A DNA stretch of 64,000 nt. It comes from Diplonema japonicum. Lineage: Eukaryota; Protista; Euglenozoa: Diplonemea. This document shows positions 1-64,000 of this stretch, piece by piece (the stretch's first letter is position 1; every line of letters starts with the position of its first letter). The notes beneath the pieces were generated by a model that was not told the origin of the DNA, did no database searches, and worked only from the letters and a program-made list of their open reading frames with translations. The translations under genes were made by a program, and so were the position numbers. The stretch lies in NCBI GenBank assembly GCA_964019335.1, contig OZ025706.1, forward strand, positions 310,001-374,000. The letters run 5' to 3'.

Positions 1-85
1 TTGCTTCTGAAGGGCATTTTTTTTTTTTTTTTTTTTGTTCCCTCCCCCTTTTTTCTTTTTTTATTTTAGGGTTGGGTTTTGCGGG

Positions 86-117
<32 letters not shown>

Positions 118-814
118 GGTAACGAGTGTTAAATAATGGCTCATTTGGCGGCAAGTAAGTCGTTTTTGCGGGTTTGCGGATTTCACTCTTCGTCATTTGG
201 GTCACTGCTGTTTTTTTCCTCACACGGGCCAGCTTTTTTTTTGGGGGGGGGATTTTCTTAAGGCAATACGGGGTAGCTATTTCGCCGTGGCATTTTAAGG
301 GGAAGTAGTACCCTCCCAGATTTTTCAAGGGGTTGGGTACATTTTTTTTTCCCCCACAACGAGGCCCATTTAGTGAAGAAAACGACGAAGAGTGAAATAA
401 AAAAGTTTTTTGGGGGGAAAAAAAAATACCAGAATGGAAAAGAAGAAAAGGAAGAGGAGCAAAAGGAGACAGGATGCGATGTAAAAGGCGCTTGTAAGCG
501 CAAACATCATCGCCCCTTTTTGTCACCCTCTCCCCCTCCGCCTAGAGATTGTCACAAGATATCTCGGACAAGTTGCAAGGGAATAAGAAAAAAAAGAAGA
601 GAAAAACAAAGAAGGAGCAGAGCTGTGTAATATAGTAATATTTAGTCCTTCTGGTTTTTTCTTTTTTTTTTTTCCCCTTCTCCCCAACTAAACTTGCCCT
701 TGCTCTATATGTTACAAAGAATGAAGAAGAAGAAGAAGAAGAGGGAATCTGTTTCTGCCAAAAAGCTGTTACTTTTTGATCCCCCCCGCGCGCAGATTTT
801 CAAGCAAAATAAAA

Positions 815-970
815 TAATTTTTTATGACTATATGTCCTTGTTGTTCGCGAGCAAAAAAAGATTTAAAAAAAAAAAAAGATGCATTTTTTTTTTCCTTTTC
901 TTTTCTGGGGCTCGGCCAAGTTGCATATCGTTATAAAATCATTTTCTGAAGAAATTAAAATATTTTGTAA
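815..970 (-). mobile_element. Family A mini-element, empty degenerate copy (termini only)
   Basis: 815-852 (taattttttatgactatatgtccttgttgttcgc) is the reverse complement of the right terminus at ~31355-31391. 911-970 (ctcggccaagttgcatatcgttataaaatcatttt...tattttgtaa) is the reverse complement of the left terminus at 30765/52886. Only A/T-rich filler lies between. Confidence 0.75.
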
Positions 971-1170
971 GGAATATTTTGTAAAGAAAAAAAAAAGAAA
1001 AAAAGAAAAAAAAACAGAAATAGAATTTGAATCTATGATTTTTTTTTTTTTTTTTTTTTCCCCTTTTCTTTTTTCTCTTCAGGGGCTAGTCAGTACCCGA
1101 GAAAAAAAAGAAGAAACAAAAGAGAAAAAAGAGAAAAAAAAAAATGGCAGTTCCGAAATACATAACAGAC

Positions 1171-1217
<47 letters not shown>

Positions 1218-1431
1218 GTCTCGCTTGTTGCTTGACGCACTAGGGTCTTGTCCCTGAGCTTTCGAGTCGTTGCTCGGCCACTTTGTAAAGTGGTGTCCGA
1301 GAGTTCCGTTTCAACCAAACACTTTACGAGTTTATCATGAGGAAGCATTCCGCCCATTCACTGTAAAGCTGTATCGTTGCCGGGCCAGATCGGTAGGCTC
1401 CCTTCTTTGCACTATGGGTTTTTCTTTTTTC

Positions 1432-1467
<36 letters not shown>

Positions 1468-1478
1468 TTTTGCTGGAA

Positions 1479-1509
<31 letters not shown>

Positions 1510-1634
1510 CTACTGTAAAACTGTAGTTAATTACACAACGAATAAAGAAAACACAATGTCGCACCAAATCCCTATCGTCCAACAAAGGAGACACAGAAAT
1601 ATTATAAAAAAAAAAAAAAAAAAAAAATCCAAAA

Positions 1635-2390
1635 CTAAATAACGGCAGTATGCACCCTCTCAGGAGGCACGTCCAGAACATTCAAAACGTCATCGGCCAT
1701 CGTATTCACGAAAACGGGCGGCCCCGCAATATAATAGGTTGAGTCGTCCACACTAGGCACAGCACTGGAGAGGATCTTAGGGGTCAGGGGGCCTATAAGG
1801 CCTCCCCAGTCAGGATCGGGGCAAGACAAAACGTAGTGGACCGTGAGCAAAGGGGTCTCGGGAGGCGGGGTTTCCCTATACTGATCTATTTCCCAAGTGT
1901 CAAACTGGTGGGAAAACGCAAGATCTGCTCTCTCCTTTTCTTCATAGATAAGCGTGGCTTCTAATTGGCTATTTTCTTGCACCATAGATGCAATAAAAGG
2001 GTACACCCTGGCAATACCCATGCCGTGTGCGAGGATCACTACCGAGCCGGTGTCGGGCCGGGTACTGTATGTACCGAATTGTTTGCCTACCGATAGGAGT
2101 TGTACCTCTCTACCGGGGGTAAGGTGTTTGGTTTTCATGACCCCTGATTCAACGTAGCACTTGAGTCCATCAGGGCATCTCATGATGGGGACCTCTGTGT
2201 GTTCCTTGCCCTTTGATCCCATGGTGAGGGTGCCCATGTCACCTATGCGGTACTCTGCCAGACTGGTCTCATCGCAGTGCAGAACGCACGACATCACGCG
2301 GCCCCCTTCGTTCTTCACCTGTGTCAGCCTCCCCGTGATGCTCACATCCCTTTTCTTCTCTTCCCCCATTTTCTTCACCGCGCAACCCAT
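1635..2390 (-). CDS. Ferredoxin-reductase-like (cytochrome b5 reductase family) FAD/NAD(P)-binding oxidoreductase
   Basis: NAD-binding-type motifs VILAHGMGIARVYPF and YYIAGPPVFV, C-terminal LDVPPERVH; N-terminal MGC acylation signal. Confidence 0.7.
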   Translation of the reverse strand: MGCAVKKMGEEKKRDVSITGRLTQVKNEGGRVMSCVLHCDETSLAEYRIGDMGTLTMGSKGKEHTEVPIMRCPDGLKCYVESGVMKTKHLTPGREVQLLSVGKQFGTYSTRPDTGSVVILAHGMGIARVYPFIASMVQENSQLEATLIYEEKERADLAFSHQFDTWEIDQYRETPPPETPLLTVHYVLSCPDPDWGGLIGPLTPKILSSAVPSVDDSTYYIAGPPVFVNTMADDVLNVLDVPPERVHTAVI

Positions 2391-2555
2391 TTTTTTGTTT
2401 TTTGTTTTTTGTTTTTGGTTCTTTGGCTACATTTTTCATTTTTTTTTTTTTATTTTACAAATTCGATATGGAGAAGAATATATAGTCAAGGTAAACAGCG
2501 TAATTTATGGAGAACGAGGAAGGAGAGGGGGTTTTTTTTTCTCTCGTTTTATGGA

Positions 2556-2584
2556 CCGACACGTACAAACAACGGCCAGTTCCT
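2556..2584 (-). repeat. Partial copy of family B repeat, inverted relative to 31780/62159
   Basis: cacgtacaaacaacggccagttcct is the reverse complement of aggaactggccgttgtttgtacgtg at 31781. Confidence 0.7.
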
Positions 2585-2723
2585 TTAAAAAAAAAAAAAA
2601 AAGAAAAAACACAGATGCTGGAAAACACCTATTTTTTTTTTCTTTTAAGGGTTCATTCTTGTTGTTACAATAATATGAAACAAAAAATTGTGGTGCATAT
2701 TCAGAGGGGGGGGGGGGGGGGGT

Positions 2724-5546
2724 CTATTTCTTTTTCGACGGCTTCCCGACGCACCCTTGGCATTTAAAGCCTTTATCCCTCGTGGCCATGTTACATGTGA
2801 TCTGCCCGCACACAAGACACGAGAACCTCCTGCGCAGCTCTTTGAGGGGTTTGGACGAAGGGAAGCGGTGTGCAGCGGCGCTGATATGTGATATCCTAGG
2901 GTGCGGAAGCAGGATGGTAGGAGAGTCCATGACAAGGAGAAGCGAGGCGGAGGTGGTGGCAAGGTCCTGACACGGCGCAGATATGTTTTGAAGTGCAGCA
3001 TCTGCCTGTGGGGGCTTCTTCGCCTTGCTGCAGAACTCTTGTGAGTCCGATAGCAGGAGCAGACACCGCAGAGCCAGGTGACGTGTCTTCCTCCCACAGG
3101 CGTCCGAGGTGGATATCTTGCACAACAGCTTCTCGCTCACACCGCCTTTCCAAATTTCGTTTTTCTTTCGTTCATCACATGTGTCGAGCTCCATGCAAAG
3201 CCCCTGCAACACCTCCACCCCTTCATCCAGGACCCCCTTGCTGCTGATCTGTATCAGGTACGCAGAAACCACTGGGATCGCACACGACCTCACCCCGCAC
3301 AGCATGCAGCACCTGCCCAGTGCTGCGCCCATGTCTTTGGGGATATTGTCTACGAGTTTCTTTTCAACCCCAGACATGACGGTTGCAATGGACACGGGGC
3401 CCGAGCCTTTCAAGCATGCCAACCCGGAGAGAAGGCCTGCCAAGTCACCATCTGCCTCCATCCGCACCATGGCGTCCCTCAGAACCTCATGGTTCAGTTT
3501 GATGTTGTAGATACTGCTAAGCTCCACAGCTGCCCCTACAGTGGCCTCGACGCTTGACGCTGCTACAACGTAGTCCTCGACGAGCTTCGGGATGTGTGCT
3601 GTCCTGAAAACCCGTTGAAGTGACAGAACTGCTGCTTGCAGCGTCCGTGGGCATGCCACACCCCCTGCTGCTTGCAGGAACACTTCCAACGTCGCCACTG
3701 CCTGTTCCTTCTGTGTGTTTGTGATGTTCTCTGCCAGGTCCGCCAAGCGGGTTAACAGCTCACAGCACGCCACACCCACAGCCGCTGTGTTATGCATCTT
3801 GAGGCATTCTACTACATCCCCCCACACCTCCTCTTGCTCGTACCATCCTGCTGTTACGGAGTTCAGAAAGGTGTTGAGTGCTGTCACGCCGTGTGCCACC
3901 ACTGCCTCGACTGTCATGCATGTCTTGACGACGGGGTGCACATCGCGTGCCTGGACATGCCGCTGGTCCTTCATGGCGTAGGGTGTGCCTGTCTTGTACA
4001 GGACAACGATCAGCTGCAAGACATGCGATAACAGCACGTCTGGTGTGCGCTTCCTCAAGATGAGCAGCAGTGGAGTCAGCAGCCCGCTTCCCACCAAGCC
4101 CTCGACCCCGCCTGGTACCTGCCCGATGTGACACGCGGCGCTCATGGCAGCCACAGCAGCCGCTTCATTAGACTTCCCCGAAGCAGTGTTCATGACTGTT
4201 CCCAGGATCTTCTTGCACGTCTGCTGCAAGGTCTTTGGCTGTGCAGGGATATAAGGTTACATTCCCATATTACATACGTCCATTCGTGCCGCTGCCGACG
4301 GGTCGCTGTTGATGTGCACCACCATATCAGGCGCAGCAGGTGCGGGGGGGCTGTTCTGCCGTACTCTTAGGTATTTAAGCTGTAAACCACGGTGGATTCC
4401 CATTGCCCCTCATACCGGTATGGTTTTGTCGCCTGAAGAGAGCGCCACGACTGCAGTGCTGCCACCTGTCTTCATGACCACGCCACGCTCATTGTTCATC
4501 TCCTTGATGGAGAGCCCGGTGACCTCGACGACGTCGCCCACAGAGATGGGAGGCGGTGCTCTGGGTGAGGATGAGGGTGAGGAGTACGGCGAAGCAGGTG
4601 GAGAGTGGTGCACGGGGATCGAGCTACGACGCGGGGCAAGAGTAGGCGGCGGCCCTGGGGCAGGTGTGCACATAACACCGCCGAGCGAAGGCTGCGGCGG
4701 CAGAGGGTCCACATGCCGATGGGGCTTAGGCACCGGTTTCACCACGTCTTTCGTTTCAGAGCGGGTCTGCGGGGCGGACTCACCCATTGTCTTGAGAAGG
4801 TTAGAAACAGAAGCTGCCGTAACACGCTTAGACGCAGTGGGCTGCAGGAGGCTCACAGCAATGTTCGACTTCGTAACTCGCTTCACCATCGACGTGAAGG
4901 AGAGGTCGGAAGTCTGCCTTGCTTGAAGATGCAAAGGCCGCTTATCAGGCATGTTTTTCTGCGGGACCATAAGAACGTACAGGACGACCCCTAGTGCCCA
5001 GAGGTCCACGCTGGAGTCGTACCGTTCCCCACAGAACTGCTCGGGTGCCATGTAGTAAGGTGTTCCTGCTATGGACCGTGTGAAGGCACCAATGTCCTTA
5101 CATAGACCGAAGTCTGCCAGATAATACCGGCCGGTGTTGGAGATGAAGATGTTCTGTGGCTTGATGTCGCGGTGGATGTACCCTTGACCGTGCACGTAGG
5201 TGAGGGCGCTTGATATGTCGCAGAGTACAGTGTCGATCTTGCGTGAGGACACTGGTGCTGCTTTCACCATGGGCATGAGGTCCCCTCCTCTGAAGAGGGG
5301 CATGGTGAGGCAGACAAACAAGTCTTGGCCTTCTCTGTGCAGGAAGGTCTCGTCGCAGCTGACCACGTTCTCATGCTTCAGCTTTAGCATCACGCTGCTC
5401 TCCCGCAGGCACAGGTTCGCTTCTTCCAAACCGTCAAATCTCATTTGCTTCATCGCAACAGAGCCCTTCGGTCCTTTCACCTCCCATACTTCCCCGAAGC
5501 CCCCTGCGCCGAGCCGCTTCACCTTCTTGTAGGCCCCGCCGATCAT
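2724..5546 (-). CDS. Ser/Thr protein kinase (NEK-like) with Pro-rich linker, long helical (ARM/HEAT-like) C-terminus and terminal CxxC..CxxC; exons 5546-4416, 4379-4278, 4238-2724
   Basis: GAGGFG, VAMK, HRDIKPQN, DFG and APE motifs. GTATGA..TACAG (4380-4415) and GTATGT..CACAG (4239-4277) introns join ORFs 4410..5675 and 2724..4229 in frame. Confidence 0.8.
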
Positions 5547-5836
5547 TTTGTTTTTCTCCCTCCGATGTTCTTTTGAGATTATAAATGTTTCTTTCTTTTT
5601 TAAGAATTGAAGGGAGAGAGAACAAAAAAAAAGAAAAAATAAACAAGTCTTTTTTTTTAACTTTCTTGACGACAACTATCTAAAAAAAAAAAAAAGAAGA
5701 AGAAGAAGAAGAGAGAAAAAAATAAGAAAAAAATGTACACAAAAAAAAAAGAAGATAAAGAGAGAGAATCGCGTTTTCTTTTAACAAAAATAGAACAAGA
5801 CAAAAAAAAAATATAAAAAAATAAAAAAAATAACCA

Positions 5837-7510
5837 TCACGCAAACGTCCCGTCCCGCCTGTGCATGAAATCATTAAACTCCGCATTCTGCCTGGTCAGT
5901 AACGGCTGCGGCTGAATGTGCTGTCTTTGAACGGAAGGCGACTGCTGTTGGGGGAAGTCCTGAGTTATAGGGTTCACAGGACCGGGGTCGTGCCGAATGG
6001 ATTCATCATGCACAGAAACCTCAAGGCCATCTGACGAAGGAGGCAGCTCGGCTTGAGGTGTAGGATGTGCTGTATATCCGTAGTAGTAATCATCACGCGA
6101 AACGGGAGGTGGAGGGGCGTCAAAAACAGGCTGCGGTTCTTCCTTCTGCTCCCGCTGCTCGGATTTCTTTCTGAAGAACAGCCAGTACAACAAACACAGC
6201 AGCATACAACACAACAGCAACCCAAGCCCCACCAGGCCTAATATCAAAAGCAAATTGTCATCATCGTCTGAGCTTGTTGAGGACCCTACCAACGGGCTCC
6301 CTGATGTGATGCTTGGGTCGTTTGTGGCAGTGCCGCCCAGCACGTGGAACAACATGCAGTTGGTTCCTTTGAAATTCCATCCTACGCACGTTGGGGCTTC
6401 CTGCCTGCAAGAATCGCAGCATCGTTCTGCGGTGGAGCCCACCAGTGTCTTGTAAGGGTTTCCCGTGATGCCGGCACCGTTTCTTGCGGAACACTGTCCC
6501 AAGATGTACGTGTTTGGGAGGGATGTTGTGGGGACAGGTGTCGCCAGGGTCCACCCAGGACCCGACACGACACATGTTGGGTAACCTGTGAACCCGCTAG
6601 CGCATTCCCCACACGTTGCCCCTCCGTACCCTTGCTTGCAAAGACACTGGCATGCAGCTCCGTTCCAATGCGCCTGTCCGTTGTTCAGGCAAAAGACGTT
6701 GCTGCAAGATGTCGGCCCGCCTACAGGCCCCGCGCAGTTTGGGTACCCCGTGTACCCTGCAGCACACGTCCCACATGTCGTTCCAGCGAACCCAACATTA
6801 CAGTTGCAGATACAACGGTTTTGAGTTGGGTAAAAGTAACCTGAACCATGGTTCTGACAGGACAAGGTGGAGCACGTTTGGCTTGTCGTCGTCGAGCATG
6901 AGGGGTACCCTGCGTACCCAGGCGCACAGGTGTTGCACAATGTGCCTGAGAAACCGGTCGAGCAGAGGCAAGAACAGCCGCCCGATGTCCAATACGCCGC
7001 TCCGTTGTTTTGACAGTAAGTGGACGCGCATGTTGAGGACACGGTGCAGGCAGGGTAAGAGGTGAAGCCATATGCGCACTGGTTGCAAAGTGTGCCTGAG
7101 TATTGCGCTGCGCATTGGCATTGACATGACTGCCCGTTCCAGATTGGGTTTCCTTGGCCTTGGATGCAAGATAGGCCAGCGCATGTGCTGGGGACGGCTG
7201 GTGGGTTGCTTGTGCAGGTTCCTGTGCTTGCACATGTTGTTCCCACACCGCAAGAACACCCCGAGACGCCGTAGGTTCGGCAGTCTAGTTGTTGGCATGG
7301 GTAGCACAGACCATCGTTGGCGCACCTCAGTCCGTTGGCACACCCGCACCCCACCGCCGAGCACAGGCATCCGTTAGATATTTGCTGAACAGAAGCCGAT
7401 CTGTCCGGTACCCCTGGAACACCCACCGACCTCCCACCCCCTAACGGAGCAACACCTTCGCATGGAATCAAAATAGTTATAAGAACGGCAAAGCATAACC
7501 GGGTATGCAT
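5837..7510 (-). CDS. Type I membrane protein with laminin/EGF-like Cys repeats and a PAN/apple-like domain
   Basis: Signal peptide; repeated CxCxxG(F/Y)xGxxCxxCAxG(Y/F)xGYPxC units; PAN-like CCDSCRQEAPTCVGWNF; TM helix LLLILGLVGLGLLLCC; Pro/Gln-rich tail. Confidence 0.8.
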   Translation of the reverse strand: MHTRLCFAVLITILIPCEGVAPLGGGRSVGVPGVPDRSASVQQISNGCLCSAVGCGCANGLRCANDGLCYPCQQLDCRTYGVSGCSCGVGTTCASTGTCTSNPPAVPSTCAGLSCIQGQGNPIWNGQSCQCQCAAQYSGTLCNQCAYGFTSYPACTVSSTCASTYCQNNGAAYWTSGGCSCLCSTGFSGTLCNTCAPGYAGYPSCSTTTSQTCSTLSCQNHGSGYFYPTQNRCICNCNVGFAGTTCGTCAAGYTGYPNCAGPVGGPTSCSNVFCLNNGQAHWNGAACQCLCKQGYGGATCGECASGFTGYPTCVVSGPGWTLATPVPTTSLPNTYILGQCSARNGAGITGNPYKTLVGSTAERCCDSCRQEAPTCVGWNFKGTNCMLFHVLGGTATNDPSITSGSPLVGSSTSSDDDDNLLLILGLVGLGLLLCCMLLCLLYWLFFRKKSEQREQKEEPQPVFDAPPPPVSRDDYYYGYTAHPTPQAELPPSSDGLEVSVHDESIRHDPGPVNPITQDFPQQQSPSVQRQHIQPQPLLTRQNAEFNDFMHRRDGTFA

Positions 7511-7589
7511 TTTTTTCTTTTGTTCCACCCCCTCCCTCCCCCACTCCCGTCCTTGTTTTGGTTTTCCGCAGAATAGAATGGAGGAGGAA

Positions 7590-7621
<32 letters not shown>

Positions 7622-7661
7622 GGTTTTATAAACATATTTTGTGTGTTAAGATTTTTTTTTT

Positions 7662-8714
7662 TTAGTCTTTTCGTTTCTTTCCGCCTTTTTTCGCGCCCTT
7701 CTTTTTCCGGTCGACGTGGGCCTTTGTCTCTGCGATGATCTGCTCGAAGAGGTCGTCTTCCACACGCTCGTAAATGTGGAAGACCTCGATTTTGGGCTTT
7801 GTTTTGAGCACTTCCAGAAGCATGGTGGCACCGGCTGGCACGAGAGAGTTGAGGTTCAGGTCTATACTGGTGAGAGAGTCGTTGGTCTCGATCCCGTCCC
7901 GGAGCTGCGTGTTTTTTTTTTTTTTTTTTTTTTTTCCCAGCATCATACCGCTTCAACAGCCTCCAAATGAATTCCAAAGCAATTATCAGCAAGGTCGAGG
8001 TGTACCAAGGTCATGTTTTTAGCAAGCGCCTGTGCTATACCCTGTATCCCCTTCGATCCCAGATTGTTCCCTTTCAAGTGGAGCTCTTTCAAGGATGAAG
8101 CTCTCACTATATTTCGCCCGATTTCCTCCCCTCCCTTCCACCCGATCCCGCAGTATTCCAGTTTGAGGATTTCGAGGGTGGAGTTCCATTTGAGGCCTTC
8201 ACCTAGTGCTGTGGCACCGGCGTCGCCGATTTCTCGGTTGTGGGATAGGTTTAGGTATTTGAGGCTTTCATTTTGCGTCAGAGCACGGCCGAGGTAAGAG
8301 CATCCTTTGGCGGTGATCTGTGCCATGATAATTTCTAGGTTTTGGAGGTTGCAGGAGTCGCTGCTGTCTGCCTTTAAGAACTCGTGGACGAGCATAGCCC
8401 CGTCGTCGCCTGAACACTGGTCGTCTTCTGTGTTGGCTGACCCCCAACACCGCCAGATAGAGAGGATGTTCATGTGTTTCCAGTTGGACGGCCAGAAGGC
8501 AAAACTGTCTATGACAGCTTTTGTAGCTGCAAAGGACATGGATTCATTGAAAATTAAAGGGATGTTTGGTGGAAAATCCCCGCCTTTGTCCCCCATTCGG
8601 TACTCGAATCGTCGATCGTCTGTAGGGGGGGGGGGGGGGGGGGGGAGGTGTTGTTTAAAAAAAAAAATTCACTATGATAGGAACGAAGTGGTTAGCAACG
8701 GCCCGCTACTTTGG

Positions 8715-8751
<37 letters not shown>

Positions 8752-8997
8752 GTCTCGGGTTTCCACGCGACGGCTTCCTTGTTTAATTTCTTCACGAATT
8801 TGTCGATGGGGGAGACTTTGTACTTTGCACAAATTTGTTCGTACTTTGCCCTGTACCTGGGTATTTCTCGGTCTGGGGGTGAGGAGAGAATCTGGGTGAG
8901 GATGGAGAAGGAGAGGGGGGGGGAAAAAAAATCATACATTCGGGTCTTTAATGGCATTTTTCCCTGGTTTAGGCTTCCCCGAAGCTTTTCCCGACAT
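7662..8997 (-). CDS. Ribonuclease-inhibitor-type leucine-rich-repeat protein; introns 8892-8937, 8620-8749, 7905-7948
   Basis: RI-type LRRs (LKYLNLSHNREIGDAGATAL, LKELHLKGNNLG, LVHLDLADNCFG). Three GTATGA..CAG introns give one continuous frame from MSGKASGKP to the stop at 7662. Confidence 0.8.
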
Positions 8998-10169
8998 TTT
9001 TTTTTTTTTTTACCAAGGCCTTTTTTTTTTGTGAATAAAAATTGTGATTGTCAGTTGATTTTAAAAAAAATAAAAAATGGGGGGGGGGTAAATCATTGCA
9101 TTCTTTTGTTTTTGTTTTGTTTCTTTTATTTTTATTTTCTTTATTTCCTGTGGGGAGTAATACAAGAGAAAGAAAAGAAAAAAAAAGTGCGACGTTTAAG
9201 GGACCATCCTTTACAAAAAAAAAAAAGAAAAAAAAAAAGAAAAAAAAAAAAGAAAGGGGCCACTTGGAATGAAGGGTCATTATCCCCGAACAGGGATGTT
9301 TCTTCCTCCCCTTTTTTTTTAGTTTGACAGGGGAAAAAGAAAAAGAAAACTTTCTTTAATGGGAAAATAAAGGGTCGATTTGAAGCTTTTCTAAAGGCTG
9401 CTACTACAGAGAAAGATTTAAAAAAAAAAACGGAAAGGGAGAAACATGAAAGGGAAGAGAAATGGGGGAGAGGGGGTTATTTATTTTTCCTTGTCGGTGG
9501 CGGTCCTTCTCTTCTTCTTTTTTTTTCTTTTTATTTCTTTTTTGCGGAATTTACTTATAAAAATTGCTACGTTAAAGCTGTAAAGGGGAGGCCGAGGGGG
9601 GAGTCGGGTGGGGGGGGGGGGGGGGGGAAGGATGCTCATGCCATGTGCCACCAAGAAATGGAATGTGTGCTTCTTTTCCTTTTTTTTTTGTCAATCAACT
9701 ACGTTTGCTGATGAATATCTGTTCAGGAGCAGCGTGTTGCGTCTAAAGGGGAAAAGAGAAGAAAGAAGAGAGAGAGAAGAGAAAAAAAAAAGAATGAAGA
9801 AAATAAGAAATAAAAACACCTCTATTTTTTCCTTGTTTTTTTTTCCCCCCCCTCGCATCGAAACGCCTCAGGTACAGAATGACAATGCGAATGGGAAAAA
9901 AAAATGGAAAAAAAAACCACCCTCCCCCCCCCCTTTTTTTTCCTATCTTTTTTTCTTCTTCTTAATTTATACTCCCTCTCAATTTATTTTTATTTTTTTT
10001 ATTTTATTTCAATTTCTATTGTTGAAGAAAAAAAAAAAAAAAAGGGGGAAGAGGGAGGAAGCGGGAATGAAAAAAAAAAAATATTTTTGATGCTCCCATC
10101 ATTGCTATGTTTCTTCCACATCTCCCTCTCCCCTCCTTTTTTTCTTTTTTTTTTCTTTTTTTTAAACCC

Positions 10170-12965
10170 TCACGCTGTCAACCAATCAGGCACAAGCCTA
10201 GAAGACCTTCCCAGGGTCTTTGCCTTGACCGTGTCAGGTAGGTACTTTTGAGCAGGTGTTATGCTACCGTCTGCCCGTACCGCGTAAGGATATTTCATCA
10301 AGTGGCAGACCTGGGACGCATCATGTGCAGCGTGCTGGTTCCACGACTGTAGTGATATTTCGTTCACGTACCGAACACACTCGATGCTTTGGGGTTGCAG
10401 GATACAAGAAGGGATCTTGCCCTTGTCCGCTGTTAGGCAAAGATGCTCTGTCCAGAGAGACAGCCTGTAAGCATGAACCACCCCGTGGGGTTTCTTGTTG
10501 GTGGTCCTACTGTGCCCTGGTTGCGACATAGCTACTGCGATTTCAGTGTCACGGTCGCCCGCCATGCTGCGGTCGTTAACATTGCATGAACCGATGATGA
10601 CAATTTCATCGTCAACTAGAAGCATTTTTGAATGAACGTAAATAGGGACCCGCGCGTTTCGTAGAATCTGTGCTTTTCTCGATTTGTCCTGCGGGCGGAG
10701 GGGTTGAACGGGTTTGGCCTCTCCGAGTTTGGTCTGCCCGAGACAGAAAAAGTTCAAATAATCCGTAGGTACCCTTGTAGACTGTGCTTTTTTAAGGGCC
10801 AATCCGATATGATGATACATAGCAGCAACTGTCTGAAACTGCCAATGGATCATTTCCTGTACCGTTTTCGATGAAGGATCGCCTTCTGGGAACAGAGGCA
10901 GTACAACGTAAACCGCGAACGGTTCGCCCCGTCTGATGGCCAGCAAGATCCTTGTGATGATAACGTCAGGGATTCGGTTCCAAGATGTGTTCTTGTTGTT
11001 GCCCTTGAGCCATTTGTCAGACGCGCCCATGAAGAATTGGTTTTCGATGTAGACAAATCGCTGCGCGTTTTCGATGGATTTCACCCATGCTTGATGGCAG
11101 TCGGCTTCGATGCCCTGGACGGTGTTGTCGCTGAACTTATCGATGGAACGAAGAAGTTGAACATCCCAAGCGTCGTGCCCACGCCCGCCTGGGATGTCGT
11201 CCGCTGGTTTTAAAATCCTTGCAGACGTGCCCACATCATACAGGGCGGAATTGTTATTCGCCTGCGTTTTCCATCTGTTCTCGAAATTCTGAACGATGTC
11301 ATGTGCGGCAGGGCCTTCCACTTGACAGTGAACATCTTGCCATGGCTGTCTCGGACCTTCCGGGACACCATGAGAATGAGTTTCAAATGTCGTCATCGTT
11401 TGGTAGCAATCGTCGATGTGTTCACGGTCCAATGTCGCGAATATCTCCTTTCCAGGAGTGTCCCAACGACCCCCTGTTAGGTCCAAACCACCTATAAACG
11501 CAACGACTCGTCGCTTACCCGATCTGTTATTTGAGCCAGCGTCCATCATCGCACCCTTTTGATGATGTGTCAGTGTGAGGTTCGATAGAAGCCCGACACC
11601 GTTTCTGAGTACCCCAACGCATGTTACAGATGTGTTTTTGAAGTACGCGATGGTTTGGCTTGATTTTGTACCGGCAACACCGTCGTTTTCAAAGAGACCT
11701 CCTGGGGTACCCGCCGTGCTTGTTGCTTCCTTCCACACCATGATGCAGACGGTGACGCCTTCGTTTGCTTTTTTAATAAGCATTTCACCCAACGTCATAC
11801 TCGTTGATATCTCACCGTACGGTTCGACAGTGATCGGAGCTTCTCGAACAAGCCTTGTGTGAGCATCGACTGACCATCCCATAATGTATATGAATTGCTT
11901 AGCTTGCATAATTCGCTTTGCTATGTCAATCCAGCAGTCCTCTCGTCGGTAAGTTCGCTTCTCGTATAGTGGAACGTGAGACAGGCGTTCACGGTGTCTT
12001 TGGCCTACATGTGCTGACTGGTAGAGGGTGACTTTGTTGGAATGGGTTAGAGGGTACCGCGTTCCTTGGATTTCGTGAATAGTGGTTGATGGGTGAGCAG
12101 GGGGTTTGAGCTGAAGCCAGATGTTCAGTTCGCCGCCAAATTTGCCCGATGCTGTTCGTAAAGGTACCCACCCTGAGAACGGTTTACCCGAAGCTAGTAT
12201 TTCAAGCCCGTTATCGGTAGTCAGAACCGCCTCAGAGACGATTTCGTTAGAACTAACATCTTGATCTTTGACACAGAAATGAAGAACATCGGTATCGGGT
12301 ACCATAACACCCGCTTCTGCGGCCCTGTGGTCCCATATTGGTGAGGATACGTCATCGACGACCTTTGTTCTGGTTATCAATCGACCGGAACCGTCGAACA
12401 TTTCGCAGAAGGGATCGCCTGGTTTCTTCCCGCAGAAGATTGTTGTGTCAGAGTCTGGGAGGTTTCTTGCCGACTCGATGACGATCCTCAGCACACCATG
12501 TATTCTCGCCCCTTCGGGTTTTGGAGGGTATTTCACCCCCGGAAACGGTCTGATTGGGAAGCTTGGTTTTTTTAGTTCCGCGGTAGGCATGTCGATGGAT
12601 CTGGAGTGGTCCTGCCACTCGATTTCGTAAGTTCCTGCTGTTCGTTGTATGATAACGGCAGGCTGCCAACCGTTTTCCCATTTTGCCTCTACCATTTCTC
12701 CTTGTTCGTAGATTGGTAGGACTTTTACCTGTTCTCTCGGGATGTCCTTGGTCACGCTATTGTCGTCCCACGTCAGGTCTACCTCTTCCCCTCTATCGGA
12801 GCACACCACGGCGGGGTACCATTCCTCTCCCCATCGTGCGATTACCACTGTTCCCGGCTTGAGGTAACTGCTGCTTTGGGAGGCTTCTCTTCTTCTAGCG
12901 CGGTTGATGAGGGTCTTGATGTGGTACCGGCGGGAGTCTGAGTCCTTCCCGCAGCATGCTCCCAT
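10170..12965 (-). CDS. PLD: Phospholipase D, C2-domain (plant alpha/delta-like) type, with N-terminal tandem Tudor/Agenet-like repeats
   Basis: Two HKD motifs (HQKGAMMD, HSKMLLVD), IYIMGWS, GGLDLTGGRWD, FVYIENQFFMG; C2 domain (IESARNLPDSD..DPFC); two RW/KW..W(Y/Q)PAV..W.D repeats; MGACC start. Confidence 0.92.
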   Translation of the reverse strand: MGACCGKDSDSRRYHIKTLINRARRREASQSSSYLKPGTVVIARWGEEWYPAVVCSDRGEEVDLTWDDNSVTKDIPREQVKVLPIYEQGEMVEAKWENGWQPAVIIQRTAGTYEIEWQDHSRSIDMPTAELKKPSFPIRPFPGVKYPPKPEGARIHGVLRIVIESARNLPDSDTTIFCGKKPGDPFCEMFDGSGRLITRTKVVDDVSSPIWDHRAAEAGVMVPDTDVLHFCVKDQDVSSNEIVSEAVLTTDNGLEILASGKPFSGWVPLRTASGKFGGELNIWLQLKPPAHPSTTIHEIQGTRYPLTHSNKVTLYQSAHVGQRHRERLSHVPLYEKRTYRREDCWIDIAKRIMQAKQFIYIMGWSVDAHTRLVREAPITVEPYGEISTSMTLGEMLIKKANEGVTVCIMVWKEATSTAGTPGGLFENDGVAGTKSSQTIAYFKNTSVTCVGVLRNGVGLLSNLTLTHHQKGAMMDAGSNNRSGKRRVVAFIGGLDLTGGRWDTPGKEIFATLDREHIDDCYQTMTTFETHSHGVPEGPRQPWQDVHCQVEGPAAHDIVQNFENRWKTQANNNSALYDVGTSARILKPADDIPGGRGHDAWDVQLLRSIDKFSDNTVQGIEADCHQAWVKSIENAQRFVYIENQFFMGASDKWLKGNNKNTSWNRIPDVIITRILLAIRRGEPFAVYVVLPLFPEGDPSSKTVQEMIHWQFQTVAAMYHHIGLALKKAQSTRVPTDYLNFFCLGQTKLGEAKPVQPLRPQDKSRKAQILRNARVPIYVHSKMLLVDDEIVIIGSCNVNDRSMAGDRDTEIAVAMSQPGHSRTTNKKPHGVVHAYRLSLWTEHLCLTADKGKIPSCILQPQSIECVRYVNEISLQSWNQHAAHDASQVCHLMKYPYAVRADGSITPAQKYLPDTVKAKTLGRSSRLVPDWLTA

Positions 12966-13132
12966 GTTTGAAGTCTTTTTTTTTTTTGTCCTTTGGAAGT
13001 ATTTTTTTGTTATTTTGGAAACAAAAAAAAGGGGGGGGGTAAAAAAAAAAGTAACACATCAATCGTATACAATGAAGGAGGGGAGGGGGAAAAGAACAAA
13101 TATTGCGAGAGAATATATAATAAAAAAAAAAA

Positions 13133-13898
13133 TTCGATAAAGTTTCAGTGTGCATGGGGGTGCTCACTGTTCAAGTAGAAATTCACACTAATCGGTCACC
13201 GTTCTGCGGTTGCTGTCTGGTGCCTGCGGTGGCTGTTTGTCGCGATGAGATGGAGGGCATCTGGGCGAGGAACATTACATGGAGTCGTGCTAGGTAAGGG
13301 GCTGTTTGGCTCGAGGAGAAGAGTGGTCTCCTGTAGTAGCCGTGTGCCGTCGGGCCCCCAAGATGTCGAAGGGCATGCACCCTCGACTTAGCTTTGGCAG
13401 GGAAAGCAGTACGCCCCCCTCTCTCTGCACTTTTCTGGATGCGACCCAAGAGATATCGCATTCTATTGGCTTTCTCCGTGAGGAAGTCCTGGTCGTCAAG
13501 CGGGCCTATGAGTGACCGTCTGCTCATAGTCAATCGCTAGCTCCATCGTTGTGATGGAAGTCTTGCTCTTACGTACCATCGCAGGCCTCTCAGCCACTTG
13601 AGGACGCTCTTCAAGTGGAACATCAGGATCAAGCCCGACGCTCCATTCGATTTCAGAAACGCCTCTGTTGGAACATCATGTTGTTTCCCAGTTTTAACCT
13701 CATCCCACGGGTTGCAGGTGAGTAGCCTCGCACTCCTCTCCGCCGCCTTGGCGTCACGCTCTGTCACGACATTCACTAAATACGTCTGGATCATCCTCGC
13801 CTGTTTCTTAGCATCCTCATCCGCTCCCCTCGGAATGATTCCATGCAGGGCTGTAGCTGCGGGCAGGCCATCACGCACCACTCCCAGCCCCGTACATC
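13133..13898 (-). mobile_element. Decayed ORF remnant, probably transposon-derived; paralogous to 37763-38100
   Basis: GC-rich block bounded by homopolymer runs. The ORF is broken by a stop (13537..13881 and 13183..13533). Its C-terminal ~65 aa align with the ORF at 37815. Confidence 0.6.
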
Positions 13899-13987
13899 AA
13901 AAAAAAAAAAAAAAAAAAAAAAAACTCCCTGATACAATGCCGGGAGGGGGAGGGGGAGGGTGGAGAGAGGAGAAGGAATCCCCCCTC

Positions 13988-14829
13988 TCACCGTACCCGG
14001 GTGACAAAGAACGCATCTTCAGTTCTTATCTACGTATTTTTTTTCTTTTTTTCCCCCCCCTCCCCATCCATACCGGGAACACTCCCTTGCGTTTACCATC
14101 AAACTCGACCAATATCAAAGCACCGCGATATCCGACAACATATCCTACAGCACCGGTCACGGAGCCCACTGCTATGGGGATGCCAAGAGGAAACGAAGGG
14201 GATGGTGGATGCGAAGGGCGTAGGTGATGCGGGGTGATGGCCAGCACCACCCCATTGCGAAGATGGAACTGAATGAGCGCCTTCTGCTCCTGGTAACCAA
14301 CAACAACCCCGGCAAGGCCGTTGAACTCCGATCGTTCCCCTGTGTACCCACAGGCCTCAACAGCGACCCCGATCTCTAGATGGGGGTAGAGGTCGGTGAT
14401 TGCATTCCCGTTCCAACCATAACCGAGCTCTGTCGTCTCCATTGCTGAATATCTAGGAGACTCTCCTTGACGTTGAGGGCAGTCAAATCTGTGTGTTGGC
14501 CATGCGTTGTTCTGGCACGTTTCGTTACAGTAAGCAACACTGTGGCACCCTGTACAAGGGTACAGCAAGCCGTTACCCGCACCGCAGTAACCGCAAGAGC
14601 CTTCTTGGACGGGGGGGGAGTTTGGTTCATATTCCTCGTAGTCTCCTACTGTGGACGGGACCGGTGTCGTGCCTTTTCTTATGAATCGGCTCGGGGTTGG
14701 TATCTTCTTCTTCCATCGACCCCACTGGACCAAGACCTCATTGGGCGTGGAGCTCACCACCACACCCGCTTGCCATGTCCCATTGCCTCTTAACACTTCT
14801 ACCGGATCGCCTTTTCGATATTCGTCCAT
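13988..14829 (-). CDS. MYND zinc-finger protein with SH3/Tudor-like beta domains; intron 14030-14073
   Basis: CGYC..CTGCHSVAYCNETCQNNAWPTHRFDC matches the MYND pattern. A GTATGG..TAG intron gives the C-terminus IRTEDAFFVTRVR*. Confidence 0.8.
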
Positions 14830-15542
14830 TGCATTTTTTCTCCCACTTTTTTTTTTTTTTTTTTTTTTGGAGCAGCAGCAAAACGGCAAAAAAAAAAAAA
14901 AAAAAACAAACTCTAAGGGTACCAGGATGAAAAAAAAAAGGTCAGAAAAAGAGAAAAAAAAAATACTAAATGAACGAAAGAGAGGTTTTTATATCGCGTC
15001 ATTTCTTCTTTTTTTAAATTATTATTATTCCCTCTTTAACTTTTTTTTTCTCTAATCGCTCCAGATTTCGCTGTCCCTCTCCTTTTTTTTTAAAGGACGG
15101 AGGAGGGAGAAGACGGAGGGCTGCTTTATTTTGTTCCTGATCTATTTTTATTCTACTTTTTTTTTAAAAAAAAGAAGAAGAAAAAGAAAGAAAAAAAAAA
15201 CCTCTCTTCTGTGGCAGAGAAGAGACCAAACAAAAAAAAGGGGGTAAAATAAAAACATTAAAGCTTAACATTATAAAATAAAATAAAAAACGGTAATATT
15301 ATGCCCTCTTCTTTTTAAATACCCCCCCAGGCTTTGGCTTAGTACCCCAAGCCCAAGGGGGTCGGGGAGAAAAAAAAAAGTGTATCTATCTCCTGGTTTG
15401 AGGAAAAAGCAAAGCAAGAAAAAAAATAATAAAAAAAAAAAAGGAAATGTCACATAAACTGGCAAGGCGGCCAAAACAAGCTATCAGAAGTACTGTTAGC
15501 AAGATGGGCTCGGGGACTAGTGGTAACTCGTGGGAATATCTG

Positions 15543-15573
<31 letters not shown>

Positions 15574-15574
15574 A

Positions 15575-18500
15575 TCATACCTCCCCGATAGTTTTATCGG
15601 CACAATCACTCCTTTCGAAAAACAATAAATATGCATTTGGGGTGGAAACCTCCTCCGGGCCGATCCTTGTACAGCTTGCATCATTCAAGGACCACCAACA
15701 CCCGTCATGGTTCACATATGTATAGTAATGCCCCGCATTGCACGACCCCATGTGGTTGATGACACTGTAGTGGTTGTACTGTGCCCCAGCGATGCTAAGC
15801 CTCTCCTTGGGGATACCGACATCTGTGGTAATCTTCTCCCCGATGTGGTTGAAGCGCTTGAGCTGGAGCATCAGAAGAGGCGGCCATCTTGCCACCTGAA
15901 GGCTTTTCGTAACAGTGGAAAGTAATTTCGCGTCCGGAAATTTCCACGGACCAGGCGGGGAAGCATCTGTATGGTCGATGGTAATGGTCGCTGGCAAGGC
16001 GATCTCTTCACTGTCGTCTACCGATATCTCAAAACCGCCTTTTACGAAATTTTGCAGACGGTGCCGTATTTTACCACCGGTGGTTTTTGTGTCTTTGGAC
16101 GGGACGAGGCAGTCCCCCATGGCGTTGCTTCTGACAAGGAGGTAGCTTCCCTTGTGGTCAGCCTGCACCACAACGGTGTAGATTTTTGAAGGATCGGGAT
16201 CGGTGGCCTCGGCCCAACCATTTTCCGTTATCTCAACTAATATGAATTTTTCTACGTCCTCGCTTTGCTGCGCCTTGCAGACCTCTTTCAGTATGGTTGC
16301 TGGGCTTGTGTCGTTCTTTTTCGTGAAGACGGAAACCGGTCGAACCACGGCGTGCGTTGCGAACAGAATTTTCCACGCCACAAGGGTGTCCTTGTCCGTG
16401 TGTTTCACACAATTTTCACATGTTTTTATGATTTTTTCAGGGCGGAAGAAACCTTCGAGGCAGTCGTCGAGGGTTGTCTTGAAGCTAGTCTCGACCCTCG
16501 ACGAGGGTGGGGTGATCCTCCCCGCCCATTTGCTTCGGTAGTACTTCAGAATCGTTTTCCGGTTCCACGTAGCGGCCCACACCCCTGGGCCGTACACACC
16601 GCACCCAAAACAGTTCTTCTCCCACCTACATTCCTTACACCTTTCCGCAGTTTCATCGACTTGGTGCAACGTAAAGGGAATCTCACCGTCCAACGGGTAA
16701 TCCGGAACTAAATGTCTGCACTGCCCCCAAACCTTCTCCGCAGCGTACTCAAAATCAAGCGTTTGGAACCCAGTGTAGAACGGCCTGTCGAATACAATAG
16801 CCGACAAGCCTGAGAAGGGTCCGTTGTAGACCTCCTTGATGAAACGGTGTACAATCTTCACACGGTGCACGTCTGTGGAAAAGACGTAAGGAGCCGATCG
16901 TAAAGAGGAGATGGGGGTCTCCAATGACATAGGGAAGAACCCGACTGGGTTGACGACAACGGGGTACGCAATGTCCGTGAGGAGGTCGTTGATCTTCGCG
17001 GTTCGGTTGGCTTCGGTTTCGACGCTTTGGAGGGCGGAGGCGGGGTCCCCCGTGTACAGAATATAAGAGAACTTCACAGTAGGGCTAGCGGGTAACGGGA
17101 CGTGGATCCCGGAGAACGGTTCGAACGAGCGGGTCGTGTGCGCGCAGGTGTCGCACGACATCTTCGACTTGAAAACCCCCGAGAAGAGGTGTGTTAGAAC
17201 AGAGTTGGTTGTTTTTACGTGGTCCTTCCATACGAGGTTTTCGGCATCGGCGTCTGACAAATCTTCCAAAGCAGCATGGGGTTTGTGCTTTCCGGGAACC
17301 TCTCTGTTGGTCCGGTCGATGTCCTTTCCCAACCCGTCTAAAAGCGATTCTAAAAATTCATGTGCGTCGTGCTGCACGCCTTCAGTGAACTGCGGCGACG
17401 TCGTCCTCAGCACCCTCCGCAGCTTCTCGCTGTTGACAGGTGTCTTTCCGGGCGACCCGCACCACAGTTCTTGAAAAATGTCCGACAACGCCAAGGCGAC
17501 CTTCCCCTTGTTCCGCAGATCGTACAGAAAACCTTTGTTCAGAAAATATTCGCGAAGCAGTCTTGTGTGCGACAGACACTGCAGCGACGCGTTCATGTAA
17601 CAGGTGTTGCCCAGGTTCAATAAACCAAGCCGGCCTTCGCAGCCGCGTCCCCGTTGCTCCTTTAACACCCATGTTTTAGGAACGGTGTAGGTTTGGTCTA
17701 TGTATCCCTCTTGTGTGGAGTTGACGGTGATCCGATCTGTCGTGACGCCTGTCACGGTGCAGACGGCCACTGTGTCGCTTCGTGACCCTCCTGGGAGAGG
17801 GGTGTGGATCTCAACCTCGGTACCGATGCGAATGTTCCCAGGGCCCGTTTTCGGGCTCCAAGGTGTCGTGTCGATGGTGACCTCGTAGCTCGGTTCCAAA
17901 CAAGATATGTCGGTCCCGACCTCGTCTACTAGGGAGTCGTCCGGGTACCATAAAGAGACTGTTTTGGGAGAGATGTTTAGGATCTTGCAAAGATCGTTTT
18001 TCAACACGGAGATCGGCATTGTTCTGCTGCGGTACGCGACTATCTTCCTCACCGGCCCTGTCATGGGGACGTACGTGACATGCACCGCGGGGCGCGATAT
18101 TTCCAAAACACCGTTTTCAAGGACTTTTCGAGTGACGCTGTCGCCGCTGCCTTTCCCGTACCAGGCGGTTAGAGTTTTGTATGTGATCTCGTTGACAGGG
18201 ATTACTGTGTCAATACGTGCCTCGAAGGTTTTGGCGTCAGGGGTGACAACTTTTCCAGGGGGTTCCATTTCGTTCCAAAGCTCCCACCAGTTCCGGCCAA
18301 TGAGGTACCACACGGAGCCTGGTTCGGCAGGCTCGCTGTACCCGTCGTGAAGCAACGATTTGATCAGATCTTTCTCGCCTTGTCTTGTAGGCGGACGGTA
18401 TCCGAGCACGGCGCAGATCTCTGTGAAGTTTTCATTCGATGCCACAGCCTGCCCCCATGGTGTTGTAGATGCAAGGGTCTCGCGGTTGTCCCACGCTTGT

Positions 18501-19165
18501 GCAATGTCCGAGACCGACAGCGTACCCGTCTTGCGTTGATCCAGATCGTCAAATGCAGATTCGATATCACCGCCGTCCATATATCTTCCAAGGATTGTTT
18601 TGAGGAAGTTCTTGGAAACAACACGCTCGGGCGATCGTGCTGCGAGAGATTCGTAGATTTCCTCCACAAGCCCGAAAGGAGGCTGCGATACCTCCGGTGG
18701 CTCCAATTTTGCGGTGGATGAGCACAATGTGGCGCACAAATAAGGCAGCCAGGAAAGATGCGGCGATGCAGGGTTCTCAGCTGCCCATGCTAGAAAACCA
18801 CTCTGTGTGGTTGGAAGGTTGATGTATAAAAGCGATTGTGTGTTGTATATGTAGAAAGCAAGCAGGGCCAAGCCTTCGCTGTCAGCTGTTTTTAACGTTG
18901 CTAAGCCGCATATGAGGTCGCTGAAGGTGATGAAACCATCATTGCTCCTGTCGAAGACACGGCACAGCCCGTCGGTGACCTGTCTGGGCATGAACGGCAT
19001 TGCCCTCTTGACAACGAGATGGGCGAACTCCTCGCGTCTCATTTTCCCTTTTGCGCATATTACGTTCCACCCCTGCCGCAGGGTACTGACCTCCGCCTCC
19101 CCGAGGGCGGTTTCGGCTTCTTCATCGGTAAGCTGCAGCACTCCAGTGCTGCTGCTTGCGCCCAT
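15575..19165 (-). CDS. Ubiquitin-specific protease, USP32-like architecture (myristoylation signal, EF-hands, DUSP, split UCH)
   Basis: Cys box GLLNLGNTCYMNASLQCL, QHDAHEF, His box HMGSCNAGHY, EF-hand DRSNDGFITFSD, DUSP-like WYLIGRNWWELW; start taken as MGASSST. Confidence 0.9.
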   Translation of the reverse strand: MGASSSTGVLQLTDEEAETALGEAEVSTLRQGWNVICAKGKMRREEFAHLVVKRAMPFMPRQVTDGLCRVFDRSNDGFITFSDLICGLATLKTADSEGLALLAFYIYNTQSLLYINLPTTQSGFLAWAAENPASPHLSWLPYLCATLCSSTAKLEPPEVSQPPFGLVEEIYESLAARSPERVVSKNFLKTILGRYMDGGDIESAFDDLDQRKTGTLSVSDIAQAWDNRETLASTTPWGQAVASNENFTEICAVLGYRPPTRQGEKDLIKSLLHDGYSEPAEPGSVWYLIGRNWWELWNEMEPPGKVVTPDAKTFEARIDTVIPVNEITYKTLTAWYGKGSGDSVTRKVLENGVLEISRPAVHVTYVPMTGPVRKIVAYRSRTMPISVLKNDLCKILNISPKTVSLWYPDDSLVDEVGTDISCLEPSYEVTIDTTPWSPKTGPGNIRIGTEVEIHTPLPGGSRSDTVAVCTVTGVTTDRITVNSTQEGYIDQTYTVPKTWVLKEQRGRGCEGRLGLLNLGNTCYMNASLQCLSHTRLLREYFLNKGFLYDLRNKGKVALALSDIFQELWCGSPGKTPVNSEKLRRVLRTTSPQFTEGVQHDAHEFLESLLDGLGKDIDRTNREVPGKHKPHAALEDLSDADAENLVWKDHVKTTNSVLTHLFSGVFKSKMSCDTCAHTTRSFEPFSGIHVPLPASPTVKFSYILYTGDPASALQSVETEANRTAKINDLLTDIAYPVVVNPVGFFPMSLETPISSLRSAPYVFSTDVHRVKIVHRFIKEVYNGPFSGLSAIVFDRPFYTGFQTLDFEYAAEKVWGQCRHLVPDYPLDGEIPFTLHQVDETAERCKECRWEKNCFGCGVYGPGVWAATWNRKTILKYYRSKWAGRITPPSSRVETSFKTTLDDCLEGFFRPEKIIKTCENCVKHTDKDTLVAWKILFATHAVVRPVSVFTKKNDTSPATILKEVCKAQQSEDVEKFILVEITENGWAEATDPDPSKIYTVVVQADHKGSYLLVRSNAMGDCLVPSKDTKTTGGKIRHRLQNFVKGGFEISVDDSEEIALPATITIDHTDASPPGPWKFPDAKLLSTVTKSLQVARWPPLLMLQLKRFNHIGEKITTDVGIPKERLSIAGAQYNHYSVINHMGSCNAGHYYTYVNHDGCWWSLNDASCTRIGPEEVSTPNAYLLFFERSDCADKTIGEV

Positions 19166-19572
19166 ATAATTTCTTTTTTTGGGGGGGGGGAGGTTTTTTT
19201 TCTGCCCTCCCCTTCCCCTCGGCCTCTCCTCCTTGTATATTTTTATATTTTGTCGCGCACAGTAAAAAAAAAAAAAAGAAAAAGAGAAAAAGGAGAAAAA
19301 AAAAGAATACTCCGTGTAAGCCTCCCCCCCCCCCCCCCCCCTCAGTCCCCCTTTTTTTGAAGGGAAAGAAACTATTAAGGAAAAGGAGGAGGGGAGAGAG
19401 AGGAGGGGAAAAAAAAATAATAACTCGATAAGATTTTTTTTTTTAAAAAAAAAAAGTGTGCATGGGGAGGTGCCCACTTGTTTTGAACAATACAAAACAA
19501 AAGGGTCGTGTAAGTGACAATCAAGAAAAAACAAGGGGGGGGGGGGGGGGGGTAATTATAATAATTCTTCTA

Positions 19573-20355
19573 TCAAGCTGCCGTCTTCCGTTTTCGCTCC
19601 ACGAGCTTTTTCTTGTCGAACTCAGGTATTTTCCTGTTGATGACGAACGACACAACTAACATGAACACCGCATCCATAACCTTGAAACTCACAGCCTGCC
19701 ACTTTGCAGGTACAAGAAGGAAAACAGGAATGTCAGCCGGGATGCTTAAGACACACGCAGCACCGTATAGAATGGGGAAATCGGAAATAAATCTGTGCTT
19801 TATGTGCTTGGCAGTGGGTTCCTGCAAAGCGGCATTCGCGGTAATGGAGACGGAGGACACCACACCACCATACACAATTGTGTCCCATAATATCTTGCGA
19901 GTCATTTGATGAGCTGTCAGGTGGCCAACATGTCCAGGCACGATAAGAGGCAAAAGGACATAGTACCATGTGAAGCTTAGTGGGTCGAAGACAAGGCCGG
20001 CTACTGCCATCATTCTGCCGGTTCGCGCTGGTTCGTATTTTTGTGTAGCTTCGATGATTTCGTCGTCGGTAACTTGGTAGCAATCCGTGCCGACTACCAG
20101 GAACGAAGACCCGCCCTCTTTCATCACTATCCCGAGGGTGCCTTTTTCGACGGTTTGCGCTTCACCGTTGTCGTCCAGGACCACTAGTTCCTCAGTCGTT
20201 ACGACCTCTTCGCCCTCTCGCATGCCGCCGCGTTTGTTCTTCCTCTTCTTCCGCTCCTTCGTGTAGATCTCCGCATGCTGTGTCGCAACATCTCCCAGCG
20301 CAGCGATCCCGCTCGCAAGGACCATGTTGAGAATCAGCAACTCGATGAACGGCAT
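19573..20355 (-). CDS. Mpv17/PMP22 family membrane protein
   Basis: GDVATQ, RTGRM, PLSFTWY, KILWDTIVY and FLLVPAKWQ match the family pattern. Confidence 0.75.
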   Translation of the reverse strand: MPFIELLILNMVLASGIAALGDVATQHAEIYTKERKKRKNKRGGMREGEEVVTTEELVVLDDNGEAQTVEKGTLGIVMKEGGSSFLVVGTDCYQVTDDEIIEATQKYEPARTGRMMAVAGLVFDPLSFTWYYVLLPLIVPGHVGHLTAHQMTRKILWDTIVYGGVVSSVSITANAALQEPTAKHIKHRFISDFPILYGAACVLSIPADIPVFLLVPAKWQAVSFKVMDAVFMLVVSFVINRKIPEFDKKKLVERKRKTAA

Positions 20356-20392
20356 TTTTTTTTATATACCCCCCCTTTTTTTTTGAACGGCG

Positions 20393-20421
<29 letters not shown>

Positions 20422-20423
<2 letters not shown>

Positions 20424-21165
20424 ACATCAACGAAGACAGATACCGCTCCGCCTCAGTGTACACAACAAAAGTGACGCCGTTCACAGGGAAGGCTCTCAGG
20501 ATAAGCGGGACACCGCCGCTCAAGAACCCGCGGAGCCCTCGTGTCGTGTAGATCTCTTTAAAAGACGCAGTGAGAGACGTGTTCGTAGCTTGAACATGAG
20601 TTTTCAGGGTGTCGAACGGAAGGCAGGACGCCCAGGACAGCACCCCTGCAAGACCCCCGGAAGTAAAGGTAGAAAAGTGAAGTGAAAGATGCTCGAATGA
20701 CGAGAAATAAACAGCGGTTGAAGGGATGTCTCGAACAAGTGTGGCGTGAAGGCCTTTATACAGATGCACGGTTGGAAGGGCCTGTCGAAGACCTCCTATT
20801 TTCATACGACCCTTTTGTTTTTGAAGTGCAATTTTCAGTGCGTCAACAGGGGTCACGACCAATGTGCAGACACATCCTGAAACGAGGCCTGCGGCTAGTG
20901 TGTTGTTCTCCCCGAGGAACCTTAAGGCGCTTTTGTAGGACATGAAGCAGACGCCTTGGTACAGGGCTGCCCCCAGGACGGGTGCGACAAGCCCCCTCCA
21001 TAGTGCAGGAAGGCCTTCTTTTTTTATAATTTCCTTTAAATGCACCCAGCTAGTCCCACCGTTGAGCTGTGCCCTAGTCTTTACAACGTCGAAAGGCTGC
21101 CCAACAACGATGCCAGCAGCACCACCCGCGGCGCCTGATGTAATGTCGATAAATGCATTTACCAT
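20422..21165 (-). CDS. Mitochondrial carrier (SLC25; carnitine/basic amino-acid carrier-like)
   Basis: Three PxDxxK signatures (PFDVVKTR, PVDALKIA, PFDTLKTH), plus RDIP and RAFPVN. Confidence 0.92.
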
Positions 21166-21359
21166 TCTGGGAGGGGTGGAAGGATGTATGCGAGGGCCAA
21201 AAAAAAAAAAAAAAAAAAAAAAAAAAGCAACTCTAGTAAGAGATTTCTTTTTTTTTTTTTGAAGAAAAAAAAGAAAAGAAAAGAAAATCGTGCCTCTTGT
21301 GACGTCCTACACACAAACTATTTAGGATATCAAAACAACTCGTTTTTCTTGTTTCTTTA

Positions 21360-21404
<45 letters not shown>

Positions 21405-21553
21405 TCTTGTCATACGATTTATAAGGAGGGAAGAAGGGAAAAAAAAAAAAAAAAAAAGGAAAAAAATGAACAGAGAGGGATCAAAAAGATATTTTTTTTG
21501 GGGGTCACGTTACTAACCCACTACAACTTTTCGCTTTTTTTCCCCCCCCCACT

Positions 21554-22081
21554 TTAAAATTTCTGGTAATGCAGGCCAGAACGCAAGGAGACAGGGAACT
21601 CCCCGTTCCACGCCATACCGGTGCTGGTGTTGGTGCTGGCGGTTGACGCAGAGCCTGACACAGCTGAGAGGCTGGACTGCGAGCTATGCAGGCTGAACGT
21701 GCCCGAGGGCGAGATAGAAACAGCAGACGGTGTAGTTATGTACGAAATTGCAGCCAAAAAGGCCTCCTTGTCCCTTGAAGAGATGTAAGGTGTGTTAAAG
21801 TCTGACGGGTCAAGCCATTTCAGGTCGGCTACCTCGTCTGCTTCTAGCTGCTTCAACAGCTTTAAGATACCTGCCTCCCTCCCCTTCCCCACGGCGCTTG
21901 TGACGAACCTATTCAGTCTTTTCCTCTTGCTCTCCGCCATAACAGGTAGGGGTGCTGATGGCGCTGCAGGTTTCTTCGTTTGTTTCACCCGTTCGTCCTT
22001 TTTATCCTCCCACCCTATTGAGGCCATTCTTGGATTGTCCATTTTCACAAATGTTTTATTGCACACCAGCGTCTCTTGCAT
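21554..22081 (-). CDS. Hypothetical protein with Ser-rich C-terminus
   Basis: Coding-like composition from MQETLVCNK; the upstream part of the ORF is homopolymer spacer. Confidence 0.6.
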   Translation of the reverse strand: MQETLVCNKTFVKMDNPRMASIGWEDKKDERVKQTKKPAAPSAPLPVMAESKRKRLNRFVTSAVGKGREAGILKLLKQLEADEVADLKWLDPSDFNTPYISSRDKEAFLAAISYITTPSAVSISPSGTFSLHSSQSSLSAVSGSASTASTNTSTGMAWNGEFPVSLRSGLHYQKF

Positions 22082-22087
22082 AGTGGT

Positions 22088-22120
<33 letters not shown>

Positions 22121-22447
22121 CTTGTGTTTATGTGTATACTGTTTAACTTTTTCTTTTTTTTTTTTAAAGGGAGTAAGAGAAAAAAAAAAAGAAAAAAAAA
22201 AGGAGGCAATACAACCGACATGGACTTGCAGAAGGAAAAGGAAAGGGGGGGGGGGGGAAAAGAAAAAAAAAGAAGAAAAGACATGCTTTTCCGGTGAAGA
22301 AAAGAGCAGTGTGAAATAAGCAAGGAGGAAGAACTGGTTTGCCATTCTTTTACAAAAATATAAAAAAAAAAAAAAAAGAAAAAAAACTAGTTTGGCGCTC
22401 CATTTGTTTGTGCGCACGAGCGGAAAAAATATATAAAAAAAAAGAAA

Positions 22448-23167
22448 TCAAGCGCCCACGAGCCTGTTTCTATTAGAGTATATAGCAGCCGCGGCAACAC
22501 CTACAAAGATGCCTTGATAGTTGGAGGCAATCCAATTTTGAACCGTTACTGATATACGGGTGGGGCGCCAAAAGGTCCCAGGGCAGTTTGCGTCAACACC
22601 AGCAGAAGGCAGCCCGTCGAGTGAGTACCCTCGGGCGGTCCATTTCTTTGTGTTGAAATCATCCATGTCAATGCCAACCAGGTTAGTCTCGAGGTACTCG
22701 GGCATCCTTGTTCTCTGCTTCTCATAAGTCATAAAGGGGACAGCATAGCCGCAGGAATCCATGACCTGGAATCCATCAACTACAATTATGGAACGGCACT
22801 TTTTGGGGTCGAGAGGACCGGTTCCCTCTGAGAAGTGTTTTTTGACAATGGCGTTGAAGTCTGGAGTGCCTTGAAGAACTGCTCTCCCCATTCCGTGGAT
22901 TCTCACGATGCAGGGGTCACCTTTGAACGCGCACCACATGAGGCATATCCTTCCGTTTTCTCTTATGTGGCTCAGGGTTTCGCAACCACTTCCATGTGAG
23001 TCCAGATACATCACCTGCCTCTCCCCAGTGATTTTCAGAGTGGCGTCTAACCCCTTCGGACTAAGGTTGATGAACTTTCCATGTTTTGGAGCGGAGGACA
23101 CAAAAAACATTTTACTCTCTTTGATGAGTTTCTCCGCACGTCCTTCGATTACGTCGTAGATCTTCAT
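22448..23167 (-). CDS. Pyridoxamine 5'-phosphate oxidase-like FMN-binding protein
   Basis: MFFVSSAP..INLSPKG, YLDSHGSGCETLSHIRENGRICLMWCAF, SCGYAVP, SLDGLP. Confidence 0.85.
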   Translation of the reverse strand: MKIYDVIEGRAEKLIKESKMFFVSSAPKHGKFINLSPKGLDATLKITGERQVMYLDSHGSGCETLSHIRENGRICLMWCAFKGDPCIVRIHGMGRAVLQGTPDFNAIVKKHFSEGTGPLDPKKCRSIIVVDGFQVMDSCGYAVPFMTYEKQRTRMPEYLETNLVGIDMDDFNTKKWTARGYSLDGLPSAGVDANCPGTFWRPTRISVTVQNWIASNYQGIFVGVAAAAIYSNRNRLVGA

Positions 23168-23315
23168 TATTTATTTTATTTTATTTTTTTTTTGTCTGTG
23201 ATAGTATTGTGTGTGTGTGTGTGAGTGGTTGGATCTTCTTCTTCTTTTTTTTTTTTCTTTTTTAAATGAGGGAATAAAGCAACACTAAGAAAGGGAAGAG
23301 AAAAAAAATTTTTTT

Positions 23316-23699
23316 TTATTTCTTTTTCGTAACTGTGGGCGACCCGGGTTTCTTGCCGGCGGTTTTTTTTGTGGTAGGGGATCCTGGGGAGTCGTTTCTT
23401 TTTTCTTTTTCGTCCTGCTCCTTTTTGTGTTCCTGGGCGAGCCACTCATCGACGTCTTTCCTAGGCACCCATTGTATGTTGTCGGTGCCCCACACTGCCC
23501 ACGGGGGGCACACAACTAACCCGCACAGGCTCAGCCCTCCCACCACCACCGCCATCATAGCCCTTGTGGACTGCACTGTAATCCCAACGAGCAAACCTAC
23601 GATACCGCTGAGCCAAAGAACCACATGGATTATAACCTCACATTTCCTCTGCCCCTTGAGGCTCACACCGTCGGTGGCCCATATGTCCATAATGGACAT
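23316..23699 (-). CDS. SPCS1: Signal peptidase complex 12-kDa subunit (SPC12)
   Basis: Small protein with KGQ, two TM helices and VVCPPWxxWxxxxxxW, the SPC12 pattern. Confidence 0.7.
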   Translation of the reverse strand: MSIMDIWATDGVSLKGQRKCEVIIHVVLWLSGIVGLLVGITVQSTRAMMAVVVGGLSLCGLVVCPPWAVWGTDNIQWVPRKDVDEWLAQEHKKEQDEKEKRNDSPGSPTTKKTAGKKPGSPTVTKKK

Positions 23700-23907
23700 C
23701 TTTCCCTTTTTTCTTTTTTTTTTTTTAAATTACTGTAAATATCTTCATTTTCCATTCCTTTTCTCAAACGATTGAAGAAAAGAAAGAAAAAAAAAAAAAA
23801 ATGAGGGGGAAAGATAAGATAAGAAATGAATAAAAAAATAAAAAAAAAAACGGAAGTTTTCTTTTTTTTTTTTTTTTTTTTTTTTTTCTTTTTTTTCACT
23901 TTTTCTT

Positions 23908-25737
23908 TCAAATTGGAGGCAGTCCCTGCGACTTTAAAGAGCGCTCGAATTGTATGACAGCGTGTAGTTGCTCAGGGCGCCTGTTTGAAAGTTCTTTCTG
24001 GACGTGGTGGAGGTGGGTTACCAAGGCCGGGGGGAGAAAATCAGCTGCCCCACGAGCAGGAGAGCTGTACGAGGCCACCGCCACCTTCCGCGGAGGCCTC
24101 GAAAGAGTAGGAAGAAGGGCCGGCTTCTTAGGAGCCAAGGGATAATAAACATGTTTTTGTTTGGGTTTGTTGGGTGTAGAGGCGAGTTTCACCTCAGGCT
24201 GTGTGCTAACCTGCATGTTCTTAACAGATATATTCTCGACCATGATGTCCCCCTTCGTTGAATCTATATCAATATCGGTATTTTTTTCAACAGATGTTTT
24301 TTTGTATGGTTCTCTGATGTCAGATACCGATGCTTGAAATCGCTTCATTACCATTGAGGTAGGGGGCTTGAAACGTATACTGAAGTTGGAACGTTTTTTT
24401 TTCCATTTGCCCTTTCGGGTGGTGTTTGATTTTTTCTCGCTTTGGTCGCTCTCGCTGTTGAGATCTTCCTCGCTGACTTCTGTGTACCCCTCGTCGTTTA
24501 CAGGAGCTTGCAGTAATGCATTTCGGAGAAATCCGTTTCCTTCCGATGAACAAGAATCACCCTCGCTGAGATATTCACCAGGTTCAGAATCTGTAGACGG
24601 GTATTCGACCTGTATCCCCCCTGGCGAGTTTGGGTCAGCCGACGCCCAAATCTTCTGTATTTTAGGTGCAATTCTATTTCCAAGAAATTCGGTATTCACA
24701 AAATCCCCTGCAGCCATGTTTAGCCGTGCTCCGCTGCTGTTTTTTTTAGATCTGTGTTTATCAGACCGGGTTTTTTTCCTTCCGACGAATGACTGTGATC
24801 GCATGCCGGATACAAAACTACCTTGTTTTTTTTGGGTCGCTGTCAGAGCCTTCCCGGAGGAGGAGGAGGCTTCTGTTTTTCGTATCGAATTTACTCTTTT
24901 TGGAGCCTGCGTGTGTGCTCGCTTTTGTTGCATCAACAGCTTCCTTTTTCGTATTCTCTCGTACCATTTTGACTTCGCCGCCTGCAGCTTTGCTGCCAAC
25001 GACGTCAAACAATATGTTTCAATCATTGTAGTCCCTTTTAATTTCGTCATATCCTCGATGAGCCCCTCTGCAAAACTATCTTTAGCATCTAGCTCCTGAT
25101 CGGAGTCACATTGGTCATCAGAAGCACTGTCCTCATCTGAGTCAGAGTCATCACTCGAAGCAGGGTGGAACGACAAATTCATCTGAGGAAGCTTTTTCGG
25201 TTTTTCAGTTTTGTTGTGATCTGAACTGCCCTTCTGGAAAACTTCTAAACGCTGTAATTTTTGTCTCACAGAGGAGATCCACCCGTGAATTTCTAATTGG
25301 AATTCCTTGTCTACGCAAACTTTGGGGACCTGTGTTGTGTGCCCCATTAGTTTCAAGGTTCTGTGTTCTATGACAGTTTTTTCTGCCGTGTTTGTTTCTT
25401 TGTCGATTACTTTGACAGGGTTTAGGATGACCAGTTTCGTGACGGGATCGAGGAAGCACTCTGGGATGGTGATTTTCAGGTATTTTTCAGCGCGCCGTAG
25501 AAGTTGTCGCACCGAGTTTAGGTCTTTTAGGTAGTCTGCCAGTAGCTGCATGCGGAAGGTCTCGTGGTAGCGGCTTGTCTTGGTGCTGATTTTCCTCTTG
25601 GCGGCGAACTGTTCTCCTCCGGGGCGGTACCGTAACGGGACAACACCCTTTTGAAAAATCTTATTTGCATCGATTCTGTGGGTCACAGACGACTCCAGTG
25701 CAGTGTGTTGTTGCCAACTAGAAACTTCTGGTTCCAT
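23908..25737 (-). CDS. Hypothetical protein with a degenerate U-box-like segment and low-complexity acidic/basic tail
   Basis: IPECFLDPVTKLVILNPV resembles the start of a U-box; long open frame from MEPEVSS. Confidence 0.6.
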   Translation of the reverse strand: MEPEVSSWQQHTALESSVTHRIDANKIFQKGVVPLRYRPGGEQFAAKRKISTKTSRYHETFRMQLLADYLKDLNSVRQLLRRAEKYLKITIPECFLDPVTKLVILNPVKVIDKETNTAEKTVIEHRTLKLMGHTTQVPKVCVDKEFQLEIHGWISSVRQKLQRLEVFQKGSSDHNKTEKPKKLPQMNLSFHPASSDDSDSDEDSASDDQCDSDQELDAKDSFAEGLIEDMTKLKGTTMIETYCLTSLAAKLQAAKSKWYERIRKRKLLMQQKRAHTQAPKRVNSIRKTEASSSSGKALTATQKKQGSFVSGMRSQSFVGRKKTRSDKHRSKKNSSGARLNMAAGDFVNTEFLGNRIAPKIQKIWASADPNSPGGIQVEYPSTDSEPGEYLSEGDSCSSEGNGFLRNALLQAPVNDEGYTEVSEEDLNSESDQSEKKSNTTRKGKWKKKRSNFSIRFKPPTSMVMKRFQASVSDIREPYKKTSVEKNTDIDIDSTKGDIMVENISVKNMQVSTQPEVKLASTPNKPKQKHVYYPLAPKKPALLPTLSRPPRKVAVASYSSPARGAADFLPPALVTHLHHVQKELSNRRPEQLHAVIQFERSLKSQGLPPI

Positions 25738-26355
25738 GGCTTTTTTTTTTTTTTTTTTTTTTTTGCCCCTCTCCTCCTCCCTATGATGCGTGACAGACGT
25801 AAAAATCAGAGAGGGGGGGGGGGGGGGGGAATGTGATGGAAGAAAAAAAAAAAGAATGATATTTGCAAGGCAAACCTCGGGCAAAATCTTTTTTATTTGA
25901 TTGGACGGACTTTTTTTTTTCTCCTTTCCTTTTTTTTTTAATAAAAAAGTAAATACACCATACCTCACCCCCCCCCTTTTTTTTAAAACTGAGCATTTTA
26001 CAGTATTTTTTTTCTCTTTTCTCTTCTTAATTTTCTTCTCATTTCTTTTTTCTTTCTTTGGTTCAGTTACAGCTATCGACCCTGTTAGTTGGCTTAGACA
26101 ACAGGCATCAGAGCCATGATTTGAAATGGGCAGATAGCTTTCCTTCTTTTAACTTTCAAGAGACCTTCTCAAAAAAAAAAAAAAATGTTTTACCGGATTG
26201 GTACTACACCGCTTTTGTGAAGAGGAGCCACACGTCGATGGCGTGAGCGTAAAGTAATAATATGTAATTATGTGGAAAAAAAAAGAAAAGAAAAGAAAAA
26301 CAAGTCTCTCCTCCTCCCCGTTCCTCTTCACTTTTTTTCTTTTTTTTCTTCTTCT

Positions 26356-26400
<45 letters not shown>

Positions 26401-26800
26401 AGAGGCTAACCGATGTACACAGGTCTAACAACTCTCAGTACCACCACCACACGGCTCCCAGCTACCACAAAGTACATGGGGTGGGGTGTTTGTTGCCGAA
26501 CATGAGCTTCTAGCCTGTGCGGCGCCACTTCTGAGACATCGTGGGGGGCCCAAGCCACAATGTTTGTGCTAGGTGCTGCCCCCAAAATGTTAGTTAATGT
26601 TACTCTACTCCTCCAAAGAAAGAAATTCAACGAAATGATAACGGATTACCTAGTGCCACCTCCGCTTGATGTTATGTAAAAAAGAGTCGGGGGTGATGGT
26701 TTGTGCAAAGCTGTTTTTCACCTACAGTAGGGGGAAACGGACAAGCTGCCCTCATACTCTTTTTTTTTTTTTTTTTTTTTCCTTGTTCCAGCAAATAAAG

Positions 26801-26834
<34 letters not shown>

Positions 26835-26839
26835 CTTTA

Positions 26840-27112
26840 CGCTTCGGATCCGTTAAGTGACCCGGCCTTTGTCCACAGTAGTTTCCTCCAGGGGGGGTCA
26901 TACAGGGGAAAATAAAACTCAAATTAACACGCAAGCTGACCACAAATTAAAAAAAAAAATGTCCAAAGGTTCACTGAATTCTTTTTTCCTCCAGAAAATC
27001 CATATCCCGGACGCAAATAAGTCCATTCCAGTCCTAGAAAAGCAATTGGAATTTTTTTTTTTTAGCCCGTTACTTTGCGATTTCTGATGGGTCACTTAAC
27101 GGATCCGGAGTG
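26840..27112. mobile_element. MITE with 24-bp terminal inverted repeats and TA flanks (Tc1/mariner-type)
   Basis: 26840-26863 cgcttcggatccgttaagtgaccc and 27089-27112 gggtcacttaacggatccggagtg are complementary at 22/24 positions. TA at 26838-39 and 27113-14; no internal coding capacity evident. Confidence 0.85.
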
Positions 27113-28165
27113 TAAAATTTTGTCCTTAAATATACCCGGGAAAAAAAAAAAAAAAAAGATTTATCAAGAAATAAGAAGAGGAGAAAAAAAAAAAGGAACC
27201 ATATCGGACTGTTTTGTTTTCAACAAAAAAGAAACCAATAATAAAGTTTTTTTTCCCCCCTCTTTTTGTACGCTGTTCAGCAGCGGAGGCGGCGGCGCGG
27301 GTGTGCTTGGAATACTTCAGAGATGGTAAAAAAAAAAGGGGGGAAATACTCAAGAGAGGGATTTCTTTTTCAAACCCTTGGATATATGTGTAATAGATTG
27401 ACGATAGCACCCAGGCTTGACCTCGGGGGGGGGGGGGGGGGGAGGAACCTTAATGTCCCCCTGCTGAACACAAACAGGAGAAGAAAACAAAAAAAGTCAG
27501 TGTTGTTCAAGAGGATTAAAAAGAAAAAAAAAAGAAAATTAAATTGCTTTCTATTTAGTTTTTTTTTTTTTTTTTTTCTCGGCCCTTTGGACGATTCCAA
27601 CTGAAGTGCGATTTTTAAAAAAAGAAAATGGAAAAAAAAAAAAAAAAAAAAAAGAAAAAAAAAACACGTAATTTGTTTACTTTTTTTTTTCTTTTTTTCT
27701 TAAAAAGGCTAGAATGACACTTCCTACACCCTCGTCATTTTTTTTTTAAAAAGGGTTTCTGTTTTTTTTTCTCTCTTTTTTTTTCTTTCGCATTTATCTC
27801 AAAAAAAACCCCCCCCCTTCTTTAAAAAAAAAAATAGAATCCCCAACCACAGCCTCTTGGAAGGTTAGATTGCATATGAGGAAGGGGTTTTGTGGTCGAG
27901 TCCTGCACAATTTGAAAGTGGGGGGAGAAGGGAAGAAAGAAAAAAAAAAGGCGATGTTTAAGGGCAAATCCCACTTGAGGACACCCTTAGGAGGGGGGGA
28001 GGGGTCGATCTTTTGATGCTCCCTTTTGGAGCCTCGCTTTCGTTCTGATGGCGGTTACCAGTGTCCTTCGCAGACGGTTGATGTGGCCTCTTCAGGCTGG
28101 TCTTCAGCTCTTTTAGCCTGTCCTAGTTGCAAAGCCGATCGATGGTCATGAGGGACTTCACTCTC

Positions 28166-28204
<39 letters not shown>

Positions 28205-28207
<3 letters not shown>

Positions 28208-28528
28208 GGCTTTGATTGCAACACTAGGTGGCGTTAAGCGTGCAACGAAGCACGAAATACCTACTTGATTACAGGGGGCTCCTCGGCCGAGCAGTAGCTT
28301 CTTCTGCGTTCCGCGTCGTGTCCTTAATGCATGCGGTGTGCTCAACCCTAGCCGGGGCGTCCCGGGTAACCAAGATTCTGCGCTCGTGCAGTTTGCTGCC
28401 TGTTCGTCACCCTGAGCATCTGCGATACGTTCTTCCACTCGGGCGCTACCGGTGATGACCGACGAGGAGGTCAACAGCGAACAACACATCTGATGTACTT
28501 CTTATATTTCCATGTTATCCCCACCACC
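28205..28528. mobile_element. Family C dispersed repeat, copy 1 (324 bp)
   Basis: By eye identical to 49719-50044 apart from a 2-bp indel; flanked by poly(A) runs. Confidence 0.85.
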
Positions 28529-29910
28529 TTCCAAAAAAAAACACACACAACGCCACTTAAGGACAACCTTGCTTTGTAGAGTGAGATATCTATTAATACT
28601 TCCCTTTCTGGAGCATTATTTTTGTGTTTCCGAAGTATGGAAAAAATAAAAATTCTTCTTCTCTTTCTCTCTTCTTTTTTTTTCTTTTTTTTTTTCCTTT
28701 TCTTTTCCCTTCGGTTTTCAGTTAGTTTCTTTTTTGCACAAAGCTTGATTTTCTTTTTTTTTCTCTCGCAAACATAGAAACAAAAACTTGTTGATTCAGT
28801 TGTTGTTGTGCAGGGGTCGAAGCCATTGCGCAAATGAGTCCTATCAGTGGGAGTTATTAAGCGGATGTTATAAACTGAAATAAAAATAGGTTTTGTGTGG
28901 GAATAAAAAAAAAAAAAGAGAGAGAGAGAAAAAACCTATTCAGGCGCCTGTTTTTTTTTTCTTTTTTTTTTTTTCTTTTTTTTTCTTTTTTTTTTCTTGG
29001 AATGAAAGTATAAACGCTGCCAATTGAATAGTCTTTACTGAAAAAAAAAAAAAAAACTAGTTTTTTGCGCTTCATTGGTGTGTGCGCGAGCGGTATTTTA
29101 CCTAATAAAATAACTCATTGCACTGTCACCAACTAGTTTCTTTTAGTTAAAACAAAAAAAAGAAGGGGGGGGGAAATGGGGGAGTGCACTGTGAACCAAG
29201 AAAAAATAGAGAAAGCCATTTGCGGCTTTGACAAAAACCTTCCTTGGGAGAGACGACTGCTGATAAGTTCGGCTTCCCCAATGTAAGAAATCCTTTACAG
29301 GTGGTAGGATTAGAAAGAAAATAAAGGTGATGTTAAAAGGTCAAGCCCTACTGGGGGGCCAATGGCGCATAGACTTTTTTTTCTTTTTTTTTTATTGTTG
29401 ATTTTCTCTTGGGATAGAACGAAAAACTGCTGGTACAATTTTCTTTCCCCCCCCTTTTTTTTTGAGGCGCCCGTAAGATATAAAAAAAAGAAAAAAAAAT
29501 TAAAAACCCGCCTAGTTTTTTTTTTTTTTTTTTTTTTTTTTTTGTGCCCCCCTCCCCGCGTCTCCACGTTTTGTTAAAAAGAAAGAAAAAAACAGTTAGA
29601 CTTCCGGGTAAAATTTGGAATGCAAAGACACCATCAAACAATGTGAATATCAAATACGAGTTGTCCTACCAAGAGTCAACGAAGGTGCCATGGAGCCCAC
29701 TCATATAATTTATTAGAACGCGCGCCCCATGCTTAAAAAAGACGACCCCCCCCCCCCCCCCCCCCCCCCCCCAGAACACAGTTGCTACGAAGAAAAAAAA
29801 ATAAAAATAAAAAAACAAACCAAACCAAAAAAAAAAAAAAATCCCCTCCCCATCCCCATCCTTTTTCTGATCCCTGTTAAGATTCCACCCCCCCCCCCTT
29901 TTTTTCCCCT

Positions 29911-31519
29911 TCACCCAACAATGATAGGATGGAAAACCAATGTGTTATTGCTGAGCACGAGAACCAGCTCGGGAAGCAGGTCTGCGGGGATGGCACGGAG
30001 ATCAGGCGTACGAGTAGAGTGTCCGACTAGAGCGTTGCAGTCAGGACACATCACAGAAGTCCCCCGTTCAGGGCTCGCCCAGCTAGGAAGCTCAAGAATA
30101 TCGGGGGAGAGAAAATTGAGCGGCGACGCCAGCACCCGACTGCACCGGCAAAACAACGCTTTTAAAGAAGTAGTAGCAGCTCCTTGCGGCGCTTTTTTAC
30201 AATAAGTTGCCGGATCGATAGGAATAGAAGTATCGCTCAGCTGGTAGGGCACCGTGTCTAACATGTTAAACTCAGCCTGGAACAAGTCGAATAGATCTCC
30301 TGTTGCAGGACCGTCGCCAGACGAAAGCATGGATTCTAAAAAACGCAACTGTCTGCAGAAGCTTGAGTTCGGCTGCACGACCGGACGGGATTTTTTCACT
30401 TCGCCGTACGCCTCGGACAAGGATAAATTTCTTTTTATCATGCTGTGGGCAACGACCATGAAGGCTGACCTGCTCATTCCTTTTTCACAATGTACTAGGC
30501 ATCCCCCTTCACCATTTCCTTCAATAAAATCAGCGCCAAGTTCTGCGTGTGACAGGAGGTCCGTGAACAGGACGTCGTCAACACTCAGAATTTTATAGTT
30601 GAATTCTGTCGGGTGTTTAGGAGACAGGTCACACCCCACACTTAGGACCCTCGTCACTTCACAGGTTTGTAGTTTCTTCACAGCGTTGCTCCCTTTATAT
30701 GACGAGATGAACACGTTGTTGGATACTTGACACACGTCTTGCTCCTTTTTTTTTTTTTTTTTTTGTTACAAATATTTATTTTTCAAAAAATGATTTTATA
30801 AACTATATGCAACTTGTGCCGAGCAAAAAACTTTCGCAGCTTTTTAAAAACCTTTTTTGCTCGTGTGAAAAAAGTAAAATGCCGCCGAAGACTGCCAAAG
30901 CGGGTGGAGAGAGGGTTGATCACCCACCTCCCCGCCTCCGTGCCAGACGCCAGGCCGGAGTGAGGCTACCCCTAAGAGAACCAGGGTCGACCGGCTCGGC
31001 CGTTCAAAGGGCCATCTCCGAGCTGCTCCCCACGGTTAGGGACCGGGTGGAGAGTTCGCACCTTGGGTCGGGACATCGGCTGGAACTCTCACCGCCGACC
31101 GAGCTGATCGAGGGCCAAGCGCCGAGGGTACGACTGGGGTCAACCTCCCCGGAATCCGCGACGGAAAGCGCAGACGCCTAGCCTCGCAGTCTTCCGCGGA
31201 CTCGGAGGGTTTTCGCGACGAGCCAAGCGCCGACGACTCACCACAGGACAACCCCGACACTCAGGCTCCCCCACCGCTATGGGGTCTGCAAGCCTTAGAG
31301 CCGTCTAAGTGGGCGTGGTTAGAGCCGTCTAAGTGGGCGTGGTTAGAGCCGGGCGAACGCAACAACAAAGACATATAGTCATAAAGAATTATTTTTTTTT
31401 TTGTTGTAAAAAAAAAGAAATACCTCTTCCTTCATACTCTCACTGATGTAATTATCTTCCAACATCACTCCCTTATGTTGTCTTTTTGGTGCCCATGCTT
31501 TTGGCTTCCCTTCCGCCAT
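29911..31519 (-). CDS. Dual-specificity protein phosphatase; exon 1 31519-31424, intron 30745-31423, exon 2 30744-29911
   Basis: HCEKGMSRS catalytic loop and QPNSSFCRQL. Exon 1 (MAEGKPK...SMKEE) splices in phase 0 via GTATTT..AAAG to EQDVCQV. Confidence 0.85.
30765..31391 (+). mobile_element. Family A element (627 bp) in the DUSP intron; cargo is the 5' end of an unknown (gag-like?) ORF
   Basis: Left terminus of ~73 bp shared with 52886; right terminus agtcataaagaatta shared with 53499-53513. Internal ORF MPPKTAKAGGER.. from 30879. Flanked on both sides by poly(T). Confidence 0.85.
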
Positions 31520-31779
31520 TTTTTGTTTGTTTGTTTGTTTGTTTGTTTGTTTTTTTTTTTTGTTTTGTTTGGATTACCTCCTTCTGATCTTTCTCTTTTT
31601 TTTTTATAGGTCCTTTTTGTTTTGGTTTGGTCTTTTTTTTTTTTCTTCCTTTCTTTTTTTTTTGACGTTTGAAAAAGAAAGAAATAACATACAAAAAAAA
31701 AAGAAAGGATGCAAAAAAAAGGGGGGGGGGGACTGAACACAGGATACAGGTTTTTTTAAAACTCCGCAGTAACATAAAA

Positions 31780-31893
31780 GAGGAACTGGCCGTTGTTTGT
31801 ACGTGCCGGGTAAAACCTGGAGAAGTTTGTCAACCCGAAACACGTTGCCAACGTTCCCCTTTTTGTTTAGACAAGTCAAAGACTCGTTTTTGC
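31780..31893. repeat. Family B dispersed repeat (~113 bp), copy 1
   Basis: Near-identical to 62159-62271. Confidence 0.85.
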
Positions 31894-32122
31894 AAAAAAA
31901 AGGGGGGGGGGACGTGCAGAGGAAAAAATAGGATTCCCTCATTCATTTTTTTTTTCTTTCTTTCTTTTTCATCAAATTTTGAGACTCCAGGCAAAGAAAA
32001 AAAAAATGAAGAGGGTGGTTTCCCCCCCTCTTTTTTCTAAACTTTTTTTTTTGTTTTTTTTTTTTTTTTTACACAGGGGATTAAAAAATGGGGGAAGGGG
32101 GGAACAAACTTTCTACATATTC

Positions 32123-32151
<29 letters not shown>

Positions 32152-32184
<33 letters not shown>
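32152..32184. repeat. (AAT)11 microsatellite
   Basis: Directly visible tandem AAT units following a poly(A) run. Confidence 0.9.
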
Positions 32185-32187
<3 letters not shown>

Positions 32188-32235
32188 GTAAAGCGAAAGA
32201 ATTCTGGAGAGAATAATGCCGGAGTGACAGACTCC

Positions 32236-32299
<64 letters not shown>

Positions 32300-32358
32300 G
32301 GACATTTTTTCTCTTCCGGATTTCTTTTTTTGTTTTGTTTTACAGCAATTCCCCTTTT

Positions 32359-34370
32359 TCAATATTCGATACCGCTTTTAGAAGATCTAGGTTTTTCAAG
32401 GAAGTTCTCACGGAAATTATCGTCGAGGGCGAAACTGGTTCTTGCACGGGAGGGCTTGGAGGCGAGTAGGAGGAGGGGGTCGGTCGTGGTGACCTGCCTC
32501 CGAAGGGTGGAGTTCTGCTGCATGAGCCGTGACCGCTCTCGTTCGCTCCTCTCTAGCTCAAGCTTGCATTGGTGCCAACATATTTTTGCATTGTGGCATT
32601 CCGCCACCAGCTGACTATCCCTGTCCATGAGCCGTGTGCTGTTGTCGGTTGTGATTCGTAGTTCACGCATCAAGTCCTCTTGTTTTTCTCTTACGCGCGA
32701 GTTTTCGTCTTCAAGTAGAACCTTTTCTTCTTTCAGGTTCCTCACGTCCATCTCGCTTTCATAGACAGAATCCTTCAACATCTGCACCTCCTTCACATGA
32801 CTGTCACGGTCCTTCCTCCTTGCCATGCTTTCTTCTTCGAGTTTAGCTGACAATTCTGTATACGCAGATTCCCTGGATCGTATCTCCTCCCTGCGACGTT
32901 TGGCTTCATTTTCCATGCCAGACTCAACCATTTCCTTGTTTTCCTTTAAAACGACCAGATCGTACTCCAGGGTGTCAATGCGTTTCTTGTGGTCTCGATG
33001 GGCCTTTGCGAGATCAGTGGATGCTTGTGATTCGATAGCTTCCTTTTCCCGTTCCAGGTTGGCGATTTCGGTGTTAAGAGCGGTGATCTTGTCTTGGTAC
33101 TGAGTGAGGCGGGCGTATCGTTCTTGAGAGGTTTTTTCAGCCCGCTCGCATTTTGTCACTAGGCTGGTCATTTCTGCTTTTTGGGTGTTCAGTTGCAGCT
33201 CCAGCTCCCTGATTGTGGTGTTCTGCTGGAAGATATGTTTTTCAGAGTCCAAACGAACTCTGTCAAGGTCATCGCGGAGCTTAGCATCGGCTGTTTGATT
33301 TGCCTGTTAAGTGTGCTGCGTGACACAATTGGTGTCATACCTGCTGCACTGCAAGAGGCACCACATCGATTTGCTTGTTGAAGTCGCTTCTGATCTGCGA
33401 TTTTGTTTCTAATGCTTGCATCTCTTTTTCTCTCAGCTGTGAAGAAAAAAAAAATTTTTTTTGGGGGGGAAGAGGATCGTACCGTCAGCTCGCTTTCGTA
33501 CTCCGCTCTCTCCCTCGCCTGTTCCGCGATCACCCAGTTGAGCTGCTTTGTCAGTTCTTGTCTTTGAATCTCCTGGAACTGCAGCGATTTCTGGTATGCC
33601 ACCTCCGCTCCCTGATCCTTGTCCATCAAACGGGAGTTCAGGGTGTCCATTTGTTTCTGAAGAAGCTCGTTTTTTCTGCGAGATTCGTCGCTGTAGGTAG
33701 GTGTTTATATATTAATTTCGTCGGATGCATACTAGTTTTTTCGCAGGAGGGTGACCTCTTCTTGGTTTTTCTTGATGAGGTCGATCTTTCCCTTGTCGTG
33801 CTCGGATGTGAGCGAGTGGGTGTGGGACGTGAGCTTGTTGCGGAGCTGTTCGATTTTGCTGAGGTACTCCTCCTCGAGCTCCTCCCACTCACGTTTTTCT
33901 GCGAGGACAACACGGTGCTCCTTTCGTTCCTTACGCAGCTCGATCTCAAGCGACTCCGTTCTATTCTGCAACATGGTGGCCTCTGCACGCAGGGCCTCTA
34001 TCCTCTCATCGCTCAACGAGTTCCTCCTCCCAGACATCTGCGGTGCGGTGTGCGAGCTAAACTCCCTCATTCTTGCGTTCTCTTCATTCGCATCGAGCAA
34101 CGCCTTCCGAAGCTCGTTCTCCGTCGTAAAGTCACTAGGGATCGCTACTTCGCTGCCGAGACTTTGCCTCGCCCTCAGCAGCTCCTCCTCGCTCGGTTCC
34201 CTCCCCAACCTTTGCCTCTCTCTGTCTTGTATCAAATAATGCGCCAGCTTGCTCCATGTGTCGAGCCTCTCTTGCTGCTGCCTCAGCTCCCTCATCAGAT
34301 CGCTGCTCTGAGAATCCGCGACAGGGTTCGACCATGGCCCCGTGTGCGTGGCCTCAGGTATGTGTGACAT
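32359..34370 (-). CDS. Long coiled-coil protein; introns 33691-33732, 33437-33482, 33304-33340
   Basis: Heptad E/K/R/L-rich ORF segments joined in frame by three GTA..CAG introns. Confidence 0.75.
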
Positions 34371-34478
34371 ACCCTTCTCCTTCTCCTCCCCTCACCTGCG
34401 GGTGTTGTGTATGACAACCAGAAAAAAAAACTGAAAATTCAACTAAAACTGTACAAAAAAAAATTTTTTTTTTCTTCT

Positions 34479-35168
34479 TCATCTAGGTGTACCCGGTAGA
34501 GAATAACTCTGCGGGTATGGTACGGGCGTTGAGGTATGTGGAGATGGTACAGTGTCCGGGGTGCGGGGTGTCCTTGGGTGGAGTTTTTTGGGACCCTGTG
34601 TTTTGGAATGGACCAAAGAGGAGATGGTAGCTGTGAAGGTTGGGGGTGACCACTTACAAGAACAGGTCGGTGGGGTGGTGCTGCAGGCGTGCTGCGTGAC
34701 GTATGCCAGTTTGGAAGATAGCTGGCCGAGACGCTCATCACGAGCCTCGAGAAGAGTTTTAGACTCATGGAGGTCTTTGGCGACGGTCCCGAGGCTTCGA
34801 GAGATTTTTTCACTGTACTCTTCAGATCTGCTTAGTTGTTCCTGAAGCTGGTCTGCAAGCTCTTGCAACTGTTTGATGTAAACAGTTTTTTCCTCGCACT
34901 CCGGCACGCATTGCCTCACGTTTTCTTGCTTTTTTGGCTTTTCCTGCACAGGTATGGGTCGCTTCCCTCTTCGCCCCAGCATGAACCCCACGCAAAACAC
35001 CGCAACCCCGACCCCCACCATCCCCACCTTCTCTTCCCAGCTTACTTCGGGGCAGGTTTGTTTCTCTTTCTCTTCTTCTACCAAGCTTTCCGAGATCAGG
35101 AAAGCCATGTAGCACAACAACAACAACATGATCAGTCCTGCAGAAACAGTCATGTAGGGCGTAGACAT
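34479..35168 (-). CDS. Hypothetical membrane protein (2 TM) with coiled coil
   Basis: Two hydrophobic segments followed by a heptad region. Confidence 0.6.
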   Translation of the reverse strand: MSTPYMTVSAGLIMLLLLCYMAFLISESLVEEEKEKQTCPEVSWEEKVGMVGVGVAVFCVGFMLGRRGKRPIPVQEKPKKQENVRQCVPECEEKTVYIKQLQELADQLQEQLSRSEEYSEKISRSLGTVAKDLHESKTLLEARDERLGQLSSKLAYVTQHACSTTPPTCSCKWSPPTFTATISSLVHSKTQGPKKLHPRTPRTPDTVPSPHTSTPVPYPQSYSLPGTPR

Positions 35169-35351
35169 TTTCTTTTCTTTTATTTTTTTTTTTTAAATTA
35201 TTATTCCATTCCGGTTGGTTTTGTCTGTCGCATCCCTTCTGTGTAAATAAATTTAGATAGACCCCTCCCCCCGAAATTAGAAATAGGAAAAAAATAAAAA
35301 AAAATTACATTATTTGCTCTACAAAAAAAGAAAAAAAAAGAAGAAGAAATT

Positions 35352-36416
35352 CTACATTTCAATTTCAGCACGCTGGCGTTGCATCTTAGCCCACGGGGTG
35401 GGGATGGGTGCGGCTCGTGGGCGGGTTCTTGTGTAGGTGATAATTTTCTCCTTGGAGTGAGTGGATTGACACAGCGCTTGGAGATCTTTGCTGGCACTGG
35501 CCACATCAGGGTCGAGGCCTGTAATGGTGATGATGTGCGATCCCCAGAAGTCTCCCTGCTCAGATTCGATTTGGACGCTGTACTTAGCTCGAAGCGCTTG
35601 AAACCCGTACCCCTGGACGGTGACTGCACCACGCAGGGCGCCTGTCGGGAGCGCAAAATATTTTGTGACGATTTTCGCCGATTTTTTCGGTTTGCTCAGC
35701 TCGGCGAAGTATTTCTCCCGTTCAAGCCGAGGAGCTGAGGGGACGTTGCTGTTTTTCTCCTTAATGCTCAGCTGCAGGGCTTTAATCTCTTCTTCTTGCT
35801 CAGCGACGACTAACCGGAGTTCTGCGTACTCTTGCTCCACAGCTTGTCGGACGTACAAGGCCTGTCCGGACTTGATACACCTTTCCTTCAACATGTTTAT
35901 GTGCAGCTTATCTTTCTCTATCAGTTGCAGGATCTCTTCTTCAAGACGAACAGTTTCAGAGTTTAGTTTCGCGAGTGTTTCGGGGTACTTCTTGTTCTTT
36001 CGTTTCAGTTTCAACAGTGTTGCTTCTGCCTCGTCTCGCAGTTTTCTTTCTGGTATGGCTGGCGTCACGTCTAGCAGTGTCTGGTTCCTCTCCAGTTCCA
36101 GTGCGTGTGTCTCGAGCATGATGCAGGAGAGTTCAGCCTGCGAGCCTTTCACGTTGTCGCGGGTTGTCTTCATTGTCTCTATCGCAGATCTTGTCTCGTC
36201 CTTGCACGTGAGGATCGCGCTCTCGAGGTCGGCCGCCTTTTCTCTGGTGCGTTTGAACTCTTTTAGAATCTGCATGGCCTGTTCCTTGGCGCTCTTCCCC
36301 GCGTCGCCATTCGCCTCAAGGATCCGCTTATCCAATTCGTCATCTAACGTGTTCAAGAGGTTTTCAAATCGACCCGCCTCGACCAGGACCTCTTCGGGTG
36401 TTGCTGTGGACGACAT
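35352..36416 (-). CDS. Coiled-coil protein with a C-terminal degenerate KH-like domain
   Basis: Heptad repeats, then FALPTGALRGAVTVQGYGFQALRAKYSVQI..ITITG, which has KH-like spacing but no canonical GxxG. Confidence 0.6.
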   Translation of the reverse strand: MSSTATPEEVLVEAGRFENLLNTLDDELDKRILEANGDAGKSAKEQAMQILKEFKRTREKAADLESAILTCKDETRSAIETMKTTRDNVKGSQAELSCIMLETHALELERNQTLLDVTPAIPERKLRDEAEATLLKLKRKNKKYPETLAKLNSETVRLEEEILQLIEKDKLHINMLKERCIKSGQALYVRQAVEQEYAELRLVVAEQEEEIKALQLSIKEKNSNVPSAPRLEREKYFAELSKPKKSAKIVTKYFALPTGALRGAVTVQGYGFQALRAKYSVQIESEQGDFWGSHIITITGLDPDVASASKDLQALCQSTHSKEKIITYTRTRPRAAPIPTPWAKMQRQRAEIEM

Positions 36417-36546
36417 TTCTTTTTTTTTTTTTTTTTTTCCCACAGCTTTATTTTTTTTTTACATAAAAAACTTATTGTATCTCTACCTTTAAAGAAACAA
36501 AAAAATCGATATATGCATTCCCTGTGTACGGAAGCACGGAGGGACG

Positions 36547-37368
36547 TTAAATGCAATGAGGAGCCACAACACCTGGGAAGTCGGTGATGATGGAAGTCGA
36601 TCGCCCCGCTGCTCGCAGGGCCTCCTCCCTCGAGTTCACAACCCATGCCGCGACCAGAACTGTCCCCCTTAGATCCGTTCCCCGACACCCCTCGACCACC
36701 GTTTTACTCGGCATCACCATTGAGTACTTCGAGGGGGCCGCACCTGCTGAGCAGTACCGAGACTCGTCCCCACCATAAGATGCTTCCTTCACAGGGAGGG
36801 AAAGTTTTATATTACCATTGGAGACGTATGATGCGTACGGTGTTATCAAAGCAAGGTACGGGAATCTCTCTTGATAAGAATCGATAATGTCTATGATGTG
36901 TGTAAGGTGCGGTGGGGATGCGAGGCGGCCCTTCGGCTCCAGCGTGACTTGCAGTGCTTTCAAGGTTGCAAGTAAGTCGAGAATTCGAAAAAGCTTCTTT
37001 TCTTCGATTTCTCCCAGCTCCTCTGAAGTATAGTTTTGAACCTCCTTCTCCAGTTTTAACTCTTTTTTTAAATCCACTGGGTGGCCCACCACCATTACGC
37101 TGTCTGTAGTGATACTGACATCCAAGTCAAAGCACCGCACTCCCACAGTCTGTGAGAGGTGTGCAATCCCTTCACCTGTGTCTTTCCTTACCCCTTTATG
37201 GCTGCACACGAGGGGGGAATCCTCGTCCCCTTTCACTACCCGGCAGGTGGTTGGTGCGGCGGTCGCATTGTGTTTTTTACTCACCATCGGTGTGCTCCTC
37301 GATTTTCGACGCAAGACCAAGCAACCCGCGCAAAGGACAGCTATAAAAAAAAGGCTGTTTTTTTTCAT
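36547..37368 (-). CDS. Glycerophosphodiester phosphodiesterase-like protein with signal anchor
   Basis: VCSHKG, FDLDVSITTDSVMVVGH, TLEPK, AAWVVN and IITDFP match GDPD TIM-barrel motifs. Confidence 0.75.
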   Translation of the reverse strand: MKKNSLFFIAVLCAGCLVLRRKSRSTPMVSKKHNATAAPTTCRVVKGDEDSPLVCSHKGVRKDTGEGIAHLSQTVGVRCFDLDVSITTDSVMVVGHPVDLKKELKLEKEVQNYTSEELGEIEEKKLFRILDLLATLKALQVTLEPKGRLASPPHLTHIIDIIDSYQERFPYLALITPYASYVSNGNIKLSLPVKEASYGGDESRYCSAGAAPSKYSMVMPSKTVVEGCRGTDLRGTVLVAAWVVNSREEALRAAGRSTSIITDFPGVVAPHCI

Positions 37369-37762
37369 TGGTTCCCCCCCCCTCCTGGGTGAGTTGGTTG
37401 ATCGGAAAGAAAAGAAAAAAAAAAAAAAAAAAAAAAAAGAGACATTTAAGGGTACCAAAAAAAAAAGAGAGCAGAAATGGTGGCAATTCGTTAGCAGAAA
37501 TGCCGGCAATTCGTTATTGTATGCGATGCAAATAATCTTCTTTTTATTCTAGGAGGGAAAAAAAAAAGAAGAAGAAGAGAGGGAAAAAAAAAAGAGAGAG
37601 AATACCCGCCGTGTCACACAAACAAATTTTGCTCATTCTTTCTTGTTCTTCTTCTTTGTTTCTCTCTCTCTCGCTCTTTTTTTTTTTTTTTTTTTTTTGA
37701 TTCAGCGCTCTTTGTAAAAAGAATGCAAAAAATTGGAAGGAAAAAAAAAAAGAAAAAAAAAA

Positions 37763-38100
37763 CTCGATCTATTTTCGCGGTGCGCTGGTTGGTGCCCACC
37801 GTGGACTGGGGATCCTACACGTGCCTGTCACCATTCTGCGGTTGCATCCTGGTGCCGGCCGTCGGGGTTTGCCTGTCCGTCATGGACGGCATCTGCGCTA
37901 AGAACATCGGTCGCAGTCCCTCCAAATAGGGAGCTGTTTGGGTTGACGAGAACAAGGGTCTCTTGTCGTAGCCATGCATCGCTGGTGCGCCCAGGTTTCT
38001 CAGGGAGTGTACTCTGGTCATCCTTCCTGCCTGAAAAAAAAAAAAAAAGGCCTGTTTGTTCGTGCCGGGGTAAAAACTTGGAGAAGGTTTGTAAAACCCA
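37763..38100 (-). mobile_element. Composite remnant: family-B-like end, poly(T)-CAG, then an ORF C-terminus paralogous to 13183
   Basis: 38049-38100 resembles half of family B. Translation HSLRNLGAPAMHGYDKRPLFSSTQTAPYL..PQNGDRHV* aligns with ORF 13183..13533. Confidence 0.65.
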
Positions 38101-38182
38101 CAAAAAAACAAAACAAAAACAAAAACAAAAACAAAACAAACCCCCCCCCGGCGTCATTTTATTTCCCCCCCCCCCCCTCTCC

Positions 38183-40366
38183 TCATATGCTTTCATCAGT
38201 CCACACAGCTTCCTTCAACAAAGGAAGAGAAACAGCGCGAGAACGGCTATCAAACTGGAACACGGAGACATTCATCATCTCACCGTCCTGACGAATCTTC
38301 CAGTCAGTCACATGCTCCATTTTATCCTCGAGCTCATCGTCTATAGAGTTTGGAATGAGTGAGCAGTAAAGGCACAAGGTCTTCGTTGTTGCCGCCTGCG
38401 CAAGGAGCGAACTGGCAAGAGCAACACAGGTTCCGTGCACGGTGAAGAACCGTTGTTTGGTTCGGCCAAGAGTGCCCCCATACATTAAACCGTTTGAAAG
38501 CCCGACGAAAGTGTTGAAAAAGCCTGGTTTTGACTGCATTTCACGGAGCAGCTCGAGAAATTTAAAGCTGTTCTCAATGTAGTTAACACACGGGCGGGAG
38601 ATGTTCCAGCTGACGTCCAACGTGCTCCCTTGAACAGACATCAAAACCCCTTCACTCCTCACAGCAGCAGACATCACGCGCAACACAACTTCGTTAATAT
38701 CGCAAAACGACTCTCCGGTATACAACTCGCTGACGATGTCCGCCTTGCAGTAGGAACCGTTTGATACATGCGACACCTCTGCACCAAGTTTTGAGTATAG
38801 TTGAGCTTTCTCCATGGTGCTCATTCCGTTGCGGTCGTTGCGGTCGAGGAAAAGCTGTTCTTCGATAAACTGCCGTCTTCCGCCATGCGCTTCTGGAATT
38901 AGTACAAACCCGTCAACAGGGCTGGGGGAGCCTTTTAAGGACACACCGTCCATCGGGATCATTAAAACAGCGCCGAGCATTTCGCAAAGGCCTGTTTCGA
39001 AATCGTCATCGTCGAGATCGTGGCTCGGAGCGACAAGTTGAAGAACTTTCGACGTCACCGCCATGGAACCGCCTACACATTCCCGTTCCATACGGGATGC
39101 CGTGTTGACGGTGTCGCCGAAATAATCAATGCGTTGGGTTACCTCGTTTAGTTTCGTTGTGACCGCACCGTGGTGGACTCCTATGCGTACACGGAGTCCG
39201 CACCACGGCCCGTCGTTGTCCCATGCGTAGAAAGAGAGGTCTGTTAGATCCTTCGGCCATTTGCTGTTCAACAAGCGTTCCTGCACCGTGAGCCCGAACC
39301 GGCACGCGTCCACACAGTTCTCAAACGCCAGCATAAAAGTGTCGCCGACAGTCTTCACCTCGTACCCCTCGTACCGATACGCTGCTGACCTTATAACATT
39401 GTCATGAATGTCAAGAGATCTTTTCATCCCCGACGGGCAGTTATCCCATGTATGTGTTGAGTCATGTATATCTGTGAAGACAAGGGAGGCCTCGTCAAAG
39501 TACACATGTTCTGATACGGAGATGCTTGAAGATATTGTGGGGCATAGCGACTTTCTGTTGAACAGCTGGTCTGGTATGAAAGGGCGGTATTCGTTGAGGT
39601 GGGTGAGGATGTCGCGGAAGGATTTCCGAAGCTCGTCAGGGAGGGTGGAGGCGTCGAGGGTCTCCTCCGCCTCTTCTAGGTCGAACCGCATTAGAGACTT
39701 CGCGATCATCTCCACTGAACGGATCGTGCTCTGCATCTTTGCCCTCTCTGTATGAAACTTCGTTGCAAAACCCCTTGTGAAGTGGTGCGCCAGTAGAACC
39801 ACCCCGATGGGCACGTAGCTTATCAAAAACGTGTTGAAAATCCCTCTGAAACAAGGTATTTCACCGCAATCATGGCCTTTCATCCTTTCCCCAGCGCTCG
39901 TCAGAATGGGGAGGCTGTACAACCCCAGCGGCGAGAACGCCAGTTCCAACGCTTGCACGACAATCCAAATCAACAAAATACCGATTAAAATCATCGCGGT
40001 TCGAGGAAGCTTGCAAACCAAACTAATATCCACCAAGACGATGTAATAAGGCCAGCCCCTTACACCACCATCCATGGTTATGGTGTGCAGGTCGAAGAGC
40101 AGGTATGCTGTTGCATACATATATATGCATACGTTGCAATATAAAGGGGTTGCTTCTGCTGAGTAGAATTGGTATGTAAGGCCCAGTATGGATACCGCCA
40201 GGAGCTGAGCTGAGAAGATGTAAAGCACCAAGGGGCTTTCACCCGATACCATGCCGAGCAGCCCTGTCACCAGAGAGAGAAGATGCAGGAACAGAAACGA
40301 CCTCTTCACCACGGTGTGAAATGGCGTGCTGTTCTCCATTTTTAAATGGGATATAAAACGTTTCAT
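38183..40366 (-). CDS. Multi-pass membrane class III adenylate/guanylate cyclase with a second degenerate cyclase-like domain
   Basis: About 6-7 TM helices; LVFTDIHDST, GYEVKTVGDTFM, LRVRIGVH, DYFGDTVNTASRME. Confidence 0.9.
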   Translation of the reverse strand: MKRFISHLKMENSTPFHTVVKRSFLFLHLLSLVTGLLGMVSGESPLVLYIFSAQLLAVSILGLTYQFYSAEATPLYCNVCIYMYATAYLLFDLHTITMDGGVRGWPYYIVLVDISLVCKLPRTAMILIGILLIWIVVQALELAFSPLGLYSLPILTSAGERMKGHDCGEIPCFRGIFNTFLISYVPIGVVLLAHHFTRGFATKFHTERAKMQSTIRSVEMIAKSLMRFDLEEAEETLDASTLPDELRKSFRDILTHLNEYRPFIPDQLFNRKSLCPTISSSISVSEHVYFDEASLVFTDIHDSTHTWDNCPSGMKRSLDIHDNVIRSAAYRYEGYEVKTVGDTFMLAFENCVDACRFGLTVQERLLNSKWPKDLTDLSFYAWDNDGPWCGLRVRIGVHHGAVTTKLNEVTQRIDYFGDTVNTASRMERECVGGSMAVTSKVLQLVAPSHDLDDDDFETGLCEMLGAVLMIPMDGVSLKGSPSPVDGFVLIPEAHGGRRQFIEEQLFLDRNDRNGMSTMEKAQLYSKLGAEVSHVSNGSYCKADIVSELYTGESFCDINEVVLRVMSAAVRSEGVLMSVQGSTLDVSWNISRPCVNYIENSFKFLELLREMQSKPGFFNTFVGLSNGLMYGGTLGRTKQRFFTVHGTCVALASSLLAQAATTKTLCLYCSLIPNSIDDELEDKMEHVTDWKIRQDGEMMNVSVFQFDSRSRAVSLPLLKEAVWTDESI

Positions 40367-40568
40367 TTTTTTTTTTTTTTTTAATACTACGGGGGTTTTT
40401 GGCGGTGTTTGCAAAGCCAAAATAATATATATATATATATAAAAAGATTTTAAAATGGGGGTAGGGGGGGAGGATGGTTGTAGGGAGGGGTATAACAGTT
40501 CAAGAAAAAAAAAAAAAAAAAAAAAAAACACTCACGTTTGTAAAACTCAACAGTAAAAAAGACGCACA

Positions 40569-43302
40569 TCACCTCCTCACCCTTGCCTTCTCTGAGACCT
40601 TATATAACTCAATTAGGTTCCCTCCATTTAGTACTATCTCATCATCGGTGTCGAGCTGTGTGTGTTTGTTTTTTTTTTTTTCTTTTTTTTTTCTTACCAA
40701 CGCCATATCCGTCTGAGTTAGGATATCGAAAGCAATCACCATGATCTTGACCCCTATGTAGAGTTTTCTCAATTCGTGAGATTGCAGCCTAGGCAGGACA
40801 TAGTCTAACGGCCACAAGTCATCCTTGCCCAAGGCAGACTGTCCACTGACCCGGACCACCACAGCCTTAATCTCCATATGTGCTTCAAGGAAAACCTTTG
40901 AAGCATGTGACGCGCGACACTTTTCAGTTACCTTCATGATTAGATCGCGGTCTTTTTTTTTTTTTTTTTTTTTTTTTTCCCTTCTTCCCCCCCAAGAAAT
41001 ATTTCTACCTTGTTCGAAATTCAACGACAGTTCTTTTAATTTTGCCATAATGTCTGCAAACTGCTCGAAAATCGATTTTTCGATCACTTTTTTTTTTTTT
41101 GAAAAAAAACCCCCCCCCCATACTTTTTTGCCTATCGATCCTCTCCCTCAATGCCTTCTTCCTCGCCTCCATTTTCTTGATCTTCTCTTCAGCCTCAATT
41201 TTTCTTCTTTTCATGTCTTCCACCTTTAAGGCGAGTTCCTGTTCTTGTTTCCTGAGATCGGGGAAGGTCTGCTCCAGTTGTTCCGCAAGCAGTTTTTCCT
41301 GTTTTAACGCGAGTGCATCGTAGCCGGTGGACATGGTCTCTGAGGACCGGAGGATTCTGCACAGTTTCAGCTTTTCGTAGTAGTCCCGGAGGAGCTTCAT
41401 ATCGTACCCATTGCCCATGGACTCGCAACACTGTTTCTTGGCTTCTTCCATTTGGTATTGTTTCACCTTGTCAACGAACCGCTTGTAGTACGCCTCCTGA
41501 AGCTCACGATCGGTTTTGTCACGGAGGACGGACGAGAGGTGCTGTTTTTTCTTTGCTTCTTTGCGCTTCATCGCGTGCCTGTATAGCTTACCGTAGTAGT
41601 AGTGCTTGAGGTCCTTGGAGTTGGCATCAAGGAGCTTCCCAGAGAGCTGGTCAATTTTTACAAGCGATCTTTTCTTTTTTTTATGTTCTACAAGCGCCCG
41701 GTAGCCCCTGCTTAAAAGCCCCATGTTGGTGTTGCATAGTAGTACATCGACCAGTTTCTCCTTGTTTTTTTTGCGCCTCACTTTATCTTGGAATTTCTTC
41801 AGCTTATCCCAGTAGATTCTCAGGAAGGATTTTTCGCTCAACGCTGCGATGTGCGTTGCGAGGTTCCGCCGCCGTCTTGCTGCCTTAGCCTCCTTCGCGG
41901 CATCTCGGAGGGCCGAGAAATAGTCCTTCGCAAGGTCGAAAACAGTGTTCCTCTCAAGCAAATTTTGCATGGTGTGTTGTCTTCTCATCTCCTTCTTCCG
42001 TATCAGCCATTTCACCCAGTTCCAGTAATACACATGCCTTAGGTTAACGTCTGTCCTGTCTCGGAGGACGTTGGTTAGGGCTTCCTTACGCTTGTGGTCA
42101 CGGCCTTTGACCTTCGTGATCAGTTCTTTCCATTTTGTCGATTCTTCGTCGTCCTGGACGGTGATTGTCCGCATCTCGTTGGCCGTGTGTTCCATCTCCT
42201 CCGCGGCGACGCTGTGAGACGCAAACCACGATACATTCTTCCCGTTGCTCCCTACAGACCACAGTCTCTGTGCTATCCACGGCGTGAACATTGCAAGCCC
42301 TGTTATGTCCGCCACAGATCTAAAATTGTCTGTTTCCTCACATAGGGTAAACGGCGGTGTTGTTTCCATACTGCAAGCCCACCTGTGCACAAGGGTGTCG
42401 GACACTGACCAGACTTGGTTTGAAGCGGTGTCCGGGTGCATGGAACGAATAACCTCAACGCCATGGAGATCCTCACGGGTGTGGAGTAGTACCGGACCGT
42501 TTGACACATCTGCGTTCCAACAATGAAGCACGTTTTCAGACCCCGCGGAGAACAGATAGTTTTTGAAGCATAACATACTAGACACCGTGGCGTTGGGGTG
42601 TGCCTCCCATTGCCCGATGACATTGAGGTGGGTGTTCAAAGCGATGACGGTACCAAGATGATCACCGACGAAAACATGCGAAGCGGAGGAGGTTAGAGCT
42701 GTGAGCTTCGAATCGGGCTTGTGCGAAGTCAGCTTTTGAAATGACGCCTCTTCACCACTCCATTTGACAACGAGATCGGAGCAAATACTGTACATGATTT
42801 GCTCTGTTTCATCGTATGAAAAATCGAGGACAGGAGAAGTGTGGACTACATGGCGTCCCACCAAGACAGCGATTATATTGTCGTAGACCTCCACACCACC
42901 GTCTTCAGCTCCTACCCAGACGTGTGCGCCGTGAGCTGACATTTTTGTCATTAAAACGGTTTCGTTATCGCGTTTGACGGTGTGGTGGATCTCGCCGTTG
43001 GAAGGGTCGCGGATTGCGACTTCGCCGGTCTCTTCTGCGGTCCATAATGATGCACCACCGTGTACTACAGCCACCGCCTTCACCCCTTTTGCGTTGAATG
43101 TTTCTACCTTCTCACACCTCATGGGCTTAAGGTCTACCAGCTCTGTTTTTACAGTACAGTCCACGTACTTGTACGCATAGTGCCCTACCTGAAACTTCGT
43201 TGCGTAACCACCGCCTACTCTTGGAGCCATGGCATCCACAACAGGCTTCTGGGACGATGCCTCATAATACATACTGTCAGTGTCTGAGCCTATGTGCGTC
43301 AT
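40569..43302 (-). CDS. WD40 beta-propeller plus helical-repeat/coiled-coil protein; introns 41087-41123, 40952-41008, 40656-40697
   Basis: WD-like repeats (HVWVGAEDGGVEVYD, YLFSAGSENVLHCWN) and repeated LxxYYxKL units; the introns restore the frame to the stop at 40569. Confidence 0.75.
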
Positions 43303-44364
43303 TTTAGCATATATATATATATATATATTTTTTTTTTTTGTTGTTGTGTATGTATGTAGGTCTGAGGGGGGGATTTTTTTATATTATGATAAAAGATGTA
43401 AGGAAAATAGGGGGGGGGGGGGGTGGATATAAAAAAGGGCTATAAAAAAAAAGGAAAAGAAAATGACTCTAATGCCGGTGTTAAAAAAAAGTTTTTTTTT
43501 TTCGAAGGCCTGCTTCGCAAGCGCATAGTTAGAACTTAAAAAAAAGGTAAGCTAGGGAAATAAAAAAAAAGGGGGAGGGGAACATAACAAAAAAAAGACG
43601 AACGGGAAGAGAGAAGGGGGAGATGAGAGGGATGTAAAAGAGAGAAAAAAAAAGAGCAGAAGAAAGAAAGAAGAAAGAAAAAAGAAAAAAGGTTGGGCTA
43701 TAGAGGGATGTTTTTTTTTTCTTTTTTTTTTATTTTTAAATAGCACCCTACGGGTGCTGGGAAATAAGTATTCAACACGATCTCGTGTTTCTTTCGTCCA
43801 GGATTGCAATAGCTTTTAGCAACCGGCCAAGGTTTGCCCTATTTTCTTTGTCACGGACCGAATGTCTTGCTGAAATAAATATTCCCTTTTGTGTTTTTTT
43901 GGGGGGGGGTTTTCTTCTTCCTTTTCTTCTTCTTCTTTTTTTTTTGCTTTTTTTTTTCCTTTTTTTTTTCCTTCTCTTTCCTTCTTCCTCCATTGGAACT
44001 AAGATTCCATTTTTTTTTTTTTTCCACCGGTATTTTTTTTTTTTTATTGGGGTGAAAATACCATTTTCATTTTATTCTCCCCCAGAACGCGGGGGAAGCA
44101 GCATTACATAAGAAAGAAAGAGAAAAATAAAAAAGAATAGAAAGAAGAGAAAACAAAAAACGGGACATTTTTCGGGGGGAGGGGAGAGGAAGATGGGCAA
44201 AAAAAATGGGGGGTGATAGAAGAAAAGAGGTACACCACAATTTACTGGTTGTACAAAGTCACCTTTAGCTCCGTAGATTATTTCGACTCTTTTCCTTTTT
44301 TCCCTCCCCCCGATGTAAAGTTCGAACAAAGGGGGGGAATAAATTCCCCTTTCTTCTTCTGTTC

Positions 44365-44395
<31 letters not shown>

Positions 44396-44612
44396 TTTTT
44401 TTTTGCCCGTGACCCCACCCTACCCGCACCCGGCTTCCCCCCTAATAGTTTTTTTTTTTTTTCTCCCAATAGTGTTGCGAAAACTCAGTTCGCATTTTTT
44501 TTTTTTTCTTCCGATTCATTTTTTTTTTTTTCCCATTTCTTTTCTTCGGGGAGAGGTACAAAAAAAAAAAAAAAAAAGAGAGGAGGGGAACATGAAAAAA
44601 GATGACATAAAC

Positions 44613-45936
44613 CTACCTGCCCCGGTCATCAGGGGAGCACATATGAGGAAAGCCGATATAAGTAGCGGGAGTTGTGGAAGCAGCAGGTACAACGGTTTGC
44701 TGTTCAAGACTTAACCTTTCTAAGTGGTCCCTAACCTCTTGGCGGCGGGGGCTGGTGAGGTGGTCGTCCTCACCATAGCTAAGCCAGCGGACGCTTCGAT
44801 GGAGGTGCGCTATCAACTGCAATTTTTTTTTTTTTTTTTTTTTCCCCGCACACCTCCGGTTCCAAAACCGGTTCCAGAACCTCCCTCAGCTGCACGATCA
44901 ACTGAAAAATCTCAGAATTTGCCCCGCTCTTCCGTTCAACCTCCCACAGCGAAGGCAGGCTGAACAAGTCGTGCCTCAAAAGATTCAACAAATTATCCGG
45001 AAGCCGCTGTGCGACACCTTGCTCCCTTTGCTTCTCCAAATGTCTGCGTATCAACGTTGTCAAAGAAGTATACAAATTGCGCAGATCAGCCCTTTGAGCA
45101 GCCCCAAACGGATGCGACATTATAACATGCAGCCTAGCCCGGATAATCCGAAAATCAAGATCCAAGTCTTGCAAGCGTCCTTCCGCCACCGTTTCCTTCA
45201 AGGCGGTTGAGGACTGCGCCTCGAACTGTGCTTCCAATTCTTGCTTCAGCTCGGGATTCGGTGCAAGCCTCACAAGCGTTGAGACATCTGGAAGAACCCT
45301 CTCATTGGGCATCAGGACACACGTACATGACACAACGTCTCCGGGCTTCAAACTCATAACTACCGCGTTTCCTACCAAACCACCTCCCAACCTCATGAAC
45401 AGTAACGATGGGAATTTCACGCTTAGTGATATTCTTGCGGGTACGAGTGTTATAACACTAGGAAGCCCTGCTCTTGGGAACACCTCGTGCACTATACACG
45501 GAACGTTTTCATATGTTCTTTTCGGTAATGGAGGTTCATGCTGCCCGGTGTTGATGGGCACGCCATGGTGTTGGCCTTTACATCCCTTGCCTTTCCATCG
45601 TCCTTTGCCTTTACCACGCTGTGAGTAGGTGTTGTGGCGGTAGGGTTGGTCAGTGGGGTACCCGTAGTTGTGATGTTGGTAATGGTGGTGGTGGTGGTGG
45701 TGGTGATGATGGTGTTGGTGTTCGTACCCATAGTTGTGAGATAGATTTGAGGGATGTGCTGTTGTTGTTGGTGTGTAAGCTTGGTAAGCGTCGGGTTGGG
45801 CTTGCATCCAGTCGAGGTGCTGGTGGCCGTGTTGGGCATCTCTCAGAGCAGGAGATGTGTAGGAGGGTGGAGGGGTGTTGCCCGTGTTCCGTTGATGCCT
45901 CGGCGCGGGGTACTGGTCCCACCCGCCGCCTGACAT
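44613..45936 (-). CDS. Hypothetical protein with poly-His/low-complexity N-terminus; intron 44817-44853
   Basis: Long ORF; a GTGTGC..TTGCAG intron continues the frame into LIAHLHRSVRW. Confidence 0.65.
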
Positions 45937-46124
45937 TTACCGGCACAGAGAGAGGGATCCCTCCCTCCCTCCCCCCTCCCCACTCCTCTTCTTTTCTTGC
46001 GTTATTGTATTTTATGGTGGTTTTTTTTTTTTTTTTTTTTTTTCCTTCAGTTTTTTTTTTTTTTGTTCCCCCGTTCCTCCTCCCTCCCTCTCCCGCGTGT
46101 AAACTGAATGTGTGTTTTTTTTTT

Positions 46125-46156
<32 letters not shown>

Positions 46157-46184
46157 TGTTGTAGAATGGGGGGGGAAAGGAACA

Positions 46185-46502
46185 TCAGGGAATATACTGT
46201 GTTTTTTTCGCTGGTGCGGGTTGTGCCCATCGATAGCAATGCCAAGCCAACCCGGCGCACACGCCTCCAAGAGGCAGCCGTAGCAGCCACGGGTTGTGCC
46301 ACCACCCCTTTTTCAAAACCACGTTTTCGCACGCCATTAATTTGTGCATCTCGTAAGAGGCTGTGTACTTGCAATGGCACGCTAGTTCCCCCAGTTTGCA
46401 GCCCACCACATCGCGGTGGTGGAGTATTTTGTACTGGGTTTTATGTATTTTAGGATCGGTAACATCTTCGTCTACCTTGGGCAACCGCTTCTGCCATGTC
46501 AT
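46185..46502 (-). CDS. Small hypothetical protein (105 aa)
   Basis: Homopolymer-free block on the array strand, with the ATG just after an A-rich tract as in neighbouring genes; no recognised domain. Confidence 0.45.
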   Translation of the reverse strand: MTWQKRLPKVDEDVTDPKIHKTQYKILHHRDVVGCKLGELACHCKYTASYEMHKLMACENVVLKKGWWHNPWLLRLPLGGVCAGLAWHCYRWAQPAPAKKTQYIP

Positions 46503-46751
46503 ATTTTTTTTCTCTCTCTTTTCTTTTTATTATAAATCTATCTCCCCCCCTCTCCTCTCCCTCTCCTTTTCCTCTGCCGGAGTTTTGTTGTGTTGTGCCA
46601 AGGGGGGGGGGGGGGGGGGGGGAATATAAGAGAGAGAAAATAAAAATAAAAAAGAAAGGAAAAAGAGATAACATTCTAAAAAAAAAAAAAAAGAAAAAAA
46701 AAGAGATCTATACAAAATAATTATTTTTTTTATGACAATCCCCCTCCCTCT

Positions 46752-48590
46752 TCAAGGCGACATTATGAGATCTCTGTGCTGTGCAACGATATTCTCGGTT
46801 TGGCGAATTTGAAGCTCCAGCTTGTGTATGGTTGCCTTGTAGTTGAGGATCTCCTGGTCTTTCTTGTGGATGGTGGTCATGACCCGCTTCTGAACGGATT
46901 CTAGTTCCTCGCCGTGCGCGTCGCGGAGGTCTTCAATGTGCTCCTCTGCTTTAGTTTCCTGGTGGGCAAGGCGAAGACGAAGTTTTTCATTCTCAGCCTC
47001 CGCCTTAGCTGTGGAAGAGCAGGCTTCCTCCATCCTTGTTTGGTACTGTGCTGCCAGGAGCACTTCTGCAGATTTAAGCCGTGAAGCAAGCTCTTCATCG
47101 AAGTGAACCTGCTGTTCAAACATTCTTTCTTTTTCACGTTTGACTTTTTTCATCTCGTTTGTAAGCATCTCGTCCTTCTCTTCAAGGACCAGTTTCATCT
47201 GTTTGTTCTGTTCTTCCAAACACCCGGTTTTCGACACTAACCTGTCTTTTTCCCTTTCAAGCGTTTCAATTTTTTCGCGGTTTCTCCTTTCAACGTGCCG
47301 GACTTCTTCGGCGTTCTTCATGGCTTCGTCCTCCAGCCTGTTGATGATCGCGGTGATGTCGGCGGTTTTTTCGTTTGCTAGCTTTTCGCGAATTGTTTTT
47401 TCGCGTCTGTCGAGTTCGTCTTGAAGCTCGCGTTTCATGTCCTCACGGATGACGAGTAGCTCGTGGTGTTTCATCTCCTCCATGCGTGTTCTTGCCTCGT
47501 GGAGTTGCTTGTCGGTTTCCCTTCGAAGTGCGTCTTTTTCGTCGGTTAAGGCATCACGCAGAGCTCTGCGTGCATCGTCTTCCTTTTCACGAGATGTTCG
47601 AAGCTCGGACTCCATCGCAGCAAGGGTCGCCCTGTGTCTGGAACGCTCTTCTTCAAAACATCTTTCCACGATTTCCTTTTCGCGTTGCGCGGATCGGTGG
47701 GTTTCTTCCAGTTTGGCCTCAAGACGCGAGGCTTGTTCCGTCATTTTCTGATGCAACATTTCACGCATCTTAGCAATGGCGTCTTCACAATCTGTTGCAT
47801 TACGTGCACCGGTGGCAAGGAGCTCCCTGTCTTTATCCGCGATAATCTGTTCTTTCCTTCTAAGATCTGCTTGGTGCTCCTCGTCAATTCTACGTATTTC
47901 TGCCTTGTGCTTTGAGAGGAGCATCGCAATATCCGGTTCAAGTGCTTTAACAGCGGCGGACTTGATTTTTTTCGTCTCGTTTGCGATCCATGTTTCTCGT
48001 TTCTTTCTCTCTGAAACTGTGATTTGGGATTTTACGTTGGAGACCTCGCGGAGGTGGGCTTGGGCGGTTTTTTCTTGTTCGGCGGAGATTCGGGTTTCAA
48101 GGGTTGTTTTGTCGGTGGATAGATCCTCGCATTTCTTTGTGAGTTTTTCCTTGTCGCTGATGAGCTGGTTGATTAGCTGCACATTTCTCTGTATGACAGT
48201 CTCGAGGTCGAGCTTTTGCATTTCTACGTGTTTTTCAGCGGCTTGCTTGACGTGGGTTACTCGTTCTTCTTCGCGGTGTTTCAGAGTTTCTATCTTTGTT
48301 AATAAGAGTTTAATTGTTTTTTCCTTGTCTTCGGATTCCCGTTGCAGTTTGTCGATTTTGGCTTTTACGCCTGTGAAGACGGATTCTGCTTCGGTGCTTA
48401 CCTCGCTTTCTGCTGCGAGGCTTCTGTCTAGTGATGCCAGAGCAGATTGTGTCAAATGTTGATTTGCAACACACGGGGTGTCCATCTGGATGACGCTTGT
48501 AGTCGAAACCGCATCCACCCCGTCCAGGAAGGTCAGAATGTTGTTGTACTTCAAATCGTTCTTCCGACGTCTTGTTCTCGAGGGGTCCAT
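46752..48590 (-). CDS. CEP131: Centrosomal/basal-body coiled-coil protein, CEP131 (AZI1)-like
   Basis: WIANETKKIKSAAVKALEPDIAMLLSKHKAEIRRI and IQRNVQLINQLISDKEKLTKKCE resemble conserved CEP131 blocks. Confidence 0.75.
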   Translation of the reverse strand: MDPSRTRRRKNDLKYNNILTFLDGVDAVSTTSVIQMDTPCVANQHLTQSALASLDRSLAAESEVSTEAESVFTGVKAKIDKLQRESEDKEKTIKLLLTKIETLKHREEERVTHVKQAAEKHVEMQKLDLETVIQRNVQLINQLISDKEKLTKKCEDLSTDKTTLETRISAEQEKTAQAHLREVSNVKSQITVSERKKRETWIANETKKIKSAAVKALEPDIAMLLSKHKAEIRRIDEEHQADLRRKEQIIADKDRELLATGARNATDCEDAIAKMREMLHQKMTEQASRLEAKLEETHRSAQREKEIVERCFEEERSRHRATLAAMESELRTSREKEDDARRALRDALTDEKDALRRETDKQLHEARTRMEEMKHHELLVIREDMKRELQDELDRREKTIREKLANEKTADITAIINRLEDEAMKNAEEVRHVERRNREKIETLEREKDRLVSKTGCLEEQNKQMKLVLEEKDEMLTNEMKKVKREKERMFEQQVHFDEELASRLKSAEVLLAAQYQTRMEEACSSTAKAEAENEKLRLRLAHQETKAEEHIEDLRDAHGEELESVQKRVMTTIHKKDQEILNYKATIHKLELQIRQTENIVAQHRDLIMSP

Positions 48591-48744
48591 GGTTTCTTTT
48601 CTTTTTTTTTTTTTTTGGAGGGGGGACTTTTTTTTAAGTTAAAAAAAAAGGAGAAGAAGAAGAGAAATATAAATAAAAAAAAAGGATCCTTTCCGCCAGA
48701 TTCCTTTTTTTTTTTTTTTTTTTTTTTCCTTCTCCCACCAGTTT

Positions 48745-48825
48745 TTACACCACGAATAAGGTGTAGTTCAATAAGATGCTTTTAATAAGCGCGGTGGCTG
48801 GGTCCTAAGTGGGGTTTTATTTTCC

Positions 48826-48870
<45 letters not shown>

Positions 48871-48992
48871 ACAAACCTCCAGGTACTCCTTGTCAACGAA
48901 GAAAAAGACAGGCATCTCGATCAACTCGTTCGGTTTGATTCGCTGCTCCTCGAAGCAGAAACACTGGATCTTGTTGAAATACTGCGAGGCCT

Positions 48993-49028
<36 letters not shown>

Positions 49029-49600
49029 CCCTTTAATACCTCGGCAGGCGCCACGTTGTAGGTGGATATTCCTATCAATGTTTTTGCAGTTTTATTGTAC
49101 ACGTTAAAAAAGGCTAAGGCAGGTTCACCTATAAGAACGTCCATCTGGGTTTGTAAAGGGACAAAGAGGACGGGTGATTCCTTTTGGCCAACGGCACCGC
49201 GGAAAATTACGTTGATCACTGAAGAGATGTTGGGCCTGTTCGACTCCCCGTCGAAAATATTTTCTACGTGTTTGTTGACACCCCCACCTATTTGGGGCGA
49301 GGTGGTGCAGTACATTTTGTACAATGGGACAGCGAGCATTGTGCCCCCTAATGAGAAGAAGCAGATGGTGACAATGCCCGCCGCCAGTTTTCTCATTTCT
49401 TCCTTTGACCCGCTCTCCTCTGGGTCGCGGTCTTTTTCACCCATTTCGAAAAGTTTCTTCCCCTCCTTCATCCTTTCCTCCGCTTCTGTCCTTACCCTCA
49501 GTTTGACCCCGCTCTGTTTCCTCAACTCGGACTTGTCACTTTGGCACCTCATCTGCACCAGGGTTCTTGCCACATTCCGGCGTAAGTGGAGGCCCAACAT
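48745..49600 (-). CDS. COX11: Cytochrome c oxidase copper chaperone COX11; introns 48991-49039, 48805-48876
   Basis: [24 protein letters not shown]; after splicing [21 protein letters not shown] and LNYTLF. Confidence 0.93.
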
Positions 49601-49643
49601 TTTTTTTGTCCCCCCTCTCCCTTCTTTCCCCTCCCGTCTCGCT

Positions 49644-49676
<33 letters not shown>

Positions 49677-49718
49677 CCCGGGTGGGGAGCGAGGGAAGAA
49701 AAAAAAGAGAAAAAAAAA

Positions 49719-50044
49719 TGGGGCTTTGATTGCAACACTAGGTGGCGTTAAGCGTGCAACGAAGCACGAAATACCTACTTGATTACAGGGGGCGCTCCTC
49801 GGCCGAGCAGTAGCTTCTTCTGCGTTCCGCGTCGTGTCCTTAATGCATGCGGTGTGCTCAACCCTAGCCGGGGCGTCCCGGGTAACCAAGATTCTGCGCT
49901 CGTGCAGTTTGCTGCCTGTTCGTCACCCTGAGCATCTGCGATACGTTCTTCCACTCGGGCGCTACCGGTGATGACCGACGAGGAGGTCAACAGCGAACAA
50001 CACATCTGATGTACTTCTTATATTTCCATGTTATCCCCACCACC
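49719..50044. mobile_element. Family C dispersed repeat, copy 2 (326 bp)
   Basis: Near-identical to 28205-28528; lies 119 bp upstream of the COX11 ATG. Confidence 0.85.
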
Positions 50045-51143
50045 CAAAAAAAAAAAGATAATAAAAAACAAGAATTTTTTTTGAAAAACTTTTTTTTTTT
50101 TCCTTTTTTTTATTTAGGGGATGAGTGGTGGGATGAAAAAAAAAAACAAAGAACCGATGCGGGGTTTGTTGTGTTTCTCCTTTTTTTTTTTTCCCCCTTC
50201 TTTATTAAACAGGACCGACAATAAGTTTCCCCTGGAGACATTGGGAGTTGGGTTAAGGAGGGGAAATGGTTGGGGGTGGTTAAGTATTGTAAAGAAGAAA
50301 AGAAAAAGAAGAATGGGGGGGGGGGGGGGGGGGGAACAATTAAAAAAAGGAAAGGAAGGAAGGGTTTTTTTTTTCTCTCTTTTCTTTCATTGTTCATTCC
50401 TTCTCAAAGCTGCCGTCCCCCCCCCCCCCATTTTGTTTTTTCCGTTTGTCTCTTAAATCTAAACATCACCACTATTCTCTGCTCTAAGTGGGCAGAGAGA
50501 AAAAAAAGTACAAAAAAAAATAATATAAAAAAAATGAACAGTGTTAAAAGAATAAGTTATTTCTTTCTTTTTTTTTGACAACAAATGAAAAAAAGGGGGG
50601 GGGGGGAACACACACAAGTCGGTTAGGCCCTCCCTTACACACAGGAAGAGGGAAAGAAAAATGAACAACATTCACAAACATGGGTAACCCCCTCTTTCGT
50701 CCTTGCCCCCATGGCTTCCAATGGCTACATATATAGTTTCATAAAGTGTTTAAAAAAGAAAGAAAAAAAGATAACTTCCCCTTTTGTTTTTTTCCTCAAT
50801 TATTTTCTTCTTGTTACTTCCCAAAAGAAGGCTGAAACAGTTTCTTTCTTCGTTACCTGTTCCTTCTCTTCCCCCCTGTGAATGGAAAAAGAAAAAAAAA
50901 AAAAGAGGGGACATAAAATATTTTAAAGGGGGGAATAACAAAGACAGAACACCCTTCTTCCCAAGAGGGCTCGAACCGTTGATTCCTCTACTTTCTTTTT
51001 TTTTTTTTTTTTTTTTTTCCCTTTTTTTTTTTTAAAATTTAAAAAAAAAATTGTTCTTCGCCTTACTTCTCTTTTTCTTCCTTTTTTTAGAAGGGAGGTA
51101 GCCACGCAGATAACAGAAACCGGGTTTTTCCAATCGTTCAAAA

Positions 51144-51175
<32 letters not shown>

Positions 51176-51827
51176 AAAGCCTATTAAAAAAAGACCTAGA
51201 AAAAAAGAAGAAGAAAAATAGAGGGTTTGATTGTTGTACTTTTGCACCAGCCCTCCACTTTTTTTTTCTCGTCAAGTAAAATAAGGGGGGGATGCTTAGA
51301 ATTATGAGAAGCAGAGTAAAACAAAAGAAACTGTTTAGTTTTATTCCCCCTCTTCCCGTCCTTTTTTGCTCACCTATGCTTGTATCTAGCAAAGGTTAAC
51401 CCAAAGGGTGCGAGAAAAAGATAGAGAAAAAATAAAAAATAAATAAGAAAGAGGAGCACATAGGGGGGGAAAGAAAAAAAATTAGATACAGTACAAGTGA
51501 AAAAAAAAGAGGGGTTAAAAAAAAAAAACTGTAAATAAGAAAAAGAAGAAGAAAGGTACATAAGGGTCAACAAGAAAAAAAAAAAAAAAAAGAAAAAAAA
51601 AAACTACAAAATATTTTGGAGTGACTAGCGGAGGTAAGAAAGATGGGAAAGTGAAAGAAAAAAAATCTTGCAAACTTTTTTCGGTTTGGCTCACTGCCCT
51701 ACTGTTTTGTAATTTTCTTTTTAAAAAAAATAAAGGGGGAAGAAAATCACTATGGGGGAGGGGGGGGGGAGGATGTTAGTAACGGACCCACCACCAGAAC
51801 AATCGAGAAAAGTATTCCCTCAAACTC

Positions 51828-51858
<31 letters not shown>

Positions 51859-52584
51859 TAAGCCCACAGGCTAATAACCGAAAAAAGTCAATTTCCTAAA
51901 AAAAAAAAAAAAAAAAAAAAAATGGCAGCATTTAAAGCTCTATAGATTTTTTTTTTTTTTTTTCATTTTTTTTTTAATGTCATATACTTATAACATGTGG
52001 GTTTAGTGGTTAAAATACTTTCTTCCCCTTATTTTGTGGTCTTTCCCTTTCTTCTCAAAAAAGAAAAAAAAAACCCCCATCCTCCCCGAGCCCGTGATTA
52101 CTCCAAATAACAACAGATGGCACCGGAGGTGGGGGAGGGGCACTCATTAGAAATGAGCTTTTCTTTCTTTTGTTTCTCTTGATTTTCTGTTTTCCGAATT
52201 TCTTTCTTACAGCTATACCAAATCACATTTGGATAGGGGCCTTCGGGGGGAGGGGTACATTGTTGTTGCTTTTTTTTTTTTTTTTTTTTTTTTAAATTCA
52301 GCTCCAAAGAACTTTTTTTTAATGTTTTTTTTATGGTTTTTTTTTTTTTTTTTTTTTTTTTTATACAAGACATGGGGTGGGGGACTTTTAGGGCGGGACA
52401 TGACAATGAAAAAAAAAAAGAAGAAAAAAAAATGACAATAAAAAAAAAAAAAAAAAAGAGGTACAGAGTGAAAAGATGGGGCAAAAAAAAGAATCATAAT
52501 GATGTTACTAAACAGGGAATTTAAAAAAAGAAAAGAAAAAAATATGGGGGGGGCCTGGTCTTGTCTCTCACCCTCACACTCTCC

Positions 52585-55467
52585 TCAATCATCAAGATCG
52601 CCACCAAAAACTAAAGCAGGGTGCATCATCTATTTTTTTATTTTTCTACTTTTAAAACCAGCAAAACACACCTTTTGGGCAGGGGAATTGTTTCCGGACG
52701 AGTGTCCAGATGCTCCCAGCCCATTACTGGCGGAGTCATCCGCCCTGTCGTTGGCAGCAGAAGCCGAGGGCGGGGAAACAAATGGCCGTGCATTGGCATT
52801 GAGCCTGAAGGCTCCTGAAGTGCTTTCACTCCTGCTGGGGGTCCGGGCAGGCGATATCTTTTTTTTTTTTTTTTTTTTTTTTTTTGTTACAAATGTTTAT
52901 CTTTCAAAAAAATGATTTTATAAACTATATGCAACTTGTGCCGAGCAAAAAACTTTCGCTTGCGATCTGGCTGGAGGGGTCAGTTCAGCACCGTCGTGAT
53001 GGAGTTGGGCGCCAGTTTCCTCCGCAAAGCCACGACGAGACCGTGGCCGTTCCCCCAACTACAGTTGCTGACATGAGGCGTGCGCTGGCGGTGATGGCCA
53101 ACAACGTCTGGAGAACCCAACCTGACGAATTACCTGAGAGGGTGGTGTGGACTGACGCTTCGTCGACTGCCTGGGCAGGGGTCATGCTGGATGAAGGTGT
53201 CGTGAAGCACGTCACGCAGGGAGTTCTGCGGACAGTGGGAAGCACGTCACATCTTCCTGAAGGAACTAGCGGCAGCCCGGGAAAGAGCTTTTATGGCCCT
53301 CTGTGGGGGGTCCCGCTGCAAGGTATCGCTGATGGTCGACAACCTGCCTGCTGTGTACGCGATTCGGAAGTGGAAGGGGCTGTCATCAAGCTTCATGGGA
53401 AATAAGATAATTGCTGACATATACACTCTTGTAGAAGAGCGTCAGGCATATCTCCACGTCCAGTGGGAGTTCCACACACGAGCAGAAGGCAGACAAAAAG
53501 TCATAAAGAATTATTTTTTTTTTCCTTCTTCCCTCTCCATCTTCCTGCCATACCGCTTGCTTAGAAGGGGTGCTAACCTTCATCTCCCCAATTGAGTTAT
53601 TCAGATTACCATCAGACGGACACGGGCTAGGAAGCGACATATTCTGCAAAAGAGGCGATGTTTGGATCTGTATGATTATAATTTTTCCCCCCCCTCATTT
53701 TCATTTCTTACCGGAAGGAAGGCGGCAGGAGGCGTCATATTCAAAGGAGTAGTCTCAACGGGAATATCAGCATGCGACGAAGGGGTACCACGATCCTGTT
53801 TTTTTTTTTTTTTTTTTTTTCTCCCATACCCCACGCAGCCACTGTCCATCAGGCGTGACACCAAGGGCATCGCCTCCGCGTGGGAATGTTTTTCTTGGCG
53901 GTGTAGCTACGGCACTGACATGGTCAAAGGTCCTGGTACGCAGCCGTGATTCAATACGTTTCCCATGCGGTGTGTTCTTGATAAGATGCATCAGAGGTCT
54001 AATAGCCATTTGCAAGCTGTAAAACTGAGATTGGTTGCAACACCCAAGCGCTGTTTGAATCACGTAGTTCGCGTATTGATCCTGAAGCAGCAAGGGGAGC
54101 TTCGTCCTGTCGCAGAGCTCATCAATGATCAACTGCCTCACGTCCTCCGGGCTGATTTTGAGACACTTCTCGATCACATTAGACGCGAACTTGTTCATAC
54201 TTAGCCCAGGGATGTTGCCCAAGAACTGCCGGATCACCTTCACGTTGATGAAATCCAAGTCCATTTCCAAGATATACTGCAGAAGGTAGTTCCCGAACGG
54301 ATCCTGCACAAGACAGAGGCCATTGTTGATAACCTCATAGACAAGCTGCATCTTTTGGGAATCGGACCCGAACTCTATACACCTCTGCAACACACAGCAC
54401 CCGTGTCTATGAGTTCCAAACTCAACAACACGCTGTAACAATGTGTCGTGGATGGGTTGGTTCACCTCAGAGGGGAACGACTGTAGAACCTGTTGAACAA
54501 TGTGGTTCCCGTTCAGATCCTTGATAAGCTGTGGGATGTTCTGAGTCAGCACCACCATCAGCATGTCGACCTGCTCCTTCGACGCCACCTGTTCAATGAT
54601 CTTCTGTACAACACGTGTCCCGTGCATGTTCATGGAGATGTGCTGCATCTGCATGCCGAGCTTCTCGACTAACAGTTTTTTCTGATGTTCGCTTGCCCTG
54701 TAGAACAGCCCAGGGATCAACGGAGATGTCACGGGGTCTGTGAACACATCCGCAGGTTCCGCCAGTAAGATATCCACCACAGTCCCGATGTGCGGCTCAG
54801 TTCCCTCGTCGGACACCTTCTGCAGCCATTGCATTGCGGACTGGTCTCTGACGAACTCGGTGAGGCGCATTGTTTGCAGATGCTTCAAAAGAACCTCGAC
54901 AGAGACAGGCTGTGATGTGGCGACAGATGGCGGCGCGGGGCTGCTTGCCAGGTTCCATCCCACAGACGCCATACGCATTGCCTGATCCAATGACAGGACC
55001 TGCCCATGTTGCGGCATCGGCATGGAATGCGTTGGCGGTGTTGGTGTCGGGACCAATGGTGGCGGCGATGAAGTGGCGACACGGGCTTGGATTGTAGGTG
55101 TGCCCGGCCTCCTGTCAACATCACCATCAACGAGTTCCTCTTCCGCGTTGTTGAGCAAGTCCAACTCTTTCTGTAGAGCCTCCTTCTGCTGTCTGATATA
55201 CTTCAGTTTGTCATGCTGTGCGCTCCCTCCTGCCCCCCCATTGCCCACCGGTGCAGGTGATGGTGTCGCTGACGGCGTAGGCGGACCGCGGTTCAACAAT
55301 GCTGGCGTGCCCATTCCACCCATCATCCCCTCCCCAGGTGGAAGCAGCTCCGGGGGTGCTCCCACCGTGCCTCCCTTTTCCATATTATCCATACCCACCA
55401 ACGGTGGCGGGGCACCAAGACCTGCCGCACTGCCTAGCAGCGCATGCAAATCCGCCGTGTTGCTCAT
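52585..55467 (-). CDS. Pumilio/PUF RNA-binding protein; introns 53796-53829, 53668-53711, 52858-53553, 52630-52671
   Basis: PUF repeats (HGTRVVQK, NGNHIVQQ, HGCCVLQR, FGNYLLQY, FASNVIEK, YANYVIQT). Four phase-0 GT-AG introns extend the C-terminus; the last intron is the least certain. Confidence 0.88.
52886..53513 (+). mobile_element. Family A element (628 bp) in the PUF intron; cargo is a frameshifted DIRS/VIPER-type RNase H fragment
   Basis: VWTDASSTAWAG, a frameshift at ~53220, then HIFLKELAAA, LMVDNLPAVYAIRK and LHVQW. Termini shared with 30765-31391; poly(T) on both sides. Confidence 0.88.
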
Positions 55468-55610
55468 CCTTGTTGGTTGGTCCCCTCCCCCTCCTGTGTG
55501 CCGTGGGGCTGGAAAAACAGAAAAAAAATGGGGGGGAAGGTTAACATAAAATAATAACTTCTTTTTTTAGCACTCTAATAGGGGAGGAGGGGGAAACAAA
55601 ATAAGCCCCT

Positions 55611-57116
55611 CTAATTGGGGTTCTGCTCTAGTTCCACCTTGCTGAGCTCGCCGCCCATTGCTGAAGATGGGGCGGCAAGGCTGTTGGGCTGTTGGGGTGC
55701 GGTGTTGTGATCGAGCCAGCCTGACATGAGGGAGGTCCTTTGGGTGACGTACGAAGCGGCAGTGGAGGACGACGAGGGTCGTGACCGGATATGAGCGACG
55801 GGCGCCGACATAGTCGCGGTAGGGGTGGCTGTGGAGTACTGGTCGAAAAAAGAAGGGAGGTGCTGCTGCTGGGTTTGCATCTGCTCCTGCGATTTCGGCA
55901 AAGAAACCTGCCCCGACACCTGAACAGAGACCCTTTTCGAAACCGGTTGCGACGCGGCAAAGGTAGGTGTGGACGCAAACGAAGACGCAGGACTAGACGT
56001 CACAGGTGTGTGCGTCTCAGGCTCCAACTCCTGTTCTTCTTCCGCTTCTTCTTTCCTCACATCAAGCGGTTGATCGGCAACAGGTGTTTCCGGTGCTGAA
56101 CTCGCCCACCCATCACCCACAACGGTGGCGCTGTTACTACCTTTTCGAAACCCTGACGCTATGGACACAGGAGGAGGCGATGGGGGCTGGGGCGACATCT
56201 CGTTGCCCTCTGTCAGGGCATCGGGTGACCCAACGTTAGATTCTTCGCGTGCTGTGGGTTTGGGGGGGTTTAGCGTGGAGGGGATTGCGGAGGTGACCCT
56301 GCTGGCTGGCCGTGGTGGAATAAAGGCAACAGGGGCAGGGGGGTCGGCAAAGCGAGGGGACCGTTTTTCAATAGGTTCGGTTTGCACCTCTTTCACAACG
56401 TCCTTCATCCTGACCACTGCCCGCCTGCCGTGTACTACGACCTCCTCCACCACACCACTGTCCTCACCGAGCTGCACGAAGATGTCTGCGGCATTCCTTC
56501 CACTGGCATCGATCACGACACCACCTTCCACTTCATCAATACGCCGTCTGGGGATTGTTGTGGGTGCGAAATTGGTCTGCAGTGTCTCAGGGAGATCACC
56601 TAGAATAACATCAACAGGTGGAGGGACACCAGCACGGTGCTCCACTACAGGCGGTAATGGGACCGGTTTTGGGGAGAAGTACACAACGGGGGGCTTTTTT
56701 GTGTCTTTTGGTGTTCCTGGTGGTTTCCTCGCCGCCCGTACCACGTAGAGAGCGTAGCAGGAGATCAATAAAATCGTTAGAAGTAGCACTATGACACCCA
56801 GCACCCAGAGGCGGGAAGCGCTTGGGGTGCCGATGGAAGATAGAGAGGTGCAGAAAGGCGAATTGAATGTTGTCACCCCGTTTGAGTGGTACCAGCAGCT
56901 CCCAGTGCCTTCTCCCGGCCACCCACCGCAACACTCGTACCCCATCACCGGTGTCTGCACACCTTCACATGCTGTTGTGTTGCCCCCAACCACTTCAAAC
57001 CCAACTACTCCATCGTTAAGCACCACTCTTGCCGCAACAGACCATCCCTGACAGGCCAACTCCTCAATGCTACCTACACCTGGGCATATGCTGCTCACCT
57101 TCCATCGTTGGGCCAT
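55611..57116 (-). CDS. Hypothetical single-pass membrane protein with Pro/Ser-rich tail
   Basis: 501-aa ORF with a Cys-containing N-terminus and TM segment LWVLGVIVLLLTILLISCYALYVV. Confidence 0.65.
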   Translation of the reverse strand: MAQRWKVSSICPGVGSIEELACQGWSVAARVVLNDGVVGFEVVGGNTTACEGVQTPVMGYECCGGWPGEGTGSCWYHSNGVTTFNSPFCTSLSSIGTPSASRLWVLGVIVLLLTILLISCYALYVVRAARKPPGTPKDTKKPPVVYFSPKPVPLPPVVEHRAGVPPPVDVILGDLPETLQTNFAPTTIPRRRIDEVEGGVVIDASGRNAADIFVQLGEDSGVVEEVVVHGRRAVVRMKDVVKEVQTEPIEKRSPRFADPPAPVAFIPPRPASRVTSAIPSTLNPPKPTAREESNVGSPDALTEGNEMSPQPPSPPPVSIASGFRKGSNSATVVGDGWASSAPETPVADQPLDVRKEEAEEEQELEPETHTPVTSSPASSFASTPTFAASQPVSKRVSVQVSGQVSLPKSQEQMQTQQQHLPSFFDQYSTATPTATMSAPVAHIRSRPSSSSTAASYVTQRTSLMSGWLDHNTAPQQPNSLAAPSSAMGGELSKVELEQNPN

Positions 57117-57302
57117 ATCCCTGAAGTGCGTGGAGTTTTTTTTTTACGACGGGGTTGAAAGTCTCGAGAAAGAAAGCGGGTTTTGTTAAGCGGGGGAATA
57201 AGAGGAAATGGAAGGGGGGACCACTACACTTTTTTTTTCTTCTTTTTCTTCTTCTTCTTCTTCTTTTTTTTCTCCCACTCTTCCCCCCCTTTCACCCCAT
57301 TT

Positions 57303-58012
57303 CTACTTTCCACCTCGTCCACCGCCGCCACGTAGTGAACTGTAAGTGTACTTGAAAAGGCTCCCTTTTTTTGCTTCATACCTACTACCTCTTCCACTGG
57401 TGCCGCCCCTGCTGCCCCCTCCAGAGGATTTACCACCACCACCACCACCACCACCACCACTGGATTTTCCACCACCAAACGACTTTCCACCACCACCACC
57501 ACCACCACCACTGGATTTCCCACCACCAGAGGACTTGCCGCCACCACCACTGCCTTTGCCACCACCGCTAGATTTTCCACCACCACCGGTACTTCCTCCT
57601 TTCTTGCCCCCGGAAGAATGACCTTTGTGGACAACCCCACCACCACCACCACCACCACCACCGCCGCCTTTGCTGCCTTTGCCCCCCTTGCCACCGCCAC
57701 CTCCCTTACCACCACCTCCCTTCCTGCCACTGTTTCGTTCGTCTGCAAAAATTGGCTTCTCGAAGCTGTCTACCGAGGGCTTGTCTTCGTACGATGCTGT
57801 ACCGAAAACAAACGCAGCGGCAGGCTCCACCTTCTTGGTGCCGTCCTTGGGGAAGTCGCAGATCTTGCACCACTGTTTTATTTTGAGGTCTTAAAAAAGG
57901 TTTTTTTGAATTCCACATACATCCCCTGTGTCGTTGCTTGCAGTACACCTCTTGCAAGACCACGACGGCCGTGCCACGGGAGCCGCGGCAACAGGCTCCG
58001 GCTTTTTTTCCT

Positions 58013-58056
<44 letters not shown>

Positions 58057-59240
58057 TCCTCTTCTTTAAATACCTTTTGTTCCTTTGGTTTCTTCTGCTT
58101 GATCGCAGCTCCGAAAATGTCGGTTTCGCCTTCTTTTTTCAGCATCACCATTCCCTCCGCCATCGCAGGGGCTTCCACCTTCCGTGCCTCTTTTTTGGCT
58201 ACCGGTGGCGGTGCGGCATTGAGGGAGACAGTGATGGGCCCTTCGTCGAGAAGGGTCTTCTTGGAGGGTTGAGTGTCGGAGGAGGTCTTCTCTTGTGCGG
58301 CCTGTTGGGCGGCGGCGTGCTTCCCGGGCCATCGTTTTTTGGAGCCATCCTCGTGGGTGAACTTGCAGTCTTTTCGGCTGCATTTACCGAGCTGGTAGTC
58401 GGAGCAGACTCCTTTTCCGGCTTTCCCGGCCTTCCCGGCTCCTTTGCCACCCTTTTGCCCCTCATCAGGACGGGCTAGTTGAGAGATGTCCTTCTTCCCA
58501 GGGCCCATGTTGCGGCGGTAGTCGGCAGCTTCAACATCGACAACACGTTTTTGTCTTGGCTCGTCGTCGTCTTCGTTGTGATCTATGGCGTCTGGTTTTT
58601 CAGGAACGAGGTCTGCGGCAGCACCGCCGCGTCCGAAGGGGACGAACGGAGGAGGGCCCAAGGGGTCACGTTTCCCAGTGGCCTTCTTCCTGTCCCCGTA
58701 CGCCTTCAGTAATTCGTACTCTTCTCGAAGCTCTTCGACGTCCCCTCCAAGGAACGTGAAGGTCTCGGGTTTTATAATGCAGTATCCGTTCCGTACTGGT
58801 ATGTTTGTCAGAAGAACTTTTGTCCCCGGGACTGGGATTTGTTTGATTTGGTGGTTGGTGTGGAGTTCCACTGCTGTGCAGGAGTTTGTGCCGTCGGTGA
58901 GCTGGAGCTTGTACAAACGGTTGTGGGGCGTCCTTCCTTGCTTTGTCACACCGAACCCGTCATCGTGGGCTTCGTCGTCATCACCACCTTGGACCTTAGC
59001 CTGGGTTACGTCTCGCACTTTGTCCACCTGAAGCACGGATTTCCCTTTCAGGTTCATCGATGGCTGGCTTCCGATGTCTTTCGGCAGGTACGAAATTCCC
59101 CAGTCCTTAATGTTCCTATACATCAGCTCGTCCTTCATAGTCTCGCAATCGTCGACTCCTGTCTCTTCGTAAATGGCATTGAGGGCCTCCGTGCCCACGT
59201 GGATCCCTTCGTTCAGGAGCTGGTTTGCAATGTCTTCCAT
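57303..59240 (-). CDS. RMI1-N/TDRD3-type OB-fold protein with CCCH finger, RanBP2 finger and Gly-rich tail; introns 58011-58073, 57873-57920
   Basis: VLQVDKVRDVTQ, RLYKLQLTDG, PGTKVLL, FLGGDVEEL; CSDYQLGKCSRKDCKFTH; spliced WSCKRCTASNDTGDWCKICDFPK. Confidence 0.8.
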
Positions 59241-59894
59241 CTTTTTTCTTTTCTTTTTTTTTCCCCCTTCTCCCTCCCCCCTCTTCCTCGCCTCCCTTCC
59301 CAGCACCTTTTTTTTTTTTTTTTTTTTTTTTTTGCTTGAACAAGAAAAACAAATTGAAAATGAATTGTTATTGCTATAAAGAGTAGTGGTAGCATTGTGG
59401 GGCTCGGCTGTGCACAAACAAAGAACTACCCGACTGAACATGAGCGATTTCGACCCGAACCTCCTGGGACAGTTGACAGCTGTCTCCTACCCCACGGGGA
59501 GTTCATGCGCGGCCGTTAAGGACGAATGCGTTGCGCGTCGTGCGACAAGGCACACACTTCTGGCTACCATTGCGCCAGTAGGAAGACCGTCAGTGCTCTG
59601 AAGAGATCCTTGCCTTTGATCGCTTGGAGCTCCCGCGCGAGCTCCCTGCCTCATTCGGCACTCGCAGAGCAGCGAGCTAGATAGAGATATTCGAACTTAC
59701 CAAATCGAGATCAAAGACCGGAATAGGGGGGAGCCTGCCCGAATCCCCCTTTGAGGAGGGAAGTGCTGTGCACAAGCAACAACTCTTTTTTTTTTTTTTT
59801 TTTTTGGGGGGGAGAATATAAAAAAAAGAGACATTTAGAGAACGAAAAAAAAAAAAAAAAAACACACTGCCGAACATTTAAAAAAAAAAGAAAA

Positions 59895-60974
59895 TCAGAA
59901 TAGGTAGCTCATCATTTTCTTCTGTCCTTCTTTTGTGATATCGTTGTCCTTTCCGAGGACGGCGAAGGACGCGACGAGGAGCTTCTTGGGGAGCCCGTCC
60001 TCGAGGGTTTTGTCCTTGCGGAGGACCTGCAGCATGAGCGCGGTGCTTTCTTTGAACTTTCCTTCCTTGAACATCGCCACCGCGAGGCGGAGCTGTAGAA
60101 CCAGGTTGGCGGGGTCGGCGGCCACAAGTCTCGCGTGTTCTACAGCTGGCTTTCCATCGAAATTTGTGAGGATGCTCATTTCAAGGATGTTGAGGGATTT
60201 CACGACCGCAGGGATCTTGAACCGTCCGTAAGACCGTTTCACAGTTTCAATGGTTTTGACGGCCTTAGCCGAATCATTCATTTCTTGGTACTGCTCTGCG
60301 AGGACGAGCAGTGCAGATGCCGCAGCTTGTTCTGTTTTCGTGGCGGTGGGAAGTGCGTTTGTCGTGTCCTTCTTTTGAGCGGGCTTTTTGTTTTTCCTCT
60401 CCTCTTTGATCTCCGTCTCTGCCAGATCGATGATCTCCTTTAGTATAGAGACGATCTGTTCCGCGGGTTTCTTGTTCTTTTGGTTTTCCAATATGAACCT
60501 CGCAAACCTCGCAACAGCGTCATCACCTTCGATGTCATCCATCTCCGGGTTTCCTTCAATATCGCCCTTACCGGTGTATGACAGGAATCTTTTCATAAAC
60601 TCTTGGAATTTTTCTTTATCGGAGAGCCCCATTGAAATGTCCAGAAGTTTTCCGTCTGCGAATGCTGCCATCGCTGGTGCTTGTTTGATCTGTAACGACT
60701 GCATGAGCTGCAGGGTGATTTGTTGTTCCGTCCCGGCAACTAAATATTTAATCAAAACATCACCCTTGTTGATGTCGCCCATGACTTCGTCCACCATCTT
60801 GTTGTGTTCTTCCAACTGCGCGTGTTTTGTGTGCGTGAAATGACACAAAAACGGTTCCTTGCCTTGGAATATCTGCCCAACCTCAGGGGATTGGCTCAGT
60901 TCAGATTTGTACTCTGCCTCAGAGGCATATCGCCTGAAAGCGATCCTAGCAGGGACACGGACTGCTCTAAACAT
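59895..60974 (-). CDS. CnoX/YbbN-like thioredoxin-fold plus TPR co-chaperone, probably mitochondrial
   Basis: Arg-rich presequence MFRAVRVPARIAFRRY; Trx-like IKQAPAMAAFADGK; C-terminal DPANL..LQVLRKDKTLEDGLPKKLLV..LG..KKMMSYLF as in the YbbN C-terminal TPR. Confidence 0.72.
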   Translation of the reverse strand: MFRAVRVPARIAFRRYASEAEYKSELSQSPEVGQIFQGKEPFLCHFTHTKHAQLEEHNKMVDEVMGDINKGDVLIKYLVAGTEQQITLQLMQSLQIKQAPAMAAFADGKLLDISMGLSDKEKFQEFMKRFLSYTGKGDIEGNPEMDDIEGDDAVARFARFILENQKNKKPAEQIVSILKEIIDLAETEIKEERKNKKPAQKKDTTNALPTATKTEQAAASALLVLAEQYQEMNDSAKAVKTIETVKRSYGRFKIPAVVKSLNILEMSILTNFDGKPAVEHARLVAADPANLVLQLRLAVAMFKEGKFKESTALMLQVLRKDKTLEDGLPKKLLVASFAVLGKDNDITKEGQKKMMSYLF

Positions 60975-61345
60975 TTTCTTTTTCTCTCTTTTTTTTTTTG
61001 GAACGACGGCTGTAAAAAAGGGGGGGGATTTTTTTTTTAATTTATGAGTCCCATGAAGAAAAAAAAAAAGGAAAAGAAAGGAGAAAAAAAAATTGCAACA
61101 TTTGGGTGAGAGAACGGACAAAGTTGCAAAATAAAATATAAAAAAAATAAAAAAAAACGGAAAAAAGAAGAAGAAAAAAATGAGGGAGGGAAGAAAGAAA
61201 AAAGAGAAAAAAGTACACACACTAACAGACCATATTCTTTTTTTTTTTTTTAAAATAAAATTTCTATCTTAGTTCGGAGAGATGGTCCAATGCAACAGAA
61301 TATTTTTGAGAACGTTCAGCCACCTCAATACGTGGTAGATACTGC

Positions 61346-61375
<30 letters not shown>

Positions 61376-61380
<5 letters not shown>

Positions 61381-61818
61381 TTCTCCCTCCCCGTTCATAC
61401 GAGATGTATCCAGTGAGCACCCCAATGGTAATATTCACAGCCATGATGCCAATAGCAAGAACATTCTGCCTCCACTCTAGCTCGGTTGGCTTGCTTTTCC
61501 GGATGTAGTACCAGAAGCCAAAGGCAATCAGAAGCGCATTTGTAGAGAGGAAGACGAGCCAAGCAATGGGGGGCATCTTGCCCGGGACCTCGTCCAGCCG
61601 CCGGATCATGTCACCGCTTGCTGGGAGGATTAAATTCATGGTGTAGAGGACAAAGCGGTCCATCCAGGTGGACCGGAACATGAAGTTGAGTAGAACGTTG
61701 GCAAGTACAACAATAACAGCAGTTACATAATCGGCAGGGGTCTCACTGGCTGGAAGACTCGCGGCAACAATGCCCACAAGGCAGTTGAAAATGTACTCTA
61801 GATATGTGACCATTGACT

Positions 61819-61849
<31 letters not shown>

Positions 61850-61925
61850 CCTTTTTATTTTGGTTTTGACATACGTCTTCCCATTCTTTTTCCTTCGCTA
61901 GCTCTTCTTCTTTACCTTTTGCCAT
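61376..61925 (-). CDS. Small multi-pass membrane protein; intron 61817-61874
   Basis: MAKGKEE..WED spliced in phase 0 (GTATGT..AACAG) to SMVTYLEY; 3-4 hydrophobic helices. Confidence 0.65.
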
Positions 61926-62070
61926 TACTGGAAAAAAAAAGTTTTTTTTTTTCCATTTTTCTTTTCAAAGAATTACCTTTTTCCTCGCCCTTCCTCTTTT
62001 CCTGTCCCTGCTTTATTCTTCGGATCAAATCTTTGTCATAGCCTCTTCCTGGGGAGGACACTCGCGCAGG

Positions 62071-62104
<34 letters not shown>

Positions 62105-62158
62105 TCGCGCTCCTGGTAGTCTGTTTGGGTTTTGAACCGTTAAACAGGGGAAAAAAAA

Positions 62159-62271
62159 GAGGAACTGGCCGTTGTTTGTACGTGCCGGGTAAAACCTGGA
62201 GAAGTTTGTCAACCCGAAACACGTTGCCAACGTTCCCCTTTTGTTTAGACAAGTCAAAGACTCGTTCTTGC
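62159..62271. repeat. Family B dispersed repeat, copy 2
   Basis: Near-identical to 31780-31893. Confidence 0.85.
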
Positions 62272-62550
62272 AAAAAAAAGAGCTGAACTCATAACTGAAT
62301 TGTCAACTGAGAATAATAAATTCATTCATTTTCGTTGCTTATTTTTTTCTTCCCCCCCCCCCGGTCTCGACAGTCGAATTTCAATAAAGCAAAAAAAAAA
62401 AAAAAAAAGAAGCAATCGCCTGACCTTTTTTTCTTCTTCTTCTTCTTCTTTCTTTTTTTTTTTGTGTTTTATTCCGATCATTTTTTTTTTAAACCCCCGA
62501 AAAGTGAGATATAAAAAAAAAAGACTATTCAAACTGAAATACCACAGGGG

Positions 62551-62585
<35 letters not shown>

Positions 62586-62936
62586 GATTTTTTTTTCGAT
62601 TGCGAAAAGAAATGGCCATCAGGGCCACCCGATCCTCTACCGTGTATATATTCTGGTAGGTGAAAAAATAACATAAAAAAAATAAAAAAAAATAAAAAAA
62701 TAAAAAAAAGAAATCGATATCACATGCAAACACAGTGTGAGAGCCGCAGACCCCAAGAAGAAGGAGAATGGTCAAACTAGGTACTTCAAAGTTCCGAGCG
62801 TATCTCGCAAAAATGATAATAATCTTTCAATCCTTTTAGGGTGCCGCTAGCCCCGATACGAGCAGTGAGCCCTTCTATCAAAGCCGAAAGATCACAACGG
62901 TTTTCGGGGGACACAAAAAAAAAAAAAAAAAGAAAA

Positions 62937-64000
62937 TCAGCCAGCATTGGTTATAAGCACAGTATTAACATTAATATCGGAACACATCGTGCTGCTTTCT
63001 TGATCTTCTTCTTCTTCCCGCACGTGGGTTTGCGGGGTGTAACAACAAAAAGTGACACCACACACAGCAAGCAAACCTGCGAAAAGCAAATTATTGTAAA
63101 AACCCCCCTTTGCCGATCCGTACACAGTAGTGAGGAAGGTGGAGACAAAAACCAACACGAATCCTATCTGCGTGGCAAAGAGGAAGAGAAGCGACGACGA
63201 TATTGTTTCTGACAACGAAGGCGTTAATAATACACCAAGATCGAGAAAAAATGGTTGCGAAGTCCCCAACGCAAGCCCGAGCCCGGCACACGTAGCATAG
63301 CACCAACCTACTGGAAACTCATACCATAGAGCAAATGCCAACACACACAACAAACTCGCTGCTAGTAACAAGCATACCGCAATAACTTGCTTGTGATGCG
63401 CACGCCCGAATTTGTCCAAAGAGAGCCCCCCGAGGTACATTCCAGGGATGCCTATCGTCAGCAAGATCACACCGCTTACAGCGATTTCCGTTGAAGAAAA
63501 TCCAGATACCATACTGGAGTCGAGTAACAGCCCGATCGACCAGTAGATAGCGGTGTTCACACCAAAAACGAAGAGGAAGAACGAGAAATTGTATGTCATC
63601 GTCTGCTTCCCCGCTTTGAAAACATCCTTTGCAATGCCCCACATGGTGATCTCGGGGGGGAGATCAGACTGTGGTGTTTCACCAGATTGAAAAAATAAAT
63701 ATATTGCCACAGTTGTCAACGAGATTATGGCTGTTGTTGTTATGTTAATTTTGAGCATCATTTCGTCAAAGTTCGATCCAGAAACGAGAAATCTTGACGT
63801 GAAATATCCTATTGCCATTCCCAACTGGTTTACAAGCCCTGCAATGGCCGTTGCCACGCCTCTGTCCGACGGTGGGAACCAACTTGCTGCCAACATAGTT
63901 GGGACTGTTAAGAAGTATGCTTGTGAAGCTGCAGATGATAGGTTGCTTAGGACCAATAGAGAGAAGCCGAAGTGGGAGTTTCCTACCAGTGTCGAGGGGA
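62937..64000 (-). CDS. MFS transporter (FLVCR/SLC49-like), 5' end beyond the window
   Basis: LAASWFPPSDRGVATAI..NQLGMAIG and GLSLDKFG, multiple TM helices; the frame is open to the window edge. Confidence 0.85.
   Translation of the reverse strand, partial: PSTLVGNSHFGFSLLVLSNLSSAASQAYFLTVPTMLAASWFPPSDRGVATAIAGLVNQLGMAIGYFTSRFLVSGSNFDEMMLKINITTTAIISLTTVAIYLFFQSGETPQSDLPPEITMWGIAKDVFKAGKQTMTYNFSFFLFVFGVNTAIYWSIGLLLDSSMVSGFSSTEIAVSGVILLTIGIPGMYLGGLSLDKFGRAHHKQVIAVCLLLAASLLCVLAFALWYEFPVGWCYATCAGLGLALGTSQPFFLDLGVLLTPSLSETISSSLLFLFATQIGFVLVFVSTFLTTVYGSAKGGFYNNLLFAGLLAVCGVTFCCYTPQTHVREEEEDQESSTMCSDINVNTVLITNAG

Follow-up and report, generated by a model that had tools for sequence, protein, structure and literature searches.

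A probable VIPER/TATE-type tyrosine-recombinase retrotransposon of a diplonemid, with copies in poly(T) runs and mini-introns

Three short repeats in a 64,000-nt stretch of the Diplonema japonicum genome (contig OZ025706.1, positions 310,001 to 374,000; hereafter the window) belong to a family, here called family A, which is very probably a diplonemid retrotransposon of the VIPER/TATE type, encoding a tyrosine recombinase (YR); it lands almost exclusively in T-runs, and copies of it are spliced out of introns. The kinship with the VIPER and TATE elements of kinetoplastids is argued from architecture and from host phylogeny. A preliminary description of the window had proposed non-autonomous derivatives of a YR retroelement that targets poly(dA:dT), and this inference was largely right and is supported by the results given here.

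Window copies and their host introns

The three copies lie at the positions where they had been described (Table 1), and all of them belong to solo or internally deleted classes that are unable to move on their own. The shared left end is real and is longer than the ~73 bp originally claimed: this end, A, measures 111 nt in the parent element, and copy C retains its first 74 nt. The right end, B, is 34 nt long (GCGAACAACAAA followed by GACATATAGTCATAAAGAATTA), of which copy C retains the last ~15-19 nt only. The interiors are indeed unrelated to each other, but what had been taken for different cargo consists of remnants of the parent and includes no foreign DNA. Copy B corresponds to positions 1-575 of the parent, which hold the full 111-nt A and then the 5' part of the gag-like ORF1 (ATG at 30889); a 30-bp tandem duplication follows at 31331-31360, and B closes the copy at 31361-31391. 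Copy C corresponds to parent 2679-2716, 3149-3169 and 3201-3656, the last interval being a 461-bp RNase H piece from the end of ORF3; 74 nt of A and two short internal pieces come before it, and a truncated B follows. That copies B and C are nearly equal in length (627 and 628 bp) seems to be a coincidence, since no common size class exists there among 41 measured copies. The 156-bp solo carries a ~23-bp insertion, and its surroundings are AT-rich and apparently intergenic.

Table 1. Family A copies in the window, their flanking T tracts and the host gene features around them.
Feature	Positions	Strand	Remarks
Old, diverged solo A-B unit, SIRE-like	815..970	-	156 bp; 74-95% identity to parent ends
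Phosphatase exon 2	29911..30744	-	DSPc domain PF00782, 66.5 bits; HCxxGxxR motif; without ATG of its own
GT-AG intron, dual-specificity phosphatase gene	30745..31423	-	679 nt; 52 nt without element
T19 tract directly upstream of copy B	30746..30764	+	On minus strand, A-run before intron 3' AG
Copy B, internally deleted element	30765..31391	+	95.5% identity to a long copy
T11 tract immediately after copy B	31392..31402	+	Read from sequence
Phosphatase exon 1, coding part (MLEDNYISESMKEE)	31424..31465	-	In frame with exon 2; covered by spliced contigs
Pumilio-gene exon downstream of copy C intron	52588..52857	-	Orthologue alignment
GT-AG intron, Pumilio-family gene	52858..53553	-	696 nt; 68 nt without element; orthologue alignment
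T27 tract directly upstream of copy C	52859..52885	+	On minus strand, A-run before intron 3' AG
Copy C, multiply deleted element	52886..53513	+	93% identity
T10 tract directly downstream of copy C	53514..53523	+	Read from sequence
Pumilio-gene exon upstream of copy C intron	53554..53643	-	Orthologue alignment

Both loaded copies are antisense within introns that are tiny without the element, as the preliminary description had it. Around copy B, splicing at exactly the borders it had given is borne out by RNA contigs from three studies (X2, X5 and X10), in which ~30744 is joined to ~31424 and the intron is removed; contigs of X9 appear, judged by their lengths, to continue into this intron from both exons. 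The RNA contigs also have 36 extra letters beyond 31512, for which a spliced leader was considered and rejected, there being no AG at that place; this reading is further undercut by the next stretch, an (ACAA)n/A-run repeat that was probably masked in read mapping. The intron predicted around copy C has the bounds that had been expected, as fixed by alignment to diplonemid Pumilio orthologues, since the alignment of orthologue P0178 stops at 53554 and that of D. papillatum P0177 begins at 52857 (E 1.7e-12).

Where other eukaryotes have a polypyrimidine tract, the mini-introns of this host carry poly(A). The window introns match the published D. japonicum pattern, with a GTATG 5' site and an A-rich tract before the 3' AG (PMC12621601). 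In line with a Diplonema host, the best matches are to D. papillatum. Because the A-run precedes the 3' AG, the insertion of the two copies into mini-introns is antisense and the element is removed together with the intron. The idea of introns as safe landing sites thus holds for these two copies, but in a crude test the flanks of other insertions give no sign of intron enrichment: the signal of an intron 3' end, a C before the T-run, was seen by eye in ~11 of 30, where about one third is expected.

Parent element and genomic derivatives

The full-length gag/YR/RT-RNase H parent that we sought is represented by the longest genomic copies (3.8-3.9 kb), which encode a gag-like ORF, a YR and an RT/RNase H. 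In these copies the tyrosine recombinase matches PF00589 with 33.7 bits (cut-off 27.1) and the reverse transcriptase (RT) matches PF00078 with 30.0 bits (cut-off 29.6). The catalytic stretches RCSDV...HSIRGG...MRYL, bearing the R...HxxR...Y residues, are present in the YR domain, which is 43-45% identical to its counterpart in D. papillatum polyproteins. The RNase H (RH) residues D-E-D-D (D300/E337/D362/D411) are invariant across the aligned homologues, and RT motif C reads W-[IV]-D-N. Overlapping frames in the longest copy comprise ORF1 (120-1028), the YR ORF (527-1987) and the RT/RH frame (1953-3707), which gives the order gag-like ORF, YR, RT/RH. ORF1, for which neither a Pfam match nor a CCHC box was found, is gag-like by its position and basic tail only. 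ORF3 ends ~100 nt before B, with no further domain match and no methyltransferase. In both of the longest copies read in detail (L061 and L062) the pol region is broken by a stop or a frame change, and the family may no longer be active.

The repeats are split and direct, arranged as A1-[ORFs]-B1-TTTTT-A2-B2, with a unit of 3.8 kb before the TTTTT; A1 and A2 (111 nt) are 100% identical and B1 and B2 (34 nt) 97% identical. A 20-nt core of A occurs 394 times in the 62.5-Mb genome (at most 2 mismatches) and 0 times in a reversed control, so that its recurrence is not due to chance, and the termini pair elsewhere in the genome in hundreds of copies, spread over many contigs and lying in T-runs. 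The ~400 copies consist for the most part of A-B solos of 133 bp and of A-x-B copies that have lost internal sequence. Units of 116-136 bp account for 19 of the 41 measured copies, many more being seen in the genome, and only ~10 copies retain the B-T5-A junction.

Poly(T) runs as insertion sites

Target statistics were drawn from whole-genome exact-pattern counts, which take in the less diverged half of the copies only, and from 37 independent flanks. The genome contains 202 exact left ends, 10 of which are internal GAATTA-TTTTT-GTTAC junctions; 139 of the 192 outer ones (72%) directly follow at least 9 T, against a background of 1.35% of window positions. The enrichment of poly(A/T) flanks that had been predicted is therefore present and amounts to ~50-fold (binomial p ~1e-213). 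The 37 independent sites have a median T-run of 13 to the left of the element and 6 to its right, and 26 of them have at least 5 T on the right. Insertions share one orientation: a long T-run precedes A, and ~5 T or more come after B, matching the T5 of the internal B-A junction. As a target, poly(T) at large is used, the A-runs of tiny introns included. No target duplication other than T was seen, and since both flanks are T-runs a duplication of T is indistinguishable from the target itself.

To explain these observations, we propose that reverse transcription would yield circular or end-joined DNA, in which the B-T5-A junction would be the crossover site of the recombinase. The YR would then exchange strands with any genomic T-run, homopolymer homology setting both the insertion site and the orientation while no target duplication is made, and deleted copies could arise by template switching onto a 12-nt block at the start of B. 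We give about even chances to the stronger proposal that, through the T5 crossover region, every poly(T) tract of ~9 nt or more serves as an oriented attachment site, coupling the spread of the element to intron architecture. If this is true, antisense intronic insertions would be spliced out and tolerated while enlarging introns of 40-70 nt tenfold, and family A would be the first among YR retrotransposons to show a target rule that is set by sequence and can be read off, with ~190 natural insertion sites behind it. A simple symmetric crossover would not predict the asymmetry of the flanks, at least 9 T being found in 72% of cases at the left versus ~33% at the right, and a search for clear inverted-repeat recombinase arms around the T5 junction gave none, the best being a weak 6-of-7 match. 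Neither an empty site nor a circle-junction read came to light.

The T-runs might instead be made by the element, for example as a homopolymer tail copied in LINE-like target-primed reverse transcription, and many non-LTR elements do have homopolymer flanks. This is very improbable, for the long run stands at the 5' end of the coding strand, no endonuclease domain was matched in the domain search of long copies, which encode a recombinase instead, and the derivatives retain both termini and are missing internal sequence rather than being 5'-truncated. In addition, host DNA contains 259 A/T runs of at least 9 per 64 kb (~4 per kb) regardless of elements, and both host introns need an A-run without the element, an A-rich tract being a published trait of D. 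japonicum (PMC12621601). Improbable too, if slightly less so, is that the A2-B2 tail is a separate solo inserted in the T-run behind a long copy, which would leave the element with simple A...B ends. Solos do enter T-runs, and each copy leaves a T-run at its right, but at 10 places in the genome the internal spacer reads TTTTT without deviation, a single TTTCT being the only variant, while the T-runs of the outer flanks range in length from 1 to 41; moreover, the tail occurs in at least 8 of 10 long copies and in few short ones, and A1 equals A2 within a copy.

A possibility to be taken more seriously, though we lean against it, concerns the origin of the short copies and is compatible with the main explanation: solos and deleted copies could be products of in-place decay of full-length insertions, by homologous recombination between A1 and A2, recombinase-mediated excision between T-runs or random deletion, rather than mobilised non-autonomous elements. 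Identical 111-nt A1 and A2 would support the formation of solos in the manner of solo LTRs, the several separate deletions of copy C look like decay, and for SIRE, too, the questions of origin and mobility are undecided (PMC6681497). On the other hand, solos outnumber copies with an internal B-T5-A junction by ~18 to 1, and the 3' deletion breakpoint falls at parent 3775-3778, the start of B, in 8 of ~20 derivatives whose 5' breakpoints differ, a pattern that fits a template switch during replication better than random deletion.

Relationship to known elements

Named homologues come from Diplonema papillatum, from the diplonemid Flectonema neradi and from Papus ankaliazontas, presumably the free-living prokinetoplastid described in PMC7859406. 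The homologue matches with organism names included no VIPER/TATE sequence from a named trypanosomatid, and further cluster look-ups yielded environmental contigs only. A whole-length homologue search with the YR ORF gave no match, and a protein atlas search returned generic integrase and RT neighbours only. Sister RT families at 27-31% identity exist in the genome. TATE-like ORFs have been mentioned in passing for D. papillatum (PMC10161547).

Membership in the LINEs is rejected on the endonuclease search, the retention of both ends in derivatives and the long homopolymer at the 5' side of the coding strand. Like family A, Ngaro elements have split direct repeats (A1-[ORFs]-B1A2B2) and a YR, and lack a methyltransferase (PMC8547959, PMC7192593). 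In the figure legends of these two papers the YR of Ngaro follows RT/RH, whereas here, in every long copy as in the D. papillatum relative P0020, it precedes RT, which excludes membership; the Ngaro of Cafeteria also prefers endogenous virophages, not homopolymers. DIRS-1-like elements are YR retroelements as well, but the inverted terminal repeats, internal complementary region and methyltransferase of DIRS-1 are all absent here; a full copy of family A contains 0 inverted repeats of at least 18 nt, its repeats being direct, and DIRS-1-like membership is rejected too.

The logic of a junction that defines the target may nevertheless be common to both. As related in PMC7192593, an earlier comparison proposed for DIRS that the target is set by a short sequence at the junction, which comes to flank the insertion on both sides, although the junction proposed for DIRS-1 is a trinucleotide and not a homopolymer. 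The target choice of tyrosine-recombinase retrotransposons has hardly been studied, the specificity of the DIRS-1 recombinase having received no experimental investigation (PMC7192593). Family A offers ~190 insertion sites that obey one rule (a T-run, a fixed orientation and T5 at the internal junction), which makes the idea directly testable.

The closest resemblance is to VIPER and TATE, which combine gag, YR and RT/RH with A1...B1A2B2 repeats and of which SIRE represents A2 plus B2 (PMC6681497, PMC12278014). The VIPER of Trypanosoma cruzi and other kinetoplastids shares with family A the order of overlapping gag-like, YR and RT/RH ORFs, the split direct repeats, a short and abundant form that amounts to A2+B2, and a euglenozoan host (PMC6681497, PMC12278014). 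In both, target duplications are not recognisable, though here a duplication of T would be hidden by the flanking T-runs. TATE, from Leishmania braziliensis and other trypanosomatids, is built like VIPER and falls into one clade with it in RT trees (PMC6681497), but it is named as telomere-associated, whereas family A is dispersed. Family A further differs from VIPER in its diplonemid host, its smaller 3.8-kb unit, an ORF1 without CCHC box and the W-[IV]-D-N form of RT motif C. The T5 junction and strong poly(T) targeting are unreported in the VIPER/TATE literature cited here, and since T-runs are missing from environmental relatives, the preference for T does not extend to the family as a whole. 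VIPER/TATE-type elements are thus extended from kinetoplastids to diplonemids with a full anatomy, including a transposon able to live in A-run mini-introns without breaking genes, which for copy B has RNA support. The kind of element is already known, and family A is new as a variant of the trypanosome VIPER/SIRE kind.

Parental element and window copies

The three Family A copies that the preliminary description had recognised in the window by their shared termini are all present, opening with GTTACAAAT and finishing with AGTCATAAAGAATTA, and a window-wide search revealed no copy beyond these three. With up to two mismatches allowed, the 62.5-Mb assembly of Diplonema japonicum (132 contigs) contains 394 matches to a 20-nt left-end core, which is absent from the reversed control of the same genome. 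Genome searches with the loaded copies B and C as queries yielded long elements that unite the two interiors, 2.6 kb apart in one unit. The parent that the preliminary description had proposed to look for was thereby found, with ORF1, a tyrosine recombinase (YR) and a reverse transcriptase/RNase H (RT/RNase H) lying between a left end A and a right end B.

ORF1 in the longest copy read (locus L061) has neither a Pfam match nor a CCHC box. The YR scores 33.7 bits against PF00589 (cut-off 27.1) and contains the residues RCSDV...HSIRGG...MRYL, the RT scores 30.0 bits against PF00078 (cut-off 29.6), and the D/E/D/D residues of RNase H are invariant across homologues. The first and second A of the element (A1 and A2) are 100% identical and the corresponding B1 and B2 97%, the second A and B overlapping in a common 12-nt block; no inverted repeats of at least 18 nt occur in the L061 element. 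A spliced leader might be added to element transcripts at positions 57-58 of A, its earliest AG, close behind the T-run. In one copy, at locus L063, a single ORF runs from YR into the beginning of RT; in other copies the two are in different frames with an overlap of ~35 nt. In an alignment of the RT/RNase H ORF, the sequence of RT motif C is W-[IV]-D-N, not Y-x-D-D, in Family A and all close diplonemid-type relatives, and YLDD is found only in the most distant homologue.

Copy B corresponds to parental positions 1-575, followed by a 30-bp tandem duplication and B, and copy C is composed of the first 74 nt of A, parental positions 2679-2716, 3149-3169 and 3201-3656 (the end of RNase H), and a truncated B. 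Since these copies map onto parental pieces and the third, diverged copy is a solo, their apparent 'cargo' is debris of long parental elements, in agreement with the earlier view that they derive from a YR retroelement.

Locations of the Family A copies, host-gene features, parental parts and sister loci
Feature	Location	Strand	Remarks
Copy B	window 30765-31391	+	flanks T19 and T11
Copy C	window 52886-53513	+	flanks T27 and T10
Diverged 156-bp copy	window 815-970	-	old solo
Dual-specificity phosphatase ORF	window 29911-30744	-	PF00782, 66.5 bits
Upstream 14-codon exon	window 31465-31424	-	in frame with phosphatase ORF
Intron around copy B	window 30745-31423		
(ACAA)n microsatellite and A-run	window 31513-31600	-	directly upstream of phosphatase mRNA contigs
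Predicted intron around copy C	window 52858-53553		
Pumilio mini-intron, 68 nt	window 53644-53711	-	G-run and A-run
Pumilio mini-intron, 34 nt	window 53796-53829	-	GTATGGGAG + A22 + CAG
A	L061		111 nt
ORF1	L061		303 codons, arginine-rich tail
YR ORF	L061		overlaps ORF1; recombinase in C-terminal part
Overlap of YR ORF with ORF1	L061 element coordinates 527-1028		~500 nt, other frame
Third frame	L061		RT and RNase H
Tail	L061		B (34 nt), TTTTT, second A and B
12-nt block GCGAACAACAAA, end of A / start of B	L061:1100-1111, 4775-4786, 4913-4924		
YR and start of RT	L063:2169-4454	-	single 761-codon ORF
RT/RNase H ORF	L062:3378-4664		used for RT motif C
Sister RT/RNase H loci	C11:363931-365136, C52:77410-78615, C73:465533-466738, C63:470062-471279, C82:414661-415857		

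Poly(T) target and proposed integration

All independent left flanks at the loci examined are T-rich. In counts based on exact matches of a left-end 20-mer and a right-end 22-mer, the whole genome contains 202 left ends, of which 10 belong to internal GAATTA-TTTTT-GTTAC junctions, and 139 (72% of the 192 outer ends) directly follow at least nine T, compared with only 1.35% of window positions, on either strand, that are preceded by T9 (binomial p ~1e-213). The poly(dA:dT) targeting suggested in the preliminary description is thus upheld at the genome scale. Right ends number 165, and 51 of them, about one third of the outer ones, are followed by at least nine T. At 37 independent sites, uninterrupted T-runs have a median length of 13 on the left side and 6 on the right. 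The right-hand run reaches at least five T at 26 of the 37 sites, exactly five being the most frequent length among these with six sites, and at seven sites only TT precedes an interruption; the shorter right runs are mostly interrupted T-runs, for example TTATTATTTT. Because most right runs have at least five T, and because T5 joins B1 to A2 in the long copies, the repeating unit behaves as A...B + T5. Orientation is fixed, with a T-run rather than an A-run before A, and insertion occurs preferentially in the 3' portion of a T-run. Homopolymers are extremely dense in the window, which holds 135 T-runs and 124 A-runs of at least 9 nt (~4 per kb), 81 of which measure at least 15 nt, and 34 G/C runs of at least 9 nt.

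Strand exchange by tyrosine recombinases takes place within a short stretch over which the two partners must match. We propose that the B-T5-A junction would recombine with any T-run, so that the insertion would be flanked by T's on either side without a recognisable duplication, its orientation being set by T versus A. Around the T5 junction, a search for recombinase-binding arms gave at most a weak inverted match of 6 out of 7. For DIRS elements, an earlier comparison proposed that a short junction sequence defines the target and flanks the insertion on both sides (related in PMC7192593); the Family A data fit the same logic, but with a homopolymer.

Host introns of copies B and C

The phosphatase ORF beside copy B is without its own ATG. 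Contigs from sequencing runs X2, X5 and X10, representing three studies, follow the exon as far as position ~30744 and resume at position ~31424, so that a 679-nt GT-AG intron including copy B is removed, as the preliminary description had expected; owing to a single C on either side, the join is ambiguous by one base. The exon contig of run X9 ends at about the first base of copy B, as suggested by record lengths, and a second X9 contig runs unspliced through 31423; we take X9 to be DNA or unspliced RNA, and X2, X5 and X10 to be RNA. The phosphatase mRNA contigs also include a short upstream ORF (ATGGGCACC...TAA).

Upstream of copy C, a 566-codon ORF encodes a Pumilio protein with its best match in Diplonema papillatum (57% identity). 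In a local tblastn search, one orthologue alignment ends at 53554 and the next block starts at 52857 (E 1.7e-12), which coincides exactly with the limits of the intron predicted around copy C. Two additional mini-introns of the Pumilio gene agree with the orthologue alignment and with the A-rich tract published for introns of D. japonicum. For this species, the published median intron length is 41 nt, the 5' site is GTATG, and A predominates at the expected position of the polypyrimidine tract (PMC12621601); the introns seen here fit that description. Both copies are antisense in their introns, and the left T-run of each is the intron's A-run directly before the 3' AG. The other flanks displayed no intron signal, a C preceding the T-run in about 11 of 30 in a crude count by eye.

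Deleted copies, relatives and known systems

Nearly half of the distinct measured copies (19 of 41) are A-B solos of 116-136 bp, and the remaining ones range from 175 to 3808 bp. Ten long copies examined measure 2.0 to 3.8 kb from A to B1, and internal deletions distinguish them from one another; on close reading, each of the two longest has its pol region disrupted by a stop or a change of frame. In 8 of ~20 deleted copies, which have differing 5' breakpoints, the 3' breakpoint falls on B's first base (parent 3775-3778), and the solos have the same join, made via the 12-nt block. This block may be a template-switch point, and template switching during reverse transcription would produce deleted copies and solos alike. 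For the solos, recombination of A1 with A2 in place is still a competing explanation, and the same rival stands for SIRE (PMC6681497).

RT/RNase H relatives with 44-50% identity are found among the annotated Gag-Pol polyproteins of D. papillatum, where a YR domain likewise precedes the RT, and 2444 cluster representatives match at E ≤0.001. Further relatives occur in Flectonema neradi, a diplonemid, and in Papus ankaliazontas. The latter presumably corresponds to the free-living prokinetoplastid in PMC7859406. Environmental relatives (L071-L112) consist of dozens of 4.3-4.7-kb metagenome contigs, mostly from a few JGI samples, with 35-39% identity; their first 70-180 nt recur in direct orientation at the other end, which fits circular forms or split direct repeats. 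These contigs contain no T-runs, and therefore T-targeting looks like a trait of Family A's lineage. Sister RT/RNase H families in the D. japonicum genome are 27-31% identical to Family A.

TATE-like ORFs and intronic transposons receive only passing mention in the genome paper of D. papillatum (PMC10161547), and the Family A element is undescribed in the D. japonicum papers PMC13598402 and PMC12621601. Our results support the interpretation of Family A as a diplonemid retroelement of the VIPER/TATE type that targets homopolymers. A LINE-type interpretation fails for Family A: its domain matches include a recombinase and no endonuclease, and its derivatives are deleted internally while retaining both ends. 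The retroelement class, SIRE-like solos and A-rich introns were already known; Family A provides a concrete, testable target rule for this poorly understood class. VIPER and TATE carry split direct repeats, A1...B1A2B2, together with gag, YR and RT/RH, and SIRE consists of A2+B2 (PMC6681497, PMC12278014); Family A has the same repeat pattern and gene set, and its A-B solos are SIRE-like.
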